A stretch of DNA of 64,000 bases from Chitinophagales bacterium. GTDB lineage: Bacteria > Bacteroidota > Bacteroidia > Chitinophagales > CAIOSU01. Location: positions 33,679 through 97,678 of the forward strand of contig JAWXCB010000077.1 of assembly GCA_034440455.1 (NCBI GenBank). The letters are read 5' to 3'. The notes beneath the pieces were generated by a model. That model searched no databases. It had not been told where the DNA came from and was given only the letters and a program-made list of their open reading frames with translations. Numbering within the stretch: position 1 is the first letter of the stretch; the number at the start of each line of letters is the position of its first letter. This document shows, piece by piece, positions 1-64,000 of this stretch. The translations under genes and the position numbers were made by a program.

Positions 1-1973
1 TCCCAAATATTCAGCGCATTGGGCGTAGCCATTGAATAGCCGAACTCAAAACCAAGCACGGCAAATTCAGAAAGAAACGAATTGAACACCCTGAACTTAC
101 CTTGCTTTTCATCTAAGTGCATCAGGCGATTGTAAGGGACATTGGTATCCTCATCGCGCAACACCGAGTGACGATGCGAAAATGTTCCGCGCCTCACATC
201 CTGCCCGCTCATACGAATGTCTTTGCCTTCGATTAAAATCGAAGCATACGCGAGCAATTCACCAAGCGCCCAATCCAATCTTCCTTCCTCAATCATTTTA
301 TTCTGCTGCTCCAGAATCTTTTTCACTTTCTCCAGCAGTTTGAGATCTTTCGGACTTGCCATAATGCCTTTCAGCGCTTTGTCCATCACTGCTTTGCTGA
401 TTGATGTGTCAGGCGATTTATCAAAATCTTCGGGCTTTGCTTTCCGCAATGATTTCCATGCTAATTCCGGTTCCTGATATTTGTAAGGCAGCGGCTTTTG
501 CTTCACTTCATTGAGGCGGTCTTGCAGTTGCTGCCAGAATTCCTTGTCCATGTTCTTCGCCATGTCCGATTCAATATTGCCTGCTTCAACTAATTGATTC
601 ACATAAATTTCACGCGGGCTGAGATGCTTGCCTATTATATTATAAAGCATCGGCTGCGTGAAGCGCGGTTCATCGCCTTCATTATGTCCGTATTTGCGAT
701 AGCACACCATATCCACAAATACATCGGAATTGAAATGCTGCCGAAATTCTGTTGCGAGTTCAACGGCATAAATCACCGCTTCCACATCATCGCCATTCAC
801 GTGAAACACGGGTGCCTCCACCATCGCGGCAACACTCGTGCAATAATTAGAAGAACGCGCTTCATCAAAATCAGTTGTAAACCCGATTTGATTGTTAATT
901 ACGAAATGAATCGAGCCGCCTGTTGTGTAGCCCTGCAATTGCGACATCTGCAAGGTTTCATACACAACGCCTTGCCCCGGCAACGAAGCGTCACCATGAA
1001 TGAGAATCGGGAGAATTTTGTCGAAATCGGAATTGTAAACGATGTCAGCTTTTGCGCGCGCAAAACCTTCCACCACAGGATTCACCGCTTCCAGATGCGA
1101 TGGGTTCGGAGCGAGTTTTAAATCAACCACTTTACCCGAAGTAGTTTTTATCTGCGAAGAATAGCCGAGGTGATACTTCACATCGCCATCGCCCATCGTC
1201 ATATCGGGAATGGCATTGCCTTCAAACTCGCTGAAAATCTGCTCGTAGGTTTTACCCATGATATTGGTGAGCACATTCAGTCTGCCGCGATGCGCCATGC
1301 CAATCACCACTTCACGCACATCAAGGTCAGCGCCTTTTTGAATAATCGCATCCAATGCGGGAATCGTTGATTCACCGCCTTCGAGCGAAAATCTTTTCTG
1401 CCCGATATATTTTGTGTGCAGGAATTTTTCCAGCACTGCTGACTGGTTCAGCTTTTCAAGAATGCGTTTTTTCTTTTCGATGGAAAGCTGAAATTCGCCA
1501 CCGTCTTTTTCGATGCGTTCTTTCAGCCAGTTGTATTTATCCGTGTTGTTGATGTAGCCATATTCAAAGCCGATGGAGCGGCAATAAATCTTTTGCAGGT
1601 GTGCGACAATATTTTCAAGCGTGGGATTTTTTAACCCTAACTCTTTGCCGGAGATGAATGTCTTTTTAAGGTGCGATTCATTCAGTCCGAAATTTTTCAA
1701 ATCAATGTTCGCCTTGCGATCAATGCGCTCGCGGATGGGATTGGTTTTTGAAACAAGGTGCGCGCGTGAACGATATGCATCTATCAGCATCCACACTTTC
1801 AACTCATCGGGTGAAACGGATGCGCCATTGGTGGTATGCAGCGAAACGGCAAGGTCAAAGCCTTCAAAAAAACGCTTCCAATCTTCGTCAATGGATTTTG
1901 GATTCTGTTTGAAATCATTATACAGCGACTCGATATAAGCGGGATGGGCATTGGAGATGTAGGTTGCTTCCAT
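1..1973 (-). CDS. sucA: 2-oxoglutarate dehydrogenase E1 component, N-terminal ~657 codons (3' end lies beyond window start)
   Basis: Absent from the ORF track because there is no stop in the window. Manual minus-strand translation from ATG 1973-1971 gives MEATYISNAHPAYIESLYNDFKQNPKSIDEDWKRFFEGF..., VVIGMAHRGRLNVLTNIMGK, ILIHGDASLPGQGVVYETLQMSQLQGYTTGGSIHFVINNQIGFTT, YRKYGHNEGDEPRFTQP. The frame stays open to position 1. The plus-strand ORFs at 217-2021 are antisense shadows. Confidence 0.9.
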   Translation of the reverse strand, partial: MEATYISNAHPAYIESLYNDFKQNPKSIDEDWKRFFEGFDLAVSLHTTNGASVSPDELKVWMLIDAYRSRAHLVSKTNPIRERIDRKANIDLKNFGLNESHLKKTFISGKELGLKNPTLENIVAHLQKIYCRSIGFEYGYINNTDKYNWLKERIEKDGGEFQLSIEKKKRILEKLNQSAVLEKFLHTKYIGQKRFSLEGGESTIPALDAIIQKGADLDVREVVIGMAHRGRLNVLTNIMGKTYEQIFSEFEGNAIPDMTMGDGDVKYHLGYSSQIKTTSGKVVDLKLAPNPSHLEAVNPVVEGFARAKADIVYNSDFDKILPILIHGDASLPGQGVVYETLQMSQLQGYTTGGSIHFVINNQIGFTTDFDEARSSNYCTSVAAMVEAPVFHVNGDDVEAVIYAVELATEFRQHFNSDVFVDMVCYRKYGHNEGDEPRFTQPMLYNIIGKHLSPREIYVNQLVEAGNIESDMAKNMDKEFWQQLQDRLNEVKQKPLPYKYQEPELAWKSLRKAKPEDFDKSPDTSISKAVMDKALKGIMASPKDLKLLEKVKKILEQQNKMIEEGRLDWALGELLAYASILIEGKDIRMSGQDVRRGTFSHRHSVLRDEDTNVPYNRLMHLDEKQGKFRVFNSFLSEFAVLGFEFGYSMATPNALNIW

Positions 1974-2131
1974 GCAGGGATTTTAAGAAAGCAAATATCG
2001 GACTTAGATAATTACGAATGACGCATTAAAAATGACGAATGGCAGCGCATTGTCTGCTTTTGTAATCGCCTGACCAACTGATTTCTTAGACAAGAAATAT
2101 TCACTATGCGTTTCTCGATTTATTGCGAGGA

Positions 2132-2401
2132 CTACGAAAATTTTTTGTAGATGTCTTTCCTGTCGGTAACAAGAATGAATCTCAGAGTTGAATCATCTTC
2201 CAACTCAACGCCAACCCGATACTCTCCAACTCTGATTTTGTAGAAATTTTTGAACCCTTCCATTTTCTTTATACCGGAAAGGTCACGAATTGAGCCGGCT
2301 TGTTCAGCCTCAAGAATAATTTATTCAATTCGTTTTTTGAGCCATTTTATTTTCAGCTTTCTCAGGCTCCTGGAAAATGAAGTATCAAAAACAACCTTCA
2401 T
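2132..2401 (-). pseudogene. RelE/ParE-family toxin interrupted by an in-frame TAA at codon 27
   Basis: Manual translation from ATG 2401-2399: MKVVFDTSFSRSLRKLKIKWLKKRIE, then TAA (2323-2321), then IILEAEQAGSIRDLSGIKKMEGFKNFYKIRVGEYRVGVELEDDSTLRFILVTDRKDIYKKFS, then TAG (2134-2132). The C-terminal half fits the RelE/ParE pattern. The start overlaps the upstream antitoxin stop as ATGA. Confidence 0.7.
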
Positions 2402-2598
2402 TTCGAGCGAAGCTGACGCATGATGGTTTCTCTGCTTACATTTTTTCCGGTCTTTGCTTTCTTCATCATATTGCCAAACCCAAAATCCTCCATTTGTTCT
2501 TCAGTCAATGACGTGACGCTGTCTCCAAGTTTCTTCGCAAGTTCCACAAACAACTTCAAATTATCGCTGGATTTACTTCTTATTACGATTGCTTCCAT
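2398..2598 (-). CDS. putative antitoxin (small protein translationally coupled to the RelE/ParE-like gene)
   Basis: 66-aa ORF MEAIVIRSKSSDNLKLFVELAKKLGD.... Its TGA overlaps the toxin ATG by 4 nt, and its size and position are typical of a type II antitoxin. No specific family recognised. Confidence 0.5.
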   Translation of the reverse strand: MEAIVIRSKSSDNLKLFVELAKKLGDSVTSLTEEQMEDFGFGNMMKKAKTGKNVSRETIMRQLRSK

Positions 2599-2619
2599 GA
2601 GTAGAATTATAACACTAAA

Positions 2620-3999
2620 TTAATTGATTTTCAATTTCAGCCCCGCCACATTCTCAATGTGATACGTTTGTGGGAACATATCCACCGGCTGCACGTTTTT
2701 TATTTCATACTTATCAGCAAGCAATGCTAAATCACGCGCCTGGGTGACGGGATTACAACTTACATACACAATCTTTTCAGGCTCGATTTCCAACAGCGTT
2801 TGAATCAACTTCGGATGCACACCTGCGCGTGGCGGGTCAATAAATAGCACTTCCGGCTTGCCATGTGTGTTCACTAATTCGTTGTTCAAAATATGTATCA
2901 CATCGCCTGCGAAGAACTCGCAATTCTTGATGTTGTTCAGCGCGGCATTCTTCTTTGCATCTTCAACGGCTTCGTTGAGCTGCTCCACCCCGATTACTTT
3001 CTTGCAATGCTTCGCAAGATAAAGCGAGATGCTGCCGATGCCGCAATACAAATCATACACCGTTTCATTGCCTTTCAATTCCGCAAACTCCACTGCTTTA
3101 TCAAACAACCGTTCAGCCTGTTGCACATTCACCTGGAAAAATGATTTCGCCCCGATATGAAAATACAAGTCGCCCAATTTTTCTTTGATGAACTCCTGCC
3201 CGTTGTAGCACACCACCTCTTGGTCAAAAATGGAATCGTTCTGCTTTGCATTGATGACATAATTCAGCGAAGTAATTTCAGGAAAAGTAGTTTTCAAAAA
3301 ATCCATCACCTGCTCCACTTGTTCATTTTTGAAAAAACAAACAATCACCAGCGTTTCACCCAGCGAAGAAGTGCGGATAATCAAATTGCGCAGCACACCT
3401 ACCTGCTTGCGCAAATCAAAAAACGGGATGTTTTCCTTCAAGGCAAAGTCCCGCAGCGCATTCTTTATTTTGTCAGAAGGCTCGCGTTGCAGCCAGCATT
3501 TCTCTACATTAATCACTTTATCAAACAATCCCGGCTTATGAAAACCCAATGCGGGCGTGAATTCCACCCCGCTGTGCATTTCATCCGCAGTAAGCCACCG
3601 CTTATTTGAAAACGTGAACTCCAGCTTGTTGCGATAATACGTTTCGTTTGGGCAACCCAGCACCTGTGGTATCTCTGTCACATCCAACTTGCCGATTCTA
3701 CGGAAAGCATCATCCACAAACTGCCGCTTGAACACCAGTTGCTTTTGGTATGTCACATTCTGCCAGGTACATCCCCCGCACGTTCCGAAGTGATTGCAAA
3801 AAGGTAATTGCCTGTTTTCCGAAGGTTTGTGAATAGCAGTAGTTCTTGCAAACGCAACGCCTTTCTTCTTTTGAAAAATAACCGCGTCAACGACTTCACC
3901 CGGCAGCGCATTTTCCACGAACACCACCTTCCCGTTTTGGCGGGCAACGCCCTTGCCGTGAATCTCTACGTTTTGTATTTCTAAGTTTTCAAGTAACAT
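2620..3999 (-). CDS. rlmD: 23S rRNA (uracil-5-)-methyltransferase, RlmD/RumA family (TRAM domain, Cys cluster, SAM methyltransferase)
   Basis: 459 aa. N-terminal TRAM-like segment (GKGVARQNGKVVFVENALPGEVVD), Cys cluster CNHFGTCGGCTWQN, FFQVN, SAM motif DLYCGIGSISL, and IDPPRAG. Confidence 0.85.
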   Translation of the reverse strand: MLLENLEIQNVEIHGKGVARQNGKVVFVENALPGEVVDAVIFQKKKGVAFARTTAIHKPSENRQLPFCNHFGTCGGCTWQNVTYQKQLVFKRQFVDDAFRRIGKLDVTEIPQVLGCPNETYYRNKLEFTFSNKRWLTADEMHSGVEFTPALGFHKPGLFDKVINVEKCWLQREPSDKIKNALRDFALKENIPFFDLRKQVGVLRNLIIRTSSLGETLVIVCFFKNEQVEQVMDFLKTTFPEITSLNYVINAKQNDSIFDQEVVCYNGQEFIKEKLGDLYFHIGAKSFFQVNVQQAERLFDKAVEFAELKGNETVYDLYCGIGSISLYLAKHCKKVIGVEQLNEAVEDAKKNAALNNIKNCEFFAGDVIHILNNELVNTHGKPEVLFIDPPRAGVHPKLIQTLLEIEPEKIVYVSCNPVTQARDLALLADKYEIKNVQPVDMFPQTYHIENVAGLKLKIN

Positions 4000-4024
4000 C
4001 CTAATAGTGCTTACAAATTAAATT

Positions 4025-4161
4025 CGTCATTGCGAACGGGGAACAAGCAAAGCTATCCGCAACTTAAAGGAGCTATCATCGGGGGATTGCTTCGCAGAGC
4101 CTCGCAATGACGGGTAAAAGTCAAGGATTGCTTCGGTCGCAAAGCCTCCCTCGCAATGACG
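4025..4161. repeat. REP-like intergenic repeat cluster (GTCATTGCGA core)
   Basis: Two direct copies of GGATTGCTTCG..CCTCGCAATGACG (4084-4112 and 4125-4161), plus an inverted partial copy CGTCATTGCGAA (4025-4036) able to pair with either. Related cores occur near 2018-2052 and 56643-56660. Confidence 0.7.
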
Positions 4162-4193
4162 TGCGCAATTTTGTTTTTAAATAACGCATAGTT

Positions 4194-4613
4194 TTGTTTG
4201 CAAAGGTAGAGAACACACTCTGCCATCAGCGAACAAACTTTGATTTTTCACGTAAAAATTTTCGGATAATCGTGCAGATACTTATTGAATCTGACAGCGA
4301 TATTTTGCATATCCACATCAGCGGAGAATTAGATGCCAACTCGTCCATTCAACTGGATGAGGTCATCAAAGATGCCGTGCAGCAGCGCAAAACCCGCATT
4401 CTGGTTGATTGCCGCGAGCTGCGCTACATCTCCTCAGCCGGTGTGGGCGTGTTTCTGTCGCATCTTGATGATGTGCGCAGCCTTGGTGGCAGGTTTGTAT
4501 TTTACAATATGTCATCGGGCGTGTTCAGCATCTTTGAGATACTGGGACTGCACAACATGATTGATATTGTGAAAGAAAAGACCGAGGCTGAGAAAATATT
4601 CGATGAAAGTTAA
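4194..4613 (+). CDS. STAS-domain anti-sigma-factor antagonist (SpoIIAA/RsbV-like); likely true start GTG 4272
   Basis: ISGELDANSSIQLDEVIKDAV...RILVDCRELRYISSAGVGVFL...FEILGLHNMIDI is a typical STAS fold pattern. The track ORF starts at TTG 4194. In-frame GTG 4272 gives a typical ~113-aa protein. Overlaps the downstream kinase-like gene. Confidence 0.75.
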   Translation: MFAKVENTLCHQRTNFDFSRKNFRIIVQILIESDSDILHIHISGELDANSSIQLDEVIKDAVQQRKTRILVDCRELRYISSAGVGVFLSHLDDVRSLGGRFVFYNMSSGVFSIFEILGLHNMIDIVKEKTEAEKIFDES

Positions 4614-5019
4614 CTTAACAACCGTTTGCTCCACCCGCGCACAGGAAGAAATCCGCGCCTTCCTCAACCGCTATTTCAACGACACCGGGCTTTCAGAATC
4701 AGATAAAAACCAACTCATCCTCGTCATTGACGAATCCATCGCCAACGCAATAATCCACGGCAACAATTCAGACGAAAGCAAAACCATCTCGATGGATATT
4801 GATTTTTCCGAAAAGCGCATTGTCATTGAGATTGGCGACATCGGCCTGTTTGACGATGTCCTGCGCAAAGAAAAAGTGGAAAAAGACATCAAAGACATCA
4901 TTAAGGAAAAGCAAAAAGGCGGGTTGGGCTTAAAGCTCGTTTACTCCATCATGGACATCGTCACCTTCTACACCAAAGACGGCAAGAGCTATTGCTACAT
5001 GGTGAAGATGCTGAAGTAA
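4603..5019 (+). CDS. anti-sigma regulatory factor, Ser/Thr kinase-like (RsbW/SpoIIAB-type HATPase)
   Basis: 138 aa with DESIANAIIHGN (N-box), IEIGDIG, and GGLGLKLVYSIMD (G-box). Overlaps the STAS gene by 11 nt. Confidence 0.7.
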   Translation: MKVNLTTVCSTRAQEEIRAFLNRYFNDTGLSESDKNQLILVIDESIANAIIHGNNSDESKTISMDIDFSEKRIVIEIGDIGLFDDVLRKEKVEKDIKDIIKEKQKGGLGLKLVYSIMDIVTFYTKDGKSYCYMVKMLK

Positions 5020-5135
5020 AACTGATTCGGTGATTTGCTTATTCGGTAATTCGATAATTATTTATTATAGAGCATCACTGAATTATCGAATTATTTTGGC
5101 GTGTGCTTTTTTTCATCTGCCTTTGCTATTTTACA

Positions 5136-5348
5136 TCAATTCAAAACGGCATCATTTACTTCTTCCACACAACTTTTTTCAGGATAATGCTTGAACTGTT
5201 CATCTTTTGTGATGACTGTCAGGTTTTCCCTGATAGCCTGCGCGATGATAATTCTGTCAAACGGGTCGCGGTGATGAAAATCCAGCTTGGTATTTTCAAG
5301 GATATGTTCAAGAGATATAGGCTTGATAAAATGGCGTTGACTCCGCAC
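5136..5348 (-). pseudogene. C-terminal fragment of a PIN-domain (VapC-like) toxin
   Basis: The 70-aa ORF contains HHRDPFDRIIIAQAIRENLTVITKDEQF, the C-terminal PIN motif. The N-terminal ~60 aa carrying the first acidic residues are missing, and only ~70 nt separate it from erpA. Confidence 0.55.
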
Positions 5349-5420
5349 CTGAATTTTTATTTGAAACCGGAATTAGAAGTAACGCGCAAAAAAGTAGCGT
5401 AAGTAAAAATCTGCTGAAAG

Positions 5421-5774
5421 CTATGCCGAGAAAGAATCCCCGCAGCCGCAGGTCTTAGTAGCATTGGGATTATTAAAGACGAAGCCGCGCGCATCCAAGC
5501 CGTCTTTATAGTCAATCTCAATTCCCGCGAGATACATCTGATGGGATTTGTTCATAAAGATTTTCAAGCCACTTAAATCAAATTCTTCATCAAGGGCTTC
5601 TTTCTTATCAAAACCGAGAATATAAGAGAAGCCGGAACATCCGCCTCCTTTCACACCCACGCGCAAGCCGTGATCGGCCGGAACATTTTTTTCAGTAATC
5701 AATCGTTTGAATTCGTTCAATGCTATCGGAGTGAGTGAAACGGGAATTTGGTTTGTGGTAATAGTGTTGCTCAT
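5421..5774 (-). CDS. erpA: iron-sulfur cluster insertion/assembly protein, HesB/IscA/ErpA family
   Basis: 117 aa with GGGCSGFSY and the C-terminal CGCGDSF signature. Confidence 0.9.
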   Translation of the reverse strand: MSNTITTNQIPVSLTPIALNEFKRLITEKNVPADHGLRVGVKGGGCSGFSYILGFDKKEALDEEFDLSGLKIFMNKSHQMYLAGIEIDYKDGLDARGFVFNNPNATKTCGCGDSFSA

Positions 5775-5870
5775 AAAAACTCTTTTTTTTCAAATCACAC
5801 AACAAAATTAGCAGAATCAGAGTTTCATTTTACATTTGCCGCACAATGGCAATTCTAAATCCCTATTCCC

Positions 5871-6398
5871 ATGCTTGAGCCTATCCTTGAAATTCTGAAG
5901 TACGTGTTGCCCTCTGTTGTAGTGTTTCTCACTGCATTTTTTGTAACGAAATCATTCTATAATAATGAGTTGAAAAAATTAGAGCAGCAACTGCGCGCGG
6001 AGTCGCGCAAGGATACATTGCCATTGCGCCTGCAAGCGTATGAGCGGCTCGCTGTTTTTTTAGAGCGCATCAGCCCGAACAATCTTATTCCGCGTATGGC
6101 GCAGCCGGGCATGACTGCATTGCTGTTCAGGCAAACATTGATTCAAGGAATCAGAATGGAGTATGAGCACAATATTTCCCAGCAGATTTATGTGTCAACA
6201 AACCTCTGGAGAACAATCAGTTTTGTAAAAGATGAACTAATCAGAGACGTTAACCTGTTATGTGCATCAGTGCCTCCTGATTCACCTGCGATTGAATTAA
6301 GCAAAAGGATTTTAGAGCATTATCTTGAATCGGAACACGCGCTCCCGATGCAACAGGCATTGGATATGGTGAAGCAGGAAGTGAAAAAATTGTTCTAA
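5871..6398 (+). CDS. hypothetical protein with N-terminal TM helix
   Basis: 175-aa ORF with ATG start and one N-terminal hydrophobic helix (VLPSVVVFLTAFFV). No family recognised. Confidence 0.5.
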   Translation: MLEPILEILKYVLPSVVVFLTAFFVTKSFYNNELKKLEQQLRAESRKDTLPLRLQAYERLAVFLERISPNNLIPRMAQPGMTALLFRQTLIQGIRMEYEHNISQQIYVSTNLWRTISFVKDELIRDVNLLCASVPPDSPAIELSKRILEHYLESEHALPMQQALDMVKQEVKKLF

Positions 6399-6407
6399 GT
6401 TTTTCTC

Positions 6408-7154
6408 TTGAAATTTTTCATGCGCTATTTTTTCTTTTTTCTGCTGCCGTTTTTTTTTTCCTGTAGCTCTGAATTTTATCCGCAACAGGCTGAGACTTCC
6501 TATTATAATATTAAAGGCGCAGCCGAAGTTGACACTGCCATTCTGAATTATATTCAGCCTTATCATGATAGTCTTGAAAAAGAGATGAGTGCGGTGATTG
6601 CCATTTCATCTGTCGCGATAGAAAAAGGGAAACCTGAATCATTGATGGGAAATCTTGTGGCTGACTTATTGCTTGAAAGGGGTAGGGCAGAAAATAATGG
6701 CATAGGAGATTTCTGTATCGTGAATTATGGAGGCTTGCGTGTTCCACTGCTTCCTGCCGGCAACATCACGAAAGGAATGATTTTCGAACTCATGCCGTTT
6801 GATAATTTTCTTACAGTGATGGAATTAAAAGGGAATGTTGTGCAACAACTTTTTGATCACATCGCAGCGCAGGGAGGATGGCCCGTAGCGGGGGTTCGTT
6901 TTGAAATTTTTGACGGAAAAGCAAGTGAAATTCAGATTAGTAACAAGCCATTGGAAGAAGAACGTATCTATCAAATAATTATCTCAGATTACCTTGCAGA
7001 TGGTGGAGATAATTTGTTATTCTTGCGTCTTGAAAAGAGGACGAACACGGGAATATTTATTCGGGATGCAATTTTAGAATATCTACAAAAACAAACACAC
7101 GAAGGAAAGCCAATCGCAACGCATCTCGACAACAGGGTAACAATTCATGAATAG
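6408..7154 (+). CDS. 5'-nucleotidase C-terminal (substrate-binding) domain lipoprotein
   Basis: Lipobox-like FFFSCSS. LVADLLL, NYGGLR, FELMPFDN and SDYLADGGD match the 5'-nucleotidase_C domain of the UshA family. Confidence 0.8.
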   Translation: MKFFMRYFFFFLLPFFFSCSSEFYPQQAETSYYNIKGAAEVDTAILNYIQPYHDSLEKEMSAVIAISSVAIEKGKPESLMGNLVADLLLERGRAENNGIGDFCIVNYGGLRVPLLPAGNITKGMIFELMPFDNFLTVMELKGNVVQQLFDHIAAQGGWPVAGVRFEIFDGKASEIQISNKPLEEERIYQIIISDYLADGGDNLLFLRLEKRTNTGIFIRDAILEYLQKQTHEGKPIATHLDNRVTIHE

Positions 7155-8055
7155 AAGGAACTTCATCAATAAATCACTTGCTACATCAGCGCTGCTCGGT
7201 GTGGGAGGTTTTCCGTTTCAGGCATTAGCCGGTGAAACAATGAAGCTCACCATTCTGCACACCAACGACACACATAGCAGAATCGAACCTTTTCCCGCTG
7301 ATTCAAAATTTTCAAATAGAGGCGGAGTGGCAGCGCGCGCTGCGCTCGTGAAAAAAATTCGCAGCGAAGAAAAAAATGTGTTGCTCTTTGACTGTGGCGA
7401 TATTTTTCAGGGCACACCTTACTTTAATTATTATGGCGGCATGCTTGAATTGGAATTGATGAGCAAAATCGGCTATGATGCGGCAACCATCGGCAATCAT
7501 GATTTTGATGCGGGCATCGAAGGATTGAATAAGCAATTTCCGTATGCAAATTTTCCGTTTCTCTCCTTGAATTATGATTTCACCGACACCGCGCTGGAGG
7601 GGAAAACACAACCATATGTAATTTTTGAAAAAGAAAAAATAAAGACCGGGGTTTTCGGTTTGGGCATCGAGTTGGAAGGACTCGTGCCGCTCAAACTTTT
7701 TGGAAAGACGAAATATCTCGAACCGCTAAAAGCAGCGAATGTTCTCGCTAAAAAACTGAAGCGCGAACACGATTGTGATTTTGTTATATGCTTGTCGCAC
7801 TTAGGCTACAAGTATGACACGGCAAAAATTTCAGACGTTGTTCTTGCTGAAAACAGCGAATACATTGACCTCATTCTCGGAGGGCACACACACACTTTTT
7901 TTGACGCGCCCGTGGTGAAGCGCAACAAAAAAAATGTGCCTGTTGCAATCAATCAGGTAGGATGGGGCGGAGTGACACTGGGAAGAATTGATGTGTTTTT
8001 TGACCAAACGAAAAAAAATAAAAACTTTTTTTCGGAGATGGTAAAAATTTTTTAA
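7147..8055 (+). CDS. metallophosphoesterase, 5'-nucleotidase N-terminal catalytic domain, TAT-like signal
   Basis: MNRRNFINKSLATSALLG signal. LTILHTNDTHSRIEPF, FDCGDIFQGTPY, GNHDFD and LGGHTH are calcineurin-like phosphoesterase motifs. Overlaps the upstream gene by 8 nt. Confidence 0.85.
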   Translation: MNRRNFINKSLATSALLGVGGFPFQALAGETMKLTILHTNDTHSRIEPFPADSKFSNRGGVAARAALVKKIRSEEKNVLLFDCGDIFQGTPYFNYYGGMLELELMSKIGYDAATIGNHDFDAGIEGLNKQFPYANFPFLSLNYDFTDTALEGKTQPYVIFEKEKIKTGVFGLGIELEGLVPLKLFGKTKYLEPLKAANVLAKKLKREHDCDFVICLSHLGYKYDTAKISDVVLAENSEYIDLILGGHTHTFFDAPVVKRNKKNVPVAINQVGWGGVTLGRIDVFFDQTKKNKNFFSEMVKIF

Positions 8056-8155
8056 AAAAACAATACGATTCTTGCTTTTTAATTCGATTTGTTTTCACCA
8101 TTTTCGTCTTTCCTCTCTGGCGCTATTGTTTAACTGTTAATTGAGATCTATTCAG

Positions 8156-9607
8156 ATGGCTAAGATTCAAGAAGAAGTATTGAAAAAAAATCATGAAGAT
8201 ATTTGGCAGAACTGCCTGAAGATTATTAAGGATATTGTTCCGCCTCAAAGTTTCAAAACGTGGTTTGAGCCAATCAAACCCGTGAAGTTGGATAACAACG
8301 TGCTTACAATTCAGGTACCCAGCCAGTTTTTTTATGAATGGCTTGAAGAACATTATATCACGCTGCTGCGCAAAACAATCAAGCGCGAATTAGGCAACGA
8401 CTCACGTCTTGAATATCGCGTGGTGGTTGACAACAGCTCAGGAAACAATCCTTACACTGTTGATTATCCCAACTACAACACCGGTGAAAATAAAAATCCG
8501 GAAGTGCTTGCTCCGCTTTCCAGCGGCATCAAAAATCCATTTATCATTCCCGGTTTGAAAAAAGTGAATGTGGAGTCACAACTCAAGCCCGCTTATAATT
8601 TTGATTCTTTCGTAGAAGGCGATTGCAACCGTCTTGCGCGTTCCGCAGGTTTTGCTGTTGCAACGAAGCCTCCGGGTTCAACTGCATTTAATCCGCTTGT
8701 GTTGTATGGCGGTGTTGGTTTGGGGAAAACACATTTGGTGCATGCAGTGGGAAATCAGTTCAAGCAGAATTTTCCGAACAAAACAGTGTTGTATGTTTCT
8801 TCTGATAAATTCACCAACCAGTTTATTGACGCGCTAAAGAATAATGCAATCAACGACTTCATCCACTTCTATCAGGTGATTGATGTGTTGATTATGGATG
8901 ACATTCAGTTTTTTGCCAACAAAGACAAAACGCAGGATATTTTCTTTCACATCTTTAATCACCTGCACCAAAACAGCAAGCAGTTGATTCTCACTTCCGA
9001 CCGCGCTCCAAAAGATTTGGAAGGAATGGAAGAAAGACTCCTGTCGCGTTTTAAATGGGGTCTTGCAACGGATTTGCAAACACCTGACTTTGAAACACGC
9101 ATTGCTATTCTTGAAAAGAAAATGTATGCTGATGGTATTGAACTTCCCCGTGAGGTGGTGGAGTTTGTTGCTTATAATATCAATACAAACATCCGCGAAC
9201 TCGAAGGAGCATTGACTTCTTTGCTTGCTCAATCGTCACTCAATAAAAAGGAAATTGACCTTGACCTTGCCAAGAAGATTGTAAAGAATTTCGTGAAGAG
9301 CGTTTCCCGTGAAGTTTCGATTGACTACATCCAGAAAACGGTGTGCGAGCATTTTGGAGTGCCCGTAGAAAAGTTGAAAGAGAAAACACGCAAACGTCAG
9401 GTAGTGCAGGCGCGTCAATTATCTATGTTCCTTGCAAAAAATTACACCAAGAATTCATTGAAAGTAATCGGCAAGCACTTTGGCGGCAGAGACCACAGCA
9501 CAGTGATTCATTCCTGTCAGGCAATTCAAAACCTGCTCGACACTGACTCCAAATTCAAAGAGAGCGTGGCAGATGTGCAGAAGAAAATTCAGATGAGCAT
9601 TGGTTGA
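8156..9607 (+). CDS. dnaA: chromosomal replication initiator protein DnaA
   Basis: N-terminal WQNCLKIIKDIVPPQSFKTWFEPIKP, Walker A YGGVGLGKTHL, Walker B LIMDDIQF, and C-terminal DNA-binding GGRDHSTVIHS. The track ORF starts at TTG 8141. The first ATG is at 8156. Confidence 0.95.
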   Translation: MAKIQEEVLKKNHEDIWQNCLKIIKDIVPPQSFKTWFEPIKPVKLDNNVLTIQVPSQFFYEWLEEHYITLLRKTIKRELGNDSRLEYRVVVDNSSGNNPYTVDYPNYNTGENKNPEVLAPLSSGIKNPFIIPGLKKVNVESQLKPAYNFDSFVEGDCNRLARSAGFAVATKPPGSTAFNPLVLYGGVGLGKTHLVHAVGNQFKQNFPNKTVLYVSSDKFTNQFIDALKNNAINDFIHFYQVIDVLIMDDIQFFANKDKTQDIFFHIFNHLHQNSKQLILTSDRAPKDLEGMEERLLSRFKWGLATDLQTPDFETRIAILEKKMYADGIELPREVVEFVAYNINTNIRELEGALTSLLAQSSLNKKEIDLDLAKKIVKNFVKSVSREVSIDYIQKTVCEHFGVPVEKLKEKTRKRQVVQARQLSMFLAKNYTKNSLKVIGKHFGGRDHSTVIHSCQAIQNLLDTDSKFKESVADVQKKIQMSIG

Positions 9608-9653
9608 GCGGAGAAAAGCCGTTGAAAATTTTTCTTAAATTTGTGCGCGTTTA

Positions 9654-9740
9654 GGAGAGGTGCCGGAGTGGTTAACGGAGCAGTTTGCTAAACTGTCAAC
9701 GCAGAAATGTGTTGCGGGGGTTCGAATCCCCCTCTCTCCG
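9654..9740 (+). tRNA. tRNA-Ser (anticodon GCU), type II with long variable arm
   Basis: GGAGAGG acceptor pairs with TCTCTCC. D-arm is GCCGGAGTGGTTAACGG. The anticodon loop TTGCTAA gives GCT. Long variable arm CAACGCAGAAATGTGTTGC. T-arm is GGGGGTTCGAATCCCCC. Confidence 0.9.
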
Positions 9741-9808
9741 CAGTTTTGGTGTGCGTTTTTTTACTCTGATAAATTCAGCACATCTTGCATCTAATATCAT
9801 ACTCAATT

Positions 9809-9883
9809 CGGGGTGTAGCGCAGTCCGGTTAGCGTATCTGCTTTGGGAGCAGAGGGCCGCAGGTTCGAATCCTGCCACCCCGA
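9809..9883 (+). tRNA. tRNA-Pro (anticodon UGG)
   Basis: CGGGGTG acceptor pairs with CACCCCG. The anticodon stem-loop TCTGC-TTTGGGA-GCAGA gives TGG. T-arm is GCAGGTTCGAATCCTGC. Confidence 0.9.
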
Positions 9884-9897
9884 CTTTGATGAGTAAA

Positions 9898-9931
9898 GGG
9901 TTTCAGTCTAATCAGCTGGAACCCTTTTTTA
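9898..9931 (+). terminator. rho-independent terminator after the tRNA pair
   Basis: Stem GGGTTTCAG (9898-9906) pairs with CTGGAACCC (9916-9924) with one G-U pair, followed by a T run (9925-9930). Confidence 0.65.
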
Positions 9932-10053
9932 TTTGGTTTACCCTCTCTTTTTTTGATACTATCGGGAATAATAGCAAATACAGAGGCAACTCAGTGGCAT
10001 TCTGAATTACTTAGGGGCAGTTCTAAAAATTGATTTTTATCGCCTCACCCTAT

Positions 10054-10093
10054 CCCTCTCCCCTGTCTGCCGGCAGACAAGAGATGGAGAGGG
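10054..10093. repeat. REP-like palindromic element
   Basis: CCCTCTCC...TGTCTGCC/GGCAGACA...GGAGAGGG. A perfect 16-nt central palindrome sits inside an outer inverted repeat. A related GAGAGAGGGTA segment occurs at ~56664-56676. Confidence 0.6.
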
Positions 10094-10179
10094 TATATGT
10101 GGTAGAATTTTCAGACCTGTCCTTAGGTATTATAAATATGCGCTGAAGAAGATTTCGTTTTTCACTGTTATAAAAATCT

Positions 10180-11034
10180 GTGCAGATGCGTATGCTATCT
10201 TTGTCAGCAATGGAGTTGACCGATTATACGCTGATAAATGCCGAACCTACCTCGCTTGGCAAATACTGGAAAGGTCTTTGGAAGTACAGAAGAATGATAA
10301 GCGTTTTTGCCCTACAGGAAATTAAGGTCTCCTACGCGCAAACATTTTTTGGTCTTTTCTGGCTGTTATTTAAGCCGTTAATTGTACTGGGAGTGTTTAC
10401 GTTCCTTTTTGGTAATGTAATAGAGATATCCGGAATGAAACATCCTTATGCGCTGTTTGCATTTTCCGGCTTGATTGCATGGAATTACTTCAACTTTTTA
10501 GTTGGCTCGGGCAGCGGGGCGCTGATTAATAATCAACACCTGATTCGTAAAATGTATTTTCCCAGAATGGTACTGCCGCTTGCAAAAGTATTGGTAGGCT
10601 TGGTGGAGGCGGGAGTCTCTTTTTTGATATTGTTCACTTTGATGATAATTCTTGGTTATCCTTTTTCGGTGAAACTGTTGGCGTTGTTTGTTTTTCTTTT
10701 TTTTAATATTATATCCGGATTGGGAATCGCACTTTGGCTGAATGCCCTCAACCTTCGCTATCGTGATTTAAACCATTTCATTCCGGTGCTCATCGGATTT
10801 CTGATTTGGCTTACCCCTGTATTCTACCCATCCACGTTGATTCCACAGGAGTTTTCTTTTCTGCTATACCTGAACCCGATGGCAGGAATTATTGAGTGCT
10901 ATCGCTGGGCAATTCTGGGCGACCCGTTTCCATCAATAAAATATCTTATTGCGATTGCTGAAGTGGCGGTTGTTTTTATTTCAGGAGTGTGGTTTTTCAT
11001 CAGAATGGAAGATGTGATGGCTGATTATCTTTAG
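10180..11034 (+). CDS. wzm: ABC-2 type polysaccharide/O-antigen exporter permease (Wzm/TagG-like)
   Basis: 284 aa with about 6 TM helices. N-terminal WKYRRMISVFALQEIKVSYAQTFFGLFWLLFKPL is typical of ABC-2 permeases, as is YFPRMVLP. Alternative ATG starts at 10186 and 10210. Confidence 0.8.
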   Translation: MQMRMLSLSAMELTDYTLINAEPTSLGKYWKGLWKYRRMISVFALQEIKVSYAQTFFGLFWLLFKPLIVLGVFTFLFGNVIEISGMKHPYALFAFSGLIAWNYFNFLVGSGSGALINNQHLIRKMYFPRMVLPLAKVLVGLVEAGVSFLILFTLMIILGYPFSVKLLALFVFLFFNIISGLGIALWLNALNLRYRDLNHFIPVLIGFLIWLTPVFYPSTLIPQEFSFLLYLNPMAGIIECYRWAILGDPFPSIKYLIAIAEVAVVFISGVWFFIRMEDVMADYL

Positions 11035-11243
11035 TGATTCCATCCCGGCTAAGGTTGAAGTATTTGATTTTTCACCTTCTCAGCAAGAGTTTTTGAGCAA
11101 GTGTTTCGCTATCGGATTCCAGCGGTAAATATTTCAGTAGGGTGACTTCCGTCCGTATGGGAAAGGATGTCGCTGTTTACCTTTAAACACTGTTCCTTGT
11201 TGCTTTCTGAAACAATCCTTAACTTTAGACAAACATAAATGCC

Positions 11244-12134
11244 ATGAGACGTGTAATGCGCGATGATGCGCTCGAAGCTAAGTTCCAGCGAGAAGGATAT
11301 GTGGTGATTCCTTTTATGACAAAGGAAGAAGTGGATGGGCTGAAGCAAAAATATTTTGAAACCCTTCCGCATAGTGGCGGGCAAATAACTGCTTCAGAAA
11401 CCGGGGTGGCAGATTCAAGAAACATAACCTACGATTTCACTTTCATTGACAAAAATGTTGCTTACAAGCGTGAAGTCTTTAAAATCATCACTGAATATTT
11501 CGCCCTTCACGTGGAGAAATGGCTTGCCGATTACAAGCCAATCATAGCCAACTATATCCATAAGAAAGGAGGAGGAGGCGAAGTGCCGCTGCATCAGAAC
11601 TACGCATTTGTTGACGAGCGCAAATGTACCTCGGTCTCCATTTGGCTGCCGTTGGTTGACAGCACTGAAGAAAACGGAACACTGCAAATTGTCCCCGGCA
11701 GCCATAAGCGCTTTTGTGAAATCAGGGGTCCGATGGTTCCTTGGGATTTAGATGATATCAAAAACGAAATCATCAATAATTTTTTAGTTCCGCTCAACAC
11801 AAAAGCGGGCAACGCAGTGATTTTAGATGACAGCATTGTTCATTACTCTGCAATCAACAAAACGAACGGGTTGCGTCTCACGATTCAGCTTATTTTAATT
11901 CCTGAAGAATTTCCTTCCATTCAATATCGGATGAATCCAGAAGTTAGCAGGGATGATGTAAATATTTTGGAAGTGAATCATGATTTTTATATGGAATCCA
12001 CTCCATGGAAAGAGCCGGAAGGTGCAAAAAAAATCGGCACCCTGAAATACCAGCACAACCCGATGTCAGTGGATGAGTTCAGAAAGAAACTTTTTGCAAG
12101 GCGATTTGATGAGAAGGAATTGCAAAGAGTATAG
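11244..12134 (+). CDS. PhyH-family Fe(II)/2OG dioxygenase paralog 1, with HQN instead of HQD
   Basis: FQREGYVVIPF; PLHQNYAFVDE; SIWLPLVDSTEENGTLQIVPGSHK; GNAVILDDSIVHYSAIN; RLTIQ. Confidence 0.75.
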   Translation: MRRVMRDDALEAKFQREGYVVIPFMTKEEVDGLKQKYFETLPHSGGQITASETGVADSRNITYDFTFIDKNVAYKREVFKIITEYFALHVEKWLADYKPIIANYIHKKGGGGEVPLHQNYAFVDERKCTSVSIWLPLVDSTEENGTLQIVPGSHKRFCEIRGPMVPWDLDDIKNEIINNFLVPLNTKAGNAVILDDSIVHYSAINKTNGLRLTIQLILIPEEFPSIQYRMNPEVSRDDVNILEVNHDFYMESTPWKEPEGAKKIGTLKYQHNPMSVDEFRKKLFARRFDEKELQRV

Positions 12135-12175
12135 CCTGCAACTCGCGGGGATGGAAAACTAAATACTAACCATAC

Positions 12176-14107
12176 ATGGTAACCAGAATTTTCAAAGAGT
12201 CAGGTCTTCAAGAGCAATTCGACCGTGATGGGTTTGTGGTGCTTCCTTTGTTGAATACAGAAGAAGTAACCAAGCTTACCGTTTTTTTTCACAGCCTGCA
12301 TCAACAAGCGCCTTCAGGATTTTACTCTTCCGTTTTCAGCGACAACCTTGAATTCAAAAATTCAATTAAAACCTTCGCTGAAAAAATTTACGCATCAAAA
12401 GTTGATTCCACTTTTCAAGGGATTAGAAAGCTTGGCGCCAGTTTTCTTTGTAAATCACCGGGTGCTGAGGGCAGAATGCCCGTTCATCAGGATTGGACGG
12501 TGGTGGATGAATCGAAATTTTGTTCCATCACCATTTGGGTTCCGCTGGTTGATACGGATGAATCAAACGGTGCCATCAGAGTTTTGCGGGGCAGTCACAA
12601 ACTCACGAATACGCTTCGCGCGCCAAACGTGGTGAGTGAATATGAAAATGTGAAGGACGAAATCTGGAATGAGTTGGAAACGCTGCCGATGAAAGCGGGT
12701 GAAGCCTTTGTTTTTAATCATGCGCTGATTCATGCTTCCTCCCCTAACATTACTTCAAAAGAAAGAATTGCTGTCGCGTATGGTTTAATACCGCTTGAGG
12801 CAGAATTGTTTCTTTATCACAAAAATGAAAACAACAAACTTGAGCAATACAAGATGCCGGATGATATGTTTTTGCGTTATCACAACATCGGTGAGCGCGC
12901 TACATTCGGTGAGAAAGTCGGGGAGTTTGATTATGAGGAAAAACAAGTGAATTCATTGAAGTTGCACCACCTGTTAACGAAGATGAGAAGGGAGAGAAAC
13001 ATGCAACCGCTTTTTAAAGATTCGGCAGTGCTGGAATTTTTTGAGCGGGAGGGATATGCAAAAATTAAAGTGCTGGATGAAAAAGAAATAAAGGAACTTC
13101 TGGACTTCTACAATTCATTAGATATGAAGGGCGAAGGGGAGGGATACGGTATCACCATAAGCTTAGAGAGCAAGGATAAAATTTTTGCCGAGCGCATTCT
13201 CAGTAAAATTTATGAAATAGCGCTGGCGAAAGTTGCATCTCATTTCCAAAATGCGAAAGCGCATCTTGCCAGTTTTATAATAAAGGATGCAAATTCCAAG
13301 ACTATTGTGCCTGTTCATCAGGACTGGAGTTTCATTGACGAAGAAGACAAATATTGCTCCGTGACCTGCTGGATACCGTTAGTGGATGTTACATTTGAAA
13401 ATGGCGCGCTTGGAGTTATTCGCGGCAGCCATAAATTTTTTACCACCTACCGCCCTTCCCCGTCTCCTCAATCCCCCGTGCCGCTGGCAGAACACATCTT
13501 CACGATCTTCCCCTATTTAAAAGTTGTCGAAATGAAGGCGGGCGAGGCGTTGGTGTTTGATAACAGGACATTTCATGGCTCGCCACCCAATTCATCCAAC
13601 CATCCTCGGATTGCTATCGGGATTGGACTGACACAGAAAGACGCAAAACTTTGTCATTTCTACCATAAACCGGGTTGCACTTATAAAGATAAATTACTAA
13701 AATACAGGATTGACCCGAGTTTTTTTAGAACATACGAGAATGCAACTCTCTCAAAAATGTATGACAAAGGAGAAACAATTGAAGGTTATCCGTTGGAAGG
13801 AGAAGTGCCCTATGCATTTCCAAAGTTTACGGCAGATGAATTGATTGAATTGGTTAAAGAACATGGAAACGAATTCAATATGCACTTAGGCGAGTCGCTG
13901 GCTAAACTTTTTAATTACGATATAAACGGCACAAGAAAAGAAGATGTGCCATCACAGCCCGTACCTGTAGAGTTTGAAAAAGTGGAAGAAATTCAGGCGC
14001 AACAAGCAGCGGCAGAATATGTATGGATAGATGACCGAAGTTTTTTCAGGAAATACACACTTGGCAACATTCTGCGCGAAATGAAGAAAAAAATTTTGGC
14101 AGAATAA
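12176..14107 (+). CDS. tandem di-domain PhyH-family dioxygenase (two complete catalytic domains in one ORF)
   Basis: Domain 1: FDRDGFVVLPL, PVHQDWTVVDE, TIWVPLVDTDESNGAIRVLRGSHK, IHASSPN. Domain 2: FEREGYAKIKV, PVHQDWSFIDE, TCWIPLVDVTFENGALGVIRGSHK, FHGSPPN. Confidence 0.85.
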   Translation: MVTRIFKESGLQEQFDRDGFVVLPLLNTEEVTKLTVFFHSLHQQAPSGFYSSVFSDNLEFKNSIKTFAEKIYASKVDSTFQGIRKLGASFLCKSPGAEGRMPVHQDWTVVDESKFCSITIWVPLVDTDESNGAIRVLRGSHKLTNTLRAPNVVSEYENVKDEIWNELETLPMKAGEAFVFNHALIHASSPNITSKERIAVAYGLIPLEAELFLYHKNENNKLEQYKMPDDMFLRYHNIGERATFGEKVGEFDYEEKQVNSLKLHHLLTKMRRERNMQPLFKDSAVLEFFEREGYAKIKVLDEKEIKELLDFYNSLDMKGEGEGYGITISLESKDKIFAERILSKIYEIALAKVASHFQNAKAHLASFIIKDANSKTIVPVHQDWSFIDEEDKYCSVTCWIPLVDVTFENGALGVIRGSHKFFTTYRPSPSPQSPVPLAEHIFTIFPYLKVVEMKAGEALVFDNRTFHGSPPNSSNHPRIAIGIGLTQKDAKLCHFYHKPGCTYKDKLLKYRIDPSFFRTYENATLSKMYDKGETIEGYPLEGEVPYAFPKFTADELIELVKEHGNEFNMHLGESLAKLFNYDINGTRKEDVPSQPVPVEFEKVEEIQAQQAAAEYVWIDDRSFFRKYTLGNILREMKKKILAE

Positions 14108-14116
14108 ATTGAAAGT

Positions 14117-15013
14117 ATGTTTTCTTTCCCAAAAATGCTCAAGGTTTTTCGTAATGATATCCATCAACTACAGTTTGAGCGGGACGGGTTTCTCGTGCTG
14201 CCATTTTACAATCAAGATGAGATTCGGGAATTGAATGAACTCTATCATCGCCTCCATCCTAAAGATGAAAAAGGTTTTTTTCCCAGTACGTTTTCAAAAG
14301 ATAAAAATTACCGCAAAATCGCGGATGAAGAAATCCGAAGAATCGGACAGCGGTCTATGAGTAATTACATCCAGGATGTTAAAGTGATGTGCGGCAGCTT
14401 TATCGTAAAATCATCAGGACCGGAAAGTGCGATGTGTGTCCATCAGGATATGACTTTGGTTGATGAGGCTAAATACACGGGCATCAATATCTGGATACCG
14501 CTGATTGACTTGAACGATGAAAACGGAACTCTTGAAGTCCTGCCCGGCAGTCACAGAATATTCCCGACTTATCGCAGTTCGACAGTTCCCGGTATTTATG
14601 ATGAGAGTAGTGCGGAAATCAAAAAGTATCTGGTGAGGCTTTACCCAAAAGCCGGTGAAGCAATTTTCTTTGACCAAAGCATTATTCATTATTCTGATGC
14701 CAATCTTTCAAACCAAACTAGAATCGTCACCAACACCTATTTTACACACAAGGACGCCACGTTTCAAATCTGCTATTGGCAAAAGGATTTCGGGAACAAA
14801 GTGGAACTATTCCGTGAAGATGAACATTTCATGACCGATTTTGAGCAGTTCGGGGAAAACATTCATGACCGCCCTAAAATTGGAAAAAGCTTGGGGCTTT
14901 ATGATTATGATTTTCCGAAAATCACCCCGGAGCAACTGAATGAGCTTTATGGGAAAAATGGCAAATCAAAAAAATCATTATTCAAACGCGTACTCCATTC
15001 ATTATTCAGTTAA
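14117..15013 (+). CDS. PhyH-family Fe(II)/2OG dioxygenase paralog
   Basis: FERDGFLVLPF; CVHQDMTLVDE; NIWIPLIDLNDENGTLEVLPGSHR; IHYSDAN; C-terminal SLFKRVLHSLFS. Confidence 0.85.
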   Translation: MFSFPKMLKVFRNDIHQLQFERDGFLVLPFYNQDEIRELNELYHRLHPKDEKGFFPSTFSKDKNYRKIADEEIRRIGQRSMSNYIQDVKVMCGSFIVKSSGPESAMCVHQDMTLVDEAKYTGINIWIPLIDLNDENGTLEVLPGSHRIFPTYRSSTVPGIYDESSAEIKKYLVRLYPKAGEAIFFDQSIIHYSDANLSNQTRIVTNTYFTHKDATFQICYWQKDFGNKVELFREDEHFMTDFEQFGENIHDRPKIGKSLGLYDYDFPKITPEQLNELYGKNGKSKKSLFKRVLHSLFS

Positions 15014-15015
15014 AG

Positions 15016-15966
15016 ATGACAAAGCGAATTTTCAAAGACGATGCAATGCAAGAGAAGTTCCAAAAACAGGGATTTATCACGGTGCCGTTTTTGGATGAAA
15101 ATGAATTGGATTACCTCAACCATTTTTTTGATGAGCTGCATCCAAACCCTCAGGGTGGATTTGTGTCTGGAAGTTACTCAAGCGACTTTGCATATAAAAA
15201 GAAAACAAGCGATGAGATCGTTCGCGTATTCAGCAGGCATTATGAAAGACTATTCGTAAACTACCAACCTTTTGGAGCTACGTTTCTATATAAACTTCCT
15301 TTCCAGGAAAGCGGAGTCGCTGTTCATCAGGATTGGACAATTGTTGACGAAACGAAAGCTGTCGCCCTGAATTGCTGGGTTCCTCTTTGCGATGTTACGA
15401 TGGATAACGGGCCCATAATGATTTTACCTGGTAGTCATTTTGATAACCTTAATGTAGTTCGCTCGCCAACTTTGCCGTTCTTTTTTTCAGGAAGCGATGA
15501 AATCATCGTCCAAGAATTGGAACCCATGGTGGTAAAGGCAGGAACTGCAGTCATCTTGAATCAAAGCGTAATACACTACTCGCCTGCCAATCAAAGCGGG
15601 CAAATCAGAAAAGCTATCACTGCGGGCGTTAAATCTGCTGGCGCACAAATGTATTTCCATTACAAAAATCCTAATATCGGCATGGATGAGTTGGAAGTAT
15701 TTGAAGAAGATGATGATTTCTTGCTAAGATTTGAAAACTTTGCAGAAGATATTGCGAACCGTCCAAAACTCGGCAGGAGTAAGGGATTCATTCCTTACAA
15801 GCTGCCACAGTATAGCGGGAATGAACTTTATGAACTGGTTAAAAAGATGAAATCATCTGCTGGGTACTCACTTAAATCAAAATTTAGTAAGCAGGAAGAA
15901 CAGCCTTCTGTTGGTCATAAACGCCAGTCATTCATGCAACGCCTTTCTTCCATATTTCAAAACTGA
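15016..15966 (+). CDS. PhyH-family Fe(II)/2OG dioxygenase paralog
   Basis: FQKQGFITVPF; AVHQDWTIVDE; NCWVPLCDVTMDNGPIMILPGSH; IHYSPAN; C-terminal SFMQRLSSIFQN. Confidence 0.85.
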   Translation: MTKRIFKDDAMQEKFQKQGFITVPFLDENELDYLNHFFDELHPNPQGGFVSGSYSSDFAYKKKTSDEIVRVFSRHYERLFVNYQPFGATFLYKLPFQESGVAVHQDWTIVDETKAVALNCWVPLCDVTMDNGPIMILPGSHFDNLNVVRSPTLPFFFSGSDEIIVQELEPMVVKAGTAVILNQSVIHYSPANQSGQIRKAITAGVKSAGAQMYFHYKNPNIGMDELEVFEEDDDFLLRFENFAEDIANRPKLGRSKGFIPYKLPQYSGNELYELVKKMKSSAGYSLKSKFSKQEEQPSVGHKRQSFMQRLSSIFQN

Positions 15967-15967
15967 A

Positions 15968-16819
15968 ATGCCTGAAAAGATTTTACAGGATGACCAATTG
16001 GATAAGCAACTCTTGGAGACAGGATTTGCAGTAGTTTCCTTTTTAAATCAGAAAGAAACCAGCGCTTTAGTTGACTTTTTCTATCAGCATCATCCCAATG
16101 GAGTTTCTGGTTTCTATGCTACCGCTCATTCCCACGATATTGCATTCAGAAATCGGATGAACGATGAAATAAAAAAAAACTTTCAAAGAGCCATTGGCAA
16201 TTACTTTCATAAATGTACTGCGCTTGGCGGGTCGTTCGTGGTGAAATCAAATACGCAAAAAGAACGACTACACCCTCACCAAGACTGGAATATTGTGGAC
16301 GAAGAACAGCATCGCTCATTTAATATTTGGGTTCCGCTGGTTGATTTGACTGAAAAAAACGGAACCATCCGGGTGATGCCCGGCAGTCATCGCTGGGTGA
16401 AAAATTATCGCGGACCAAATATCCCTGACCTTTCTGAAAGCGCACAAGAACAAATCTGGCAGCGTATGACTCCGCTTTATATGAAAGCAGGCGAGGCGTT
16501 AATTTATGACCATCGGTTGTTTCACGCATCTGACTCGAACACTACGGATGAGTTGCGTATTGCCACCGTATTTGGAATCATTCCTGAGAGAGCGCAAATG
16601 CTCTACTATTATGGAAACGGGAAACAAGTGGAAATTTATAAGAGCAGCGCGAATTTTTTTCTGAATGAAAATATGCAGAAGGGAAACCTGATACTCCAGA
16701 AAGTAAACACCGTTCAATTACCAGTTGTATCCTTTTCACAATTCCTACAGTTGGAAGAAACAAGTGTTAATAGGGTAAAGAAAACCGGACTTTTTAATTT
16801 TATTAGAAGATTGTTCTAA
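15968..16819 (+). CDS. PhyH-family Fe(II)/2OG dioxygenase paralog
   Basis: The track ORF starts at 15911. ATG 15968 (MPEKILQDD), 1 nt after the upstream stop, is more plausible. HPHQDWNIVDE; NIWVPLVDLTEKNGTIRVMPGSHR; FHASDSN; C-terminal GLFNFIRRLF. Confidence 0.85.
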   Translation: MPEKILQDDQLDKQLLETGFAVVSFLNQKETSALVDFFYQHHPNGVSGFYATAHSHDIAFRNRMNDEIKKNFQRAIGNYFHKCTALGGSFVVKSNTQKERLHPHQDWNIVDEEQHRSFNIWVPLVDLTEKNGTIRVMPGSHRWVKNYRGPNIPDLSESAQEQIWQRMTPLYMKAGEALIYDHRLFHASDSNTTDELRIATVFGIIPERAQMLYYYGNGKQVEIYKSSANFFLNENMQKGNLILQKVNTVQLPVVSFSQFLQLEETSVNRVKKTGLFNFIRRLF

Positions 16820-16828
16820 TTTACTGTT

Positions 16829-17761
16829 ATGGAATTAAGCGTTAGCGCATTACTCAACCGGATATTAGACAGGCCTACAGTAGTCAACCCGCAGCAGGAA
16901 ATCAGGAGGGAAGGCTTTTTTTTAGATGAAAAAAATCATGAACACTATTTAAAGCATGGATGGTGTACGATTAAAAATATGACCACAGCTGAGGAAATAG
17001 AATCCTTCATGCACACTTTTCACGAGATTTCTAAGCTTAATGGTTTTGAACTGGATAAAAATCTGCTTAACAGCGGAAGACTTTTTAATCCGGAAATAAG
17101 GAAAAAAGTGCAGGAAGTAATTAATCTGAATGCTAAAACCATTTTGCCCCGTATGTTCAAGATGGAAAAGGTGGACCCGCACACTGGTGGAGCATTTCAG
17201 GTGAAACCTCCGCATATAAACAGCGACTTATTGATTCATCAGGATAGCACAGTGATAGATGAAGACAAAGACTACTGCCTCTTTGTATGGATTCCTTTCT
17301 GTGCTATTACGATGGAGAACGGACCTATCTCTTTTCTTCCGGGCAGCCACCTTTGGGGAAACAACCAACGCAGTTTAGGCGTACCCTGGCAGTTTCGCAA
17401 GCACACGAAGACGCTCTATCAATATGTGAAAACGGTGACAGTAAATGCAGGCGATGCAATTGTATTTGACCCTGCAACCATTCATGCGAGCGCTCCGAAT
17501 CTTTCAAAAGAAATTCGACATGCCATAACAATCACCGTGTTGAGAAGAAATTATCAGTTGGTTTATTACTTCAGAAACAAAGAGATAGATGATAGCCTGA
17601 TTGAAAAATATTATGTGGATGAAACCTTCTATTACGGATATGATTTCATTTCAAAACCCGATGAAACCAAATGGAGAAAAGAGATTGTGAAATTTGAACC
17701 TTTTAACCTGACTGAAAAGCAATTAGTCAGGCTGATAAAAAAACATTTACCAAAAGAGTAG
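16829..17761 (+). CDS. PhyH-family Fe(II)/2OG dioxygenase paralog
   Basis: LIHQDSTVIDE; FVWIPFCAITMENGPISFLPGSH; IHASAPN. Confidence 0.8.
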   Translation: MELSVSALLNRILDRPTVVNPQQEIRREGFFLDEKNHEHYLKHGWCTIKNMTTAEEIESFMHTFHEISKLNGFELDKNLLNSGRLFNPEIRKKVQEVINLNAKTILPRMFKMEKVDPHTGGAFQVKPPHINSDLLIHQDSTVIDEDKDYCLFVWIPFCAITMENGPISFLPGSHLWGNNQRSLGVPWQFRKHTKTLYQYVKTVTVNAGDAIVFDPATIHASAPNLSKEIRHAITITVLRRNYQLVYYFRNKEIDDSLIEKYYVDETFYYGYDFISKPDETKWRKEIVKFEPFNLTEKQLVRLIKKHLPKE

Positions 17762-17814
17762 GTCGCAAATATGCAAGAGAGCGCAGCGACTGCATGATAA
17801 GATTCGTTTAACCG

Positions 17815-18660
17815 ATGTATCCCGTTTTCCAAAATCAATCCTTCCAAAAACAATTCGAGCGGAAAGGGTATGTATTGCTCTCCTCGCTGTTAAGCGATGC
17901 GGAAGTGAAAGAACTTTATGATTTGTTTGAGCGGTTTCCAAGCCAGTATTCCGCACCTTTTCACACCACGCATTTCAGCGCGGATATTTCTTATAAAAAA
18001 CAAGTTCACGATACGATTGCTTCCGTTGTGTTTCCGAAATTGAAACCTTATCTTAATCGCTTCGTTCCATTGTTTGGAAACTTCATGATAAAAAACGCAG
18101 GCGCGCAAACAAGCATGGATCTTCATGCAGATTGGACTTATGTGGATGAGCAGCGTCATAGTTCTGCCGCAGTATGGATTCCATTAATTGATGTAAATGA
18201 AGAGAACGGATGCTTGGGAGTAATTGAAGGTTCGCATAAAGTCACCAACAGCATTCGCGGTCCGATGATACGGCAAAGCAGTCGGCAAAAAGAGGAAGAC
18301 TGGGCAAAGGGGTATGGTAAATTAATTCCCATGAGCGCGGGAGGCGCTATCGTTTATGACCACCGTCTGCTGCATTATTCCCCATCAAATAAAACAACGA
18401 AAGTCAGACCCGCTCTGAATCTTTCGATGGCGCCCGAGTCTGCCACCTGGCTTCATTATTGTTTTCCTGAAGGAGCTGAAGCAATAGAATTATATTCTGT
18501 GCCTGACAGCGATTTTTTTATGCGCTATAATAATTTTCAAAGACCCGAAACAGGCTCGCTCATTAAAACCTTACCAACAGATTCCGTAGAGTATATAGAT
18601 GCGCGGATGAAAAATTTTTGGAAAACGAGTATGCTAAATAAAATAAGGCAATTGTTTTAA
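17815..18660 (+). CDS. PhyH-family Fe(II)/2OG dioxygenase paralog (HAD variant)
   Basis: FERKGYVLLSSL; DLHADWTYVDE; AVWIPLIDVNEENGCLGVIEGSHK; LHYSPSN; C-terminal NFWKTSMLNKIRQLF. Confidence 0.8.
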   Translation: MYPVFQNQSFQKQFERKGYVLLSSLLSDAEVKELYDLFERFPSQYSAPFHTTHFSADISYKKQVHDTIASVVFPKLKPYLNRFVPLFGNFMIKNAGAQTSMDLHADWTYVDEQRHSSAAVWIPLIDVNEENGCLGVIEGSHKVTNSIRGPMIRQSSRQKEEDWAKGYGKLIPMSAGGAIVYDHRLLHYSPSNKTTKVRPALNLSMAPESATWLHYCFPEGAEAIELYSVPDSDFFMRYNNFQRPETGSLIKTLPTDSVEYIDARMKNFWKTSMLNKIRQLF

Positions 18661-18667
18661 ATCCAGT

Positions 18668-19966
18668 TTACTGCGCTTTTTGTATCTCCCAATCCAATGG
18701 AGGTCGCACCGAACCTTTACTGATGTCTCCGATAATATCTACATATCCCGGTTCCGGGTGGATAGTAAAATGCAATTTGTCGGATAGCCGGAAAGCCTCT
18801 GTGGAAGCAGGACTCCACTCATTTTCCTCCACGCCAAAACGCACAAACAGATAATATCTTCCGGGAGCTAAAAAGTGGGGCGGGATGGTGCATTTAATTT
18901 CAATCATGCCGGTTTCGTCTTTCAGTTGCCGGTCAAAATCTTGTTGTGTAGAATTATTTAACAAATGACCTACCATCACCGATTGATAAAATACATCTTG
19001 TAAAAAAAAGAAAACACCAATCAGGATGCCTGATTTTTTTTTGTGAATTAAAAATTTTATCAGAATTGGATCTGCATGGAAAATCTTATCTGTTTCAGCA
19101 AGAGAATTTACTGATAAACGATGAATAGTCAAGTTATCGTTTCCTGGAGCAGTTTGGTTATTCCATTCCAACTGAACGGTGTTCTTAATTTCCTCCTGAG
19201 GAGAAGGATGGTTATTTTCTTTATCATTTTCCTCTTTCTGCAATTCATATTTTTCACGATGCATTTCAAAATAATCGCCTAAGATGTCAGAAGGGAGTCC
19301 TATTTCTTTTATGCGACCCTTCTCTAACCAAATACATTTATTGCTCAATTCCAAAATCTCCATCCTGTCATGTGAAACAAATAAGATTGTTTTACCGCTG
19401 CCGGCAAACATTTTAAGTAACTCCTGACATTTTAAACGAAATCCTTCGTCACCTACTGAAAGCACTTCATCTAAAATCAGAATATCAGATGACAGATGGA
19501 AAGCCATGGAAAAAGCTAAACGCAAAAACATTCCGCTTGAGTAGAATTTAACAGGCTGGTCAAAGAAGTCGCCAATTTCACTAAATCGCTTTATTTTATC
19601 GTAATAGACTTCGAATTCATTCCGCTTTATTTTTTCAATTCTTAACTGGATAGTGATATTTTCTCTGCCTGTTAAATCGGGATGAAAATTATTTCCGATT
19701 TCAAGGATGGAAGTAACGGAACCATAGAAGCGGGCTTCTCCTGAAGTAGGTTTGACAATTTGACTTAGAATTTTCAGCAGTGTGGTTTTTCCGGAGCCAT
19801 TGCTTCCAATAATTCCGACAACATCTCCCTTGTGCAGCGTAAAAGAAATATCCTTTAAAGCTAAAAATGAATTTTCAGCAGCAGTTGAATCCTCGCTGCC
19901 ATTAACTATTTTATACTTCTTTGAAATTTGCTTAACCTCAATAGCAACGTCTTTCTTTTCATTCAT
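18668..19966 (-). CDS. wzt: ABC exporter ATP-binding protein, Wzt/TagH-like, with ~180-aa C-terminal extension
   Basis: Walker A GIIGSNGSGKTTLLK, signature-like YSSGMFLRLAFS, and Walker B ILILDEVLSVGD. The C-terminal beta-rich region (LEWNNQTAPGNDNLTIHRLSV...HFTIHP) sits where the Wzt carbohydrate-binding domain is found. Confidence 0.85.
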   Translation of the reverse strand: MNEKKDVAIEVKQISKKYKIVNGSEDSTAAENSFLALKDISFTLHKGDVVGIIGSNGSGKTTLLKILSQIVKPTSGEARFYGSVTSILEIGNNFHPDLTGRENITIQLRIEKIKRNEFEVYYDKIKRFSEIGDFFDQPVKFYSSGMFLRLAFSMAFHLSSDILILDEVLSVGDEGFRLKCQELLKMFAGSGKTILFVSHDRMEILELSNKCIWLEKGRIKEIGLPSDILGDYFEMHREKYELQKEENDKENNHPSPQEEIKNTVQLEWNNQTAPGNDNLTIHRLSVNSLAETDKIFHADPILIKFLIHKKKSGILIGVFFFLQDVFYQSVMVGHLLNNSTQQDFDRQLKDETGMIEIKCTIPPHFLAPGRYYLFVRFGVEENEWSPASTEAFRLSDKLHFTIHPEPGYVDIIGDISKGSVRPPLDWEIQKAQ

Positions 19967-21699
19967 GCTTCAATTATAGAAGAATTTAAAATTATTTTCA
20001 GTTCTTCCTTTGGCAATTTAGTTAAGTAGTTCTTGAATGTTCCTTTATATTCTCCTGTAAGATGCTTGCTGTTTCCATCCCAATCATCAGCCATGTAATA
20101 ATTATGAGATTCTTCCGATACGTCAATGGAGCCTTCTTCCATTTTTTCGCTGAAGAAACTATAGTATTGAGACGCAAAATGAGTCAAGCGGAAAGTAAAG
20201 CAAAGTCTGTCTATGCTTGTATTGTTCGCTGTTGAATTATGGAGCAGATTGTTGTCAAACACAACTGCTTGTCCCGCCTTTAGCGTCATTGGAACCTCAT
20301 ACTGTCTTAGCCATTCTGTATGGTGATTATGATATCCTCCAAAAGAAGACCCGAAAACAGCTCTATTTACCTTGTGACTTAATGGGATAATTGTAAGCGC
20401 GCCATTGTTGCTATCCACAGCTATCAATGGCACCCAAATTGCATAATGCGGTTCCAGTTGATGATTAAGCAAAAGTGTGCTGTCTGCATGAAGATCAATA
20501 TCGCCAGAGGTAAAAGCTTTTTTAGTATAAAACTGAGAAACAGGTATAATAAATTCTTTAAAATATTTTCTTAAAGGCGCGTCAACATTTGCAACTATAA
20601 AATTATGCATCTGCTTTTTCAAAACTGCATCGGTGTCCTGAAGCGTTGTGAATCTGCCGGGTGTTCTGTCCAGATTTCCAAAGTGGAGATTATACTCTTT
20701 TTTGAAAAGATCTATTGTTGCCAAATCTAACAAGTCAATTACTGCATAGCCCTCTTGATTTAACTTCTGCTCTAAATCACTGCCAACCGTTACATGCAAC
20801 TGTTTTAATTGTGCGGCATTCACTTTTCCAACTTTATTCCGGTAGTGGACTATTAAATCCGCTGAACCGACTTCTTCGTTCTTTGTTGGACAAATTGCTT
20901 TTGTGTCGAAGAGAGTTAAACTTTCATCAATGATTCCTTTTTCAAGCGCTTGCAAGTGGGTGATTAATTTCTCTCCGGTAATCGCATAAAGTTCAGTGCG
21001 TTCCTGTTCAGCGTTTTTGTGGAAATAATAAGTAGGCGCGCTGTTTTCTACATAATTTGCAATCACTGCAATCCGGTCGCTATCAGTTGTGTTTGGATGA
21101 GAAGCGTGAAATAATCCGTTGTGATAAATCAGCGCATTTCCCGGAGGCACAATGATGTCCGTAATCAACTGCTTCAATTTTTCCTCGCTGCGAATCACCG
21201 GAATACCATAGCTTCCTGAGCGGTAGTTGCCCAAAAACCGGTGACTGCCGGGCATAACGAATATGCCGCCATTTGTAGGGCAAGCAAGTTGTAAAGGAAT
21301 CCAAACCTGATAACTTCTGTGCTTTGATTCATCCACAATATTCCAATCCTGATGCAGCGAGAATTCTTTATTTACATGCGCTCCTTTTACCACAAAATGA
21401 CCGATGAAGAAGGTGAACCCGGGTAGGATGCGCTGAATGCTTTCGTTTACAATGTTTTTTATTTCACTGTTTATTTTCAGACTTTGCTCTATCGGGTTTG
21501 AATTGTGAGAGGAATAGAGTTGTTCAATTATTTTCGAGCCGAAATTTTCCTGATAAAGAGAACGCAATTTTTCTATTTGCTCGTCATCAAAAACCTTTAA
21601 CGTGCAAAACCCTAAGCTATCAAGCGCTTCTAAACAGGGATGATAAATAGTTTCTGAATGATTTGTATCCATGTTCAACAGGTGATTTATTGTTGTCAT
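19963..21699 (-). CDS. tandem di-domain PhyH-family dioxygenase
   Basis: Domain 1: SLHQDWNIVDE, QVWIPLQLACPTNGGIFVMPGSHR, FHASHPN. Domain 2: IDLHADSTLL, AIWVPLIAVDSNNGALTIIPLSHK, LHNSTAN. The annotated start overlaps the upstream gene by 80 nt. The internal ATG at 21672 still overlaps by 53 nt. The stop overlaps the wzt start by 4 nt. Confidence 0.8.
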   Translation of the reverse strand: MTTINHLLNMDTNHSETIYHPCLEALDSLGFCTLKVFDDEQIEKLRSLYQENFGSKIIEQLYSSHNSNPIEQSLKINSEIKNIVNESIQRILPGFTFFIGHFVVKGAHVNKEFSLHQDWNIVDESKHRSYQVWIPLQLACPTNGGIFVMPGSHRFLGNYRSGSYGIPVIRSEEKLKQLITDIIVPPGNALIYHNGLFHASHPNTTDSDRIAVIANYVENSAPTYYFHKNAEQERTELYAITGEKLITHLQALEKGIIDESLTLFDTKAICPTKNEEVGSADLIVHYRNKVGKVNAAQLKQLHVTVGSDLEQKLNQEGYAVIDLLDLATIDLFKKEYNLHFGNLDRTPGRFTTLQDTDAVLKKQMHNFIVANVDAPLRKYFKEFIIPVSQFYTKKAFTSGDIDLHADSTLLLNHQLEPHYAIWVPLIAVDSNNGALTIIPLSHKVNRAVFGSSFGGYHNHHTEWLRQYEVPMTLKAGQAVVFDNNLLHNSTANNTSIDRLCFTFRLTHFASQYYSFFSEKMEEGSIDVSEESHNYYMADDWDGNSKHLTGEYKGTFKNYLTKLPKEELKIILNSSIIEA

Positions 21700-22537
21700 T
21701 AAGTTGATTTGCCCACTCTAAGAAATCAGCAGCCTCAACGGGCGAGAAATCATATTCAAATGTTTCTATGAGCGCGGCATTTGCAGGACGCTCTCCGCCT
21801 TTTAAATTGACGAAATCCGTTAAGGTCATTGCGTATTTTTCTACCTTATTTTTCGGATTGCCTTCCGGCAAAAAATAATGAAGTATCTCCGCATCTTCCG
21901 GCACCATCGCTAAAATAGCGGCTACTCTAACTTGCTCTGATAAGTTGGGATAGGAGGCGTGTATGCACGCATGATTAAGCACAACGCATTCCCCGATTTC
22001 GGTAGTAACATCTGTAAAATAGGTTGGAATCAGTGAGGCAACGCTTTCATATTTCCATGGATAAGAAGGCAGCGGACGTATCGTGTCGCGCAGGCGATGG
22101 CTGCCTTTCAGAAACCGCAGGCATCCGTTGGCTTTGCTTGTGGGCGTAGTCGCAACCCAAATATTGAAGGAGTAGTATTTGCGCTCATCTACAAAGCGCA
22201 AGTCCTGATGTGGTCCCAGCGCGGAAGCCTCACAGGATTGTTTGAGCAGGTAATTAGCCGCTATCGTTTTGTAGCGATGGAAATGTTTGTCAATTTCTTC
22301 AAACATCACTTGCTTAATAAACGCATCAGCGCTGGCTATCAGCGCGGCATTATCCGTGTCGTTGGTGGCATGAAATTTTTTTTTGTCAATCACCGTTTCA
22401 TGCGCGCCCTGAGTATTGAAATAAAAATCATGCAGCCGCTTTACCTGTTCTTCTGAGAACAAGCGAAATTTCACAAAACCATTCTCATCAAATTCGTTTT
22501 GCAGTTTTTCATCGCGGAATACGCTAGGCTTTTTCAT
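21620..22537 (-). CDS. PhyH-family Fe(II)/2OG dioxygenase paralog
   Basis: FDENGFVKFRLF; GPHQDLRFVDE; NIWVATTPTSKANGCLRFLKGSHR; IHASYPN; C-terminal SFRNYLSSLFRSA. Confidence 0.8.
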   Translation of the reverse strand: MKKPSVFRDEKLQNEFDENGFVKFRLFSEEQVKRLHDFYFNTQGAHETVIDKKKFHATNDTDNAALIASADAFIKQVMFEEIDKHFHRYKTIAANYLLKQSCEASALGPHQDLRFVDERKYYSFNIWVATTPTSKANGCLRFLKGSHRLRDTIRPLPSYPWKYESVASLIPTYFTDVTTEIGECVVLNHACIHASYPNLSEQVRVAAILAMVPEDAEILHYFLPEGNPKNKVEKYAMTLTDFVNLKGGERPANAALIETFEYDFSPVEAADFLEWANQLNDNNKSPVEHGYKSFRNYLSSLFRSA

Positions 22538-23427
22538 GTGACGCTTCGCTCAGAGTGCTTGAATAGATTTAAAACGGAGTTGATGATTGATGAGCGACTC
22601 CCCATGTTTTTCTTTAAGAGCGCATTGAATTCATCGGGCTTTAATTGCTTAAAGTCATGGTTTATTTCATTCTGAAAAATGCCTTTCAAAGGCGGGCATC
22701 CTTTTTTAAAATGCAGAAACGCTTCTTTTGTCATTCCGAATTTTTGTACAACATTCTTGCGGATATCCGGAAGATAAAAGTGGAGCAGCTCCGCCTCATT
22801 CTGATATGCCGCAATTACTGCGGCTACTCTGGGCGTATTTGTTTCATTTGAAAATGAACCGTGAACCACCGCATGATTAAAAATAATTGCTTCCCCGGCT
22901 TTCATCGGATAAGATTCCGAGTGTTGCTTGATTTCATCAATTACATTTTCATAACACCACTTATAGTCGTGCGTGGGTCTTAACGTATCTGTAAACGCAT
23001 GACTTCCTTTTAGCAGATACATGCAGCCATTCTCTTTATTTGTGTCCTGTAGGGCTACCCAAATATTTACAGACACATACTTTGTTTCATCTACAAAAGT
23101 GATATCCTGATGCGGTGAAGTTTCAGATTCCGGAACGGGCATTTTTACCAAATAGTTGCCGAAAAGCAAATTGTAATTCACTAAGTACTTATCAATTGCA
23201 GGCGATATCACTTTCTGTAGCATATTGTCCACTTGCATTATCAGGGCAGCATCATTTGAGTGACTGGTTGTAATATATGGGATATTAATTTTTTCATGCG
23301 AATCAGAAACGGTTTTGTAAGCAGTCATCAATTCATTTACTTCTGCCAGAGTCAGTAAGGTGACTTTTACAAAGCCATTTTTTTCAAATCCGCTTTGAAG
23401 CTCTGCCGATTTAAATAATGGTTTCAT
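22534..23427 (-). CDS. PhyH-family Fe(II)/2OG dioxygenase paralog
   Basis: FEKNGFVKVTLL; SPHQDITFVDE; NIWVALQDTNKENGCMYLLKGSH; VHGSFSN. Overlaps both neighbours by 4 nt. Confidence 0.8.
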   Translation of the reverse strand: MKPLFKSAELQSGFEKNGFVKVTLLTLAEVNELMTAYKTVSDSHEKINIPYITTSHSNDAALIMQVDNMLQKVISPAIDKYLVNYNLLFGNYLVKMPVPESETSPHQDITFVDETKYVSVNIWVALQDTNKENGCMYLLKGSHAFTDTLRPTHDYKWCYENVIDEIKQHSESYPMKAGEAIIFNHAVVHGSFSNETNTPRVAAVIAAYQNEAELLHFYLPDIRKNVVQKFGMTKEAFLHFKKGCPPLKGIFQNEINHDFKQLKPDEFNALLKKNMGSRSSIINSVLNLFKHSERSVT

Positions 23428-24317
23428 ACAGATGCTTCAGTTCTGAACACGTTTTTGATCTTTTGAAAGTAATTGGCAAGCCGTCCCCTGTCTGCGCCAA
23501 CTTTTTTGATGAAATCTTCCTTAGTGATTTCAGGAAAAGTAAACGAAATATATTGCTTAAATGATTTGCTGTCGGGTTTGCCGTCTTTCGGCATGGAAAT
23601 AAAAATATCCAGATCTAAGTGATATTGTTCTATTTTGTCTTTTACGGCATTTCTCTCCTTATAGTACAACAGCCATTCTGCATTTTTAGAACAAATAAGC
23701 AGGGTGGCAGCTAATCTTAATTGACCGGATAAATTTTCAGTAGCACCGTGTATCGTGGCATTATTAAAAATTACCGCCTCGCCTTTTTTTAAGGGTACAT
23801 GCACTGCCATTTCTGCAAGGGAATCATTGAAACTTGCGTAATAGTTTGGAGTTTCTGGTACAATTCTCAGCGATTTAACTGCATGGTTTGACCCTCTGAT
23901 AAAATAGAGATTCCCATTTTTTTTATCGGTATCCTGAAGCGCTACCCAAACATTTGCGCTACAGTATTTTGTTTCATCAACAAAAGTAGGATCCTGATGT
24001 GCGCCTGTGGCAGAACCAGCGCTCGGTTCTTTTATATGAAAGCACCCGACTAAGGATTCAAAGTCATTCAGAATTTTTTCCAGTTCGGGGACATAAACTG
24101 ACTTAATAGTTGAATCAACCTGATAAATCAAATCAGCATTTGCGGTTTCAGTTGTGGTGTGATGAAGAGACGCTACAGTTGCATGTTGTTGCAGTGTATT
24201 CTGAAATAGCTCCACTAATTTGTCAACCTGACTATCCTTGAGCAGGGGAATTTTTACAAATCCATTTCTCTCAAATAAGGATTGCAAGTGTTTGTTTTTA
24301 AAAAGAGGCTGAACCAT
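23424..24317 (-). CDS. PhyH-family Fe(II)/2OG dioxygenase paralog
   Basis: FERNGFVKIPLL; GAHQDPTFVDE; NVWVALQDTDKKNGNLYFIRGSNH; IHGATEN. First gene of the minus-strand run that ends in wzt. Confidence 0.8.
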   Translation of the reverse strand: MVQPLFKNKHLQSLFERNGFVKIPLLKDSQVDKLVELFQNTLQQHATVASLHHTTTETANADLIYQVDSTIKSVYVPELEKILNDFESLVGCFHIKEPSAGSATGAHQDPTFVDETKYCSANVWVALQDTDKKNGNLYFIRGSNHAVKSLRIVPETPNYYASFNDSLAEMAVHVPLKKGEAVIFNNATIHGATENLSGQLRLAATLLICSKNAEWLLYYKERNAVKDKIEQYHLDLDIFISMPKDGKPDSKSFKQYISFTFPEITKEDFIKKVGADRGRLANYFQKIKNVFRTEASV

Positions 24318-24441
24318 TTTTGCTTACTCTTTTGAGTACCTAAACACTTATTGCGCCAAGGCTTGGGAAGATTAAAATTAGTTAAGTTTGGCTTAGAAAC
24401 TGTTGACTTAGGTCACTAATTATCGCCAAACAAAAGTTCAA

Positions 24442-25314
24442 ATGATTGAAACGCCACGCATATTTGGTTCGGATGTTTTCTTCAAGTTTATTGAAGTTCC
24501 CTTCGCAAATATTGAACAAGCCGGTTCATTGGTACATCAGATAAAAAGCAAAGAGATTGCAGGTTTTATAATGAAAAGTGTTTTCAAGCCTGATCAGATT
24601 AGCCAAATCAAAGACTTTCTGGGAAAATTATCGGAGAGCGAATTTATGCCTACCCCTTCAGGGAAAATTTTTCCAGCGCCATTTGCCATCATTACTGACA
24701 CGGAGCAAATGCTGGATACTTATTATTCCAAACTTTCAATCCTTGATGATTACAAAAGGAGCAATCCTGCACTTAAAACTTTAACAGATACGCTGGATTT
24801 ATTTTTCAAAAGCGTTGCAAACAACTATCAGGTCAGCATTCCCATTAACAAAATAAAAAATACAGAAGTCGCACCGGGAACATTCAGGCTATTCTATCCT
24901 AATAGAGGAGGGTTGCATGTTCATTGCGGTAATTTGTTTCAAGCACAATCTATGTTTTATTACTCACTAATAAAAAATGACATAGATATGGATGACCAAC
25001 TAAGTTATTTTGTAGTGTTGCAGCAATCCGAGACAGGAGGAGAATTAACATTATATGATATGTTGTGGGAGAGAGCAAAGCGTAAAGAAAGTCCTGAAAA
25101 CAACGAGTTTATTATAGATGACTCGGGGAGTCCTATTTATATAAAGGATATGAAGAGTTTTGCGGTAAAACCTGTACCTGGTGATATTCTTGTATTTTCA
25201 GGTGGTCCAATATGGCATCGGGTAGAAGATATAACAGGAACGATTCCAAGAATTACATTTGGAGGTTTCCTAAATTTCTCTAAGGATAACAAAGAGCTTT
25301 TCTACTGGTCATAA
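24442..25314 (+). CDS. double-stranded beta-helix protein, P4H-like 2OG-Fe(II) oxygenase fold with HxH in place of HxD
   Basis: GGLHVHCGN, SETGGELTLYD, and PGDILVFSGGPIWHRVEDI...RITFGGFL resemble the prolyl-4-hydroxylase-type DSBH layout. The first metal motif reads H-V-H. Confidence 0.4.
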   Translation: MIETPRIFGSDVFFKFIEVPFANIEQAGSLVHQIKSKEIAGFIMKSVFKPDQISQIKDFLGKLSESEFMPTPSGKIFPAPFAIITDTEQMLDTYYSKLSILDDYKRSNPALKTLTDTLDLFFKSVANNYQVSIPINKIKNTEVAPGTFRLFYPNRGGLHVHCGNLFQAQSMFYYSLIKNDIDMDDQLSYFVVLQQSETGGELTLYDMLWERAKRKESPENNEFIIDDSGSPIYIKDMKSFAVKPVPGDILVFSGGPIWHRVEDITGTIPRITFGGFLNFSKDNKELFYWS

Positions 25315-26124
25315 TTTCTTTATAATTGACCTATTTACCAATTCTGCTTCTGTAATGATATGGTGCGTATAGTTTATTCTTCTTTCTTCGGGTAAATCAG
25401 GATTACCACGAATGGCTACGGTTTTCAAAGTTCTTAATAAAGTAGCATCATCTAAGCAGAATACTTTTACTTCATCGGTTGCCTCTCCTTGTTGGAAATA
25501 AAGAAAAGGAGCAGATTTAGGCAGTAGGGTAGCTGTAACAATCACGCGATGTTTGGAGGAAAGATTGGGAGAAGAACCATGAAAAATTGCCGGATGAAAT
25601 ACGAGTACCTGACCTTTCTTTAAAGTAACTGAGATAATTTGCTCAGATGAAAAAATTTTGCTGCTTATTCTCGCAGTTGGAAGCGAAGCCGACCGCAGAT
25701 TATCAAACCATAAATGACTTCCCGGTAAAAAAAACATTGCGCCATTTTCTTCTGTGATGTCTGTTAAAGGAATCCAGATATTATACGCGCTGTGCTTTTT
25801 CTCATCGGTATAGCACCAGTCTTGGTGTAGCAATAGTTCATCTGGAGTATTAGCGGGTTTTACAAGAAACGATTCTGTCACTGTTCTGTAGTCTGTGAAG
25901 TTTGCTTCATAGAAGGAATGCAGAATTTTTTTGAAATGCTGACAGATGCTTTTGTTTTGTTCAAAATCGTTTTCAAGCAGGCTGTAATAAAAATGGGGAT
26001 GTGAAATTTTGAAATGAGCGCGAATGAAGGAATGCAGTTGTTCTGTCTCCTCAATCAGATTTGCATCTATCACGGCAAAGCCGGCTTTAGAAATTTCCTG
26101 AAATAGTTCCGCGCTTTTAAACAT
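25309..26124 (-). CDS. PhyH-family Fe(II)/2OG dioxygenase paralog
   Basis: LLHQDWCYTDE; NIWIPLTDITEENGAMFFLPGSH; FHGSSPN. Its 3' end overlaps the convergent gene by 6 nt. Confidence 0.8.
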   Translation of the reverse strand: MFKSAELFQEISKAGFAVIDANLIEETEQLHSFIRAHFKISHPHFYYSLLENDFEQNKSICQHFKKILHSFYEANFTDYRTVTESFLVKPANTPDELLLHQDWCYTDEKKHSAYNIWIPLTDITEENGAMFFLPGSHLWFDNLRSASLPTARISSKIFSSEQIISVTLKKGQVLVFHPAIFHGSSPNLSSKHRVIVTATLLPKSAPFLYFQQGEATDEVKVFCLDDATLLRTLKTVAIRGNPDLPEERRINYTHHIITEAELVNRSIIKKL

Positions 26125-26266
26125 AAACTACGCATGCAAAGTAAACCATTTCAGTTATTTTGTTCTTTGAAGCATTCAATGCCCTGTGTAAAAAGAATTT
26201 AGAATGAGTTGAGACTCAAAAGTTGATGCTAAATAAACAGAACGAACGCTTAGTTTTAAGGTTTGC

Positions 26267-27460
26267 ATGTTTTCAAAAAGAAAAATTCTGTTTGTTCTAT
26301 TCTTTGTCGCACTTGCGGCTGTAATCATTTTGCCTTTTTCCAATTGCAACAGACATTCATCTGACGTTTATCATGGCTTTTTAGAAAGCGGTGAATTCAA
26401 AAAAATGGACAGAACGGAACAAACGCTGAAGTGCGCTTCTTGTCATCCGCAGGAGTATGCAAATGAAATGAAGGGTCCGCATTCCTATGCTTACAAAAGT
26501 TTAGTGGAGCACAAAGCCTTTGTGAACAGCAGCAGTTACCAGTGTGTTTTTTATACTGCGCACGTAAACCGGTCATATGAAAACTGCATGGGATGTCATG
26601 CTCCGCAAAATCTGTATGAAACGCTGCTCAAGGATAGCTTGAATCAGCCCTTGCGGTTAGCTGAAAATCTTTTACAGGAAGCGCATCCGCGACCGCTCAC
26701 GCGCGAGGGCGATGCGCAACGAGTCACCGGTGTTGACTGCATGAATTGTCATGTGAATGGCGGGCAGATAGTTTCACAAAAACACAATTTTAAGGCAGAG
26801 GATAGCATAGCCGCACTACAAACGATACCTGTGTTGACGATCAACAATATAAACTGCTACCTCTGTCATTTTGATGCGGTGCGTAACTTCAATTCCGATA
26901 TAGCAATAAAACAAACCGGTTCCGCACTCTGCATGAATTGCCATCAGGAGCATGACGCGCAAGGCGAAGGTACCCATTATTTTTATTGGCAGCATGATGC
27001 CGCAGACAAACAGAATCCCAAGCCTGCTTTGCTGGTGGATGATTTTCATTTTGAAGCGTATGAGAAAAATAAAACCGGAGTAATTACATGGATTAACACC
27101 ATCATGCCTCATAAAATAAGTCCCGGACCTGAAATAGTCTTATTCTGCGATGTGCTTGACAAGGACTCTGCCGTACTGGGAAGCAAAACCATCCGTATTA
27201 ATAAGAAAAAGGAATTTGACAAAGAGATGTACCCAAACCTTGAAAATAATTATTTGGCAGGCATTGAGGGAGATGATGTTCCACTTCATGGTGAAGCCAT
27301 CGAATATCAATTCCCGCTGCAAAGAGCCGAAGATGCAGCATTTTTTAGAATCTCCTTTATGCACAAATCACAATACTGGTTTCCGGATTCGCTTGGAAAA
27401 GTCAGTTTAGTTAAAACTTACGCTTATGAAAAAGAGAAGCAGGTTTTACCTGTTCAATAA
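26267..27460 (+). CDS. multiheme (five CxxCH) c-type cytochrome, probable lipoprotein
   Basis: Signal plus lipobox-like ILPFSNC. Heme-binding motifs CASCH, CMGCH, CMNCH, CYLCH and CMNCH lie in the first ~230 aa. The ~160-aa C-terminal domain has none. Confidence 0.7.
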   Translation: MFSKRKILFVLFFVALAAVIILPFSNCNRHSSDVYHGFLESGEFKKMDRTEQTLKCASCHPQEYANEMKGPHSYAYKSLVEHKAFVNSSSYQCVFYTAHVNRSYENCMGCHAPQNLYETLLKDSLNQPLRLAENLLQEAHPRPLTREGDAQRVTGVDCMNCHVNGGQIVSQKHNFKAEDSIAALQTIPVLTINNINCYLCHFDAVRNFNSDIAIKQTGSALCMNCHQEHDAQGEGTHYFYWQHDAADKQNPKPALLVDDFHFEAYEKNKTGVITWINTIMPHKISPGPEIVLFCDVLDKDSAVLGSKTIRINKKKEFDKEMYPNLENNYLAGIEGDDVPLHGEAIEYQFPLQRAEDAAFFRISFMHKSQYWFPDSLGKVSLVKTYAYEKEKQVLPVQ

Positions 27461-29152
27461 ATAAGTTTTCCATTCATACGAAGTATTGCCGGTTACATTT
27501 ACTTCCCTCAGCGATAAGTCAAGCCCATGTATTTCGCGCAAGTAATTTTTTATTACCCTCATACGTTCTTCTTCCGAGACAATCAACACATCGCTATTTG
27601 CAGTATTCAGATAATTCCAAAACGATGGGTACGAATAGATGTCGCATTTACACTCATTTTCTAAGTATCGTTTGTAATAGGGGAAAAATGGAATGATGTA
27701 GCCATCGGTAATATAGAATTTCTTGAAGGCTGAAAAATCAACCGGATGAAAGGGTTTGCAACTTAGAAAAAAATAATCTAATACGGAAGAATTAATGGCG
27801 AGAAAACGTCCGGAAGCAAGTTTCTTAATTTCTTCAAATTGCTGTTGCTTCATCTCTAAATCTTCCTTCAGCCGGACGCTTTCTTTTTTCAGATGGTAGA
27901 TATGAACAAGAAACAAAATTCCACAAGCGACTAATAGGGGATGAACCCTGCCCGAAAAATCAGGGCGCATATTTTTTACAAGCAATAATAGATGACAGAG
28001 GATAAACAATCCAATGTAAGGAACCCAGGAGCGCTCGTTTACTTTATCTACATACGTTTGAACAAGAGTAAGCGCCCAATAAGAAACCACAAAAGCTGCG
28101 CAGAATAACCAGGTGGTTTTCTGTTTGCGAAAACTGTATTGACTCAGTAGCGCTGCGCTCAGCAGAATCACAACAAGCGCGAGATGCCAATATTGAAGCA
28201 ATATGGCTTTTTGCTCGCGGGCTACGCGATTCCACTGACGGGCATCAGTAAAGATGAAATTTTCGGGCAGAATAAGCGAGCGAAGAAAAACCGGTGTCAT
28301 CACGCGCGGATCAGAAAGCAGCATTTGCGCTCCCATTTGATGCATTACGGTATCGCGATATGTTTTCATCCGCGCGAGCGGCACCATATTTCCCCGCGCG
28401 ATAAACTGTTCTTCAATATCAGGTTCTACCTGCTTGTAAAATTCTGTGTTCGTTGCAGTTTTTATATCAATAGCTAAAAAGAGAGATTGACCGCCTACTA
28501 CCAGCAGCGGGAAGAGGAAGAGCATTGCAGTATGTTTAATACGCTCGGTAAAAAGCAGCGAAAAAGGAATCATAAGTAGAAAACAAGCAAGAGCGGCTTC
28601 ATTTCTGATAAATGTGCCAATAGCGAAAAACAAATTGAAGAGCAGAAACCACCCCCATCTTTTTTTTATGACGCCCCTGTCGTTAAAAAAAATCGTTAAG
28701 CCAACCAGCGAAGCGCCACAAACCAGATATGCAACGCGGGTGTAAATAAGATGAATATGGTGGTCAGCAAACACCAGCACAAACATGCTTACCATTATTG
28801 CAATTCTTCTTGCAGTAGAAATTTTTTGGGGCAGCAATACGCTTATAGCCTGCATGGACAGCACACTCGCCAGGAGCATCCATAAATTTTCCAGCCACGA
28901 CATCCATTCTATTCCCGGAAAGTTTTCGTAGAGCAGGGAATAGAACTGCGAAATCACAAGGTTGCCTGAAAAATAAACGGAACGAAATGGCATGCCGGGA
29001 GTGAGACTTCCGCTGATAAAGCCAATATTCAGCCCTTCATATTCTACATAGTAGAAACCAAAGAAAAAGTAAGTGAAAATAAAACAGAGCAGCGTGATAA
29101 GTAAGGGTAAACGAAAATCAAATTGGCGTTCGGGCACATTCATTAACGACAT
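27446..29152 (-). CDS. uncharacterised polytopic membrane protein, paralog A (C-terminal soluble domain with CxC motif)
   Basis: 568 aa with at least 10 hydrophobic helices. C-terminal YLENECKCDIYSYPSFWNYL...VLIVSEEERMRVIKNY. Paralogous to 32327-33970 and 49404-51086. Confidence 0.6.
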   Translation of the reverse strand: MSLMNVPERQFDFRLPLLITLLCFIFTYFFFGFYYVEYEGLNIGFISGSLTPGMPFRSVYFSGNLVISQFYSLLYENFPGIEWMSWLENLWMLLASVLSMQAISVLLPQKISTARRIAIMVSMFVLVFADHHIHLIYTRVAYLVCGASLVGLTIFFNDRGVIKKRWGWFLLFNLFFAIGTFIRNEAALACFLLMIPFSLLFTERIKHTAMLFLFPLLVVGGQSLFLAIDIKTATNTEFYKQVEPDIEEQFIARGNMVPLARMKTYRDTVMHQMGAQMLLSDPRVMTPVFLRSLILPENFIFTDARQWNRVAREQKAILLQYWHLALVVILLSAALLSQYSFRKQKTTWLFCAAFVVSYWALTLVQTYVDKVNERSWVPYIGLFILCHLLLLVKNMRPDFSGRVHPLLVACGILFLVHIYHLKKESVRLKEDLEMKQQQFEEIKKLASGRFLAINSSVLDYFFLSCKPFHPVDFSAFKKFYITDGYIIPFFPYYKRYLENECKCDIYSYPSFWNYLNTANSDVLIVSEEERMRVIKNYLREIHGLDLSLREVNVTGNTSYEWKTYLLNR

Positions 29153-29199
29153 GCTTTCAGGAGAATTTGCTTTCCAAGATACGGTTTACTTTGGAGCGA

Positions 29200-30486
29200 C
29201 TATTTAAACAAATCCAAAATGGGATATGGTGAAAGCATCGCGGCAGACAATTCAGCATCTGGTATGCCGAACCAGCCTTTCAGCACAGACGCATAGACCG
29301 AGCGAAAGTCATGTTGCAAAGGCAAATTATCGCTCACTTCTGCCTTTGCGGGTAGAATCGGATTTGAGCCGATAATTCCCCCTTTCAACCCGGAGCCGAA
29401 TAAGAACATCGGACCTGTGGAGCCGTGGTCGGTGCCATAGCTGGCATTTGATTTAATCCTTCTGCCAAATTCTGAAATCGTCATGCCTAATACTTTATCC
29501 TGCGTGCCCATTAATTGCAGGTCATCTTCAAAAGCTGCAATCGCCTCGGAAAGCTTTGACAATAATTGAGCGTGAACTCCCTGTGTTGCGTCTGAAGAAT
29601 ACACCTGCCCGTTATGCAAATCAAAACCATTTAGATTAACCATGTAAATTTTTGTTTTCAATCCTCCTCCAATTAACTGCGCAACTATTTTCAATTGGTC
29701 AGCAAGAAGATTCCTGCCGGTTTCGGGATAGCGTTTTGATAAATTTTGCTGCGCCTGGGCTGCCGCTTTGATTACCGAAATGTACTGATGGGTTTCATTC
29801 GCAGTTGACCTTACAAAAAATAATTCCCTGCCTGCCGGTGTGGCGGGCGCAATGCCATAGTTTCCAAGCACTAAATCATAAAAAAAAGATGTGGAGGTAA
29901 TCGCCATGCCTAAACCTACAGTATGTCCCTGCAATGCGGTTGATAATACAGAGCCGACTTGTATTGCCGGTGGGTCAGGCAAATCATTATTCGGATAGCC
30001 GACAGGATAGTTTGGATATTTCTGGTCGAGGAATCTGCCTGCCCAGCCCGAACTAAGCACGGTAGATGCTCCTGAGCCGGTCAGCCAAATATCCGTAGCC
30101 CGAAAGTGCGAAAAATCAGGATTGGGATAACCAACTCCTTGAATTACGGAGAGTGAATTGCTGTTATACATTTTTTGCAATTCGACTAAGGAAGGATGAA
30201 AGCCGGTGACATCTGAATTATTTAAACAAAGCACCCGATTTTCCGGTATCAGGATATTTTTCCGCGCATTGGCAAGATGTGCATATTGGTCTAAAGGGAT
30301 AACTGTATTCAGCCCGTCATTTCCCCCTTCTAATTGCACTAAAACAAGAATCCTGTCATCTGCCGATGAATTTTTTGATGATGCGGGCGCATTTTTTCTT
30401 TTACAACCCCATAAGGATAAATTATTTAGCATCAGCGGCAATAGAATTGCCGGAACTGCGCTCTTTAAAAATGTTTTACGTTTCAT
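29200..30486 (-). CDS. DUF1501 family protein (sulfatase/alkaline-phosphatase-like fold), copy 1
   Basis: N-terminal export signal MKRKTFLKSAVPAILLP, QLEGGNDGLNTVIP, and SEFGRRIKSNASYGTDHGS. Confidence 0.8.
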   Translation of the reverse strand: MKRKTFLKSAVPAILLPLMLNNLSLWGCKRKNAPASSKNSSADDRILVLVQLEGGNDGLNTVIPLDQYAHLANARKNILIPENRVLCLNNSDVTGFHPSLVELQKMYNSNSLSVIQGVGYPNPDFSHFRATDIWLTGSGASTVLSSGWAGRFLDQKYPNYPVGYPNNDLPDPPAIQVGSVLSTALQGHTVGLGMAITSTSFFYDLVLGNYGIAPATPAGRELFFVRSTANETHQYISVIKAAAQAQQNLSKRYPETGRNLLADQLKIVAQLIGGGLKTKIYMVNLNGFDLHNGQVYSSDATQGVHAQLLSKLSEAIAAFEDDLQLMGTQDKVLGMTISEFGRRIKSNASYGTDHGSTGPMFLFGSGLKGGIIGSNPILPAKAEVSDNLPLQHDFRSVYASVLKGWFGIPDAELSAAMLSPYPILDLFK

Positions 30487-30498
30487 TCTGCAATTTTT

Positions 30499-32231
30499 TC
30501 AAATCAACTGATACTCGGGTCGTTGGGCGATGTAAGCATAAAATTGACGGAGTCGCGTAAACACTACGCTTTTACTGATTTCATCAGTGGGATTCGTTGC
30601 ATAACTATTCCATGCATCAGTCCAATAGTAATCCGCTTTTTGCCCCGACAGAAGAATTGTTTTCAAAAATTCAATCTGTGATGCATCAAATGCATTCGCG
30701 CATAATAACATCGTGCTGTCTGTAATCAATTGGTTCGGGTCTTCCGGATGCGGCAGTTGGTTAGTGAATGCAAGCAAATCAAACTTCAATTTTGCCGAGT
30801 AAATTGGCAATCCTCCTTCTGACGCCAGCATATCGGTAAAAGAATTGCGTAGGGGTAATGTGTTGGAATTTATCCAAAGCCGGTGATAACCGGGCTGCTG
30901 GTGATAAGCAGGCCAGCCTGCTACGTTAAGGGGGTCTCCCGGCTCCATTCCGAGAAGGCGCAATTGATACGCAAGTGACCATGCGTCATATTGCAGCGCC
31001 AGTTCCGAAGAAGATGGAAAGGGAACTTGAAATTGCCTGCATGCCCCAATCAGGAAATCAACCGGATTTTTTATTAAGCAGCCCCTATTCATCGGGTCAA
31101 AAAAATGCTCACTGCCAAGCAATGCCTTTAACACGGGTTTCACTTCAAAATTGTTTTTAAAAAATAGATCCGCCAAAGGACTAATTACTTCAGCTTCCAC
31201 TTTTGAGTCAATTTCGGAGTAAACAAACCAGCGATAAATTTTTCGACAAACATGTTTGGCTGCTTCCTGCTGCTGAAAAATCATATCAATCAAATCATCT
31301 GTTTCTTTTGCGCCTGCTGCGCCAGTTCTTCCCTTTATTACCGTGTTATTATAAAACGTTGAAAATTGCTTGTCACCGGAATCGTGATTGAGTGGATTGA
31401 ACGGTGGATTGGGATTGAAAAGCGAGACTAAACTGCTTAAATCATCCTGGTGGTCTTCCCATCCGGTGAGCACCCTTGCCGCAGCCATCACATCACTCTC
31501 CATATAGCGCGAATCAGGACCTTTGCCGACAGTAAATAGTTCTTGCAACTCGCGCGCATAATTTTCATTTGGTGTCACCGCGCTGTTTGAGTTTCCGTTC
31601 AGATAAAGAAGCATTCCGGGCGTAGTAGTTATTGCCCTTGTGAGTTTTTTGAAATTACCCAACGCGTGCAATCTGAGCAAAGCGAGATAGTCATAGTCAA
31701 ACCTTGCATCTTTCATCAAAAACATTTGCGCTACAAGATGACTGGGCCAGAAAAGCGTCATCTTTTCTGTTAAGGTATTCTTGGGATTGAGCATTAACCC
31801 AATCCACCAAGCTTTTAATGTTCTCACTCTTCTCTATCAGCATTTCCGTCAATATTGCCAAATGTGCCATGCACCCATGTTTGCCCAAACGGCACATCAG
31901 GGTCAGTATATTCAGCATCATTGTATGAATTAACCGGAGGCGAGGGAGTAGGTGTTTGAGTAAGTAGAATATCCAGACTTTGGGAAAGGTTCAATCCCGA
32001 AAAACGATGATAATCGGCATGTGTCACGCCAAACAGGGTTCTTCTGAGCAGGTGCAGCAACTGAGGTTGCCCCCAATGTCCTGAATAATGCATGATGCCA
32101 TGAGTTCTTGCTTTGTTCAATATCGGGTTTGATTCTTTTACAGACTGTGAATCATCTTCAGCGAATGCTGTTTTCGCGGCTGCTGCGCTTATCAAACTCA
32201 TTAGAAAGCCGGAACGGGAAAACTCCTTCAT
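30499..32231 (-). pseudogene. DUF1800 family gene split by a 1-nt frameshift at ~31824-31827
   Basis: ORF 31824-32231 (..LLHLLRRTLFGV..GNIDGNADREE-stop) and ORF 30499-31827 (RTLKAWWIGLMLNP..TEKMTLFW..YARELQELFTVGKG) together align colinearly with the intact paralog at 37021-38601 (..DIDRKRRIYLKGWWTGQIINR..TEKMVIFW..YGRELLELFTIGK). Confidence 0.7.
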
Positions 32232-32326
32232 TTTGCTCCTGTTTTATGACATTCAATAAAAGATACCTCTGGTTAAATTACTCCTCCGTTCTCAATAAAT
32301 CAGATGCAGGACGCATAGCGTATCTG

Positions 32327-33970
32327 CTATTTGAAAGTATAAACAGTAGCGCTATTACCTTCAACGCTGAATGAATCAATCGGCACGATATTGTAATTTT
32401 TCTTCCTTACCACGCTGCAATAATATTTCATCACCTCGACTCTTTCCGGGTCGGAAATAATGATGACGCTCTCTTTTTTTGATTCTAAAAAATCCATGAA
32501 GTCAGTATAACTTTTTGTATTACAGTTACATTCTTTCCTGAGATAGGCGTTATAGTTATCCTGAATATAAATGACATCGGCATCAAATAGATAGAGACGC
32601 GAAAAGACGGAAAAATCATGCATTTGAAATGGACGGAGGCTGAACAGAATCATTTGATTTTGCTCATTTCCGGGCACCAGAATTTTTCCCGGATACCTTC
32701 TTTTTAATTCATCGGTGAATTTTTTACGGGATTGCAATTTACCAGAGAGATCCGCCACGTATAGCTGCTGTTGTTTAAAATGGATAACCGTTCCGGTCAG
32801 GATTATCATACCCGCAACGATGCTGGTTATATAGATCCAACGGACTGCTGCAAAATCAATCTTGCTTAACAGGATGAAACACATCATCACGAGCATAGCA
32901 TCCAAAGTATAATACTGAAGCATGATAAAATATGTTGTGGCGACCACGATCAACCAAAATGAAAGATTGAATAGTACTATTTTTATCGCCTCTTTTTTAT
33001 CCGTAATGAATGATTGCCGCATGACAATTAACAGCAGTCCGATGTAGATAATAAGTAATCCGAGCGAATGGCGGAGTTTATCCGATAGTATATCAACAGC
33101 GCGTAGTATCAATTCCTTATTCACACCGACAAAAGCATTTTCTGCAACCAAACTTCGCAGGAAAGCAATGGTGGTGTATTCCTGGTCGGTTATCAGATTT
33201 ACAACTGCGGTGTATTTGGCGGAGTCAACGGCATTGGTCATGCTGCTGAGTGGAACAATATTCCCCCTGTCTAATAATTGATAGCCTAATTCAGGCTCGA
33301 ATTGCTTTAGAAAGTCATCGGTGGTCAGTCGGTCATACGCAATAAACCCAAATACCAAAGCAAATACAGCGGTATTGAAGATGATTGCTGTTTTAGAATA
33401 AGAGCGGCTCGAAACTAATAAGACTCCTAACCATTGCATTAAAAAGACGAATGTGCCTACCTCATGCCTCGATAAAAGACACAGGACAAACAGCGCGCAG
33501 GACCACCAGCCCAATAGTTTATTGTTTTTTCCGCCAGCTAACAGCGCAAGCGTGGATGCGATGCCCAATGCAAATGCCACGCGTGTATATTGAAACACAA
33601 GAATAAACTCCGTGGCGAGTACCAATGTAAGAACAAGAGGAATTATTTTCAGGATGAAACCTGCATGCTGATTATTCTTCAGAAAGAGGAGCAGGATGGT
33701 AAACAGGGAAATTGCTACATAAGCAAATAGAAATATTTCATACCAGGGAATTCCGGAGGTGACGCTATAGAACAGCATATAGACTTCTGCCAGCAGAAAA
33801 TGCGAAACAAAATACCAGATGTTTACAGGAACTCCTTCAGTTACAGAACCTGAGAAAAAGGTGGGATATAAGGCTTCATACGACTCATACACGGAAAAGA
33901 CGCCTAAGCCATATACAAATATCAGGATGAAAATAAAAATTGCCCCGTATTTCACTGCTGTATTTTTCAT
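32327..33970 (-). CDS. uncharacterised polytopic membrane protein, paralog B (CxC motif)
   Basis: The track ORF extends to TTG 34003. The first ATG (MKNTAVKYG) is at 33970. C-terminal YLRKECNCNTKSYTDFMDFL...VIIISDPERVEVMKYY. Confidence 0.6.
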   Translation of the reverse strand: MKNTAVKYGAIFIFILIFVYGLGVFSVYESYEALYPTFFSGSVTEGVPVNIWYFVSHFLLAEVYMLFYSVTSGIPWYEIFLFAYVAISLFTILLLFLKNNQHAGFILKIIPLVLTLVLATEFILVFQYTRVAFALGIASTLALLAGGKNNKLLGWWSCALFVLCLLSRHEVGTFVFLMQWLGVLLVSSRSYSKTAIIFNTAVFALVFGFIAYDRLTTDDFLKQFEPELGYQLLDRGNIVPLSSMTNAVDSAKYTAVVNLITDQEYTTIAFLRSLVAENAFVGVNKELILRAVDILSDKLRHSLGLLIIYIGLLLIVMRQSFITDKKEAIKIVLFNLSFWLIVVATTYFIMLQYYTLDAMLVMMCFILLSKIDFAAVRWIYITSIVAGMIILTGTVIHFKQQQLYVADLSGKLQSRKKFTDELKRRYPGKILVPGNEQNQMILFSLRPFQMHDFSVFSRLYLFDADVIYIQDNYNAYLRKECNCNTKSYTDFMDFLESKKESVIIISDPERVEVMKYYCSVVRKKNYNIVPIDSFSVEGNSATVYTFK

Positions 33971-34103
33971 ATAATTCAAACAAACTTTTCTATGTGGCGG
34001 CAAGCGTTGCTTCCCAAAGCGGCAATGTTGTTTTCATGACCGGATTGTTGCCTATTTAATTATAAATTTGACAGATGCTAAACACGTAAACATTCTAAGT
34101 AAA

Positions 34104-35741
34104 ATGAGGAACACACATAAATGCGCAATACCCTGCCCTAAATTTAAAAGAATATACCCGGTTTCGGGTGATGTTGTCGCATTCTTTTTTTTAGCCGCGT
34201 TCAGTTTGCTAAACTTTAGCTGCAATTTAAAAAATCAAGATGGATTTAATAAGGGCGTGAAGACAAATGATACGTTGTCTGTTGCAGCACCGCTTGATGT
34301 ATTGCTCTACCTGCCTCCGGTAATTGCGGCAAATCCAAATGAGGACTCTGCAACATCTATCATTTTAACCACAGCGGACGTTGCGCGATTTGATGACCTA
34401 TCGGAAGAGAAGCCTTATGTCAATTCAGTTCAAATTGTTGATGCGAATGAGCCATGGCCTCCGAGATGGTACATCGCAACCCCTGTCTATACAGATAAAA
34501 TGTATGAAAAGGTTGCAAAACAAAACCAATATCGGTTTGATTTTGTGATAGATGCCAAAATCGAGTCGGGCTATTTTTCTTTCTATAAAATACTTTCACA
34601 ACAAGCGATAGGCACAGGGCAGTTGTCTGCTCCTGAGTTTGCAGGCTATATTTTGCTGGATAAAAAAATGGAGCCGGTTGATACTATTAAAAGCAATATG
34701 AAAAGGTCTAACATATTTTTTCGCGACCTGAATATCAACGAGAAAGGAGAGCGGTTGGTGGACTTAAAGAAAGACACTTACCTTGATTTAAGAGACTATA
34801 CTGATAATCCGAAAGACAGTTCTGTGCATTGCTATCTTGACATCATCCACATCTTGGATTCAAATGACAATGTGCTTTTTACCTGGAATCCTTTATATCA
34901 TATCAACCCTGATTTATTTCAATACAAAGAAACGATGAATAGCAAAGCATTTGCGACAAGACACGCTGATATACTAGAGTGGACGCGGCTTACGTCAGCC
35001 CTATGGGATTATGACGGCAATATTCTGTATGCAATGAAGCAAATTGGTATCGGCAAAGTGTCGCGCGAAACCGGGCAAATAATGTGGCAGATAAATTACT
35101 CGGATATTCCCATTGTATCCGGTAAGGATACTTTAGAATGGTATAGTCCGCATGATTTTAATTTTTTGTCTGAGAATGATACTGCGGTGCTCTATTCTCT
35201 TTATTCGGGAGGCGCGGTAGGAGTTCAGCCCGCGTGTGGCGTTTTGTTTGAACAGAATAAAAAAACAAAGAAATTCAAACTCGTGCAATACATTTTTCCG
35301 CAAACAAACTATCTGGCTGTCGGGCAGGGCAATCTTGAATATCATCCTAACGGGGATTATGCTATCGGCTATGGTTTTTTTAGCGAGCCGGATACCTCTG
35401 CAAATGCGGGAGATAATTATCGAAACGTGTTAGAGTATAAATTACATGACGGAACAGCATCTGTTTATCAATTGCCGCGCTGGATTTATAACTATAAAGC
35501 GCGTTTAGTGCGCGACTGGCCTCGTCCTCCGCGTCCGGTAATTATGCAAAAGGGAGATAATTTGGAAGCAACAGGCGATTTTAAAGAGTACACTTGGTAT
35601 AAATTATCAGGCGCGAATCTAACAACGGCAAGCAAGGTTGGTGCAGGAAATACAATAAAGCCGGAAAAGGGTAGCATCTATTGTGTTGAGAGTAAATACG
35701 GTATCGGATTTTCAGTTTCACTGCCTTTCACTGTCAACTGA
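34104..35741 (+). CDS. secreted lipoprotein, possibly beta-propeller / arylsulfotransferase (ASST)-like
   Basis: The track ORF starts at TTG 34068. The first ATG is at 34104. Lipobox-like FSLLNFSC. Repetitive beta-strand-like segments and SPHDFNFLSEND weakly recall ASST-family propellers. Confidence 0.35.
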   Translation: MRNTHKCAIPCPKFKRIYPVSGDVVAFFFLAAFSLLNFSCNLKNQDGFNKGVKTNDTLSVAAPLDVLLYLPPVIAANPNEDSATSIILTTADVARFDDLSEEKPYVNSVQIVDANEPWPPRWYIATPVYTDKMYEKVAKQNQYRFDFVIDAKIESGYFSFYKILSQQAIGTGQLSAPEFAGYILLDKKMEPVDTIKSNMKRSNIFFRDLNINEKGERLVDLKKDTYLDLRDYTDNPKDSSVHCYLDIIHILDSNDNVLFTWNPLYHINPDLFQYKETMNSKAFATRHADILEWTRLTSALWDYDGNILYAMKQIGIGKVSRETGQIMWQINYSDIPIVSGKDTLEWYSPHDFNFLSENDTAVLYSLYSGGAVGVQPACGVLFEQNKKTKKFKLVQYIFPQTNYLAVGQGNLEYHPNGDYAIGYGFFSEPDTSANAGDNYRNVLEYKLHDGTASVYQLPRWIYNYKARLVRDWPRPPRPVIMQKGDNLEATGDFKEYTWYKLSGANLTTASKVGAGNTIKPEKGSIYCVESKYGIGFSVSLPFTVN

Positions 35742-37017
35742 TAGATAGTTGCTTTTCATCCTTGAATATCTGCAATTGAGGAAAATTCCCATAAAGAATT
35801 TCATTCACAGCCGTTTCTGGCGCTTCAAACCAGTTCTTTAACACCGAGGCATATACCGACCGGTAATCATATTGTAATACCAAGTTATCATTTACAGTAA
35901 TTTTTTCGGGTATAACCGGATTGGTTCCTAAGATGCCGCCTTTTATTTGCGAGCCGAAGAAAAGGAGAGGTTGCGATGAGCCATGATCGGTTCCATAGCT
36001 GGCATTTGACATAATGCGTCTGCCAAATTCCGAGAAAGTCATTCCCGCAACTTCATTTTCCCGCCCCATGCCCTTAATGTCATCCCAAAAACAGGTAATC
36101 GCTTGTGATAGTTTGCCAAGTAAATCAGCATGTAATCCCTTCGTTGCGTCAGAAGGATCCACCTGCGAGTTATGGGTGTCAAAGCCCTTTAAATCTACAA
36201 GATAAACGGAAGTTTGTAATCCACCATTAATAAGTTGAGCAACCTTTTTCAGTTGGTCAGCTAAAGGGTTTTTGCCGGGATCAGGATACGACTTAGAATG
36301 ATTGAAGGAAACGGAGAGCGCATTTTTGACAATCTTTGAATAGCGCTCTGCTTGCAGCAACATCTCGCGGATACTCTTTGTTTCTTTTCCTGCCATTCCC
36401 GCTAATTCACCGGATGATGATTCCACAGGATGCGTTTCAAAACCTTCAGTTGGGTCAATCACAATGCTCATATCCATTTCACTGCCCTGAAAAAGATAGG
36501 TGCCGGTATCGCCAATTTTGATAGCCGGAGGCTCCGGGTGTTCGCCATTCGGAAAACCGGCAGGATAATTCATATAGCGGGTTTGTAAAAAACGCGCTGC
36601 CCAACCGGTATATAATACAGTAGCAGAATCTGAGCCAGTAAGCCAAACATCAGATGAGCGAAAATGCGAATAGCTGGGATTGGAATAGCCCACGCCCTGC
36701 ACAAATGAAATTAGATTGTCCTCATACAAATCGCGTATGCCCTCAAGAGCCGGATGAAGCGCGGTGTTGGAACTTCCTTTGATGCGTAAAACTTTATTTT
36801 CCGGTATCAGCAGATTGGAACGCGCAGCCGCAAGCAAACCATAATTGTCAAGAGGAATGAGCGTATTCAATCCGTCATTACCGCCATCAAGCTGGATGAT
36901 AACAAAGATGCGATTGCTCTTCTTTGTTTTATTTGGCGAGCATGCTTGCAGCGCGTTTAAAACAAAAGGCAGCAGAGCGGCAATGCCCGAATTGCGTATG
37001 AATTTTCTCCTGTTCAT
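35734..37017 (-). CDS. DUF1501 family protein, copy 2
   Basis: MNRRKFIRNSGIAALLP, QLDGGNDGLNTLIP, and SEFGRRIMSNASYGTDHGS. Clearly paralogous to copy 1 by eye. Confidence 0.8.
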   Translation of the reverse strand: MNRRKFIRNSGIAALLPFVLNALQACSPNKTKKSNRIFVIIQLDGGNDGLNTLIPLDNYGLLAAARSNLLIPENKVLRIKGSSNTALHPALEGIRDLYEDNLISFVQGVGYSNPSYSHFRSSDVWLTGSDSATVLYTGWAARFLQTRYMNYPAGFPNGEHPEPPAIKIGDTGTYLFQGSEMDMSIVIDPTEGFETHPVESSSGELAGMAGKETKSIREMLLQAERYSKIVKNALSVSFNHSKSYPDPGKNPLADQLKKVAQLINGGLQTSVYLVDLKGFDTHNSQVDPSDATKGLHADLLGKLSQAITCFWDDIKGMGRENEVAGMTFSEFGRRIMSNASYGTDHGSSQPLLFFGSQIKGGILGTNPVIPEKITVNDNLVLQYDYRSVYASVLKNWFEAPETAVNEILYGNFPQLQIFKDEKQLSIS

Positions 37018-37020
37018 CCT

Positions 37021-38601
37021 CTACATCATTTGATATTCCGGCAAACTGATTATTTTTTTAAAAAAAGCATCAAGGATGCACTCTATTTCTTTGATCTGAT
37101 TTATATCGTTGGGATGCGCATTCAGTTTACTCCAGTCTTCATTCCACTGCCTTGCACTGGTTTCACTGCCATTCAAAATTACCTTTAGCTTGTCTTTTAT
37201 TGCTTGGTTTATTTCTACTGCGCACAACAAATTCAGGGAATCTTCAACTAAAGCGCTGGCATTAGCAGGGTCTTTAAACTTGCTGGCAAAATTCACAAGG
37301 TCAATTTTTACTCTCGGTCCGTTGCAATTCATGCCTTCAGTGGTGGTGAGGTTATCAATAATTTTCATTCTGAAACTGAGGGTGTAGGTATTTATCCACC
37401 ATTGGTGATATTTAGGCGCCTGATAAAAAGCGGGCCAACCGGCAACGCTTGGCGGGTCGCCTACCATCATGCCTAAACCACCGAGCGTGAAGTTGTAATG
37501 TATCCAGCATAAATGCGTGTCGGAAGGCAGGGGCGGCAGAGCCAGTTCGAATTGTTTGCTGGCGCCAATGAAAAAGTCAACAGGACTTTTGACAATGCAC
37601 CCGCGAAAAGCCGGATCAAAAAAGTGTTCACTGCCCAGCAATACGCGCAGCACCGGTTTAATCTCAAAATTATTTTCGATGAACACGCGCCCTAACGGGG
37701 CAATAATTTCTGTTTCTATTTTTTCATCTAACTGCGGGGAGACAAACCAGCGGTACAAATTCCTGCAAACGAATTGCGCGGTTTGTTCTTTGCCGAATAT
37801 CAGCTCAATTAATTCATCGGTTTCCTGCGCTCCCGCCATGCCTTCTTTTCCTTTGATAATTGCATTACCGAAAAAAGATGAAAAATTTTTGTCGCTCGTA
37901 TCATGCAATTCAGGGTGGAAGTTTACCGCTATTTTTTCCTTGTCGTCCTTCCAGCCGGTGAGCACGCGAGCCGCTTCTTTCACGTCATCCTCATTATAGT
38001 TTTGTTTGTTTTCTTTTCCGATGGTGAACAACTCAAGCAGTTCGCGCCCGTAGTTTTCATTGGGGGCTACTTTGCTGTTGGTATTCCCATTCAGATAGAC
38101 TAACATGGCGGGGTTAGTGGTGCCGGTGCGAATCAGTTTTTTGAAATTACCCAGCGCAAACTCCCGAAGCATAACAGCGTACCGATAGCTGTAACGGGCA
38201 TCGCGCACCATTTCGGTTTCAGTTACAAAATGGTTGTGCCAGAAGATCACCATTTTTTCAGTAAGCGAATAATCGCGGTTAATGATTTGACCTGTCCACC
38301 ATCCCTTTAAGTAGATTCTTCTTTTCCTGTCAATATCGTTGTTTTCCCAAGGCGCGTCAACCCACTGCTGACCATTGGGCACAAACGGATCGGTGAGGTC
38401 GGGGTCTTCCTGCGCCAACATAGGCGGCACAGGCGATTGAATAAGCAAAATATCAAGACAATTACTAAGCGGTTTGTTATTAAAGAAGGAAAATTCCTGA
38501 TGCCCGATACCAAACAGGCAACGTCTTAGCAAGTGCAACAGATCATTTTCTTGAAATGTGCGGTTAAGTGGAGCAAGACTATAGGAAGTGATATCGGGCA
38601 T
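37021..38601 (-). CDS. DUF1800 family protein, intact copy
   Basis: 526 aa with LLHLLRRCLFG, FWHNHF, YGRELLELFTIGK and DVKEAARVLTGW. Lies 3 nt upstream of DUF1501 copy 2. Confidence 0.8.
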   Translation of the reverse strand: MPDITSYSLAPLNRTFQENDLLHLLRRCLFGIGHQEFSFFNNKPLSNCLDILLIQSPVPPMLAQEDPDLTDPFVPNGQQWVDAPWENNDIDRKRRIYLKGWWTGQIINRDYSLTEKMVIFWHNHFVTETEMVRDARYSYRYAVMLREFALGNFKKLIRTGTTNPAMLVYLNGNTNSKVAPNENYGRELLELFTIGKENKQNYNEDDVKEAARVLTGWKDDKEKIAVNFHPELHDTSDKNFSSFFGNAIIKGKEGMAGAQETDELIELIFGKEQTAQFVCRNLYRWFVSPQLDEKIETEIIAPLGRVFIENNFEIKPVLRVLLGSEHFFDPAFRGCIVKSPVDFFIGASKQFELALPPLPSDTHLCWIHYNFTLGGLGMMVGDPPSVAGWPAFYQAPKYHQWWINTYTLSFRMKIIDNLTTTEGMNCNGPRVKIDLVNFASKFKDPANASALVEDSLNLLCAVEINQAIKDKLKVILNGSETSARQWNEDWSKLNAHPNDINQIKEIECILDAFFKKIISLPEYQMM

Positions 38602-38745
38602 CCTTATGAATGGTTAATTAACCAAGAAATCCTACAAAAACATTTTCTCGCAGAACGCGCAGAGCATCAGTCAAAGATATGTAAAATACGAGTGAACAAA
38701 CGAGGGAGCGAGAACCGAAAAAGAAACCTCGTCAACGCAGGAACA

Positions 38746-39689
38746 TTAATCTTGTGCGTTCAATGCCGATTTAACTTCAACTTGAAGCGCGTCTGCCCAA
38801 AGCTGGTAACCCCTTGAGTTGTTATGACCGTCTTTTTGCCAATAAAGTGAATGATATTCAAAACCAGCTTGCTTTTTTGCCTGCTTAAATTTTTCAAAAA
38901 GATTGATTGTTTTTATAGCGCTGTTTGATTCAAGGATATTTGCCAATGGTTTCAACGGGAAATAGTCCTGCTCTAATTCAAGCAACATAGGATGCAGCGC
39001 TACAATCAGTTTAAAGTGATTTTCTTGTGAAAGCTGAACGTAATCCTTTGTTATGCATCGCTCAATTTTTTTGAGCGCCTGTTGTTCTGCTTCCCTATAT
39101 TCCTGAGGAGTTAGTAAGAGCCAGTTCATCGGGTGTACAACCTGAATGATAGCTCGTGCAATAAATGAAAATTGATAAAAATACGCCCACCAGGGCGCTG
39201 ATTTATATTTATCATCGCGCTCCCAGTTCCCAATTTTTACTATATCGCTTATATCGGTTGTATTAATTGCCAGAATAACTATTTTAGGTTTAAATGGCAG
39301 CAGGAGTTCTTTTAAAATAGCGTATTGAGAAAACGGTTCTGAGCCGCATAGAAAAAATCTCCTGACATCTCTCCTCGAGAAAGATTTAGCTTAAACACAT
39401 ATTTTAACACGAATTCGCCTATAAATAAACTCAGGATCAAACTGGTCAATAGGAGCGTGTACTGATTTTTAGTTTCACGCTTTTTGATAAGCCGTTTTAG
39501 AATAAGAGTACCCGTGAACAATATAAAAGAGTAAACTATCACGGTTAAAAAAATGGTGGATACCCCAAAAAATCCTAAAATAAAGTTGAGGATTACAAAA
39601 ACGGATAAGAAGAAAATTCCCGTGTATTTGAGCGTTTTTTTTAACATACGGATTTCAGAAAATAGCGCATTTGCAATAAGTAGGTACAA
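38746..39689 (-). pseudogene. membrane-anchored SGNH/AlgJ-like hydrolase or acyltransferase gene disrupted by a frameshift (~39345-39390)
   Basis: ORF 39312-39689 encodes only an N-terminal TM region. The frame of ORF 38746-39129 is open upstream to 39390 and reads ..RRFFLCGSEPFSQYAILKELLLPFKPKIVILAINTTD..MNWLL..YWQKDGHNNSRGYQLWADAL, with no plausible start codon of its own. Confidence 0.55.
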
Positions 39690-39706
39690 GGCTAAAAAAA
39701 AGTAAC

Positions 39707-40867
39707 TTACTTTATAGCATTTAACCGTTGGTGCAGTGTTCGTACCAGCACAGGAAACAACACTTCTGCTTTATTTTTCTCGCCATCTGCATTGAGATGG
39801 CAGTCATCTATCCACCAAGAAGCATTTTTTATTGAATCGAAACTGAACGGCATCCAAACGCCTCCAACTTCTGCTGCAAGCATTTTCGACAAGTTTGCAT
39901 TTAGCTCCGCCATGTCGCGATATTTCTGATTTTGTCTTACAAATTCAGAGTTCATGTTCAGGATATTTGGCAAAGCGATCAGCAATGCACTATCAGTTGC
40001 CACATGAAGATAGAGTCTTCGGGTATTGTTATAGAAAGGATATTTTTCATATTGTTTAAGATGGAGAATGCTGTCCAAATTCAGATTTGACCACTGAGGA
40101 AAAGTAACATCGCGCTGATGACTAAACTCATCGCGCCTGCCGGAGAAATCACTGTAAAACAAGCGGATGGCGATATAACTGAAAAAATAAGAGCGGAGCA
40201 TCCAGCGGGCAGGCGGAGGAAGCGGTTCAAGATGAAAATTGATTCTCCGGTAGTGCGTGTAATCTAATTGAAAATTGGAAGGGATAGAGGCAGTAAGCAG
40301 TGCGTCATTCACCCCGCTGTTCACGATCACTACATCGGGCTGGTAATAGCTGTACTTAAAAAGATATTGCTGTAACTCCTCTGCAGAAGTACCCGCTTCC
40401 AACCCTGCATTGATTACTTCTGCTCCTGAGTAATGGGCGCTCAAGATGCTATCATGGGGAATGAAATCATTCAGCAACCTTTCTATCAGTGCAGGAAAAG
40501 TTTGCGAAGGCGAATCTACTCCAAGTCCATAGGTCGTAGAACCTCCCAAACACAATACGCGCAGCTTATTTGATTTTTGCAGCGGAATGCGCCTGCCGCG
40601 GTAGCCATCCTCGTTATGTTGCACCTCGCCATGGTTCCTATATCCGGGGTAAGGAATATATCCCAGGTAGGGTAGTGAAAGATAACGGGGTAAATGCTCC
40701 GGATCTTTATTTCCGATAAGCATGTCACGAATGCGAAAATAATTTTTGTTCGAAAGAAAATCGGACGAACGACTGCTAAGCCACATTCCTGCATAGCCGG
40801 CAAATTCAATTGTCATAAGCACAAACAGCAAGAGCACAGACCGAAACAAAAATAATCTCAATCGCAT
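39707..40867 (-). CDS. SGNH/GDSL-like hydrolase family protein with N-terminal TM anchor
   Basis: RVLCLGGSTTYGLG (block I), VVIVNSGVNDA (block III) and WWIDDCHLNADGEKNKA (block V, DxxH). Confidence 0.65.
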   Translation of the reverse strand: MRLRLFLFRSVLLLFVLMTIEFAGYAGMWLSSRSSDFLSNKNYFRIRDMLIGNKDPEHLPRYLSLPYLGYIPYPGYRNHGEVQHNEDGYRGRRIPLQKSNKLRVLCLGGSTTYGLGVDSPSQTFPALIERLLNDFIPHDSILSAHYSGAEVINAGLEAGTSAEELQQYLFKYSYYQPDVVIVNSGVNDALLTASIPSNFQLDYTHYRRINFHLEPLPPPARWMLRSYFFSYIAIRLFYSDFSGRRDEFSHQRDVTFPQWSNLNLDSILHLKQYEKYPFYNNTRRLYLHVATDSALLIALPNILNMNSEFVRQNQKYRDMAELNANLSKMLAAEVGGVWMPFSFDSIKNASWWIDDCHLNADGEKNKAEVLFPVLVRTLHQRLNAIK

Positions 40868-40897
40868 AATGAACCAGATTTCAGATGAACCATCTGA

Positions 40898-41599
40898 TTA
40901 CCTTAAATCTCCTTTGACAAGATAAAGAAATAGTTCTTTCACCGTTGTTGCAATCACTTTCACATTCCCGCCCGCGCCAAATCCAAATTCACGCTTGATG
41001 TGCGCCACTTCTATTTCTTTTATACGGAAACCGGCTGCGGATGCACGAATAAAAAACTCGGCATGAACAAATGCACTGACGGACCTGAGCTCAATAGTGT
41101 CAAAAATTTTTGTGCGATAAAAAACAATACTGTTCACATCGCGCACCTTACAACCGGAGATTAGCGAAATCACCCGGTTATAAACCAGCGAATAAAGTTT
41201 TCGGTAAGTCCTGTCTTTTCTTTCCTTGCGAAATCCCAAAATAAAATCATATTCATCTTTTATTTCCAAAAATCGAATCAGGTTTGAAACAGGAAATTGG
41301 TTATCACCGGGCAAAAAAAGCGCCCATTCTGTTTTAGGAACCATGAATACTTGTTTCAATGTTTCTCCGAAACCCAAATTTATTTCGTGGTTAATAATTT
41401 GCACGTTATTGAATTTACAAGCTAACTGTTCTGCCACCAGCAAAGTATTATCTGAACTGCCGTCATTTATAATCAAAATTTGAAATGAAATTGCCAGCCG
41501 CTTGCACAACTGCTGCGCTTCTTCCACCAGCTTCATTAACGACCTACTGTCGTTATAGGCAGGAATGCTGATGGTAAGATATTGAACAGGCTCATCCAT
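40898..41599 (-). CDS. family 2 glycosyltransferase, DPM1/polyprenyl-phosphate sugar synthase-like
   Basis: LTISIPAYNDSRSL, ILIINDGSSDNT and LFLPGDNQF. The short 233-aa soluble form is typical of polyprenol-phosphate glycosyl synthases. Confidence 0.7.
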   Translation of the reverse strand: MDEPVQYLTISIPAYNDSRSLMKLVEEAQQLCKRLAISFQILIINDGSSDNTLLVAEQLACKFNNVQIINHEINLGFGETLKQVFMVPKTEWALFLPGDNQFPVSNLIRFLEIKDEYDFILGFRKERKDRTYRKLYSLVYNRVISLISGCKVRDVNSIVFYRTKIFDTIELRSVSAFVHAEFFIRASAAGFRIKEIEVAHIKREFGFGAGGNVKVIATTVKELFLYLVKGDLR

Positions 41600-41646
41600 T
41601 TGTATAGATAATCGTGTTCAGACTGCGCGATAACTTTTCATTCACG

Positions 41647-42570
41647 CTATGTTGTAAATATTTTTCTTATTCCTTTTTTTATCGCCCCTGCGGTGACAAA
41701 ACTTTCAAAAAAGCCTTTTTTATCTGTTGTTTCTTTCTTCGTTTTTTCAATCAGCTCAACAATTCGCTCCTTGCTTTCCGCAGGCACAGGATAGTCAAAT
41801 TCTTTTACCATGTCGCCAAACAACGGGCGCTCGCCACAGTTGTAATACCGTTGAAAAAAATCATCAGGCATCTCAAATTTTTCTATTTTATCAGTTTTGT
41901 CGTTCGCGTTTTTATGATAAAACATCAATTTGGCATCTTTTGGAGCTATTGCATAAGCCACAACTAACCTTTCTTTGTTTGTTAGGTTAGGTGAGGATCC
42001 ATGTATGACAGCATGATTCAGAATAAATGCTTGTCCGGCTTTCATGGGTGCGGTGAGCATATTCTCCCAGAGGAGCGCCTCATTACCCCTGTATGCCACC
42101 GGGATATTATTGCTTCGATAATAATCGAAAAAAAGATGGCTGCCCGGCAACACTCTTAAAGCTCCGTTTTCTTCCGAAGTATCCAGCATGGGCACCCATA
42201 TCGTAGCGGAATAAAATTTTGATTCATCAACGGTTGTCCAATCTTGGTGTACATTTACCTTTCCCTCCACCCCGGGAGATTTACAGAGAAACGTGCTGCC
42301 TAATTTTTTGTAGTGCTCAAATTTTTCATCTAAAGCCTTTTGAAGCACCTTTTCCGTGTGTTCAAATATTTCCCGCTTAAACTCTTCATCGGGATTAAAT
42401 GCAGCTGAATAAAATCCTTTGGGTAAATTCGGATGCAGCTCATAGAATTTTTCTGCGATTATTTGCGCATCTTTCGAGCTAATAAAATCAATGATCACGT
42501 AACCATCCCGATCAAAACGCGACTGGGTTTCTAAATCCTTAAATATCCTTGGTTTCATTTTTACAAACAA
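41647..42570 (-). CDS. PhyH-family Fe(II)/2OG dioxygenase paralog (13th gene)
   Basis: FDRDGYVIIDF; NVHQDWTTVDE; TIWVPMLDTSEENGALRVLPGSH; IHGSSPN. By eye it is closest to domain 1 of 12176-14107. Confidence 0.85.
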   Translation of the reverse strand: MFVKMKPRIFKDLETQSRFDRDGYVIIDFISSKDAQIIAEKFYELHPNLPKGFYSAAFNPDEEFKREIFEHTEKVLQKALDEKFEHYKKLGSTFLCKSPGVEGKVNVHQDWTTVDESKFYSATIWVPMLDTSEENGALRVLPGSHLFFDYYRSNNIPVAYRGNEALLWENMLTAPMKAGQAFILNHAVIHGSSPNLTNKERLVVAYAIAPKDAKLMFYHKNANDKTDKIEKFEMPDDFFQRYYNCGERPLFGDMVKEFDYPVPAESKERIVELIEKTKKETTDKKGFFESFVTAGAIKKGIRKIFTT

Positions 42571-42883
42571 TGTGAAAACATACAGATTGTTGGGATGTTT
42601 AAAAGTACGCCTTAACCGAACGCAAAGGATAACCTCGCTTAAGTTGTAAAGATATGAATGGACTTTTTAAGTAAGAGAGAAGAAATTGCTGTTTAGTTGA
42701 AAATCTTATTCAATTACGTAACTTCAAATCCAACAAAATCAAAAAACAGTTCGTTATATTCGTAACTGATTTTGAGGGTGTCTGTTTTCTCAACAAATAA
42801 CTCCTTGAAGAGCATGAAGCGTTTTTTAATTTCAGATTTTAGATGAATATTCTAACTACTAAGCCTATAATTCCCCAGTAGCA

Positions 42884-44272
42884 ATGGAGAAAAAAACTAT
42901 CCTCCTTTTAAATCCTCCCGGAAAAAGCACCTATTTCAGGGATAACTATTGTTCTCCGGAATCTAAAGCCGGATATTATTGGCAACCTACCGATTTGCTG
43001 GTTCAAAGCGGCTATTTGAAAGAGGAATTTGACGTTGATATCCTGGATGCAATTGTAGAAAATAAAACGGATGAACACGTGCTTGATTTGGTGTTAAAAC
43101 GAAACTATTATTCTATTCTTTCTCTTACAGGAACAGCCTCCTGGGAAGAAGACTTTCATCTTCTTAAAAAAATAAAAGCCCTTAAGCCTGAAATTATTCT
43201 GGCTTTGTCCGGAAACCTGGCGCTTTTTGAGCATAAAGAACTTTTTAGAACTTGCGATTGGTTAGATATCGCTCTTCTCGATTACACTACGGATGATTAC
43301 GGCAAATTCCTGCAAGGAGAGAGAGAGGCGCTATTCAAAATAGTTTACCGCAAAGAAAATAATGTGGTGACAGTAATTGACCGTAAAGCGCCTAAAGAGT
43401 TTAGCTACCCTGTTCCGTTACATGAAAAATTTAAGAATCATCTCTATCACCTTCCCTTTGCTACCAAACACCCCGCTACCATAGTAATGGGAAGTGCCGG
43501 CTGCCCGCATAAGTGTGAGTTTTGTGTCGCCAGCGAAATAAAATATCGTTTCAGGAATACGGATAATCTTATTGCTGAATTGAAGGTACTGTATGAAATG
43601 GGAATTAAGGAAGTAGGGTTCAACGATTATATGTTTGAAGTTAACCATGAAAGGGCGATGGAAATTTGCAGCAGAATGATTACAGAAGAAATAAAATTAT
43701 CCTGGGGTTGTTCTTGTAGAGTTGACACATTAGATGAGCCTTTGCTAAGGCGAATGAAAGAAGCCGGTTGTCATACGATTCAAATGGGAATCGAAAGTTC
43801 CGTTCAGGGGGTATTAGAGGCGCAACGAAAAAATTCAACAGTAGAAAAGGCGAAAGAAACCATTGGACTATGCAATAAGGTAGGTATTCGTGCTTTTGGA
43901 AACTTTATTATAGGGCTGCCGGGCGAGAATGAAGAAAGTTTAAGTAACTTGGGGAAATATGCCCGGCAAATCGGGTGTACAAATGCAGTTTTTTCTACCT
44001 TGGTGCCTGATATGGGAACAACTCTCAGGAAAAAAGTTATTCAAGAAGGAAAGATTGAAAACCGGATGACGAAATTCAGCAGCACCGACAAATTCTTTCC
44101 ACAATCGTTAAGCGGCATAAAGACTGATAAATTATCTTCCATCAGAAGAAAGGTGATGCTGGAATTTTATTTTCATCCTTCTTTTATTTACAACAATTTT
44201 ATCCGGGCGAAAAGTTTTTATGAATTTAAGCGAAAGGTCGGTTACGGATTACAGGTCTTACGAAGGATATAG
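42884..44272 (+). CDS. B12-binding-domain (class B) radical SAM protein 1
   Basis: N-terminal Rossmann-like ILLLNPPG..., and CxxxCxxC as GSAGCPHKCEFCV, followed by a TIM-barrel-like region (IQMGIESS). Confidence 0.8.
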   Translation: MEKKTILLLNPPGKSTYFRDNYCSPESKAGYYWQPTDLLVQSGYLKEEFDVDILDAIVENKTDEHVLDLVLKRNYYSILSLTGTASWEEDFHLLKKIKALKPEIILALSGNLALFEHKELFRTCDWLDIALLDYTTDDYGKFLQGEREALFKIVYRKENNVVTVIDRKAPKEFSYPVPLHEKFKNHLYHLPFATKHPATIVMGSAGCPHKCEFCVASEIKYRFRNTDNLIAELKVLYEMGIKEVGFNDYMFEVNHERAMEICSRMITEEIKLSWGCSCRVDTLDEPLLRRMKEAGCHTIQMGIESSVQGVLEAQRKNSTVEKAKETIGLCNKVGIRAFGNFIIGLPGENEESLSNLGKYARQIGCTNAVFSTLVPDMGTTLRKKVIQEGKIENRMTKFSSTDKFFPQSLSGIKTDKLSSIRRKVMLEFYFHPSFIYNNFIRAKSFYEFKRKVGYGLQVLRRI

Positions 44273-44336
44273 CTTTATCAATTATTCCAATTCAGCACAG
44301 TGTTTTGCTGATTTTTACTCATAGCTTTAATATTAA

Positions 44337-45722
44337 ATGAAAATACTTTTCCTGAATCTTCCTTCAGATGTTCTTATAGTAAGACGATATATGTGCTCGT
44401 CTTTTGCAGAAGCATTCCTTTTCCCTCCGCACGATTTAATTTCGCTGGCAGGTGTTGCCCGAAGCATACCAGGTATGGAGGTTTCTTTCTTAGATGCTGT
44501 GGGGGAATGTAGTAATACGGATGATACAATTGCCTACATAAGAGAAAATTCACCCGATGTTTTAGTATCTATTATAAGCTTCGAGTTATATGACAAGGAT
44601 GTACTGATCGTAAGGCGACTGAAGGAAGAATTTCCCGAAATTTCTATCTTTCTCTTCGGACATTATCCTACACATTTTCCAAAAGAAACACTCGACTATT
44701 CAAATGCAGACCTGATTATGTTAGGGGAGCCTGACCTTATTTTTTCGCGCGTAATACAACAAATGAGCGCTAAAGAACCACTCAATGAAATTGGAGGAAT
44801 AGCTTACCGAACGGCTGACGGGCAAATCGCGGTTGGTAAGCAGGAACGCAGAGTGACCGCCTTCGATTCATTACCAATGCCCGCTTATGATTTATTAAAC
44901 AACAGCTTTTATCGTGAACCCTTCATGCCTCAGCCGTTTGGGTTGATACAATCCGCCCGCGGTTGCCCCTACCAATGCAACTATTGCGTTCATTCTTTCG
45001 GCACCAAACTAACGATGCTAAGCCCTGAAACTGTTTTTGAGCATATCCTGCAATTAAAATCCCAGCACAATATCCGTTCATTAAGATTTATTGACGATAC
45101 GTTTACAGTCATCCCTGCGCGTGTCATAGAAATTTGCAAAAAAATGATAGCCCACAAGTTAGACCTGAAGTGGACCTGCCTGGCGCGGGCTGATACATTG
45201 AACGAGGAAATGCTCGTTTGGATGAAACGCGCAGGTTGTGTGCGGTTAAACATTGGCATGGAATCGGGCAGTCAGAAAATACTTGATATTTTAAATAAAG
45301 GAACAACAGTTGAGAGTTCGCTCAGGCAATTACAATCTGTTAAAAAAACAGGTTTGGAAATGATGGGGTTTTTCTTAACCGGTATCCCTGGCGAAACGGA
45401 AGATGATATTAATGAAAGCATTCGTTTCGCACAGGATGCAGGATTCAATTATGTAGCCATTGATACGCTTAAAATTTATCCGGGTACTCCACTTTTTGAA
45501 AAATTCCGAGAACATATTGATTTTTCACTCGTACCGTACCGGAATCAATTCCGCGATGAAGATTTTAATCGGCAAACTGCGGCAAACAGAAAAAAATTCT
45601 TCCGAAATTTTTATTTTTCAATGAGTTACCTGTTCAATGCCCCGGCTAAGAATTTGATAAAATTTGAGCATGCTGGTATTATGTTAAATTATGTATGGCG
45701 CATGGCCAAGGCTGCTTCCTAA
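44337..45722 (+). CDS. B12-binding-domain (class B) radical SAM protein 2
   Basis: MKILFLNLPS...; SARGCPYQCNYCV; LNIGMESGS. Confidence 0.8.
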   Translation: MKILFLNLPSDVLIVRRYMCSSFAEAFLFPPHDLISLAGVARSIPGMEVSFLDAVGECSNTDDTIAYIRENSPDVLVSIISFELYDKDVLIVRRLKEEFPEISIFLFGHYPTHFPKETLDYSNADLIMLGEPDLIFSRVIQQMSAKEPLNEIGGIAYRTADGQIAVGKQERRVTAFDSLPMPAYDLLNNSFYREPFMPQPFGLIQSARGCPYQCNYCVHSFGTKLTMLSPETVFEHILQLKSQHNIRSLRFIDDTFTVIPARVIEICKKMIAHKLDLKWTCLARADTLNEEMLVWMKRAGCVRLNIGMESGSQKILDILNKGTTVESSLRQLQSVKKTGLEMMGFFLTGIPGETEDDINESIRFAQDAGFNYVAIDTLKIYPGTPLFEKFREHIDFSLVPYRNQFRDEDFNRQTAANRKKFFRNFYFSMSYLFNAPAKNLIKFEHAGIMLNYVWRMAKAAS

Positions 45723-45747
45723 AGAAAAAGTAATTAGGAAAACTTAT

Positions 45748-46734
45748 TTACAACCTTTTTTTATAATTGTAGGTATCGCCCCTCCAAGGCATAAATGTTT
45801 CAATTAAAAAGGGTTTTGTTGCAAGAAAGAAACAGGTGAACAGCATTTTTGATGAGATAAAGCCTGACTTGAATGTTGCAAATTTATAAGCAACTCCAAT
45901 GGTATCAGTTACATTTTCTACCTGATGCCACACTAAAGAAGGAAAATAGAGAACATCACCTGGATGGAGGAATACCTCATGGGGTTTGGCATGCTTGAGT
46001 AAAGGAAACTTGGGATCGTTAAGATTATAAGGATCGGCTTGGCTGAAAAAATAATTAAATCTGCGGGGTCGGGCGCCCAGAAATAAACGATGATTGGTCG
46101 GGTAAAAAATCCACCTTTTTGTTCCTTCTACCTGAACAAAAATGGTCATTGCATACCCGTCATGGATAGGTGTCATTGTGTTTTTACCACCCATGAAAAA
46201 ATAGTTCAACTCATTTTTTGCGCCTTTCGCCCTGAATTTTCTTAACCAATTATAATCAATATCTTCTCTCAAACCCGATTGTTCATCTACCATGCGTGAG
46301 AATTTTAAATATCTTTTTGAACCCTTTTTCATATTCTCTATATAATCGCGCAGTTTTACGACATCATAAGCCTGATCAGTATCTTTTATCAATCCTGGAT
46401 TGTTGACAAGAGTAACATCTTCATCACCATATTTCTGAGCAAAATATTCTAAAGTCCATTTTTTTTGGCAGGGCCATTCAGATGCCGCACCCCGAAATAC
46501 GATAGGAAAATGATCGTGCTTCACCGGATCGGTATATTCTCCCTTCTTGTATTCGATTATTTGAAACTCATCGGGCATCGGGTTGTTGGTTGCATATTCG
46601 TCTATCGCTTTGTAGAGTTTTTTTTCGGTATTGCCAAAAATTTCAGGATACCATTTTTCCCCAAAAATATGCTCTGCAAAGAATAGCGCGTTGTATGCCC
46701 ACCAGTGGCTAATTTTAACATTGTTTGGTTTCAT
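45748..46734 (-). CDS. JmjC / cupin-8 domain Fe(II)/2OG oxygenase-like protein
   Basis: FFMGGKNTMTPIHDGYAMTIFVQVEGTKRWIFYP (HxD) and GDVLYFPSLVWHQVENV (distal His). Confidence 0.7.
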   Translation of the reverse strand: MKPNNVKISHWWAYNALFFAEHIFGEKWYPEIFGNTEKKLYKAIDEYATNNPMPDEFQIIEYKKGEYTDPVKHDHFPIVFRGAASEWPCQKKWTLEYFAQKYGDEDVTLVNNPGLIKDTDQAYDVVKLRDYIENMKKGSKRYLKFSRMVDEQSGLREDIDYNWLRKFRAKGAKNELNYFFMGGKNTMTPIHDGYAMTIFVQVEGTKRWIFYPTNHRLFLGARPRRFNYFFSQADPYNLNDPKFPLLKHAKPHEVFLHPGDVLYFPSLVWHQVENVTDTIGVAYKFATFKSGFISSKMLFTCFFLATKPFLIETFMPWRGDTYNYKKRL

Positions 46735-46888
46735 GGTTAATTTTTCATTAGTTTGTTCTAAGTAGGATTCGGTGCAAACGCAACAATAATACCATTAATC
46801 AACTAATTTTTTTGTTGTCTGTTAAAGAAAATGTGGCTTTTGAGCTAAATGTTTTCTATCTTCATAGAATGTTATAGAAATTAATATT

Positions 46889-48484
46889 ATGAAAGTCTGT
46901 TTAATAAACCCGCCCCGTTTAATGAAACCCATGAGCGCCACCATGAAGCCCTCTCCACCGCTTGGGTTGGCGTTTATTGCAGGCGCTTTAAAGAGAGAAG
47001 GTCATTCCATTCAAGTGATTGACTCTCTCGCTGAAGCCCCTAATCAATATATTGAATTCAAAAATGACATTGTATTAAATGGTATCACCGAGGTTCAAAT
47101 AGCAAAGCTGATTCATCGCGACACGAAAGTGATTGGACTAAGTTTAATGTTTAGCGGCAATTGGCTTCATAATCGGATACTAATTGATTATTTAGGCAAC
47201 TGTTTTCCCGATGCTATTATTATAGGTGGTGGCGAGCACCTTACTGCTGCCCCTGAAATGTGTATTGAACAAACACGGCATTTGAAAGTTTGTATTTGTG
47301 GAGAAGGCGAAGAAACTGTAACAGATGTAGTTAAAGCGATAGAAAGCGGCAGCAATTTTTTGGAAATACCTGGAATCGTTTATCGCAATGAGGACAATGT
47401 AGCGGTGCGCACAAAGGCGAAAAACCGAATAAAAACAGTGGAGGAATTGGCATGGCCAGCTTGGGAGTTATTCCCGTTGGAGAAATACAAAAAAAATAGT
47501 ATCATCTATGGCGTGGATAGGGATGTTTATTCTGTACCATTAATGGCAACCCGGGGTTGTCCTTATGAATGCACTTTTTGCAGTAGTCCGCAAATGTGGG
47601 GTACACGTTATTTTATGCGCAGCCCTCAGGACGTGGTAAATGAAATGGATTATTTCCATGAAAAATTTAATGTCCGCAATTTTGATTTTTATGACCTCAC
47701 CGCCATTATTAAGAAAGCGTGGATCATTGAATTCGCACAAGAAGTAATTAAACGGAAACTTGACATTACATGGCAAATACCTGCCGGCACAAGGTCGGAA
47801 GTGATTGATCGCGAAGTGGCACATTCTCTTTATGCCTCCGGATGTCGCAATATTACGTATGCACCCGAAAGCGGCTCGGTAGAAATTTTGAAATTAATCA
47901 AGAAAAAAGTTTCACTCTCCAAGATGCTCCAATCCATTACCTACTCGAGCCAAGAGAAAATGAATATCAAGATAAATGTGATTATTGGTTTTCCGGGCGA
48001 GAAACATAAAAATATATGGCAGACGATGTGGTTTTTAATAAAGGCAAGCTGGCATGGCGTGAATGACATGGCTCCATCGGTATTTTCACCCTATCCAGGC
48101 AGCGCGCTTTTTGAAATGCTCCAAAAACAAGGTAGAATCAATATGAATAACGATGACTATTTTTACCAGATAATTTATGTTGATACCTTTTTTAATAATT
48201 TTTTCTACAATGACGACATTAACAAGCATGTTTTGCGGTTTTATCTGCTGAGCTACTTAGCAATTTTTTACATTTCCAACTTTATCTTTCATCCTGCCAG
48301 ATTGGTTAAAACAGTTCAAAATTTATGGACAAGCAAATATGACTCAAGGGCGGAAATGGCATTGGGGGAATTAATTAAACGATCAAAAATTAAAGTAAAA
48401 CAACGCTCTGAAATTCCGGTTGAGTCATTTGCCAAAACCAAGTTATTTGTTGAACAAGTGCCTGAAAAATTACCTATTTTTTAA
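46889..48484 (+). CDS. B12-binding-domain (class B) radical SAM protein 3 (long form)
   Basis: MKVCLINPP..PPLGLAFIAGAL; ATRGCPYECTFCS; ITYAPESGS; ~100-aa C-terminal extension. Confidence 0.8.
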   Translation: MKVCLINPPRLMKPMSATMKPSPPLGLAFIAGALKREGHSIQVIDSLAEAPNQYIEFKNDIVLNGITEVQIAKLIHRDTKVIGLSLMFSGNWLHNRILIDYLGNCFPDAIIIGGGEHLTAAPEMCIEQTRHLKVCICGEGEETVTDVVKAIESGSNFLEIPGIVYRNEDNVAVRTKAKNRIKTVEELAWPAWELFPLEKYKKNSIIYGVDRDVYSVPLMATRGCPYECTFCSSPQMWGTRYFMRSPQDVVNEMDYFHEKFNVRNFDFYDLTAIIKKAWIIEFAQEVIKRKLDITWQIPAGTRSEVIDREVAHSLYASGCRNITYAPESGSVEILKLIKKKVSLSKMLQSITYSSQEKMNIKINVIIGFPGEKHKNIWQTMWFLIKASWHGVNDMAPSVFSPYPGSALFEMLQKQGRINMNNDDYFYQIIYVDTFFNNFFYNDDINKHVLRFYLLSYLAIFYISNFIFHPARLVKTVQNLWTSKYDSRAEMALGELIKRSKIKVKQRSEIPVESFAKTKLFVEQVPEKLPIF

Positions 48485-48506
48485 TCCTTTCTAAATCAAG
48501 TATTAC

Positions 48507-49256
48507 GTGCAAGCAGAAGTGCCCCAATATTTCCTTAGAGAAGAAACCTATACCGGTAAACATGATTTTTTCTATAATTCGGAAAAATTTCCGGGATTAA
48601 AAAAAATAGAATCTAACTGGCATATCATTCGGGATGAAATTATGGGATTGATAACAGGAAAAGAAAAGATTGATGTGCAAAACCTGAATCCCCCTTATCT
48701 TTCTTCTCCCGATGCCTGGAAAAATATTTATTTCTACAACTTCGGTTGGAAAAAACATAAAAATTGTGACCGCTATCCCAAGACGCATGCCTTGCTCAAG
48801 TCAATTCCTAATATGATTTTTGGAGGAATTACGGTATTGGAACCAAGATCAAAAGTTTTACCCCACAACGGAGAAACCAATACAACAATAAGGTGTCATT
48901 TAGGTTTGAAAATTCCAAAGTCTTATCCGCATTGCGCGGTGCGTGTAGGAACTGAGGAGCGCGGATGGGAGGAAGGCAAAGTTCTGATGTTTAGTGACGC
49001 ACATTATCATTCTACGTGGAATGATAGCGATGAGCGGAGATTTGTTTTGGTCTTTGACATCGTGCGGGATGAATATGCACTTCAAAAGCACTTGGTATGC
49101 GCAAAGGTTCTTGGGGCTCTTTCCTTGAAATTATTTTATAGCAAAAAACCGGAACTAAAAAAAATACCCCTTTTGCTTCTTCGACCAGTTCACTTTTTTT
49201 TTACTTGTTTTTGGTACGTTTATCTGCCCTTACAAAACCGATTCAGACTGCCCTGA
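48507..49256 (+). CDS. aspartyl/asparaginyl beta-hydroxylase (AspH/LpxO) family oxygenase
   Basis: LPHNGETNTTIRCHLGLKIP and FSDAHYHSTWNDS fit the Asp_Arg_Hydrox pattern. The hydrophobic C-terminal tail may be a membrane anchor. GTG start. Confidence 0.65.
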   Translation: MQAEVPQYFLREETYTGKHDFFYNSEKFPGLKKIESNWHIIRDEIMGLITGKEKIDVQNLNPPYLSSPDAWKNIYFYNFGWKKHKNCDRYPKTHALLKSIPNMIFGGITVLEPRSKVLPHNGETNTTIRCHLGLKIPKSYPHCAVRVGTEERGWEEGKVLMFSDAHYHSTWNDSDERRFVLVFDIVRDEYALQKHLVCAKVLGALSLKLFYSKKPELKKIPLLLLRPVHFFFTCFWYVYLPLQNRFRLP

Positions 49257-49403
49257 AATATTTTATGAATATTGCTCAAGTGACTACGATTCGGAATCTA
49301 AACTGATACTGTGCGAAAATTTAAAAAAGGCTTCACCTTTATCTGAATATATTTTATCAAAACTTATTACAAATAAAATGTTTTGTTCTGTTTCATAATT
49401 AGA

Positions 49404-51086
49404 ATGATGCTAAATTTTTTTAAAAACCGTTGCGGAGAATTAACAATCACAGCAGTATCTTCATTTTTAACCCTCTTATTTTTTACACCCGTTACGGATG
49501 ATTATGGTTCACTCGGATGCAATTTGGCTGCCGGGCAGTTCAGCGACTACCCTTATCTGTATGAGTTTTATTTAATGCTTGTAGGAATGGGAGGCATGTA
49601 TCGGTGGCTCTATCATATCCTGCCAGATTACAACTGGATGGGAATTTCCTTTCTTGCTTTTAACTTATTATCCCTTTATCTCAGTCTGAGACTGATAAAA
49701 AACCTCATCCTAAAAGATAGCAAGAATGCTTATTTGCTCCGTATCATCCAGGTGTTATTTTCATTATTCTTCATTGAAAACATCGCGTCTATCACGCACA
49801 CGCGGGCTTCCATACTCTTCTGCGGCATCGGGTTGTTCAACATAGCTTTCACCGATGGGATTAGCCGAAAAGGGATATTGATAAATGCGGCAATCTTTGC
49901 GCTTGGAATGCTTATTCGTCCGGAGAGCAGCCTCGGCATGTTGCTGCTTGTTTCAACCGGTTACCTGATTTATCGCTTTGATATAAAGCACGTGGCGAAG
50001 CGGTTTTTACTTCCCTTTGTGGCAAGCGCAGCCTTGTTCTCCTATTTCACTATGGACTGGCTGCATACGGATATTTATGCAAAGAAAGTTGAACCTGAAA
50101 TCGAATACAAAATAATGGATAGGCGAATCGTTGATCTTTCATCTATGAAAACAGCAGAAGATTCGGTAAAATATCAGGCGGTAATGGCGGGAATGTGGTT
50201 TGACTTAAAAACTATCACCCCGGACTTTATCCGGAGCCTGCTACTACCAGGTATTAATCTCAGCGCGGCACATGCCGCGAGCGTATTTTTTCATAGTCTA
50301 TCTTATTATAAACATTATGTGTTTATTGCATGCCTTGTTATCGCCTTGATTTTTTTGTCTTTTTTTCAAACCAATTCTTTAAGAGGAATTTTTAGAATCG
50401 TGCTTTTTCAAATAAGCACGTTCCTTATTATCTATTTAGTGGATTTTAACGGACGTTTAATCACCGAAAGACACTTTCTTAATATTCAGTTTATTTCGCT
50501 TTTAATCACCTCCTTTTACTTTTTCAATCCAACAGTTCCATTTGATTTTTGGAAAGGACATAAAATTTTATTGTTAAGCTGTTTCTTATTTGTGCTGTTT
50601 GGAACAGGTGCAACGATTGTCAACTATAAGCAGCATAATGACTCGGTGGCACACAGCGTGAATTGCTATGAGTCGGCTATGCAGGAAATAGAAGACTCCT
50701 ATGCCGGACGGATTATAGTGGTCACCCTTAGCAACGCATACCTTTTAGATCATAACTTTTCTATCAAAAATAAAAACTACACCAAAAACACTTATTTACT
50801 TTTTGACGCTTTTACCTTCTCGCTACTTCCAAATTATATGAATTATTTAAGCAGCCAATGCCAGTGCAATCCTGCCGACCCGGTTGCTTTTTTAAACTGG
50901 AGTGTCGGGAAAAATGCTCTCTATCTGGCAGAAGCCGCGCGCTATAATTTAATAGAAAAGTACATGCGCTTGATTCACCATCAGAAAATTAAATTCATCT
51001 CCATCGGCAGTTTAGAGAAACCTGACTGCATCCAATCCACCGAAATGAAGGATTATGAATTAAGAAATATTGTTGTTGGGGATTAA
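49404..51086 (+). CDS. uncharacterised polytopic membrane protein, paralog C (CxC motif)
   Basis: The track ORF starts at TTG 49383. The first ATG is at 49404. First loop TDDYGS. C-terminal YLSSQCQCNPADPVAFLNW...YLAEAARYNLIEKYM. Confidence 0.6.
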   Translation: MMLNFFKNRCGELTITAVSSFLTLLFFTPVTDDYGSLGCNLAAGQFSDYPYLYEFYLMLVGMGGMYRWLYHILPDYNWMGISFLAFNLLSLYLSLRLIKNLILKDSKNAYLLRIIQVLFSLFFIENIASITHTRASILFCGIGLFNIAFTDGISRKGILINAAIFALGMLIRPESSLGMLLLVSTGYLIYRFDIKHVAKRFLLPFVASAALFSYFTMDWLHTDIYAKKVEPEIEYKIMDRRIVDLSSMKTAEDSVKYQAVMAGMWFDLKTITPDFIRSLLLPGINLSAAHAASVFFHSLSYYKHYVFIACLVIALIFLSFFQTNSLRGIFRIVLFQISTFLIIYLVDFNGRLITERHFLNIQFISLLITSFYFFNPTVPFDFWKGHKILLLSCFLFVLFGTGATIVNYKQHNDSVAHSVNCYESAMQEIEDSYAGRIIVVTLSNAYLLDHNFSIKNKNYTKNTYLLFDAFTFSLLPNYMNYLSSQCQCNPADPVAFLNWSVGKNALYLAEAARYNLIEKYMRLIHHQKIKFISIGSLEKPDCIQSTEMKDYELRNIVVGD

Positions 51087-51205
51087 CTATAAGCGGATAA
51101 ATTTTTTGTAAATTCATGGCCAAAACCTAATTTTTTCGCTATCTTTCTAACCAGAAATCGTTCTGAAAGCGAAAAAAAATAAAGAATCAACCAAGTAAAA
51201 GAAGC

Positions 51206-52807
51206 ATGAAAGTTACATTTGTGGCATTAGGATCGGAACAATTGGGCATCAGCCAACTGTCAGCTATTGCAAAACGTGATGGACATCAGGTAAGTCTCGC
51301 TTTTAGCGCATCGCTGTTTCATGACCGGTTCAATCTTGAGATTCCTTCTCTGGGAAATTTTTTTGACGACCGTAGCGAGGTAATAAATGCCATTAAACAG
51401 GAAAAACCCGATGTGCTCGCGTTCTCCTGCCTCACTTCAACTTACCAGTGGATGCTTGGTGTTGCAAAAGAAGCGAAGGAAATATTTCCAAATGTTAAAA
51501 CTGTTTTTGGCGGGGTTCACGTTTCCGCAGTACCCGACAGGACAATATTAAAGCCGGAAGTGGATTATGCGGTGGTAGGCGAAGGCGATATTGCATTCCC
51601 ATTAATTCTTCAAGCTATTGCAAATGGAGGACCGGGAACAGAACCTATTCCCAATACGAGATATAAAACCAAAAGCGGCATCGTTATCAAAGGCGTACAA
51701 CAAGGTTTCGTTCAGGATCTTGATTCATTGCCTTTTTATGACAAGGTAATTTGGGAAGACCATATCCGGATACAGGACATGTATCTCACCGTTGCTACCC
51801 GCGGGTGTCCATTTACATGTTCTTTTTGCTTTAATAATTTCTTTGCGCGCCTACCCGAAGAAAAGCGCGGCAAATACGTAAGACAGCGCAGCGTTGACAA
51901 CGTAATCCATGAACTTAAATGGGCAAAAAAGCGATATGACATACAGTGGGTGGATTTTCAGGATGATGTTTTTACGGTAAACAAAGGTTGGATAAAAGAA
52001 TTTACAGACCGGTATAAGAAAGAAGTAAATGTGCCGTTTCAATGCCTAATCCATCCCCAGTATTTTGATGATGAGATGGCAAGCTGGATGCGCGAAGCTG
52101 GGTGTGAATGGATACAAATAGGCATACAAACCATGGACGAAACTTTCAAACATGAAAACCTGCGCAGATATGAAGATTCCAACCATATTGTTCAGGCGCT
52201 GGAAGCGATGCACCGCTATGGCATTAAACCTAAAGCTGACCACATGCTGGGATTGCCGGGAGAACCAATCGGATCACAGGCAACCGCGTTGAAATTGTAT
52301 GCCGAACAAACGCCCAAGCGGATTCAGACATTTTGGACATGTTTTCTTCCCGGCACCGATATGATGAAGCAAGCAGTACAACAAGGAATATTGAACGAAG
52401 AGCAAGCGGAAAGATTGAACGAGGGAATTGATTTTTACTTTTTTCGCAACAAGGAGAATATTAAAAATCCCGAACTTGTAAAGATCTATCAAAGCTATGA
52501 ATTTCTGTATAAAGTGATGCCTGCTGTGCCTGCTTTTTTAAAACAAAGGTTAAAACCTGAGCATGTTAGCTGGATGCCTAATATGGCAACAAGGGTTTTG
52601 GCTTCTGTCTTTGATGTTTATACAGGGTTTAGGCATGGCAACCCGGAATTTGCTGCTTATGCCAAACATTATTTATTTCACCTCTATTCTTTTTTCAGAA
52701 GAAAAATGGGGTTCAGCAGACCAAAGGCTACTGTTCCAAATCTGAGCGTAGAAAACATACCCGCCATTTTAACGCCAAATCCGGAAGTGGCGATGTCGGC
52801 AGCATAG
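51206..52807 (+). CDS. B12-binding-domain (class B) radical SAM protein 4 (long form)
   Basis: MKVTFVALGSEQLGISQLSA...; ATRGCPFTCSFCF; IQIGIQT. Confidence 0.8.
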   Translation: MKVTFVALGSEQLGISQLSAIAKRDGHQVSLAFSASLFHDRFNLEIPSLGNFFDDRSEVINAIKQEKPDVLAFSCLTSTYQWMLGVAKEAKEIFPNVKTVFGGVHVSAVPDRTILKPEVDYAVVGEGDIAFPLILQAIANGGPGTEPIPNTRYKTKSGIVIKGVQQGFVQDLDSLPFYDKVIWEDHIRIQDMYLTVATRGCPFTCSFCFNNFFARLPEEKRGKYVRQRSVDNVIHELKWAKKRYDIQWVDFQDDVFTVNKGWIKEFTDRYKKEVNVPFQCLIHPQYFDDEMASWMREAGCEWIQIGIQTMDETFKHENLRRYEDSNHIVQALEAMHRYGIKPKADHMLGLPGEPIGSQATALKLYAEQTPKRIQTFWTCFLPGTDMMKQAVQQGILNEEQAERLNEGIDFYFFRNKENIKNPELVKIYQSYEFLYKVMPAVPAFLKQRLKPEHVSWMPNMATRVLASVFDVYTGFRHGNPEFAAYAKHYLFHLYSFFRRKMGFSRPKATVPNLSVENIPAILTPNPEVAMSAA

Positions 52808-52843
52808 CGGGAAAGATGTCCTTTATCAGGACAACGTTTGAAA

Positions 52844-53533
52844 TCACGCTTGAAACACTCTGACGATGCGGTAGAGCGACCATGTTTCTTTCATTGCCTT
52901 TGCAATAGTTACCCACGACCCTCCTTTTGACATTCCTGATTTCCTCGGGTGATAGACGGAAAGTGTTTCAATCGGTTTCACTCCTGATTTTATCAACTTT
53001 GCGCAGATTTCACTTTCAATAATTGAACTGTTTAATTGAGGATTCACTTTTCTTAACTGGTCATTCCGGTAAACTTTTATCCAATTTACATCCCTTAATT
53101 TAATGCCCAGCAGAAACCGGTTAAACAGTTTATTTAATAAACTTAAATTTTTTCGATACCTGCTGTATTCATGATTTTCTCTGTAGAATGAGAAAAAATA
53201 TCCTGAATTGAATTCCTTTACAGCCTGCAATTCATCCGGGTTAAACTGCCCGTCACTGGGAACCGCGCACACATATTCATAGCGCGCTTGCACGTAGCCT
53301 GTTTTTAAAGCTGCGCCTATCCCTAAATTTATCTTGTGCTCAATAATCCGGATTTGGGGTATTTCCTGCTTTAGCTTTTCGCAAATCTCAGAAGTACTGT
53401 CGGTACTCCCGTCATTCACAATAATGATTTCATACTGCGCGGCATTTTTACTCAAAAAATCGAAGCATTTATAAGCAGTCTCCGCCAGTGTGCCTGCTTC
53501 GTTGTAGCAAAATAGAATGATAGACCAGTTCAA
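52844..53533 (-). CDS. family 2 glycosyltransferase, DPM1/polyprenyl-phosphate sugar synthase-like
   Basis: WSIILFCYNEAGTL, IIIVNDGSTDST and AVPSDGQF. Lies 21 nt downstream of the GT-C/TPR gene on the same strand. Confidence 0.7.
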   Translation of the reverse strand: MNWSIILFCYNEAGTLAETAYKCFDFLSKNAAQYEIIIVNDGSTDSTSEICEKLKQEIPQIRIIEHKINLGIGAALKTGYVQARYEYVCAVPSDGQFNPDELQAVKEFNSGYFFSFYRENHEYSRYRKNLSLLNKLFNRFLLGIKLRDVNWIKVYRNDQLRKVNPQLNSSIIESEICAKLIKSGVKPIETLSVYHPRKSGMSKGGSWVTIAKAMKETWSLYRIVRVFQA

Positions 53534-53554
53534 GCTAAATCAGATTAATGCCAA

Positions 53555-56476
53555 TTATTTTACACCGGCAGGGGTTGTTTGAAATAATGCGTTTTTAAGC
53601 AAGTTCACATCGGGATGATTCGGGGCAATCGTTTCCGCGCGTTGAAGATAAAACATTGCGCTATCAATCCTGCCGAGGTCAGCATAGATTCGACTTAGGA
53701 AAATGAACGGCTCCGGCTGTTGCGGATAAAAAGCTGCCGCTTTTTTCATCGGAATCAGCGCTCGTGGAAAGTCCTGAAGCCGGGCATAACAGAAACTCAG
53801 ATTCATCAAAGCATCCAGATTTGCCGGGTTTACTTTTAAGTATTTATGATAATAAGGCAACGCTTCCCTGTAATCTCCCCTCCCGGCTTTAATCAAACCC
53901 ACTTGATAGAAAGGCTCACTAAAAGTACTGTCAATCTTAATTACTTGTAGGAAATGTTTTTCCGCTTTATCCGGTTTTCCCAGCATCATTCTTACTCTGC
54001 CAAGGTCATATTGCGCGTTAAAGAATTCTGAGTAGATGTTCACAGCCTTTTCATAATGCAGTTCTGCTTCTTCAAGGAGCGTCTTCCGCGTTAACGCATT
54101 CGTTTGTAATAATGCCGACTGCACAAGATGGGTTGCCAGTAAGTTCTGCGCTTGCGCAGATTCTTCAAGGTGCCTGATGTCCTGCCGCATGAGCTTTAGA
54201 TAATCATGCCACTGAGAATTTCGGGCGATTGTAACACCGGAATAAAAGACCAGGATTGCAAAGGCAGGATATTTGAAATACCGGGGCAAAGAGAAAAAAG
54301 AAACGATACTATCTTTCTCAACAGAATATTTGGCAAGCCTGCACAGCGCCACCGCCAGCAGAATACAAAACCCGATTGAAGGAATGAAAAGATAACGGTC
54401 AGCCATCATTCCTGAAACAGGCGCAATAATATTGGCAAGTGGCAGAAGTGTTATGAAATAGATCAACAAACCTGCGCTTAAAAGGCGATTTTTATTTACA
54501 CTCCACAATGCGAGCATGATTAGAGCTAAAACAATAGAAAGTATGAATAAAGCAACCGGCTTGCTAATCTCTGTCTTATCAATGCATTTATAGCCATAAT
54601 AAAATGACATTGGGTATGGAATCAATGTGAGCCTAAGATAATTGCCTGTAACCATCATCCCTGTTCCCAACTTTTCACTCATTGACGATTCTGAGCCGAC
54701 AACTGATTCAACATATTCAACAGGGCGGTAAGCGTCTTCTTCTCCAACTCCCTGAATAGGGTTGACATATTTATAGGTAACAACTTCATGAGTCGTTTCA
54801 GTTAATGTTCCTTTAAATTGATGTAATTCTTCTTTATATTGATGTAATTCTTCCTTAAATTGATATGATAATCTGATATTAAGGTGGAACAATTCTTCCT
54901 TGACAAATTTGGCATGATTAGACGCATACTCGTGATACATTAATGTTGATGAAAAAATAAACACTGTAGCTAAAAGAGTAATTGTCTTTGTTCGCTGCGG
55001 GAAATATAATATCAGGAATATTATCAGAAAATAAATCCCCATAAAATAGACATTCATGAAATTTTCCGTATGGAATAGTAATTCAGAAAATGTCGTCATA
55101 GCCGAGAATAAGAAAGGTATTGAAGCAAACAATATTTTGCGGCTTGGCATAAGAATCATTCCTGCTATGCCTCCAAGCAGGATTAAATTCCAAATAACTT
55201 TTGAAAACTCTAACCCTTGCATCCCTCCCGTCTCTTTATCAAAATACGCCATAGTGAGCGCGATAAGAATACAACTTAATGCTTCAAGAGGCTTTATTTC
55301 ATTTTTTCGTAAAAAAGTAAATATGTACAGAAGGAAAAAAGCATTAAACACATCACTTTGGCTAAATAACGATGCTATGTAAATAGCAATCGCTGCGCTT
55401 GCCCATGGAAAAAAATAGCTCCATCCTTTAAGTGGAGAAAAAAGAAATAAAGGGATTAGCATGGATAAGGGGAGCAGATAAAAAGAAGAACCAAGCGCAA
55501 GCGTCAAAGCGGTTAAAACCACTAATCCTATCACCGAAGCGATAAAGACTATTGGCGCAGATAACAAGCTGACTTTAAGCTGCCTTACACGAGGAGGCGT
55601 TTTAGCTTTAGTGGGAATCCCCTTCCAAAACAGGAAAAAATTCTTTGAAAACTTGATTTTTTTAAAAAAAGTCTGATAACGAATCTCATAGAATACCGCG
55701 CTAAATGACATTACTCCAGCAATAATGCCGATGCGGTCAACAAGGAATGTTCGCTGAATAAGTGGAAAAATCACAGCGCATAAGAGAATTGATATCGTTA
55801 TTGCTTTTGCAATTGACACTTCCCTGAACAGGAAAAGCAACAACGGGATAATGATTGCAAAGCTGATTATCGTCTGCTTTGAAAGCATCCCGGCAAGAAA
55901 GCATAATGCTCCGCCAAGTAAAAACAGCAAATTCCTTCTGTCAACGTAATGAATAAAAAAAAACAAGGATGCCAGCCCTCCTGTCAGCGCCAGAATTTCA
56001 TCTCTGTTTTTCAGGCTTGCGACAACTTCTGTATGCAACGGAAAGGCTGCAAAAAACAGGGTGATTAAGAATGGAAGCAACCTACTATAATCCTTCAACA
56101 GAAGATTGAGCACCAAAAGCAATAACGCGCAAAGGAGGGAATAAAGCAGCACATTAATAAAGTGCCCGACATGCGGGTTATCTCCAAACAAAGAATGCTC
56201 TATCGCAAAAGTGGTGAGTACTACAGGACGGTATTCATAGGAATATCCCTGCGTATCTTCATAATAATTCGACTTGAAAATTTCCGGTATTGCAGCTATC
56301 CCTTTCGATGTAAGCCGGTGCAGTTTAGATGCGCTCACAGAGGTCACCATTTCATCATCGAGATTATACTTATTGAAAATCGTGTTTCCATACAGAAGGA
56401 AACTAAAGACAGAAACGATGAGATATGGATTCCACCCGTTAAGAAATCCTCCTTCCTTAAAACCAATCTTTTTCAT
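53555..56476 (-). CDS. PMT/TMTC-like GT-C membrane glycosyltransferase with C-terminal TPR repeats
   Basis: 973 aa. First-loop acidic motif GNTIFNKYNLDDEMV, many TM helices, and a C-terminal ~250 aa of TPR repeats (YEKAVNIYSEFFNAQYDLG..., ALPYYHKYLKVNPANLDAL...). Confidence 0.65.
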   Translation of the reverse strand: MKKIGFKEGGFLNGWNPYLIVSVFSFLLYGNTIFNKYNLDDEMVTSVSASKLHRLTSKGIAAIPEIFKSNYYEDTQGYSYEYRPVVLTTFAIEHSLFGDNPHVGHFINVLLYSLLCALLLLVLNLLLKDYSRLLPFLITLFFAAFPLHTEVVASLKNRDEILALTGGLASLFFFIHYVDRRNLLFLLGGALCFLAGMLSKQTIISFAIIIPLLLFLFREVSIAKAITISILLCAVIFPLIQRTFLVDRIGIIAGVMSFSAVFYEIRYQTFFKKIKFSKNFFLFWKGIPTKAKTPPRVRQLKVSLLSAPIVFIASVIGLVVLTALTLALGSSFYLLPLSMLIPLFLFSPLKGWSYFFPWASAAIAIYIASLFSQSDVFNAFFLLYIFTFLRKNEIKPLEALSCILIALTMAYFDKETGGMQGLEFSKVIWNLILLGGIAGMILMPSRKILFASIPFLFSAMTTFSELLFHTENFMNVYFMGIYFLIIFLILYFPQRTKTITLLATVFIFSSTLMYHEYASNHAKFVKEELFHLNIRLSYQFKEELHQYKEELHQFKGTLTETTHEVVTYKYVNPIQGVGEEDAYRPVEYVESVVGSESSMSEKLGTGMMVTGNYLRLTLIPYPMSFYYGYKCIDKTEISKPVALFILSIVLALIMLALWSVNKNRLLSAGLLIYFITLLPLANIIAPVSGMMADRYLFIPSIGFCILLAVALCRLAKYSVEKDSIVSFFSLPRYFKYPAFAILVFYSGVTIARNSQWHDYLKLMRQDIRHLEESAQAQNLLATHLVQSALLQTNALTRKTLLEEAELHYEKAVNIYSEFFNAQYDLGRVRMMLGKPDKAEKHFLQVIKIDSTFSEPFYQVGLIKAGRGDYREALPYYHKYLKVNPANLDALMNLSFCYARLQDFPRALIPMKKAAAFYPQQPEPFIFLSRIYADLGRIDSAMFYLQRAETIAPNHPDVNLLKNALFQTTPAGVK
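54817..54879. repeat. in-frame 21-nt tandem repeat (two near-identical units and one degenerate unit) inside the GT-C/TPR gene
   Basis: ATTGATGTAATTCTTCTTTAT / ATTGATGTAATTCTTCCTTAA / ATTGATATGATAATCTGATAT. On the minus strand this encodes RLSYQF-KEELHQY-KEELHQF. Confidence 0.8.
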
Positions 56477-56597
56477 TTATCGGGTGTTGAACTTGCGGTT
56501 TAGCCTAATGATCCAAAATTATGATTTTCAATTTCGGAAAATCTCAGGTAAGTCAATCCGGATGCATTGTAAACTTATTTCAGGACGAGACAGCTCT

Positions 56598-56614
56598 TCC
56601 CCCTTCGAGGGGGA
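56598..56614. repeat. GC-rich hairpin of a REP-like element
   Basis: TCCCCCTTCGAGGGGGA palindrome in a 354-bp intergenic region. Flanking GACATTGCGC and GAGAGAGGGTA resemble the cores at 4025-4161 and 10054-10093. Confidence 0.55.
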
Positions 56615-56829
56615 CACAGGGGGTGAAAATCTCGCTTAACTTAATGACATTGCGCTCGCTCCTGAGAGAGGGTATTTTCTTTGCCTCCGGCATTTGGTTG
56701 TTAAATTCAAGCGGCTAACTTCAACCTCGTTAGTGCGTTTCAAATCAATTTAGCAACAGGATGATGATGATAACGAACAAATTTTTCTAATTTCATCTGC
56801 CATTATTTAAGGAAAGCCTACAACAGCAA

Positions 56830-57261
56830 ATGATAAAATATAATGAACAAAATATTTCAGTTGGACTTTGTTATGTTATCCTGTCTTTAATAATTGGAGA
56901 ATGCCATCCGTTCAGCCTGGTAGATATGTATAATAGATTTCCCGAGAAGGCTTGTACCTTTTACCTCACAGACACTAAAGGAAAACTGTTGCCGATAGAA
57001 AATTATTATCACTATAAAACGGGCGACTTAACGCACAATTACAATGCTATCTGTAAAAGCAAAAATATTACTGGCGATAATCACACATTGACGTCCGAAC
57101 AATTGCACAATATAGGTGAGATAATGATGAGCCAATTGGGGCAACGATGTTTTTCTAAACCTCTTGCAAACACCATTCAACTTCATCAAATTTATTTCTT
57201 TTTAAAAAACGATTCCATTCAAAGTAACGATATTATAATGTATGAAGCCTGCAACGAGTAA
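56830..57261 (+). CDS. hypothetical protein (143 aa), overlapping the downstream membrane gene
   Basis: ATG ORF that overlaps 57242-58111 by 20 nt. No motif recognised. Confidence 0.45.
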   Translation: MIKYNEQNISVGLCYVILSLIIGECHPFSLVDMYNRFPEKACTFYLTDTKGKLLPIENYYHYKTGDLTHNYNAICKSKNITGDNHTLTSEQLHNIGEIMMSQLGQRCFSKPLANTIQLHQIYFFLKNDSIQSNDIIMYEACNE

Positions 57262-58111
57262 ACCTGAAAATGCAACAGATATAGAGTGGTTTTATCTGAA
57301 ACTGTCATTCGTGTTTGTTAGTCTTCCCTTAACGGGTATCATGGTTTTTGGCGGTTCGGGATGCCCCTTTCCAACAGGTATATGTAAGTTATACAGTTTT
57401 GCGCCTTTATTTACTCCAATTGGCAAGCCCATACTTGTCTCGGTTTTTGTATTGTTGTGCGTATTCTATCTTTTTGAAATAAGGATGTTGCTCGCCACCT
57501 TTTTTTTGTTTCTTCTCTCGTGCATTATTATTTCGCACCACGAATCGAACGGCATTTTTTATAGAGCGACTATTCTTACTACCTTATGGGGCGTCCAATT
57601 TTTAGCCTACTTGCGATTACGATTAAATCCTGATTTCGATGTACGGCACTTTCGGGTTCATTATGGGATACAAATTATAGCCGCCACCTATGCGCTGGCA
57701 GGCATTGCCAAACTCAGGGCATCTGGTATAGATTGGATAAATGCAGGAGACTTTTTCTCTATCCAAGTGATAAAGAACTATGCCTATCTTTATTTTGATA
57801 CAGGATCAGAAACAACTTGGCAGGAAGGAAAAACGATCGCCTATTTTCTGTTAAATCATCATGAAATCATCCGATTTTTTCTCGCTGTTGCATTAATGTT
57901 GGAAGTTTTTTGTTTGGCAGCAACATTAGGCGCTAATATGCGCTATGTGTTTGGAATTGGTTTGTTGTTCATGCATATAGGAATTGCGTTTATCATGGGT
58001 ATAGGGATAAGTGTAATTGCCAAACCAATGATTGTTTTCTTCTTCAATCCGCTATACCAGTCAAGACGGTTTATTATCTTCGTGAATAATAAAATAAGAT
58101 TCTTCCATTAG
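57242..58111 (+). CDS. polytopic membrane protein, possibly HTTM/SdpB-like
   Basis: 289 aa with about 7 TM helices. IAATYALAGIAKLRASGIDWINAG resembles the HTTM-domain Y..AG..K......W..G segment. This is a weak by-eye assignment. Confidence 0.4.
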   Translation: MKPATSKPENATDIEWFYLKLSFVFVSLPLTGIMVFGGSGCPFPTGICKLYSFAPLFTPIGKPILVSVFVLLCVFYLFEIRMLLATFFLFLLSCIIISHHESNGIFYRATILTTLWGVQFLAYLRLRLNPDFDVRHFRVHYGIQIIAATYALAGIAKLRASGIDWINAGDFFSIQVIKNYAYLYFDTGSETTWQEGKTIAYFLLNHHEIIRFFLAVALMLEVFCLAATLGANMRYVFGIGLLFMHIGIAFIMGIGISVIAKPMIVFFFNPLYQSRRFIIFVNNKIRFFH

Positions 58112-58403
58112 TAAAGGTTTTCAAAAAAATGGTGCAGATCCGGACCGAAGTGCCAGCCGAAGCTCACCAGTAGTCGTACTGTTTTCAATGGAAGCTATCT
58201 TAACATCAATAATCATCCGGGTGATGGCAAGAGCGAAAACACTATCGCAAAAAGTTTTTTTGCCTTGCATTCTCATTGCTTTGCTTATTTTCCAATGTCG
58301 CTTTAACGAGGAGGCAGGTAAATATTAACTGTGCGGTTGGCAAAACACTAATTCCTCTGATAAATATTGTCTCCAACCAATTATTATTATGTCTTTGGAA
58401 AGC

Positions 58404-59888
58404 TTAGTCACAATAAACCACATTTTCTTCCGCTATCCTTTGGTGAGGGATACCCAACAATGTCATTGACCAGTGCAAAAGTTTCAGTCTTCTTTTTCTG
58501 TCCTTTTCGGTTCCCGTATTCGGTGAAGTCCACGAACCATCCTGAGAAACTGTTACGTTCCATTTTTCCGGATTTATCCAAAGAGGAGTACCGAGAGCAA
58601 GTTGTGTTTCGGTAACATTGCTTACTTGGTATATCCATTTGCGATTCTTGAACAAAAAAGCAATGGTCTGAAGAAAATCACGAAATCTTTCTGTAGGAAA
58701 GCCGACCATGACGTTTACGGTTGATGGCATACCTGCTTTATAAGCATATTCTAAAATGTTGCTGGCACTCTTGATTTTATTATGATTCTTACTCATTCCA
58801 TCAAGAACCATTTCAGACCCGCTTTCTAATCCAAAGGCAAGACCGGTGCAACCGGCCCGCTTTAATTTCTGAAAGAAGCTCCAGGTCATGCGCTTGTCAA
58901 GGGTGGCTTGCCCTGTCCATGAAAGTTTTATGCCTCGCTCTATTATTATGTCGCACATTTCTTCTAATGCCTTGAAATGCCCATTGACCAGCGAGTCTGC
59001 AAATAAAAAAACAAAAGCGGGCGGTGCGTTTCCGTTTTTAGCATTTTTGTTTGCTGGCAATCGCAGGGAATGCTCATTCATCCTGTGAACCATTTCGGCT
59101 ACTACATTCTCAGCGCTGCGGGAGCGAAATTTTTTCCAAAATATATGTTCATAACAAAAAGCACAATGGTAAACACATCCCCTGGAAGCCATAATGGGAA
59201 TATCGTAAGGAGAAGGATATTTATCCAAAGGGAAATCATTAAAATCGGGAAAAGGAAGCTTATCGAGATCAGCTATTTGAGGACGTGGGGGCGTCCAGGT
59301 GGGAACACCATTAATGAGAAGACCTATACCACGAATCGAACTGACATCCTCCTGATTTTCCAAGGCCTTCATCACCTCAAGCAATGTTTCCTCTCCCTCT
59401 TTAGCTACTACGATATCTGCTACGCCCGTCTTTAGTAATATATCACCCTCCCTGTCCTGGGCTACATTAGGACCTCCAAATATCATGGGAACGCCCGGCA
59501 CAAGGACTTTCAACTCCTTAGCAAGCAAAATGCCCGGTGTCATATTCGTGAGGTTTGTTGAAAATCCAACGACATCCGGTTTAAAAGAAAGAATATCTTC
59601 TGCCCATTGCTTTAGGGGAAGTGGAGTAGTGTTAAAATGTGAACCGCGGTTAAAACGTACGTCTGTCTGACTGTAGTCAAGTGTCCACTGGTTGTAACAA
59701 TCTGCCGCCCAAAATCCCCGTTTTATTAATTGAGGAGAAGAATTATAAAAATCTAAATTGAAATCAAAGCACTTTACAACGTATCCATGGGAAACCATGA
59801 AGGATTTAAGAGCCGCAATGCCAAGAGGAGGGATTGCTCCCCAAGCCGGACAATTGACTAAAGCTATTCTCCGCCTTTCTTGATTCAT
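58404..59888 (-). CDS. B12-binding-domain (class B) radical SAM protein 5
   Basis: RIALVNCPAWGAIPPLGIAALKS; ASRGCVYHCAFCY; LAFGLESGS. Confidence 0.8.
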   Translation of the reverse strand: MNQERRRIALVNCPAWGAIPPLGIAALKSFMVSHGYVVKCFDFNLDFYNSSPQLIKRGFWAADCYNQWTLDYSQTDVRFNRGSHFNTTPLPLKQWAEDILSFKPDVVGFSTNLTNMTPGILLAKELKVLVPGVPMIFGGPNVAQDREGDILLKTGVADIVVAKEGEETLLEVMKALENQEDVSSIRGIGLLINGVPTWTPPRPQIADLDKLPFPDFNDFPLDKYPSPYDIPIMASRGCVYHCAFCYEHIFWKKFRSRSAENVVAEMVHRMNEHSLRLPANKNAKNGNAPPAFVFLFADSLVNGHFKALEEMCDIIIERGIKLSWTGQATLDKRMTWSFFQKLKRAGCTGLAFGLESGSEMVLDGMSKNHNKIKSASNILEYAYKAGMPSTVNVMVGFPTERFRDFLQTIAFLFKNRKWIYQVSNVTETQLALGTPLWINPEKWNVTVSQDGSWTSPNTGTEKDRKRRLKLLHWSMTLLGIPHQRIAEENVVYCD

Positions 59889-60067
59889 ACTTGAAATTTA
59901 TTCAGTTTGTGGTATTCCCTTCCCAACAACTATATTACTTACTCTACTTGGAACTATCTCAAAGATATTATTTTGTCAGGACTATTTTTGAAGAACTAAT
60001 GAAAGAGACTGTGCAGTTGAACTTCATTGCGCACACGAATCGTTAGCTGCAATTTAACACAACAATC

Positions 60068-60394
60068 ATGATTATTTGGAAAGGTTGGGGCTTTTTAGTG
60101 GTGGTTATAACATTTTTGATAGTACTGGCTGCTGAATTAATAAGTGAAGACTTGACTCATAATGAAAGCTATTACCAGGAGCATTCACTCCTGGCTCTTG
60201 CGTTATTAATAGCTGGAATAGTTAACGGTGCGCTGGGCAAATGGTTGAATAGCAGAAAAGCGAAAACTGTTATTAACAATTACTCAAGAAAGGAAATAGT
60301 TGTTCCGAATAATCATGCGCTACTTTTTATCCCAATGGAATATTGGGGAATAATTTTAATAGTTGCTGCAGTAATAGTGTTGGCTGTTAAATAA
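60068..60394 (+). CDS. small membrane protein (3 TM helices), function unknown
   Basis: 108-aa ATG ORF with three hydrophobic segments. Confidence 0.4.
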   Translation: MIIWKGWGFLVVVITFLIVLAAELISEDLTHNESYYQEHSLLALALLIAGIVNGALGKWLNSRKAKTVINNYSRKEIVVPNNHALLFIPMEYWGIILIVAAVIVLAVK

Positions 60395-60453
60395 ACTGCC
60401 CGTCTATTTGTAAAAAAAGCCCCACCCGGTTTAGAACAAAATACCTGTTATTT

Positions 60454-61896
60454 TCAGGAACGTGCACGTTTCCCCATTTCTTTAGCTTCATTCAAAAGAA
60501 TATGTAAGGGTTTCGTTTCTAAGTCAATTAACATATTACTCAAAGCATCATCTTCCGCCAGGTTTATTGTTTTAAACAATGATGTATAGTCAAAATCATC
60601 CGGCAATTCTTTTTTTATCGTTGTTAATACCTCTGTTACCTTTTGAATTCTATTCGTTTTGACCTTGCCCTGCAAGCCATTGTTCAAAAGTAGTATGAGC
60701 TCTTCTATTGACTTCGCATGGATGGTAATCTGGCTTTGCTTCGCGCTTCGCTCCGATGCAAGCATGCGCCACTTTTTAACCTGATTCACGGCATCATTAA
60801 GGTGATTTTTATTTTTTCCTTCTATCGGGGTTTTCTCCGGAAGCATTGATAAATGGTTTTCGTAATGACAGATAATTTCATCCAGCTCATTAATCTCCAA
60901 CGAATGAATTGATCTATCCAGCGGAAAAAAAATGGTGTGGAAATAAACAGGAATACTTCGCTCATTGCAAAACCTGATAAAATCAGGCATCTCTTTCCAG
61001 TTGTCCCGTAGCATACATGCCGAAATTCCAAAGAAAGTGTTTCTCTCTTTGCAGTACTTGTAGAAGAAATCAATATTCTCCATTACCCTGTCAAAATTTG
61101 CGTTTATCCGAATCTTTTCATACACCTCTTTTTGAAGGGAGTCGAGCGAAACACCAATATGAAAATTGGTTTTAGCAAGTATATTCTTCACGCGATTGTT
61201 CAGGATAGTTGCGTTCGTCTGCACGGAAATTCTCACCGATGGGTTCATCTTCATCAGCATCTCCCATATCTTGTAGTAGGTTTCAATTAAAAACGGTTCC
61301 CCACCATAAAACTTCACTTCCTCCAAATAAGGAATAAATTCTTTAAGTTGTTCTAAAAAGTTATCGTCATATGGGCTTTTCAAGGGTTCTCGCTTTTCTC
61401 TATTCGTTCTGATCAAAGAAGAATAATCACCGCTGCACATGACACATTCGAGGTTGCATGTATTGTCAAGTTCAAACTCTATTGTGGAAGGAAACAGGTT
61501 CTCGTTGAATTTGCTGTGGTCATATTGCTTGGCTTTAGTGGCATCGAAATTATAAGCTGCTATTTGGGTCAGGCAGCTGTTACATCCTTTTGATAAATCA
61601 TTATTTTTAATCGCTTCTCTCAACTCATTTGCCTTCTCACCAAACCAAATGTCTCTGATTGAATTTTCCGGATAGCTGCCTAAAAAATAAGTACGGTTAT
61701 AACAGCAGGCTATCGCTCTGCCATGATGCCCGAGGTAAATGCTTTTAAATGGAGCATGGCAAATATATTTTTGCGGACCTAAAGGGCGGTGCTGATTGTA
61801 ATCCCTCAGAATTTTTTTTGTTATGCCCTTACTTGCTTTAGATAAGTTATAGTTTACCGGGTCGCTTTTGAAGATTTTTGTCAGGAAATTGCCCAT
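60454..61896 (-). CDS. radical SAM protein with N-terminal twitch/SPASM-like Cys domain, paralog 1
   Basis: N-terminal CHAPFKSIYLGHHGRAIACCYN...IRDIWFGEKANELR...GCNSC precedes the radical SAM core LDNTCNLECVMCSG, with GGEPFL. The C-terminal ~130 aa is helical. Confidence 0.75.
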   Translation of the reverse strand: MGNFLTKIFKSDPVNYNLSKASKGITKKILRDYNQHRPLGPQKYICHAPFKSIYLGHHGRAIACCYNRTYFLGSYPENSIRDIWFGEKANELREAIKNNDLSKGCNSCLTQIAAYNFDATKAKQYDHSKFNENLFPSTIEFELDNTCNLECVMCSGDYSSLIRTNREKREPLKSPYDDNFLEQLKEFIPYLEEVKFYGGEPFLIETYYKIWEMLMKMNPSVRISVQTNATILNNRVKNILAKTNFHIGVSLDSLQKEVYEKIRINANFDRVMENIDFFYKYCKERNTFFGISACMLRDNWKEMPDFIRFCNERSIPVYFHTIFFPLDRSIHSLEINELDEIICHYENHLSMLPEKTPIEGKNKNHLNDAVNQVKKWRMLASERSAKQSQITIHAKSIEELILLLNNGLQGKVKTNRIQKVTEVLTTIKKELPDDFDYTSLFKTINLAEDDALSNMLIDLETKPLHILLNEAKEMGKRARS

Positions 61897-61908
61897 ATTA
61901 ATTATCGT

Positions 61909-63345
61909 TTACAAATCAAGTTTATAGAACATGCTTATATGTTCTTTGATTTCATCCAGGTTCTTTGCTTCAAATCCCTCAACAAAAGTGTTAAGGCTGA
62001 CACCCTCCTTGTTAAGGAGATGCATAAAATAAGGCAACAGGTCAAAATTTTGTGGGAGCGCCTGTTGTAATAATGTCAATTTCTCTTCAAATGCCGGAAC
62101 CCGATTCTCCATTTCAGATGGCGGCAAATCAGTTCGGGACTTGGTTTTAGTTGCCACATGCTCAACAAAATCTGACATATTCTTGATATCAGAAGTATCT
62201 TTTTGTGAGCTTGCCGCATTTTTTTTCCAATCATGCAATTGGCTTAAAAAGTCTTTATAATGCTTTTTGTTTTTCTTTTCAATAGCATTTACCTGGGGGA
62301 TATTCACTAACTCTGCTTCAAGCTGTGAGCAGATTTCAATTAATTTAAGCTCATCGAGCTGTTTTAACGAATATTTTGCAGGATTGGTTATTGGATGGAA
62401 ATAAACGGGCACTTGCAATGAGTTGCATAGTCGAATGAAATCAGGAGCCTCCTGCCAATTAGTTGTCATCATGCAAGCTGAAATTCCAAAAAAGGTATCC
62501 TTGTCTTTACAGTAAGAATGGAAGTATTGAAGGTGCTCCATTACCCTGTCGAATTTTGCATTCACTCTTATCGCTTCATAATTTTCTTTTTGAATCGAAT
62601 CAAGCGACAGGTTGATATGGAAGTTTGTTTTAGAAAGGATCTCTTTGACGCGGTTGTTGAGAATCGTCCCGTTCGTTTGCACTGAAATGCGGACGGAAGG
62701 ATTCACTGCAATAATTTTCTTCCAGATATCATAGTATAACTCAATCAGGAATGGCTCGCCTCCATAGAATTTCACTTCAACTAAATGAGGGATGAATTCA
62801 TCTAACTGCCGTATAAAATCATCATCATAGGGCGTAAGCAATTCGTTTCGCTTTTCCCTGTTCTTGCGGATCAGGGAACTGAAATCACCGCTGCACATCA
62901 CACATTCAAGGTTGCAGGCATTGTTCAGCTCGAATTCAAAAACACTAGGGTAAAGATTTTTGTTGAGCCGGTGCTGGTCGTACATGGTGGATTTCAATCC
63001 ATCGTAATTACCAGCAACCAGCACCTGCTTGCAGTCTCCGCAGCCAAGCGAAAAATTATAGTGCTCAAGATAATTGCGAAGTTTTTCCGCTCTTTTGCCA
63101 AACCAGATTTCCCGGATTGAATGTTCAGGATAAGTGCCCAATACATAATGCCGGTTATAGCAGCATGAACTTATTCGGCCATGATGTCCAAAGTACAGAT
63201 TCTTCATGGGGGCAAAACACGCTGTTGTCCTTGCCGCCTCCGGACGGTTCTGATTATAGTCCTTCCTGACTTTTTCTGTAATCTCAGGAGAGACCGAAAT
63301 GCGCTCCTTTCTGAAAAGCATTGATTTTATTCGCTCGGTAATCAT
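61909..63345 (-). CDS. radical SAM protein with N-terminal twitch/SPASM-like Cys domain, paralog 2
   Basis: CFAPMKNLYFGHHGRISSCCYN...IREIWFGKRAEKLR...GCGDC, then LNNACNLECVMCSG and GGEPFL. Colinear with paralog 1. Confidence 0.75.
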   Translation of the reverse strand: MITERIKSMLFRKERISVSPEITEKVRKDYNQNRPEAARTTACFAPMKNLYFGHHGRISSCCYNRHYVLGTYPEHSIREIWFGKRAEKLRNYLEHYNFSLGCGDCKQVLVAGNYDGLKSTMYDQHRLNKNLYPSVFEFELNNACNLECVMCSGDFSSLIRKNREKRNELLTPYDDDFIRQLDEFIPHLVEVKFYGGEPFLIELYYDIWKKIIAVNPSVRISVQTNGTILNNRVKEILSKTNFHINLSLDSIQKENYEAIRVNAKFDRVMEHLQYFHSYCKDKDTFFGISACMMTTNWQEAPDFIRLCNSLQVPVYFHPITNPAKYSLKQLDELKLIEICSQLEAELVNIPQVNAIEKKNKKHYKDFLSQLHDWKKNAASSQKDTSDIKNMSDFVEHVATKTKSRTDLPPSEMENRVPAFEEKLTLLQQALPQNFDLLPYFMHLLNKEGVSLNTFVEGFEAKNLDEIKEHISMFYKLDL

Positions 63346-63437
63346 TGTCCGGTATGTCTTCGTAGTGAAATTACTTCATTCAGGATGATTTTTTAGTTTC
63401 TTCCTGCTCGCGTCCCGCCACAGCTGTACAGGAGACA

Positions 63438-63623
63438 TCAGGAAGAATTCCAGAATGAGTTGGAGCGATGGGTGTAGGTGTTTAGATCGCTACCCTGTAA
63501 CTTAATGATATGTTTTATCAGCTCTCTTCTAACTCCGAAAATCCGAAACAACGCTTCAAAGGAAACAAAGATGAATACAGCAATAAAAAACAGATATTTC
63601 CAATTTGCCCGTTTCAGTTGCAT
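63438..63623 (-). other. short ORF resembling an isolated N-terminal TM anchor (possible gene remnant)
   Basis: 61 aa, MQLKRANWKYLFFIAVFIFVSFEALFRIFGV... then a stop. It resembles the N-terminal anchors of the SGNH-like genes at 39312-39689 and 39707-40867. Confidence 0.3.
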
Positions 63624-64000
63624 CGTGTCATTCTTTCAAAAGATAGAGGATATTTGACTTCGATACTCTCAGCAACCGATTTCGCAAAAACAGCATATCC
63701 TTTAGAATTATAGTGACCATCATTAGTCCAATAGTATTGCTCAATATTTTCCTTGTTAAAAAATTTACCAAGCTGTTCATATAGGACAATATTCATTATT
63801 GCCAATGAATCCAACGCTGAAGCTATGGGTCGAATATTATTTTTATTTGAAAAACTGCCTTTGAATTCTACGGGAGTTGGATGCAACACCGCGATGAAAT
63901 TCGCTCCATGCATTTTGCAAAGTTTGTTGAAATCGTCAAGGCACTGCACAATAGCTTCCCGCGCTTCTTGGTCAATCTTTTCGGAATTTTCTTCTTTCAT
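63614..64000 (-). CDS. SGNH/AlgJ-like protein, C-terminal part (5' end beyond window)
   Basis: The frame is open to the window edge. ANFIAVLHPTPVEF and YYWTNDGHYNSKGYAVFAKSVAESI are homologous to the C-terminus of 38746-39129 (YWQKDGHNNSRGYQLWADAL). Confidence 0.55.
   Translation of the reverse strand: MKEENSEKIDQEAREAIVQCLDDFNKLCKMHGANFIAVLHPTPVEFKGSFSNKNNIRPIASALDSLAIMNIVLYEQLGKFFNKENIEQYYWTNDGHYNSKGYAVFAKSVAESIEVKYPLSFERMTRCN

Follow-up and report, generated by a model that had tools for sequence, protein, structure and literature searches.

An oxygenase- and radical SAM-rich gene set of Bacteroidota that may tailor and export a cell-envelope molecule

Introduction

What would a bacterium make with 13 PhyH oxygenase genes and seven radical SAM genes placed next to an ABC exporter? 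This question is raised by a locus of an uncultured freshwater Bacteroidota bacterium, whose conserved gene set spans at least 57 kb and was analysed in a 64,000-nucleotide stretch of DNA (the window). No description of such a gene set was found in the literature. We consider the chances evenly balanced that these genes form a single envelope-biosynthesis set, modular and conserved in Bacteroidota. Its product is probably a cell-envelope molecule of a new kind. We observe directly to which families the proteins belong, their catalytic motifs, folds and predicted locations, and their co-occurrence across genomes; from these we infer a putative substrate, the sequence of steps and each of the reactions.

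Results and Discussion

Extent and conservation of the gene set

Pfam scans of the 45 ORFs in 10180-64000 reproduced the domain counts of an initial annotation, with no matches to regulator, transposase, PKS/NRPS, fatty-acid or sugar-nucleotide domains among these ORFs in the window. The gene set starts at 10180, directly preceded by dnaA, tRNA-Ser and tRNA-Pro, and extends beyond base 64000 at its right end. No signs of a recent island (composition, mobility) were seen at the locus.

The comparison set consisted of 20 related Bacteroidota loci, all 12 kb or longer and anchored on the homologue of a WelO5-family enzyme. These loci contain PhyH (16 loci), the GT-C paralogue (14), class B radical SAM (12), Wzt (10), DUF1800 (7), the cytochrome (6) and the OlsC/LpxO-like hydroxylase (6). 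The same families recur in shuffled gene order in MAGs of Chitinophagales, Balneolaceae and Lishizhenia; the loci span different orders and, with Balneolaceae, a different phylum-level lineage. The sub-clusters had been proposed to belong together, a view that would be refuted by a lack of co-occurrence elsewhere, and the families do co-occur across loci. For example, in L011 the WelO5, PhyH, cytochrome and GT-C paralogue genes of the left half directly adjoin the AspH-like, JmjC and class B radical SAM genes of the right half. Three WelO5 loci (L009, L021 and L022) carry no partner genes. Because a compact Wzm-Wzt-UbiA-GT32-rSAM module also exists without the oxygenases (Wzm-Wzt-rSAM-AsnB-UbiA-GT32-NTwi-GT32 in L032-L034), the oxidative block seems to have been added to a stand-alone chassis. 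By its genes, this chassis resembles an ordinary pathway for a glycan or glycolipid that depends on an ABC transporter; the set of oxygenases joined to it is unusually large.

Exporter and glycosyltransferases

The tailored product would leave the cytoplasm via Wzm/Wzt. The Wzm-type ABC-2 permease (10180..11034, + strand; PF01061, 1.5e-12) and the Wzt/TagH-like ABC ATPase (18668..19966, - strand; PF00005) are encoded 7.6 kb apart on opposite strands. NCBIfam named-family matches of the Wzm, Wzt, GT2 and radical SAM proteins all lie far below the curated cut-offs; they include galactan exporter Wzm/RfbD (1.5e-13) and KpsM (7e-07) for the permease, and TagH (1.7e-51) and Wzt/RfbE (4e-43) for the ATPase. 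The 180-aa C-terminal domain of the ATPase has no Pfam or PDB match.

The initial annotation reported no scaffold-building genes. In the window, neither a WecA/WbaP-type initiating phosphoglycosyltransferase nor sugar-nucleotide genes nor a large cytoplasmic glycosyltransferase set was seen. The reported absence is partly a window-edge effect, as GT32-type genes lie directly beyond: the L028 gene table places, past base 64000, an SGNH gene followed by two GT32 genes and a longer GT32-like one. The product of the last has homologues of 672 aa with PF04488 in L008, L017 and L026, and relatives add UbiA, GT4, AsnB, LPG_synthase_TM and a DprE1-like oxidase. The GT32-type transferases, with UbiA, GT4 and AsnB of these relatives, would build a polyprenyl-phosphate-anchored substrate at the inner face of the cytoplasmic membrane.

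Two short GT2 enzymes of the ArnC/DPM1-like type may provide polyprenyl-phosphate sugars for the periplasmic side; the window holds no flippase for such sugars. The first (40898..41599, - strand; PF00535), a candidate polyprenyl-phosphate sugar synthase, matches ArnC (3.3e-22), dolichyl-P-hexose transferase (1e-09) and PpgS (3.5e-06). The second (52844..53533, - strand; PF00535, 7.9e-24) is 28% identical to it.

Three polytopic membrane paralogues of 558-568 aa (mutual identity ~26%) had been noted as novel. The paralogy stands and the novelty does not, since the modelled fold is GT-C and resembles that of ArnT. Paralogue 1 (27446..29152, - strand), which has no Pfam or NCBIfam match, yielded an AF2 model (pLDDT 87.6, pTM 0.88) whose top Foldseek match is ArnT (prob 1.00, TM 0.41), followed by WaaL, AglB, AftB, EmbC and ALG3. 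Paralogue 2 (32327..34003, - strand) shares 26% identity with it over 557 aa (E 8e-37), and paralogue 3 (49383..51086, + strand) also 26% (E 8e-27), with a weak match to the Leptospira LA_3751/3752 putative glycosyltransferase family. The locus thus encodes four GT-C enzymes, the other being a 973-aa GT39/PMT_2-type protein (53555..56476, - strand) with ~13 TM segments and a C-terminal TPR domain recognized by TPR matches. Its N-terminus has no Pfam match of its own; full-length homologues (31-41% identity) carry PF13231, and relatives are named glycosyltransferase family 39. The three ArnT-like paralogues and GT39-TPR would transfer the polyprenyl-phosphate sugars.

We give an even chance to a pathway in which a glycan or glycolipid on a polyprenyl carrier undergoes tailoring at the inner face, leaves through Wzm/Wzt and is then glycosylated by the four GT-C enzymes. 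Weighing against it are the gaps in the window (initiating phosphoglycosyltransferase, sugar-nucleotide genes, cytoplasmic glycosyltransferase set and flippase), the sub-cut-off family matches, the unmatched ATPase domain and the three WelO5 loci that lack partner genes. The sequence of cytoplasmic tailoring, export and periplasmic GT-C processing, as originally proposed, fits the predicted locations and folds.

The oxidative and radical tailoring enzymes

At the inner face, signal-less enzymes would modify the substrate at many distinct positions. The largest group comprises 15 PhyH domains in 13 genes, all above the Pfam cut-off and all with a complete HxD...H triad. Seven genes with eight domains form a + strand array (11244..18660; PF05721, E 1e-18 to 1e-43) with members at 11244, 12176-14107 (two domains), 14117, 15016, 15911, 16829 and 17815. 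Four - strand genes with five domains (19963..24317), namely 19963-21699 (two domains), 21620, 22534 and 23424, form the most constant neighbour of the WelO5 homologue across other genomes. Further PhyH genes lie at 25309..26124 (- strand; PF05721, 1.1e-26) and at 41647..42570 (- strand), the latter encoding the 15th domain, which shares 50% identity with domain one of 12176.

Each PhyH paralogue has its own orthologue in L006-L008, at 55-77% identity, compared with 21-50% between paralogues. The paralogues are therefore old, which gives no support to the suggestion that the region is evolving quickly, and their one-to-one orthology points to separate conserved jobs. The 13 PhyH proteins would tailor the substrate, and the short, basic amphipathic C-terminal tails present on many might tether them to the membrane surface. 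Several PDB relatives of the 22534 product, among them SnoN, SnoK and EvdO2, are natural-product tailoring enzymes. These three act on sugar moieties, and the PhyH fold thus has carbohydrate precedents.

Two further hydroxylases may act on the inner-face substrate. One is a JmjC/Cupin_8 oxygenase (45748..46734, - strand; PF13621, 4.7e-34) whose nearest structures are JMJD5, FIH and JMJD6. The other (48507..49256, + strand; Asp_Arg_Hydrox, PF05118, 1.1e-40) has a hydrophobic C-terminus and had been labelled AspH-like, which holds for its fold; its best scores are to the lipid acyl 2-hydroxylases OlsC (9e-32) and LpxO (2e-21), both under cut-offs, and by sequence it appears closest to these.

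The label P4H-like for the product of 24442..25314 (+ strand) was rejected, as this Fe/2OG enzyme belongs to the WelO5 family (PF22814, 5.4e-52; cut-off 27) and carries a halogenase-type H161-C162-G163 motif plus H259. When aligned with WelO5/WelO15 structures, HCG falls on H-V-G and DQLSYF is kept. H161, C162 and H259 do not vary across 19 homologues, in which conservation of G163 is at least 90%. From the HxG motif, the predicted reaction is aliphatic chlorination and not hydroxylation; chlorination of the inner-face substrate therefore belongs in the model.

All seven radical SAM proteins have CX3CX2C; five have an N-terminal B12-binding region and two are N-terminal-twitch enzymes. Two class B-type genes (42884 and 44337, within 42884..45722, + strand) exceed the PF04055 cut-off, with B12-binding matches under cut-off and HpnJ as best NCBIfam family (5e-46 and 3e-55). 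The class B protein of 46889..48484 (+ strand; PF04055 and PF02310 both above cut-off) best matches the Sden_1168 P-methyltransferase family (2.8e-49), and that of 51206..52807 (+ strand; PF04055 8e-22, PF02310 5e-21) has TokK as nearest structure. The class B protein of 58404..59888 (- strand; Pfam scan) best matches ApyD (8e-38) and RiPP C-methyltransferase (2e-32), under cut-offs. These five B12-type enzymes might catalyse C-methylation or an HpnJ/AprD4-like rearrangement. The twitch paralogues (60454..63345, - strand; mutual identity 50%), which would join the cytoplasmic tailoring, match NF033640 (2e-47, 162 bits against a cut-off of 170); in L032-L034 their homologues lie between GT32-type genes, adjoining Wzm/Wzt.

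Nature of the substrate

A repeat-unit glycan would have no obvious need for ~20 site-specific tailoring enzymes, which weighs against the proposed pathway. So does the presence of an aliphatic halogenase, which requires an unactivated C-H, more typical of lipids and amino acids than of sugars. The substrate might instead be a peptide or protein, as relatives of the JmjC enzyme, of GT39-TPR and of a GGCX-like fold modify proteins. The last is found in a 289-aa membrane protein encoded with a 143-aa unknown (56830..58111, + strand). For its AF2 model (pLDDT 94), vitamin K gamma-carboxylase accounts for five of the top eight PDB matches (prob 0.80-0.92, TM 0.44-0.46); this GGCX/HTTM-like protein has no Pfam match, nor do 28 relatives, and the two genes are found together again in L006 and L007. 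However, neither the window nor any of 26 loci contains a conserved small or precursor ORF, in agreement with the earlier remark that no RiPP precursor is obvious.

Putative finishing proteins

For a polyprenyl-linked glycan or glycolipid, finishing could involve SGNH, ASST-like and DUF1501/DUF1800 proteins, a pentahaem cytochrome and the HTTM-like protein. Pfam scans of the window indicate two intact SGNH genes and a broken one. The intact genes encode an N-terminally membrane-anchored hydrolase or acyltransferase (39707..40867, - strand; PF13472, 1.2e-11) and a 351-aa protein whose C-terminal part lies at 63614..64000 (- strand), the rest being outside the window (L028 gene table). The broken gene (38746..39689, - strand) comprises two ORFs, at 38746-39129 and at 39312-39689, along with an in-frame stop; a tblastn alignment of residues 134-350 of the 351-aa paralogue covers 38737-39369 in a single frame (E 5e-27), crossing the ORF end.

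There are two DUF1800/DUF1501 pairs, and such a pair accompanies bacterial chitin-synthase operons (PMC5122149). In one (29200..32231, - strand), DUF1501 (29200-30486) is joined by a DUF1800 gene split into 30499-31827 and 31824-32231, as is evident from blastp against the intact paralogue. In the other (35734..38601, - strand), the DUF1501 N-terminus is of twin-arginine type (RRKF). Several frameshifts and fragments had been reported; only the one SGNH gene is clearly broken, and four other assemblies show the identical 431+135-aa DUF1800 split, which is thus conserved.

The c-type cytochrome (26267..27460, + strand) has exactly five CXXCH motifs, a signal/lipoprotein N-terminus and weak multihaem Pfam matches, and was found again in 8 of 25 related loci. 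The arylsulfotransferase-like (ASST) protein (34068..35741, + strand; PF14269, 2.1e-10) has N-terminal TM segments. Its gene was missing from the initial annotation, and L023 and L027 carry a different ASST homologue.

Setting and gene content of the locus

The first 10 kb of the window carry housekeeping genes, including a tRNA U5-methyltransferase, a DUF7935 protein and 5'-nucleotidase parts, and then dnaA (8141-9607), tRNA-Ser(GCT) and tRNA-Pro(TGG). Positions 9895-9927 form a strong hairpin of 13 bp that carries a T-run, and the gene set begins directly after dnaA and both tRNAs. Given this neighbourhood (8141-9927), the locus therefore adjoins a likely replication-origin region. A Pfam scan of every ORF from 10180 to the window end covered 45 ORFs and detected no housekeeping gene in ~54 kb; the genes occupy both strands and form many transcription units. 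The initial annotation had described this interval as an oxidative and radical tailoring island with an exporter, and its gene counts were reproduced by Pfam scans of all ORFs (15 PhyH domains, a JmjC and an AspH-like protein, seven radical SAM enzymes, two GT2 genes and two DUF1501/DUF1800 pairs).

GC content is 0.37-0.44 within the gene set versus 0.42-0.46 in the flank. Pfam scans of the window ORFs matched neither an integrase nor a transposase, which bears out the earlier observation that mobility genes are missing. A recent horizontal island is not supported on these two grounds, and we accordingly regard the 'island' as an accessory locus rather than a recent insertion. Exact-sequence look-ups located the region in Chitinophagales MAG GCA_964539155.1 and in several same-species JGI and Logan metagenome contigs; those made with a membrane paralogue and with DnaA returned nothing, whereas the WelO5-family and N-twitch proteins led to contigs. 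An Rfam search yielded the two tRNAs only, with no riboswitch or other RNA. Promoter-like sites were not commoner than in shuffled sequences, using promoter and terminator models that do not cover Bacteroidota promoters.

A predicted halogenase among many oxygenases

Thirteen PhyH genes, two of which encode two domains, account for the 15 PhyH domains (62-151 bits each against a cut-off of 22). An HQD or HAD motif and a distal His align in all 15, forming an intact HxD...H triad. Because HxD is kept throughout, these domains are expected to be oxygenases, and a role as halogenases was ruled out for them. The domains are mutually 21-50% identical by all-against-all blastp, and each paralogue matches its own orthologue in three homologous loci from other genomes (L006-L008) at 55-77% identity, which argues that the paralogues are separately conserved. 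The nearest solved structures are MysH, SnoN/SnoK, EvdO2, AndA and mammalian phytanoyl-CoA hydroxylase, which have the PhyH Pfam domain and the HxD...H triad in common with the genes examined here. However, the matches are at E values of 1e-9 or weaker, and the thirteen genes in a single locus, the basic amphipathic tails and the exporter context set the present genes apart.

A Phe-ending amphipathic tail is seen in most PhyH paralogues and in their orthologues elsewhere. It consists of a short, net-positive amphipathic segment, S-phi-phi-x-x-phi-x-x-phi-F, following a K/S/G-rich linker, with examples encoded at 14969-15013, 16775-16819, 18616-18660, 21620-21670 and 23424-23480. The tail may anchor the protein in the plane of the membrane or act as a docking peptide, and its sequence character would support placement of the tailoring enzymes at the membrane face. 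Signal peptides are absent from all PhyH, WelO5-family, JmjC and radical SAM proteins.

The gene at 24442-25314 had been labelled 'P4H-like', and instead encodes a full-length WelO5-family protein (PF22814, 5e-52; 177.5 bits against a cut-off of 27, covering 1-277 of 277). Its H161-C162-G163 aligns on the H-V-G of the WelO5 and WelO15 structures and H259 on their distal His, and the DQLSYF segment is identical in this alignment. Across 19 WelO5 homologues there is no variation at H161, C162 or H259, and conservation of G163 is at least 90%. An HxG motif with a distal His is, at the level of sequence, the signature of a halogenase; some HxG proteins may hydroxylate, and the product of 24442-25314 is best described as a predicted halogenase.

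The reference enzymes for this family are WelO5 and AmbO5, carrier-protein-independent Fe/2OG halogenases of cyanobacterial hapalindole-type alkaloid pathways. Shared features are membership of PF22814, an HxG that replaces HxD, a second His and DQLSYF. In contrast, the solved WelO5-type enzymes are only remotely similar in sequence (the best PDB match has an E-value of 3.9e-28 across the C-terminal 220 residues), the host belongs to Bacteroidota, isonitrile and indole-terpene genes are absent, and PhyH arrays and an exporter are the neighbours. The targets of WelO5-type halogenases are unactivated aliphatic carbons. L024, L025, L026 and L030, which are Lishizhenia-type and some other loci, each have two or three divergent WelO5-family genes side by side. 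In L030 these genes neighbour an adjacent wzm-wzt pair and an Acyl_transf_3 gene, and no PhyH gene is recognisable within 10 kb.

Two further oxygenases are present. The AspH-like protein carries the Asp_Arg_Hydrox domain, and its closest families are the lipid acyl hydroxylases OlsC (9e-32) and LpxO (2e-21), both scores being far under the cut-offs; it also has a hydrophobic C-terminal stretch. The nearest structures to the JmjC/Cupin_8 protein are the protein hydroxylases JMJD5, FIH and JMJD6.

Radical SAM enzymes

Five class B enzymes (genes at 42884, 44337, 46889, 51206 and 58404) all retain the CX3CX2C core. The B12-binding domain scores above cut-off in 46889, 51206 and 58404, and below it, yet aligned, in 42884 and 44337. 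HpnJ is the best-scoring family for three of the five, AprD4 is also among the matches, and all of these scores are far below cut-offs. HpnJ acts on a lipid-bound sugar. Such matches indicate only that carbohydrate chemistry would fall within the range of the families. The best matches of the class B enzymes also include HpnR and a ladderane lipid enzyme, and one enzyme scores best against ApyD and a RiPP C-methyltransferase family. The remaining two radical SAM proteins (60454-63345; 50% identical) have an N-terminal SPASM/twitch region (NCBIfam N_Twi_rSAM, 2e-47), and peptide maturases are found among the lower matches of the N-twitch enzyme.

Exporter and glycosyltransferases

An ABC-2 permease (PF01061) and a TagH/Wzt-like ATPase (PF00005) are encoded 7.6 kb apart on opposite strands. 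The best NCBIfam matches of this exporter are Wzm/RfbD, KpsM, TagH and Wzt, every one below its equivalog cut-off. When Wzt_C was sought, Wzt residues 251-432 matched no Pfam or PDB entry even at E values of 5-10, and a faint Wzt_C match was obtained only in the L030 relative. Not every member of the family has this domain. The GT2 protein encoded at 40898-41599 matches ArnC with 3.3e-22 across positions 3-216 of 316, scoring 79 bits where the cut-off is 529, and the matches of that at 52844-53533 are less specific.

Three membrane paralogues of 558-568 amino acids (27446-29152, 32327-34003 and 49383-51086) share about 26% mutual identity and match nothing in Pfam or NCBIfam. An AlphaFold model of the 27446-29152 protein, built from 27 sequences, reached pLDDT 87.6 and pTM 0.88. 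Its best PDB fold match is ArnT (probability 1.00, TM 0.41), followed by WaaL, AglB, AftB, EmbC and ALG3. These proteins had been considered novel, and are assigned instead, from this confident model, a predicted GT-C fold. Residue E39, located just after TM1, is at least 90% conserved and is a candidate for the acidic catalytic residue of the first outer loop. The membrane part of a 973-amino-acid TPR protein (53555-56476) has no Pfam match, and many of its homologues carry PMT_2, including full-length ones at 31-41% identity; others are named GT39. No relation between this protein and the GT-C paralogues was found by hhalign. Because three paralogues have the predicted GT-C fold and the 973-residue protein has GT39/PMT_2 homologues, we count four GT-C enzymes in the locus.

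This arrangement resembles ABC-dependent glycan assembly followed by GT-C glycosylation that draws on polyprenyl-phosphate sugars in its ABC-2 permease, its Wzt/TagH-like ATPase, its short, putatively ArnC/DPM1-like GT2 enzymes, several GT-C-fold proteins (with ArnT, AftB and EmbC as fold matches) and, in relatives of the locus, UbiA and a DprE1-like oxidase. Systems of this kind include mycobacterial galactan export by Wzm/Wzt followed by GT-C arabinosylation, teichoic-acid export by TagGH together with GT2/GT-C glycosylation, ArnC/ArnT and GtrB/GtrC. The present locus differs in that Pfam scans of the window recognise neither an initiating polyprenyl-phosphate glycosyl-phosphate transferase with a cytoplasmic polymerising glycosyltransferase set, nor a GtrA/ArnEF-type small flippase domain, nor Wzt_C, and in that four GT-C genes are present. 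In addition, the chassis is coupled here with some 25 oxidative, halogenating and radical enzymes of the cytoplasm. We know of no described glycan pathway that has a comparable chassis and battery.

Related loci and the modular build of the gene set

Alignment of 19 WelO5 homologues and a scan of one genome per species yielded 23 loci, every one from a Bacteroidota-type MAG (Chitinophagales, Balneolaceae and Lishizhenia). Homologue look-ups added two more. Locus ORFs were compared with the window proteins, and families were counted over the 20 loci that reach 12 kb or more. PhyH is present in 16 of these 20, usually as four to nine genes, the GT-C paralogue in 14, class B radical SAM in 12 and Wzt in 10. 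Less frequent are DUF1800 (seven), cytochrome (six), OlsC/LpxO-like (six), SGNH (five), JmjC and GT2 (four each), and GT39-TPR and N-twitch radical SAM (three each). Gene order varies by locus, and in L010, L011, L014 and L025-L027 left-half and right-half families of the window are intermingled. L009, L021 and L022 contain a WelO5 homologue without partner genes, L021 lying at a contig end. The initial annotation had named co-occurrence in other genomes as the test of a linked set, and the idea survives this test, as the families co-occur across related loci in shuffled order.

A contig recovered via an N-twitch protein extends ~3.5 kb beyond the window and ends at about 67.5 kb. The added sequence encodes the rest of a 351-amino-acid SGNH protein, two GT32 proteins (Gly_transf_sug) and a longer GT32-like protein that is cut by the contig end. 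A metagenome scan to extend this right edge returned only more distant loci. The reported lack of scaffold genes is thus partly an effect of the window edge, with GT32 genes lying just outside, but an initiating transferase and sugar-nucleotide genes are still absent.

Relatives of the locus encode families that the window does not, among them UbiA (in L006, L008, L017 and L032), a CMAS-like methyltransferase, a 672-amino-acid GT32-like protein, LPG_synthase_TM (in L007, L010, L023 and L027), a class III aminotransferase, a further radical SAM enzyme, an FA_desaturase-family protein and another ASST. GT4 is also found in relatives. In a distant relative, L029, the PhyH array is bordered at 19286-21616 by an SDR and by an FAD oxidase of DprE1-like type (NCBIfam 7e-60). 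Taken with UbiA, the oxidase and SDR are reminiscent of the route that supplies polyprenyl-phospho-pentose donors for making arabinan.

The long GT32-like protein, used as a query, uncovered compact Wzm-Wzt-rSAM-AsnB-UbiA-GT32-like-NTwi-GT32 loci with GT4 or GT39-TPR nearby. These modules (L032 325-9764, L033 1957-8455 and L034 627-8743) are devoid of PhyH, WelO5 and class B radical SAM genes, and they set the N-twitch enzymes in a glycan context. Because such loci occur, the glycan-type chassis exists alone and the oxidative block appears as an addition to it.

A literature search found neither the gene set nor a counterpart of the tailoring battery. Bacterial neighbourhoods in which beta-hydroxylase and PhyH-type genes occur with sulfotransferases have been described, with protein substrates proposed (PMC2938197), and DUF1800/DUF1501 pairs co-travel with bacterial chitin-synthase operons (PMC5122149); neither paper describes the set.

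Possible products of the locus

We favour, at roughly even odds, a polyprenyl-linked glycan or glycolipid that would be tailored at the inner membrane face, exported by Wzm/Wzt and glycosylated by the GT-C enzymes. The interpretation given in the initial annotation is thus partly supported, and it is sharpened by the halogenase, the four GT-C enzymes, the modular build and the extension beyond the window. A bolder and less likely reading is that the locus specifies a new class of envelope glycoconjugate, found in several Bacteroidota orders. Dedicated enzymes of the 2OG oxygenase and B12-radical SAM types would modify a lipid-anchored intermediate at about twenty separate positions, the WelO5-type halogenase would chlorinate it, and a menaquinone- or cytochrome-linked periplasmic redox step involving the HTTM-like protein and the pentahaem cytochrome would complete the product. 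Such a product would have no precedent as a halogenated cell-surface polymer or glycolipid, and its WelO5-type enzyme would be the first to act on a membrane-bound substrate.

If the favoured reading is true, a widespread group of uncultured freshwater and soil Bacteroidota carries a polyhydroxylated, C-methylated and probably chlorinated surface molecule, and radical halogenation and B12-radical SAM chemistry extend from soluble secondary metabolites to envelope assembly. It would also give a first functional context to DUF1800/DUF1501 pairs, N-twitch radical SAM enzymes, the new, Pfam-less GT-C family and a bacterial GGCX-like protein. The approximately 15 regiospecific C-H oxygenases are biocatalyst candidates, and a WelO5 homologue with a PhyH array, Wzt and a GT-C paralogue constitutes a searchable signature.

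The substrate could instead be a membrane lipid rather than a glycan, which we consider unlikely. A long chain of acyl, alkyl or isoprenoid type, perhaps even the polyprenyl carrier, would undergo regiospecific hydroxylation, chlorination and C-methylation along its length, and after an ABC-2 flip and glycosylation outside would become a polyhydroxylated, chlorinated glycolipid. A long chain would accommodate many position-specific enzymes, WelO5-type halogenases attack unactivated aliphatic carbons, and ArnT, the best fold match, glycosylates a lipid. The basic PhyH tails, the OlsC and LpxO best matches and hydrophobic tail of the AspH-fold protein, the HpnJ, HpnR and ladderane matches, and the CMAS-like methyltransferase, FA_desaturase-family protein and UbiA of relatives point in the same direction. 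However, the OlsC/LpxO scores of the AspH-fold protein are far below cut-off, and fatty-acid, polyketide, sphingolipid and isoprenoid synthesis genes are absent from the window and 26 related loci. Moreover, Wzm/Wzt-type exporters are best known for polymers, and GT32, AsnB and GT4 indicate a glycan part.

A more doubtful substrate is a ribosomal peptide, or else a protein that is secreted or sits at the surface. It would be modified by the cytoplasmic hydroxylases, radical SAM methyltransferases and epimerase-like enzymes, and halogenase, O-glycosylated after export by GT39-TPR and GT-C enzymes, and altered at the membrane by the HTTM-like protein. We give a protein target some, though lower, weight because the JmjC protein is nearest to protein hydroxylases, and because GT39-TPR, which resembles protein O-mannosyltransferases in combining GT39/PMT_2 with TPR, and the GGCX-like fold of a 289-amino-acid protein have protein-modifying relatives. 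The AspH fold and the matches of radical SAM enzymes to ApyD, the RiPP C-methyltransferase family and peptide maturases are consistent with such a target, but every RiPP-family score is far below its cut-off. The window intergenic regions hold no small ORF conserved in related loci, and small-ORF clustering over 26 loci yielded gene fragments only. A RiPP precursor was rejected on this basis, in agreement with the initial annotation. None of the 45 ORFs matched a peptidase or leader-recognition Pfam domain, and neither an RRE-type nor a peptide-type exporter domain was matched in the window; the transporter is of the ABC-2 glycan/teichoic-acid type, and GT32, UbiA, AsnB and GT4 genes occur as neighbours. 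Polytheonamide-like proteusin pathways likewise combine class B radical SAM enzymes and Fe/2OG hydroxylases in one locus, whereas their precursor, leader-related protein, protease and epimerase were not found here, and a glycan-type exporter and glycosyltransferases are present instead.

It is quite improbable that there is no single product, such that several independent loci for envelope and secondary metabolism, made up of glycan export, oxygenase-halogenase, radical SAM and periplasmic DUF1800/1501 modules, lie side by side in a variable region by the replication origin. The glycan module does occur alone in L032-L034 and WelO5 homologues do so in L009 and L022, both strands are used in many transcription units, and membership varies, with DUF1800/1501, GT2, SGNH and N-twitch radical SAM each in only 3-7 of 25 loci. 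Nevertheless, the families co-travel in distant lineages despite reshuffled order, left and right families interleave, and ~54 kb are uninterrupted by housekeeping genes. A catabolic set attacking an external substrate that resists breakdown, for instance a methylated or sulfated polymer, would suit the many oxygenase paralogues, the sulfatase-superfamily-like DUF1501, the ASST-like protein and the periplasmic cytochrome, but is highly improbable given oxygenases and radical SAM proteins without signal peptides, a window lacking SusC/SusD, a TonB receptor, a glycoside hydrolase and an importer, an exporter-type transporter, and GT2, GT-C, B12-radical SAM and halogenase enzymes that are biosynthetic.

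Periplasmic genes, fragments and unassigned families

The cytochrome has exactly five CXXCH motifs. In L001, L003 and L004, which are from the same species, this pentahaem protein (26267-27460) is 417 amino acids long at 92% identity, and neighbour genes are 100% identical; locally, this gene or its start site is the more variable. The DUF1501 proteins are 50% and the DUF1800 proteins 45% identical to each other. One DUF1800 gene (30499-32231, minus strand) is split into ORFs of 442 and 135 amino acids with a 4-base overlap. Because the identical split occurs in four other assemblies of the species (L001-L004), it is not an error of this assembly, and the split form may be functional. An SGNH gene (38737-39689, minus strand) is broken: its match to the intact 351-amino-acid paralogue runs in one frame across a stop at ~39130, and a second ORF encodes the N-terminal TM part. 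Fragments had been taken to indicate a rapidly evolving region, for which this split and this break are insufficient; the paralogues are old.

An ASST-like gene (34068-35741) was missing from the original gene list. Two different kinds of ASST-like protein (34068-35741; L023 2576-3886) recur beside the sulfatase-superfamily-like DUF1501, and this company hints at periplasmic sulfate or phosphate ester chemistry.

The 289-amino-acid protein encoded at 57242-58111 had been termed HTTM-like. No HTTM Pfam match was obtained in it at E values up to 5, nor in 28 relatives, and PDB sequence searches with it and with the Wzt C-terminal domain gave no matches. However, of the eight best PDB matches to its structural model (pLDDT 94), five are vitamin K gamma-carboxylase (probability 0.80-0.92, TM about 0.45), everything else being at noise level, so that an HTTM/GGCX-like label is weakly supported by the model. 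The protein belongs to a family of ~325 representative clusters that has no Pfam model and in which K157, W165 and E221 do not vary. A 143-amino-acid ORF, located at 56830-57261 in the window, accompanies it in L006 and L007.

Follow-up and report, generated by a model that had tools for sequence, protein, structure and literature searches.

A conserved PhyH oxygenase array beside a Wzm/Wzt-type transporter in uncultured Bacteroidota, with a possible role in tailoring a lipid-linked surface glycoconjugate

What would a bacterium do with a long row of PhyH-family oxygenases? The question is raised by a 64,000-nt stretch of DNA (the window) from a MAG of an uncultured freshwater Chitinophagales bacterium (Bacteroidota), in which a sequence-only reading had counted 12 such genes with 14 domains at 11244-26124 and one more gene at 41647-42570. 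An HMM search with Pfam PhyH (PF05721) bore out this count. All 12 genes of the first interval were matched (E 9e-17 to 1e-43), and all 13 genes scored above the Pfam cutoff of 22 bits, giving a total of 13 genes and 15 domains within ~31 kb, a density far beyond chance (Table 1). Two of the genes, Phy02 and Phy08, have two domains. The claim that every ORF in the two gene runs belongs to this family was correct for the 12 genes, but not for the ORF that encodes the Wzt ATPase, nor does the family fill the whole interval, since 24442-25314 encodes a WelO5-family enzyme.

The common motif scaffold that had been described, i.e., F(E/D)(R/K)(D/N)G(F/Y), HQDW..VDE, W.PL.D...NG......GSH(K/R), H.S..N, and a downstream R, was present in the sequences, and the HMM alignment placed a His, an Asp (Asn in Phy01), a distal His, and an Arg in each of the 15 domains. 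By this alignment, the iron and 2-oxoglutarate ligands are kept by all of them; the catalytic residues were intact in 525 of 528 full-length domain matches from the window and the related loci. An all-vs-all comparison of the 15 domains gave a median pairwise identity of 28% (range, 19 to 50%; Phy13 and Phy02N share 50%), and the genes are, judging from this divergence, old paralogs with no recent copies, as proposed earlier. The operon-like packing was also found, with spacings of 41, 9, 2, 9, and 53 nt in the forward run and three overlaps of 4 nt each in the reverse run. The longest ORF of Phy05 shares 56 nt with its neighbor, but an internal ATG leaves a 1-nt gap, and the longest ORF of Phy08 overlaps its upstream neighbor by 80 nt. 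This spacing suggests that the genes are cotranscribed and translationally coupled.

Table 1. Coordinates and features of the PhyH array and other genes in the window
Feature	Coordinates	Strand	Description
Wzm-like ABC-2 permease	10180-11034	+	Pfam ABC2_membrane E 1.5e-12
Phy01	11244-12134	+	PhyH with variant iron site H-Q-N ... D-S-I-V-H; PF05721 E 3e-21
Phy02	12176-14107	+	Two-domain PhyH, core marker; PF05721 E 1e-43, two stretches
Phy03	14117-15013	+	Core; PF05721 E 8e-20
Phy04	15016-15966	+	Core; PF05721 E 1.7e-18
Phy05	15911-16819	+	Core; likely start ATG 15968; PF05721 E 1.2e-21
Phy06	16829-17761	+	Accessory; PF05721 E 3e-24
Phy07	17815-18660	+	Accessory; PF05721 E 4e-24
Wzt	18668-19966	-	ABC ATPase with C-terminal carbohydrate-binding-type domain
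Phy08	19963-21699	-	Accessory, two-domain PhyH; PF05721 E 1.7e-28, two stretches
Phy09	21620-22537	-	Accessory; PF05721 E 9e-17
Phy10	22534-23427	-	Accessory; PF05721 E 7e-21
Phy11	23424-24317	-	Accessory; PF05721 E 1.7e-21
WelO5-family Fe/2OG enzyme	24442-25314	+	H-C-G iron site, candidate halogenase; PF22814 E 5e-52
Phy12	25309-26124	-	Accessory; PF05721 E 1e-26
GT-C-like polytopic membrane protein, paralog 1	27446-29152	-	24% identity to 49383-51086
GT-C-like polytopic membrane protein, paralog 2	32327-34003	-	22% identity to 49383-51086
GDSL/SGNH protein	39707-40867	-	N-terminal signal anchor; Pfam Lipase_GDSL_2 E 1e-11
GT2a	40898-41599	-	Small GT2, Pfam Glycos_transf_2; resembles polyprenyl-phosphate sugar synthases
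Phy13	41647-42570	-	Outlying PhyH gene; PF05721 E 3.7e-21
Two B12-binding radical SAM genes	42884-44272, 44337-45722	+	Pfam Radical_SAM and B12-binding
Cupin_8/JmjC-type oxygenase	45748-46734	-	Pfam Cupin_8 E 5e-34
B12-binding radical SAM gene	46889-48484	+	Pfam
Asp/Asn beta-hydroxylase-family oxygenase	48507-49256	+	OlsC/LpxO-like; PF05118 E 1e-40
GT-C-fold membrane protein, paralog 3	49383-51086	+	AF2 model pLDDT 89
B12-binding radical SAM gene	51206-52807	+	Pfam
GT2b	52844-53533	-	Small GT2; Pfam Glycos_transf_2 E 8e-24
~13-TM protein with C-terminal TPR	53555-56476	-	PMT/TMTC-like architecture; TPR residues 797-964
B12-binding radical SAM gene	58404-59888	-	Pfam
Two N-terminal-twitch radical SAM genes	60454-61896, 61909-63345	-	Pfam Radical_SAM and SPASM

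The locus is not unique: conserved loci of this kind are widespread in uncultured Bacteroidota. We found more than 580 homologs of Phy02, and species-representative genomes encode a relative of this two-domain protein at no fewer than 209 sites. The multi-PhyH neighborhoods with wzm/wzt for which a search had been suggested do occur in other genomes. All 80 of the retrieved Phy02-relative loci came from MAGs, nearly all labeled Bacteroidota. The related loci have a syntenic core in common, [Wzm]-Phy01-Phy02(didomain)-Phy03-Phy04-[Phy05], comprising five genes and six domains and retained together with Wzm in many of these uncultured Bacteroidota, to which a variable accessory set is added. Both HxD...H...R sets of Phy02 were invariant in 81 sequences, and orthologs of Phy03, Phy04, and Phy05 were found in 74, 60, and 54 of 83 loci, respectively, with Phy06 being the best match for ORFs in 10 loci. 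Two other loci, L074 and L076, have 13 PhyH ORFs in 22 kb, equal to the number in the window. Because the core paralogs have their own orthologs in the same order, at 45 to 75% identity, in dozens of other genomes, they probably have distinct and conserved roles, in line with the distinct specificities that had been suggested. The core is conserved and syntenic in hundreds of species, adjoining housekeeping genes.

The predicted association with a Wzm/Wzt transporter was upheld in the window and in many related loci. The Wzm-like gene directly adjoins the Phy01 orthologs in most related loci. The best NCBIfam matches of its product in the window, galactan Wzm and KpsM, were both far below cutoffs. 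The ATPase domain of Wzt was closest in sequence to TarH/TagH and Aquifex aeolicus Wzt, with a weaker match to DrrA, and its distant sequence homologs carry Pfam Wzt_C. In Foldseek, the AF2 model of Wzt (pLDDT 84) found full-length A. aeolicus Wzt chains as its best matches (~414 aligned columns, E 5e-30); at the level of this model, therefore, it matches full-length O-antigen Wzt, carbohydrate-binding domain included. Of the 51 loci whose flanks were good, 30 had Wzm within 6 kb of the core, and of the 47 that span 18 kb or more, 32 had Wzm or Wzt and 25 had glycan genes. Approximately one-third of the related loci had neither Wzm nor Wzt within 10 kb, which counts against a general link with glycan export.

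Phy01 differs from the other members in its iron site, where Asn replaces the Asp of the triad and an Asp sits four residues before the distal His. These two residues were invariant in all 67 sequences of Phy01 and its orthologs, and the two positions covaried across 556 domains as well as in a representative library. The carboxylate ligand thus appears to have been relocated (H-x-N...D-x3-H), which recalls the relocated acidic ligand of HygX (H-x-G...E-x3-H), the vacated position being Asn in Phy01 and Gly in HygX. By this analogy, Phy01 may carry out a non-hydroxylating, HygX-like chemistry.

Fusions of neighboring PhyH genes in other organisms keep the order that the genes have here: Phy03 was found fused to Phy04 or Phy02C, Phy04 to Phy03 or Phy05, and Phy09 to Phy08N and Phy08C. 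Other fusions join PhyH domains to different enzymes, such as MT-UbiA-PhyH-PhyH in one polypeptide (P0373), which includes the integral-membrane enzyme UbiA, three PhyH domains with an AspH-family (Asp/Asn beta-hydroxylase) domain (P0304), and PhyH with a CMAS-like (CFA-synthase-like) methyltransferase. These partners, including the OlsC/LpxO-like hydroxylase, may equally well be lipid enzymes, an observation that runs against a glycan reading. The PhyH proteins had no hydrophobic segments or signal peptides, but most have a cationic amphipathic tail at the C-terminal end; such a stretch was found there in 50% of 410 PhyH ORFs compared with 12% of other ORFs, and in 5% of internal segments. 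We infer that these tails may tether the enzymes to the membrane, physically coupled in series.

The window also has genes for four GT-C-type membrane proteins and two ArnC-like GT2 genes. The model of 49383-51086 had ArnT, STT3, AftA, EmbC, and DPY19 as top Foldseek matches (probability 0.98 to 1.0, TM 0.31 to 0.44), and paralog 1 shares its invariant motifs and has ~10 hydrophobic segments, while homologs of the TPR-bearing protein adjoin the core in 7 loci. The best NCBIfam match of GT2a, covering residues 3-216 of 316, was ArnC (E 3e-22), with a score that fell well short of the cutoff. Homologs of GT2b follow the core in several loci, paired with a UDP-GlcNAc 3-dehydrogenase-like gene, and related loci also encode DegT, GNAT, GT8, and GT87. 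The GDSL/SGNH protein has one hydrophobic segment (residues 5-23), and its gene adjoins the PhyH array in L002. The five B12-radical-SAM genes include the pair at 42884-45722, whose best NCBIfam matches were HpnJ, PhpK, and AprD4, all below cutoffs, and 51206-52807, whose homologs adjoin the core in 11 loci. The twitch gene 60454-61896 matched N_Twi_rSAM (E 2e-47) with 162 bits against a cutoff of 170 bits, and homologs of the twitch pair occur in 10 related loci. The Cupin_8 gene recurs beside the core in L021, L026, L029, and L055, and 48507-49256 matched OlsC (E 9e-32) and LpxO (E 2e-21) but reached neither cutoff. The WelO5-family protein could be aligned with the structures of WelO5 and WelO15 (E 4e-28), its VHCGN and WHRV falling on their VHVGN and YHRV, respectively. 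It has homologs in 13 related loci, some with HxG/HxA and others with HxE.

This context (Wzm/Wzt, GT2, GT-C, radical SAM, and WelO5-type genes) points to a lipid-linked surface glycoconjugate. We propose, with a probability of roughly 0.5, that the PhyH array performs oxidative tailoring of such a lipid-anchored molecule at the membrane face before export by Wzm/Wzt. The PhyH enzymes would be Fe(II)/2-oxoglutarate oxygenases of the cytoplasm, associated peripherally with the inner face of the cytoplasmic membrane, and would act there on a membrane-anchored, most likely polyprenyl-phosphate-linked, glycoconjugate. Each paralog would attack its own C-H position on the lipid-linked intermediate, possibly sugar carbons, deoxy or C-methyl groups, or N-acyl substituents, and the outcome could be hydroxylation, ketone formation, epimerization, or oxidative cyclization. 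The B12-radical-SAM enzymes would add C-methyl groups, the WelO5-like enzyme with its HxG site may act as a chlorinase, Wzt would limit export to finished chains, and the GT-C enzymes would attach periplasmic side branches from polyprenyl-P-sugar donors, with the variable accessory set diversifying the surface structure between lineages. The function of the amphipathic tails and every chemical step in this scheme are our deductions from sequence, the hosts all being uncultured.

The main rival, which we consider possible but doubtful, is that the array tailors a prenylated lipid or a meroterpenoid-like natural product. UbiA would attach a prenyl chain, after which methyltransferases, the B12-radical-SAM enzymes, the PhyH array, the AspH-like hydroxylase, and the WelO5-like enzyme would methylate, hydroxylate, and chlorinate unactivated lipid carbons, and the ABC-2 transporter would export the product, any sugars being late decorations. 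The enzyme fusions above agree with this, as do UbiA in 26 and a methyltransferase in 32 related loci, and KAS III and FabG-like SDR genes in related loci. Seven loci have the core paired with UbiA and a methyltransferase only, and Wzm/Wzt is absent; the UbiA-paired loci without Wzm/Wzt include the richest arrays, L074 and L076. An isoprenoid chain is the substrate of the namesake PhyH enzyme, the AspH gene is nearest to OlsC and LpxO and the B12-radical-SAM genes to HpnJ and lipid-type models, and the fungal meroterpenoid dioxygenases SptF, PrhA, and AndA were among the weak PDB matches. However, UbiA, a methyltransferase of this kind, and KAS III are all absent from the window, and we saw neither a terpene cyclase or polyketide synthase nor a pathway for an aromatic head group. 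The transporter of the window belongs to the glycopolymer type and has a Wzt-type carbohydrate-binding domain, and the GT-C-type and ArnC-like genes are present. Moreover, the UbiA family also includes enzymes that produce polyprenyl-P-ribose for use in glycans (PMC11127046).

An orthosomycin- or aminoglycoside-like secreted metabolite, i.e., a heavily tailored oligosaccharide or small molecule with the ABC-2 transporter as exporter or self-resistance pump, seems improbable. PhyH-type oxygenases, B12-radical-SAM enzymes, and many methyltransferases do co-occur in such pathways (PMC13374393), and this reading is also favored by the weak AprD4 match of the first B12-radical-SAM enzyme, the HygX-like site of Phy01, and the weaker DrrA match of Wzt. 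However, antibiotic-type sugar-nucleotide tailoring cassettes and resistance or regulatory genes are missing, the GT-C enzymes and the Wzt carbohydrate-binding domain argue for envelope polymers, and antibiotic clusters are patchy, unlike this core. Least probable of all is the hydroxylation and methylation of a ribosomal peptide (proteusin-like RiPP) or of envelope proteins, in which the PhyH, AspH, and JmjC-type hydroxylases and the B12/SPASM-type radical SAM enzymes would act on amino acid side chains. In its favor, the window has five B12-radical-SAM and two twitch/SPASM-type genes, a Cupin_8/JmjC gene, an Asp/Asn beta-hydroxylase-family gene, and a TPR protein. Against it, the intergenic gaps of the window contained no conserved small ORF or precursor peptide (its small ORFs had 0 matches in 83 related loci), we saw neither a leader peptidase nor RRE or lanthipeptide-type genes, the transporter belongs to the Wzm/Wzt type, and the radical SAM and AspH genes are accessory, outside the conserved core.

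How does the tailoring of a surface glycoconjugate compare with known systems? As in the ABC-transporter O-antigen pathway (Escherichia coli O9a, A. aeolicus WzmWzt), the window has an ABC-2 permease and an ATPase that matches both the nucleotide-binding and the C-terminal beta-rich domains of A. aeolicus Wzt, and cytoplasmic assembly and tailoring before export would hold here too. Unlike that pathway, the window has no initiating phosphoglycosyltransferase, no obvious chain-polymerizing glycosyltransferase, and no known chain terminator, wzm and wzt are split by seven oxygenase genes, and no known O-antigen system with a carbohydrate-binding Wzt has 2OG oxygenases in number. To our knowledge, 6 to 15 oxygenase domains are far above the number in any known glycan pathway; this number and the lack of initiating and polymerizing enzymes count against our proposal. 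KdoO and LpxO, both Fe/2OG hydroxylases, act on LPS at the inner membrane. They likewise depend on O2 and 2OG, and they modify their envelope glycolipid on the cytoplasmic side, before it is exported, but they are single enzymes of other 2OG subfamilies with no counterpart to the PhyH array, and in the window only 48507-49256 resembles LpxO/OlsC.

HygX, EvdO1/O2, AviO1, SnoK/SnoN, and KanJ belong to the same Pfam family as the window PhyH proteins and act on assembled oligosaccharides or attached sugars (for HygX, EvdO1/O2, and AviO1, see PMC13374393). EvdO2, AviO1, SnoK, and SnoN were among the closest solved sequences, but the similarity to sugar-acting PhyH enzymes was weak (E 1e-5 to 1e-11) and no better than that to PHYHD1 or phytanoyl-CoA hydroxylase. 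The antibiotic-pathway enzymes are soluble, number 1 to 3 per pathway, and use free metabolites, in contrast to the 6 to 15 domains, membrane-type tails, and envelope-glycan context here. The WelO5/AmbO5 carrier-independent halogenases have their family HMM matched end to end by 24442-25314, which keeps both the H-x-G and the distal His. With ~100 bits for its best alignment, this protein is distantly related to them, and it lies in a glycan locus of a Bacteroidota host rather than in a cyanobacterial hapalindole pathway.

Three-component periplasmic glycosylation (GtrABC; ArnC/ArnT; PPPRS-flippase-GT136; PMC11127046) combines a polyprenyl-P-sugar synthase, for which the ArnC-like GT2 genes here and UbiA in related loci are candidates, with GT-C-fold transferases carrying an extra C-terminal domain, which the window has as well; no GtrA, MATE, or SMR flippase was identified at the locus. 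In these systems, undP-linked donor sugars are remodeled by cytoplasmic enzymes, a precedent for the proposed tailoring, but by NAD/FAD epimerases rather than 2OG oxygenases (PMC11127046). In agreement with the sequence-only reading, we found in the literature no characterized locus equivalent to the PhyH array with Wzm/Wzt, the only precedents being Xanthomonas wzm/wzt LPS cassettes (XAC3597; BXO8-type), which have a PhyH gene inside together with prenyltransferase and methyltransferase genes, but only in one or two unstudied copies without a conserved multi-gene core. Set beside these systems, the arrangement described here is conserved but unstudied, and the cationic tails, the fusions, and the Phy01 site are its new details.

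Searching the ORFs of the window with Pfam PF05721 recovered the dense PhyH array of 12 genes and 14 domains (E 9e-17 to 1e-43) that the sequence-only reading had described; 14 domains arise from 12 genes since two of them, Phy02 and Phy08, encode didomain proteins. The same model assigned the separate gene noted downstream, which is the thirteenth (Phy13). Bit scores across the 13 genes and 15 domains ranged from 62 to 151, with a gathering cutoff of 22. The motifs listed in that reading were seen in the translated ORFs, but its claim that every ORF of the two converging runs encodes a PhyH protein is not exact, since one of them encodes the ABC ATPase Wzt. Another gene inside the interval belongs by Pfam to the WelO5 family and not to PhyH. 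The PhyH fold (double-stranded beta-helix) is predicted from sequence alignment to solved PhyH-type structures. The nearest of these were all weak matches and a mix of sugar, amino-acid, terpenoid, and acyl-CoA enzymes, so that the substrate is not diagnosable from them.

In the HMM alignment, the facial triad H-x-D...H is present in 14 of the 15 window domains, the exception being Phy01 with H-x-N, while all 15 have the distal His and the downstream Arg that binds the C5-carboxylate of 2-oxoglutarate (2OG). Orthologs of the core paralogs keep this Arg with few or no exceptions, and 525 of 528 aligned domains from the window and related loci retain all catalytic residues. The idea that part of the array consists of pseudo-enzymes was rejected because the catalytic residues are kept in every window domain, with Asn for Asp in Phy01. 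Pairwise identity among the 15 domains has a median of 28% (range, 19 to 50%), indicating old paralogs, in line with the earlier view that they are diverged and not recent copies. The tight spacing reported earlier was also found, with gaps of 2 to 53 nt on the plus run and 4-nt overlaps on the minus run; the two exceptions probably reflect start codons placed too far upstream in the longest ORFs. The stop codons of the converging runs lie 7 nt apart (18660-18668), which leaves no space for a terminator hairpin between them. We found no hydrophobic segment or signal peptide in the window PhyH proteins. Given this and the absence of SusC, SusD, or TonB-receptor genes, a catabolic role in the breakdown of external polymers was judged unlikely.

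Most of the PhyH proteins have a short cationic amphipathic C terminus (e.g., KSLFKRVLHSLFS and SFMQRLSSIFQN), and the pattern is retained in orthologs even where the linker before it is not. Such tails occur in 50% of 410 PhyH ORFs; the frequency drops to 12% in the remaining ORFs and to 5% in internal segments, and we infer that they are membrane-targeting helices. An exhaustive comparison of Phy01 with 1.84 billion cluster representatives yielded 1819 relatives at E<=1e-10. Among the best 150 of these were 78 two-domain and 11 three-domain PhyH proteins, whose fusions mirror the window gene order: Phy01-Phy02N-Phy02C, Phy02C-Phy03, Phy03-Phy04, Phy04-Phy05, and Phy09-Phy08N-Phy08C (N and C being the N- and C-terminal domains). 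In a representative protein library, PhyH domains were also fused to a CFA-synthase-like methyltransferase or an AspH domain, and one polypeptide carried, besides PhyH domains, both an integral-membrane UbiA enzyme and a methyltransferase. Proteins P0263, P0276, P0285, P0295, P0297, P0304, and P0373 of that library represent these fusions and those between neighbouring paralogs. The fusions in gene order and those with methyltransferase and UbiA suggest that the paralogs cooperate at the membrane in a single pathway.

To define the conserved part of the locus, we compared all ORFs of 83 related loci with the window proteins. A syntenic core, [Wzm]-Phy01-Phy02(didomain)-Phy03-Phy04-[Phy05], emerged, with orthologs 45 to 75% identical and in the same order. 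Related loci contain a median of 6 PhyH ORFs and a maximum of 13. Phy02 is identical to a protein annotated in a Chitinophagales MAG, and its source environments contain it too (SRR6448204/5, JGI 3300015360, 3300020596). A sequence search found more than 580 homologs of Phy02, and when one genome per species was scanned, at least 209 sites encoded a relative of it. All 80 sites retrieved (80/80) were from MAGs, nearly all labelled Bacteroidota (Chitinophagales, Flavobacteriales, and Saprospiraceae); the hosts of the core are mostly abundant freshwater and wastewater Bacteroidota, and all are uncultured. Around the core lies a variable set comprising further oxygenases (PhyH, WelO5-like, AspH-like hydroxylase, and Cupin_8), B12-binding and N-twitch radical SAM (rSAM) genes, glycan or membrane functions (Wzt, TPR membrane protein, GT8, DegT, and GNAT), a small GT2 paired with a UDP-GlcNAc 3-dehydrogenase-like gene, KAS III and GDSL genes, a class-I methyltransferase (32 loci), and a UbiA-family membrane protein (26 loci). 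Because the core recurs across related loci, the window is not a singular event; it represents, in a rich form, a locus type that is widespread and unstudied.

Features of the window, with positions, strands, and assignments
Feature	Position	Strand	Assignment or remark
2-Oxoglutarate dehydrogenase E1	3-1982	-	N-terminal part, runs off left end
dnaA	8141-9607		Island begins directly after it and the tRNA genes
tRNA-Ser(GCT)	9654-9741	+	tRNA scan
106-aa ORF	9685-10005		Spurious
tRNA-Pro(TGG)	9809-9884	+	tRNA scan
Wzm	10180-11034	+	Pfam ABC2_membrane
PhyH array	11244-26124		12 genes, 14 domains
Phy01	11244-12134	+	H-x-N...D-x3-H
Phy02	12176-14107		Didomain
Wzt	18668-19966	-	ATPase, Pfam ABC_tran
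Phy08	19963-21699		Didomain
WelO5-like protein	24442-25314	+	PF22814, E 5e-52; H-C-G iron site
Multihaem c-type cytochrome	26267-27460	+	N-terminal anchor
GT-C-like paralogs, ~560 aa	27446-29152	-	No Pfam family
	32327-34003	-	No Pfam family
	49383-51086	+	No Pfam family; orf49383
DUF1800/DUF1501 pairs	29200-31827 and 35734-38601	-	Interleaved with GT-C-like genes
Arylsulfotransferase-like protein	34068-35741	+	PF14269; N-terminal hydrophobic segments
GT2a	40898-41599	-	230 aa
Phy13	41647-42570	-	PF05721
rSAM genes	within 42884-59888, 60454-63345		Five B12-binding, two N-twitch; 20 kb
GT2b	52844-53533	-	230 aa
973-aa membrane protein	53555-56476	-	~13 hydrophobic segments, then TPR repeats

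The closest PDB sequences to the Wzt ATPase domain were TarH, TagH, and Aquifex Wzt. Modelled with AlphaFold (pLDDT 84), Wzt best matched full-length Aquifex aeolicus Wzt chains over ~414 columns, carbohydrate-binding domain included; Pfam Wzt_C was found only in distant Wzt homologs. Wzm and Wzt belong to the glycopolymer class of exporters, with a predicted carbohydrate-binding domain on Wzt. The only glycosyltransferases in the 64 kb were the two small GT2 genes and GT-C-type proteins. No initiating phosphoglycosyltransferase, chain-extending glycosyltransferase, or terminator was found in the 64-kb window, and these functions may be encoded elsewhere. The two GT2 proteins best resembled ArnC-type polyprenyl-phosphate sugar synthases, scoring far below the equivalog cutoffs of the ArnC and PpgS models, and the window had no detectable GtrA, MATE, or SMR flippase. 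Three paralogous membrane proteins have in common a soluble C-terminal domain containing a CxC motif. In one of them, orf49383, a DDYG motif follows TM1, its D40 being nearly invariant and its Y41 invariant, and the model (pLDDT 89) gave ArnT, STT3, AftA, EmbC, and DPY19 as top Foldseek matches at a probability of 0.98 to 1.0, yet with TM scores of only 0.31 to 0.44; the model thus predicts a GT-C fold. The 973-aa protein has an architecture resembling PMT/TMTC-type GT-C enzymes, its N-terminal 790 residues having no family match. The island further encodes a Cupin_8 protein and an OlsC/LpxO-like hydroxylase, and its rSAM genes stand alongside the O2-dependent oxygenases.

The most economical reading is that the PhyH array tailors a membrane-anchored surface glycoconjugate, probably polyprenyl-phosphate linked, at the cytoplasmic face before export by Wzm/Wzt; we give this a probability of roughly one-half. 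Each PhyH paralog would oxidise its own position, rSAM enzymes, methyltransferases, and the WelO5-like enzyme would attach further groups, and GT-C enzymes would then add branches in the periplasm. Every element has a separate, analogous precedent: PhyH-type enzymes acting on oligosaccharides (PMC13374393), single PhyH genes within Xanthomonas wzm/wzt LPS cassettes, and undP-linked donor sugars remodelled by cytoplasmic enzymes ahead of GT-C transfer (PMC11127046). Against it, the window lacks initiating or polymerising transferases, about one-third of related loci have no Wzm or Wzt within 10 kb, and the UbiA, CFA-synthase-like methyltransferase, and OlsC-like hydroxylase partners fit a lipid substrate equally well. 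For these reasons, a poly-oxygenated prenyl lipid is the main rival, which we regard as a possible but less probable product. In a comparison meant to tell a phosphoribosyltransferase from an aromatic or lipid prenyltransferase, the UbiA proteins of related loci hit only generic prenyltransferase models in NCBIfam and, among PDB sequences, gave one weak DGGGP-synthase match or none. A secreted oligosaccharide-type metabolite is less likely than either of these products, and a peptide or protein substrate is more improbable still, as no precursor gene was found; a RiPP cluster was rejected since window gaps of >=140 nt contain no small ORF conserved in the 83 related loci.

The iron site of Phy01 departs from the rest of the family. 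Asn replaces the triad Asp invariantly in Phy01 and 66 orthologs. Equally invariant in the subfamily is an Asp at the fourth position ahead of the distal His (D-x3-H), a position occupied by Gln, His, or Asn in the other paralog groups. Together the two positions covary almost perfectly in more than 600 domains. Across 556 domains, all 69 H-x-N domains carry this Asp, compared with an acid at that position in only 4 of ~460 H-x-D domains; the covariation held for 60 of 61 in the wider representative library. The analogous site reads H-x-G...E-x3-H in HygX, a PhyH-type enzyme responsible for orthoester formation on an oligosaccharide (PMC13374393). Phy01 differs from it in having Asn for Gly and D-x3-H for E-x3-H, and the two did not align at E<=1. 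The covariation and the analogy with HygX suggest that the carboxylate ligand of Phy01 may have been relocated, as in HygX, with Asp196 as the candidate ligand in place of the position now held by Asn119, and that its chemistry is possibly non-hydroxylating. The WelO5-like gene, lying between PhyH genes in a Bacteroidota genome, encodes an H-C-G that aligns with the H-V-G of WelO5 and WelO15, the distal His being kept. This halogenase-type H-x-G motif makes it a candidate halogenase; across 13 related loci, its homologs carry either HxG/HxA or HxE. A bolder extension of the glycoconjugate reading, which we consider doubtful, is that the series of at least six membrane-tethered Fe/2OG domains (up to 15), including the H-x-N...D-x3-H enzyme, acts together with C-methylating B12-rSAM enzymes and a halogenase of the WelO5 type to functionalise C-H bonds of a lipid-linked surface glycan by radical chemistry after its assembly. 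Its products would be oxidatively cross-linked, C-methylated, and possibly chlorinated polysaccharides, a class without chemical description.

The two tRNA genes lie between dnaA and wzm, at the left edge of the island. Rfam and tRNA scans found no other non-coding RNA in the window, and the 106-aa ORF is spurious because it overlaps both tRNAs. The truncated 2-oxoglutarate dehydrogenase gene is a housekeeping gene, probably with no link to the 2OG-dependent array. A DUF1800/DUF1501 pair is also found beside the PhyH cores of related loci L013 and L073. The cytochrome gene adjoins the array, and its homologs in four related loci stand beside B12-rSAM, Cupin_8, or GT-C-like genes. Homologs of the arylsulfotransferase-like gene adjoin PhyH arrays in L002, L013, and L083, and the gene hints at a possible sulfation step in the pathway.

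Bacterial surface glycans are thought to vary mainly by sugar choice, linkage, and simple substituents. If the glycoconjugate reading is true, an oxygenase battery in a Wzm/Wzt locus would bring a further level of variation, in which C-H bonds of the assembled lipid-linked molecule are modified at a late stage. It would also provide a large natural set of Fe/2OG enzymes, regiospecific and diverged from one scaffold. Among its members, one with a new variant of the metal site and a putative free-standing halogenase are directly relevant to biocatalysis. Were the lipid reading right, the same organisms would make an undescribed family of poly-oxygenated prenyl lipids. In agreement with the sequence-only reading, full-text literature searches turned up no characterised multi-PhyH locus, only the single, unstudied PhyH genes of the Xanthomonas LPS cassettes. 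The PhyH enzyme family, the transporter type, and the notion that PhyH enzymes can act on sugars are already known. Four features are new: a conserved core of several oxygenases linked to Wzm, the growth of this core to 15 domains, the evidence pointing to membrane tethering and fusion of PhyH enzymes, and the predicted H-x-N...D-x3-H variant.

Follow-up and report, generated by a model that had tools for sequence, protein, structure and literature searches.

The window considered in this work, a 64,000-nucleotide stretch from a metagenome-assembled genome of an uncultured Chitinophagales bacterium obtained from a lake, contains between positions 42884 and 52807 a block of seven open reading frames in which class B radical SAM genes alternate with genes for JmjC- and AspH-type oxygenases. 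This alternation had been described in an earlier, sequence-only reading, and all seven open reading frames were found at these coordinates, with Pfam giving the domains then assigned (radical SAM, JmjC/cupin and AspH-type). The block is not a stand-alone unit but, judged by gene content, a piece of a conserved super-locus for cell-envelope sugar transfer of at least 58 kb (from ≈10 kb to beyond the 64 kb of the window) and shares it with sugar-transfer and export genes. The super-locus further encompasses 13 PhyH dioxygenase genes, a WelO5-like enzyme, two N-terminal-twitch radical SAMs, a Wzm/Wzt-type ABC exporter, two ArnC/Dpm1-like polyprenyl-phosphate sugar synthases, exported DUF1501/DUF1800 pairs, an arylsulfotransferase and GDSL proteins, and GT32 genes were found just beyond the window end. 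The window yielded no initiating phosphoglycosyltransferase, no polymerase and no recognisable flippase. The corresponding features are as follows:

10180-11034, +, ABC-2 (Wzm-type) permease, first in the PhyH operon (ABC2_membrane 1.5e-12)
11244-26124, array of 12 PhyH-family dioxygenase genes (two double-domain), a WelO5-like gene and an ABC ATPase gene
18668-19966, -, Wzt/TagH-type ABC ATPase (TagH 1.7e-51, Wzt/RfbE 4e-43)
24442-25314, +, WelO5-family Fe/2OG enzyme (WelO5 5.4e-52) with a halogenase-type H-x-G site
27446-29152, -, memA, memC paralog of the predicted GT-C family, convergent with a pentahaem cytochrome gene
29200-31827, -, DUF1501 (exported, sulfatase/phosphatase superfamily) and DUF1800 pair (Pfam; signal-like N-terminus)
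32327-34003, -, memB, memC paralog of the predicted GT-C family
34068-35741, +, arylsulfotransferase-like (ASST) membrane-anchored protein (Arylsulfotran_2 2e-10)
35734-38601, -, second DUF1501/DUF1800 pair (Pfam; Tat- and lipobox-like signal, N-terminus MNRRKFIRNSGIAALLPFVLNALQAC)
39707-40867, -, GDSL-family esterase/acyltransferase with an N-terminal membrane anchor (Lipase_GDSL_2 1.2e-11)
40898-41599, -, GT2_233, soluble ArnC/Dpm1-like polyprenyl-phosphate sugar synthase (Glycos_transf_2 1e-13)
41647-42570, -, PhyH-family dioxygenase, divergent from rS1 (PhyH 3.7e-21; HQD...H triad kept)
42884-44272, +, rS1, accessory paralog with an HpnJ-like N-terminal Rossmann domain (Radical_SAM 1.5e-18)
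44337-45722, +, rS2, core paralog with an HpnJ/BchE-like N-terminal domain (Radical_SAM 2.2e-22)
45748-46734, -, JmjC/Cupin_8 Fe/2OG enzyme (Cupin_8 4.7e-34, JmjC_2 4e-10) with a hydrophobic C-terminal tail
46889-48484, +, rS3, class B radical SAM, conserved partner of the JmjC gene (Radical_SAM 8e-16)
48507-49256, +, AspH/OlsC/LpxO-family Fe/2OG hydroxylase (Asp_Arg_Hydrox 1.1e-40) with a hydrophobic C-terminal tail
49383-51086, +, memC, polytopic membrane protein of a predicted GT-C-fold glycosyltransferase family that lacks a Pfam model
51206-52807, +, rS4, class B radical SAM (Radical_SAM 8e-22, B12-binding 5e-21, 75 bits)
52844-53533, -, GT2_229, second small GT2 (Glycos_transf_2 7.9e-24)
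53555-56476, -, 973-aa polytopic membrane protein with a C-terminal TPR domain (TPR families match residues 770-960)
57242-58111, +, 289-aa multi-pass membrane protein (no Pfam or NCBIfam match)
58404-59888, -, rS5, class B radical SAM, accessory paralog (Radical_SAM 2e-15, B12-binding 4e-09, 37 bits)
60454-63345, -, two tandem N-terminal-twitch radical SAM genes (50% identity to each other)

The five radical SAM proteins of the B12 type (rS1 to rS5) contain CxxxCxxC exactly once each, at residues 207, 210, 224, 201 and 238, respectively, and are pairwise 21-27% identical, in agreement with the motif conservation and mutual divergence previously noted; they are old, diverged paralogs. The presence of a B12-type domain in all five was likewise retained, with the reservation that the curated Pfam threshold for B12-binding is reached by three of them (rS4, rS5 and rS3, the latter at 6e-13 and 49 bits), while rS1 (20.4 bits, gathering score 32.1) and rS2 (25 bits) fall below it, even though their alignments to the HpnJ and BchE models are almost full-length. 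These two may not bind cobalamin, because AprD4, their closest relative of solved structure (PDB 6fd2, 5.5e-22 for rS2), is listed among Rossmann-bearing radical SAMs without cobalamin binding (review PMC12931638). The top NCBIfam matches were HpnJ for rS1 (157 bits, cut-off 578), HpnJ and BchE for rS2 (188 and 145 bits), the Sden_1168 P-methyltransferase for rS3 (168 bits, cut-off 575) and ApyD and rSAM_ocin_1 for rS5 (130 and 112 bits, both below cut-off). As no radical SAM or oxygenase of the block reached a curated NCBIfam equivalog cut-off, none was assigned to a housekeeping pathway, which had been named beforehand, together with lack of the B12-binding domain, as a contrary finding. The two tandem twitch enzymes score 162 and 158 bits against NF033640 N_Twi_rSAM (cut-off 170) and exhibit a Pfam SPASM match N-terminal to Radical_SAM.

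The JmjC enzyme, whose closest characterised relatives are JMJD5, FIH and JMJD6, displays the site H191-D-G193 ... H270, in which the carboxylate iron ligand is absent (H-x-G). This was an unexpected result that the sequence-only reading did not contain. The JmjC profile matches JMJD5 at 4e-27, with Asp323 of JMJD5 aligning gap-free with G193, and the ligand column is occupied by G (12), A (7), D (3) and E (1) in a 23-sequence alignment, and by A (88), G (19), E (24) and D (11) among the best 150 library representatives; the carboxylate is also missing in ≈70% of a large related clade. The site is of the 2-His kind found in halogenases and in AspH. In the AspH-type enzyme, which matches human ASPH at 5e-23 and scores 110 bits against OlsC and 76 bits against LpxO (both far below the cut-offs), the segment RCH-L-G aligns with RMH679-L-G681 of human ASPH, and in the WelO5-like enzyme VHCGN aligns with VHVGN of solved WelO5-type halogenases. 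The PhyH genes of the array yield matches of 1e-17 to 1e-44, with HxD...H kept in most. All 2OG oxygenases and radical SAMs are predicted to be cytoplasmic since they carry neither a signal peptide nor a transmembrane helix; the DUF1501, ASST, GDSL and cytochrome proteins are either exported or carry an anchor. Conserved hydrophobic C-terminal tails shared by the AspH and JmjC orthologs (for AspH a motif kept in relatives) suggest that these two enzymes work at the membrane.

The membrane protein memC, previously described as membrane paralog C, does lie at the position given and does have paralogs (memA, memB and memC are mutually 26% identical), but it can be given a predicted fold. It has no Pfam match even at E=5 and only 22 homologs among 5.8 billion sequences, while its AlphaFold2 model (pLDDT 84, pTM 0.85) retrieved ArnT, ALG12, PglB, AftA, DPY19, AftD and EmbC as top Foldseek matches in the PDB, and D39 and D40, located after the first helix, are invariant. 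The three proteins are therefore proposed to represent an unannotated GT-C-fold glycosyltransferase family, the fold being predicted and activity and acceptor being inferred. The 973-aa TPR protein (≈13 hydrophobic segments; no Pfam match in its N-terminal part) likewise has D40 and D41 after the first helix, invariant in five homologs, and homologs of 20-35% identity occur in L007, L015, L028, L031 and L035 (L numbers denote related loci). Its topology together with this one motif makes it a candidate TMTC/PMT-like GT-C protein. The 289-aa protein, which has a 30%-identical homolog immediately upstream of memA in L013, could speculatively be a flippase. For GT2_233 the top NCBIfam matches are Und-P-Ara4FN transferase (ArnC, 3e-22), PgfS, dolichyl-P-hexose transferase and PpgS; GT2_229, with an ArnC-type match (2.4e-10) among others, is probably also a polyprenyl-phosphate sugar synthase.

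The gene arrangement is not due to chance, as block genes have orthologs of 45-87% identity and members of the same families cluster in over 20 related loci of metagenomic origin (lakes, bogs, sludge and one hot spring). Gaps within rS3-AspH-memC-rS4 are 22-126 bp (the AspH gene starts 22 bp past rS3), and the JmjC gene is divergent from rS3 across 154 bp. In 12 of 16 distinct loci a class B radical SAM gene is found no more than 2.5 kb from the JmjC ortholog, and in 11 an rS3 ortholog (35-87% identity) adjoins it; a relative of rS1 (31% identity) adjoins the JmjC gene in L037. Orthologs of rS2 (43-65% identity) occur in L020, L021, L022, L027 and L028, and rS4, which is the best conserved of the five radical SAMs (802 homologs at E<1e-20; identities of 53-100% throughout the top 120), is found directly upstream of memC in L013, L014, L017 and L018. 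The AspH gene directly adjoins memC in eight of ≈15 loci (among them L007, L011, L015, L019, L020, L028 and fosmid C54fos44).

Linkage extends to the flanking genes. In L013 and L014 a memA ortholog (40-53% identity) stands beside the cytochrome gene, memA orthologs also occur in L009 and L028 without that gene, a memB ortholog (52%) adjoins the arylsulfotransferase gene in L021, DUF1501/DUF1800 pairs also stand beside mem paralogs in L009, L011, L014, L016, L029 and L031, and GDSL orthologs (56-58%) adjoin DUF1800/DUF1501 and memC in L009 and L016. Further orthologs include those of ASST (44-61%; L014, L015, L021, L031), GT2_229 (50-53%; L009, L017, L018, L029), the WelO5-like enzyme (54-72%; L014, L020, L028) and the PhyH enzyme at 41647-42570 (70%), which adjoins GT2 and ABC2 genes in L007. 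L019 (same orientation) and L009 (reversed) share the gene order ABC2 - PhyH - double PhyH - PhyH - PhyH; L017 and L018 share its PhyH part but end before the ABC2 position. In relatives, GFO_IDH_MocA genes abut or overlap small GT2 genes, and FdtA, DegT, epimerase and carbamoyltransferase genes are present. L024, from a high-GC metagenome-assembled genome, is an independent, compact version of the locus: JmjC(HxA) - rS3-type radical SAM - PMT_2 - PMT_2 - ArnC-like GT2 - NDP-sugar dehydratase/epimerase - Cupin_8 - PMT_2; therefore, the JmjC/radical SAM pair travels with Pfam-recognisable GT-C proteins and a polyprenyl-phosphate sugar synthase. Between close strains a second AspH gene is cleanly gained or lost, and rS2 (93%), the JmjC enzyme (96%) and the TPR protein (90%) are less conserved than neighbouring genes (99-100%), a mosaic usual for surface-structure loci.

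Such tight, conserved linkage shows that these genes share a pathway; which molecule the cytoplasmic enzymes touch lies beyond linkage. The block is best explained as the core part, responsible for radical tailoring, of a large glycoconjugate locus of the cell envelope, and because it sits within a conserved sugar-transfer locus, the most likely substrate of its radical SAM enzymes and oxygenases is a membrane-bound sugar or glycan and not a peptide. In this reading, to which a probability of roughly 0.45 is given, a lipid-linked sugar or glycan would undergo radical tailoring by membrane-associated enzymes in the cytoplasm before being flipped and passed on to the envelope by GT-C enzymes. 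At the level of protein families, the two small soluble GT2s would attach a sugar to polyprenyl phosphate on the cytoplasmic side of the membrane, for which ArnC and Dpm1 are the model. The lipid-linked sugar or glycan may then be acted upon by rS2, rS3, rS4, the JmjC enzyme and the AspH-type enzyme, rS1 and rS5 serving as accessory paralogs and the radical SAMs being soluble or membrane-tethered; at unactivated carbons the radical SAMs would perform C-methylation or carbon-skeleton rearrangement, and the Fe/2OG enzymes hydroxylation or possibly halogenation. The flipped product would be transferred in the periplasm to an envelope acceptor by memA/B/C, for which the fold is modelled and activity and acceptor are presumed, probably together with the 973-aa TPR protein. 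Finally, the PhyH array and the Wzm/Wzt-type exporter may make or decorate an exported polymer, to be finished outside the cytoplasm by the arylsulfotransferase, DUF1501/DUF1800 and GDSL enzymes. We know of no Fe/2OG oxygenase that hydroxylates a polyprenyl-linked sugar.

Against the sugar reading, JMJD5, FIH and JMJD6 (for the JmjC enzyme) and human ASPH (for the AspH enzyme), the closest characterised relatives, all act on proteins, and OlsC and LpxO, the best-scoring AspH-family models, describe enzymes that modify lipid acyl chains. No substrate gene had been evident to the sequence-only reading, and a search for small open reading frames across 13 loci agreed with this, as it retrieved none that is conserved and hence no peptide precursor. 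The GT-C fold of memC points away from a peptide of the proteusin kind, and also from a plain lipid chain.

The combination of O2-dependent and O2-sensitive chemistry, earlier considered striking, is less so than claimed because known pathways also pair class B radical SAMs with Fe/2OG or other non-haem iron oxygenases: ThnK/L/P stand beside ThnG/Q in thienamycin biosynthesis, Fom3 beside HppE for fosfomycin, and PoyB/C beside PoyI for polytheonamide. Aminoglycoside pathways employ GenK, AprD4 and the PhyH-type KanJ. AprD4, to which rS2 is closest among solved structures, deoxygenates an aminoglycoside sugar and thereby provides a sugar-acting precedent. For PhyH genes near a Wzm/Wzt exporter, a precedent is found in a Xanthomonas wzm/wzt LPS cassette, in which PhyH genes are present. 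Among B12-radical SAMs, GenK and MoeK5 methylate carbohydrates (review PMC12931638), and for HpnJ and Cds a contraction of lipid-linked sugars to cyclitols has been proposed (PMC13459092).

An ORF check of the window recovered every ORF named in the sequence-only reading in its place, and the radical SAM, JmjC and AspH domain calls made there proved right, with ORFs and Pfam domains as described. The block at 42884-52807, in which B12-type radical SAM genes alternate with JmjC and AspH oxygenase genes, is a piece of a larger unit of at least 58 kb, the organization of which was derived from Pfam and NCBIfam scans covering every ORF of at least 100 aa (window coordinates, strand where noted):

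8141-9607, dnaA
9654-9884, tRNA-Ser(GCT) and tRNA-Pro(TGG), directly before the first super-locus gene
10180-11034, ABC-2 permease (ABC2_membrane, 1.5e-12)
11244-26124, array of 12 PhyH dioxygenase genes, two of them double-domain (Pfam scans)
18668-19966, TagH/Wzt-type ABC ATPase, interrupting the PhyH array (ABC_tran, 1.3e-19; best NCBIfam models TagH and Wzt/RfbE)
24442-25314 (+), WelO5-family gene, interrupting the PhyH array
26267-29152, region of the pentahaem cytochrome gene, followed by membrane paralog memA (27446-29152)
29200-31827, first DUF1501/DUF1800 gene pair
32327-34003, membrane paralog memB
next in order, arylsulfotransferase-like gene
35734-38601, second DUF1501/DUF1800 gene pair
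next in order, GDSL protein gene
40898-41599 (-), small GT2 gene (GT2_233)
next in order, thirteenth PhyH gene, divergent from rS1
42884-44272, radical SAM gene rS1
44337-45722, radical SAM gene rS2
45748-46734 (-), JmjC gene
46889-48484, radical SAM gene rS3
48507-49256 (+), AspH gene
49383-51086, membrane paralog memC
51206-52807, radical SAM gene rS4
52844-53533 (-), second small GT2 gene (GT2_229)
53555-56476 (-), 973-aa membrane protein with C-terminal TPR
57242-58111, unannotated membrane protein
58404-59888, radical SAM gene rS5
60068-60394, unannotated membrane protein
60454-63345, two tandem radical SAM genes with N-terminal twitch domain

The super-locus adjoins a putative replication origin region and the tRNA pair, and its G+C content (0.37-0.44) is slightly lower than that to its left (0.42-0.46). 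Contigs near-identical to the window were found in several metagenomes, and a contig reaching past the window adds one further GDSL gene and two GT32 genes. Between 10180 and 26124, two convergent operons pack the PhyH genes between both halves of the Wzm/Wzt-type ABC exporter, with the WelO5-like gene at one end; the gene order of this array is kept in four related loci (L019, L017, L018 and L009). The pentahaem gene encodes a c-type cytochrome lipoprotein with five CxxCH motifs and adjoins memA in loci L013 and L014, its neighbour in L020 being the WelO5-like gene. A scan for sigma-70 promoters and terminators returned counts equal to the shuffled expectation and is therefore uninformative. 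NCBI accessions of proteins in the window are MDZ4846211 (RlmD), MDZ4846254 (rS4), MDZ4846252 (AspH) and MDZ4846250 (JmjC), the last three of which bear generic annotation only.

Each of the five radical SAM enzymes rS1 to rS5 matched Radical_SAM PF04055 in Pfam (E 2e-15 to 2e-22) and carries one CxxxCxxC motif, and their pairwise identity of 21-27% agrees with the earlier description of five mutually diverged proteins sharing this motif. The N-terminal B12-binding, Rossmann-like domain that had been claimed for all five was recovered in part: PF02310 exceeded its gathering score of 32.1 bits in rS3 (49), rS4 (75) and rS5 (37) and stayed under it in rS1 (20 bits) and rS2 (25 bits), although the latter two can be aligned to the HpnJ and BchE models across almost their entire length (from residue 31 and residue 2, respectively). 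All five are devoid of a DxHxxG motif, which is not expected in class-B enzymes, the solved members of which bind cobalamin base-off without it, and the only hits of a scan for a cobalamin riboswitch in the window were two tRNAs. AprD4 and ArsL have a Rossmann domain and do not bind cobalamin (PMC12931638). None of the five reached an NCBIfam equivalog cut-off (best scores of 112-188 bits against cut-offs of 250-775), whether of HpnJ (best 188 bits versus 577.6) or of BchE, PhpK/Sden_1168, GenK-like, KedN5, HpnR, BzaD, MgmA and ApyD (all at most 188 bits versus 250-775), and Pfam/BLAST annotation of the window and related loci revealed no hopanoid gene. The nearest solved relatives, all of them distant, are AprD4, OxsB, TokK, CysS and MgmA (9ccb); AprD4 is the best of these for rS2, and the best models for rS5 are ApyD and rSAM_ocin_1. 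The two tandem radical SAM genes at 60454-63345, of 50% mutual identity, carry their auxiliary-cluster (twitch/SPASM-like) domain N-terminally rather than C-terminally and score just under the NF033640 cut-off.

The JmjC enzyme matched Cupin_8 (4.7e-34) and JmjC_2 (4e-10) in Pfam and contains a JmjC double-stranded beta-helix domain; its profile matches JMJD5 at 4e-27, and its nearest solved relatives, JMJD5 and FIH, are distant. The iron site reads H191-D-G193 ... H270 and thus departs from the HxD/E...H triad, with G193 aligned gap-free to Asp323 of JMJD5. Among 23 JmjC orthologs, this ligand column holds G in 12, A in 7, D in 3 and E in 1. When 1.84 billion cluster representatives were searched exhaustively with the profile, 209 proteins were retrieved at E<1e-30, and in the best 150 of these 209 clade representatives (P0224-P0373) the column holds A in 88, E in 24, G in 19 and D in 11, such that 107/150 (~70%) have Ala or Gly. 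The JmjC clade in which Ala/Gly replaces the carboxylate is large, at a minimum of 100 clusters of 50% identity, and undescribed. We know of no JmjC/Cupin_8-fold halogenase and, to our knowledge, no 2-His JmjC enzyme has been described; a literature search found no report of a JmjC-fold halogenase. Because AspH has an identical 2-His site yet hydroxylates, such a site cannot by itself separate halogenation from hydroxylation. Carboxylate loss is the defining mark of Fe/2OG halogenases (PMC2938197), and the corresponding HxA/G...H site is present in both the JmjC and the WelO5-like enzyme.

The AspH enzyme (Asp_Arg_Hydrox PF05118, 1.1e-40) has the H-x-G ... H site of its family, aligning to H679/G681/H725 of human ASPH, which is its nearest though distant solved relative, and scores below the equivalog cut-offs of OlsC (110 bits versus 450) and LpxO (76 bits versus 500). 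In the WelO5-like enzyme (24442-25314), orthologs of which occur at 54-72% identity in loci L014, L020 and L028, a 'VH-C-G' stretch aligns to the H-x-G of solved WelO5-type halogenases, and the enzyme is a candidate free-substrate halogenase. The PhyH paralogs were ruled out as halogenases, their alignment keeping HxD...H (H-Q-N in one of 13); since most retain this triad, most look like hydroxylases. The 16 Fe/2OG oxygenases and seven radical SAM enzymes have neither signal peptides nor transmembrane helices and are therefore cytoplasmic; those exported or anchored are the cytochrome, the DUF1501 proteins, the arylsulfotransferase and the GDSL protein. AspH orthologs ('...LP...F...W..YLP.Q.RF.FL') and JmjC orthologs ('SSKML..LFFLATKP.LI') end in conserved, hydrophobic and aromatic C-terminal tails, extensions that are absent from the catalytic cores of the human enzymes and are probably membrane anchors; their conservation suggests that AspH and JmjC work at the membrane surface. 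The mixture of O2-dependent and O2-sensitive chemistry in one locus, which had been called striking, is a weaker paradox than stated, because class-B radical SAM enzymes and oxygenases occur together in several known pathways.

The membrane paralogs memA, memB and memC have 26% mutual identity and no Pfam match, even at E=5, and homologs of memC number 22 among 5.8 billion sequences. An AlphaFold2 model of memC built with 16 homologs (pLDDT 84, pTM 0.85) was compared with the PDB by Foldseek, and all of its best matches are GT-C enzymes, namely ArnT (5.8e-4), ALG12, PglB, AftA, DPY19, AftD and EmbC, at modest TM-scores of 0.39-0.45; memC is accordingly modelled with a GT-C membrane fold. Following the first helix, D39 and D40 are invariant in the 16 homologs and fit the GT-C hallmark of an acidic motif in the first extracytoplasmic loop, and the PMT_2 proteins of L024, a compact module in a high-GC MAG, have an analogous acidic D13 E14. 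The sole sequence hint for the memC family is LA_3751/LA_3752, at 5e-4. A sequence link of memC or of the 973-aa protein to PMT_2 was sought by hhalign and none was found (probability 0.3% for memC against the PMT_2 proteins), memC and the 973-aa protein did not match each other by the same method, and the mem family is matched only weakly (probability 69%) by a protein adjoining the radical SAM block of locus L022. With an invariant D40-D41 pair similar to that of memC, ~13 hydrophobic segments and a C-terminal TPR, the 973-aa protein is putatively a TMTC/PMT-like GT-C enzyme; a single-sequence AlphaFold2 model of its membrane part was unusable (pLDDT 41). The two exported DUF1501/DUF1800 pairs flank the GT-C paralogs here and likewise in L009, L011, L014, L016, L029 and L031, a context that may give a clue to what these widespread domains do.

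The donors of GT-C enzymes are polyprenyl-phosphate sugars, and GT2_233 and GT2_229 best resemble the donor-making enzymes ArnC, dolichyl-P-hexose transferase, PpgS and AglJ, at family level only (best score of 79 bits versus a cut-off of 529). The ABC pair, of which both permease and ATPase are present, is of the glycopolymer-export Wzm/Wzt type, with the TagH and Wzt/RfbE models below their equivalog cut-offs. No homolog of a GtrA- or ArnE/F-type flippase was recognisable in the window, and the unannotated membrane proteins at 57242-58111 and 60068-60394 are candidate flippases; relatives of the locus contain LPG_synthase_TM genes.

Searching species-representative genomes with the memC alignment retrieved 11 loci, all in uncultured Bacteroidota-type MAGs, one of them labelled Balneolaceae, and BLAST annotation of related contigs revealed the same families in shuffled order. 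Within this shuffling, an AspH gene lies immediately beside memC in 8 of ~15 loci and rS4 immediately precedes memC in four others, the order ABC2 - PhyH - double PhyH - PhyH - PhyH is kept in relatives, and the WelO5-like, PhyH, cytochrome and memA genes remain grouped. Of 16 distinct loci, 12 have a class-B radical SAM gene no more than 2.5 kb from the JmjC ortholog (rS3-type in 11), and two of the remaining four are contigs of ~2 kb. In L024, from a MAG labelled Binatia, the order is JmjC - rS3-type radical SAM - PMT_2 - PMT_2 - ArnC-like GT2 - NDP-sugar dehydratase/epimerase - Cupin_8 - PMT_2, and a second lineage thus combines the JmjC-radical SAM pair with GT-C enzymes, here recognisable from sequence as PMT_2, and with a polyprenyl-P sugar synthase. 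Relatives of the locus add GFO_IDH_MocA genes that abut or overlap small GT2 genes, and also FdtA, DegT, epimerase and carbamoyltransferase genes.

A close strain has an additional AspH gene between rS2 and JmjC, and its rS2 (93% identity to the window's copy), JmjC (96%) and TPR protein (90%) are set off from neighbours of 99-100%, which suggests a recombination hotspot inside the locus; such strain-level mosaicism fits a surface-structure locus. The extra AspH paralog (260 aa) is located at 6357-7139 in L002 and at 605-1387 in L005, where the window has a 25-bp gap (45722-45748). Two rS3-type and two JmjC genes are present in L015 (188-5725), three rS3-type genes in each of L029 (3786-9725) and L022 (12024-16763), and three JmjC genes in L038. 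These rS3-type and JmjC duplications, joint or serial, suggest that the tailoring steps expanded in a lineage-specific manner.

The locus is best read as one of the lipid-linked-sugar/GT-C envelope glycosylation type, with an unprecedented radical tailoring set. The reading preferred here, to which a rough probability of 0.45 is assigned, is that a lipid-linked sugar or glycan undergoes radical tailoring in the cytoplasm and is subsequently flipped and transferred by GT-C enzymes. The small GT2 enzymes, judging by their family-level resemblance, would load a sugar onto polyprenyl phosphate; membrane-associated cytoplasmic enzymes would then functionalise unactivated carbons of the lipid-linked sugar or lipid-linked glycan; and the product would be flipped and transferred by the enzymes of modelled GT-C fold to a presumed acceptor. 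The PhyH array and the exporter may make or decorate an exported polymer, to which periplasmic enzymes may add sulfate, acyl or other groups. Aminoglycoside sugars are the substrates of AprD4 and KanJ, and PhyH genes are present in a Xanthomonas wzm/wzt LPS cassette. Carbohydrate methylation by B12-radical SAM enzymes is represented by GenK and MoeK5 (PMC12931638), and contraction of a lipid-linked sugar has been proposed for HpnJ and Cds (PMC13459092). A catabolic island was set aside as an explanation, since its polyprenyl-P sugar synthases, GT-C enzymes and Wzm/Wzt exporter serve biosynthesis.

The substrate might alternatively be a membrane lipid, for example lipid A, an aminolipid or an isoprenoid or alkyl chain, whose hydrocarbon portion the radical SAM enzymes and oxygenases would methylate and hydroxylate before the GT-C enzymes glycosylate the lipid in the periplasm, in the way that ArnT acts on lipid A. 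Radical SAM enzymes that modify lipids form an established class (PMC13459092), ArnT, which modifies lipid A, is the top structural match of memC, PhyH is an acyl-CoA hydroxylase family, the oxygenase tails are hydrophobic, and FA_desaturase and LPG_synthase_TM genes occur in related loci; the best curated models for AspH are likewise OlsC, an ornithine-lipid acyl 2-hydroxylase, and LpxO, but at scores amounting to one fifth of the cut-offs. Genes for lipid A, aminolipid, fatty-acid or terpene synthesis were seen neither in the window nor in related loci, the compact L024 module has sugar-handling partners only, and sugar-nucleotide enzymes abut or overlap the GT2 genes, so that a lipid substrate is considered unlikely, if still worth carrying forward. 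Hopanoid, brGDGT and ladderane readings were rejected on account of weak model scores, no partner genes being seen. Methylation and hydroxylation of the side chains of a ribosomal (proteusin-like) peptide or an exported protein, followed by O-glycosylation by PMT/TMTC-like GT-C enzymes with the TPR holding the protein, is distinctly improbable. The nearest characterised relatives act on proteins (JMJD5, FIH, JMJD6, human ASPH and MgmA, PDB 9ccb), rS5 has ApyD and rSAM_ocin_1 as best models, the 973-aa protein has a TPR domain, and neighbourhoods combining JmjC, beta-hydroxylase, PhyH and sulfotransferase genes have been read as modifying peptides or surface proteins (Iyer et al. 2010, PMC2938197). 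Against these points, a comparison of ORFs of 20-149 aa outside long genes in 13 loci for a RiPP precursor yielded no conserved small-ORF family and one spurious two-member match only, in accordance with the earlier remark that no substrate gene is evident, and nothing notable was seen in the 33-aa ORF that precedes rS1. No RRE/PqqD, leader peptidase, YcaO, LanB/C or NHLP/Nif11 domain was detected by Pfam in any ORF of at least 100 aa between 10 and 64 kb, no non-enzymatic protein is conserved among the loci, and the exporter is of Wzm/Wzt type, not a peptide exporter. Support for a peptide substrate now comes solely from the functions of the nearest characterised JmjC and AspH relatives.

The locus could also make a small-molecule natural product, e.g. 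a halogenated, hydroxylated or sulfated glycolipid or pseudo-oligosaccharide exported by the ABC-2 pump, with the GT-C enzymes being unrelated neighbours or serving self-resistance. The enzyme mix (class-B radical SAM, AprD4-like, PhyH/KanJ-like, GFO_IDH_MocA, DegT) does resemble aminoglycoside and moenomycin tailoring sets, relatives of the WelO5-type H-x-G enzyme act on free small molecules, and ABC-2 pumps export Nod factors and daunorubicin, NodI and DrrA being among the model matches. However, no enzyme that would form a scaffold (PKS, NRPS, terpene or cyclitol synthase) was seen, the GT-C genes are interleaved with tailoring genes at short gaps in many genomes, and the locus is conserved lineage-wide, whereas specialised-metabolite clusters are usually patchy; we regard this origin as very improbable. 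Overall, the surrounding GT-C, GT2 and exporter genes, together with the lack of a precursor, make the analogies to proteusins and lipids originally drawn for the block less likely, and tailoring of a lipid-linked sugar or glycan is retained as the preferred reading.

If tailoring of a lipid-linked sugar or glycan is correct, bacteria edit unactivated carbons of lipid-linked sugars by radical SAM and Fe/2OG chemistry before export, a step that is part of no described envelope glycosylation pathway; literature searches gave no direct match for this gene combination, for DUF1501 with DUF1800, or for brGDGT-linked radical SAM methylases in Bacteroidota. A more specific proposal, offered as a long shot, is that the JmjC enzymes of the locus are the first JmjC-type radical halogenases, or 2-His oxidases of another outcome, acting in obligate partnership with a B12-type radical SAM enzyme on polyprenyl-linked sugars, and that the resulting halogenated, C-methylated or carbocyclic sugars are installed on the envelope by GT-C enzymes. 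If true, this would represent a new route to exotic bacterial surface sugars as well as a new enzyme class. Targets for enzyme discovery comprise a compact set of at least seven radical SAM and 16 Fe/2OG enzymes without characterised close relatives, an unannotated GT-C family and the JmjC clade devoid of the carboxylate ligand; the testable gene shortlist starts with the conserved JmjC-rS3-AspH-memC-rS4 core and the nine genes of the L024 module. Uncultured Chitinophagales, widespread in lakes and bogs, carry the locus, and their surface chemistry probably influences grazing, phage attack and the fate of organic matter.

Among known systems, the Arn (ArnC/ArnD/ArnEF/ArnT), Gtr (GtrA/GtrB/GtrC) and Rhizobium RgtE plus RgtA-D pathways have in common with this locus a small ArnC/Dpm1/PpgS-like GT2 and several paralogous GT-C-fold transferases, ArnT being the top structural match here. 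RgtA/B/C constitute three paralogous GT-C enzymes within one system, and ArnD is a precedent for tailoring at the polyprenyl-phosphate-sugar stage. These systems differ in having no radical SAM enzymes or Fe/2OG oxygenases. The present locus differs in turn by the lack of a recognisable GtrA- or ArnEF-type flippase and by memA, memB and memC, which fall outside the Pfam GT-C families and have no PMT_2 profile similarity. Proteusin (polytheonamide-type) clusters place several class-B radical SAM C-methyltransferases beside an Fe/2OG hydroxylase, and differ by a precursor, an NHLP/Nif11 leader, a PoyD-type epimerase and a protease, which were not found in the scans of this locus. MoeK5 methylates a lipid-phosphate-linked sugar. 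Together with GenK/GenD1, Fms7, AprD4 and the PhyH-type KanJ, it exemplifies the same enzyme families acting on carbohydrate C-H bonds (PMC12931638), at superfamily-level similarity only; the antibiotic sugar-tailoring sets differ in context, which here is envelope glycosylation, with no aminocyclitol or moenomycin scaffold genes.

The hopanoid cyclitol ether enzymes HpnI/HpnK/HpnJ and the calditol synthase Cds share the combination of a GT2 and a radical SAM enzyme acting on a lipid-linked sugar headgroup (PMC13459092), and HpnJ is the best curated model for rS1 (157 bits) and rS2 (188 bits), with a far higher cut-off of 578; here, in contrast, five B12-type paralogs are accompanied by oxygenases and GT-C enzymes, and hopanoid genes are not nearby. 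Iyer, Abhiman, de Souza and Aravind (2010) described co-clustering of JmjC, AspH-type beta-hydroxylase and PhyH genes with linked sulfotransferases, and tandem arrays of up to 10 dioxygenases in cyanophage Syn9 (PMC2938197). The co-clustering of distantly related dioxygenases and the sulfotransferase link are common to the present locus, but those neighbourhoods contain peptide synthetases, tryptophan halogenases, TonB receptors or collagen-like substrates, and their JmjC enzymes keep HxD/E (PMC2938197), whereas here class-B radical SAM enzymes, GT-C, GT2, a Wzm/Wzt exporter and a 2-His JmjC are found and peptide machinery is not. At the level of the iron site, the JmjC and WelO5-like enzymes resemble the halogenases SyrB2, WelO5 and BesD, in which the carboxylate is likewise replaced by Gly/Ala, and the AspH homolog keeps the H-x-G motif of human AspH, a 2-His hydroxylase.
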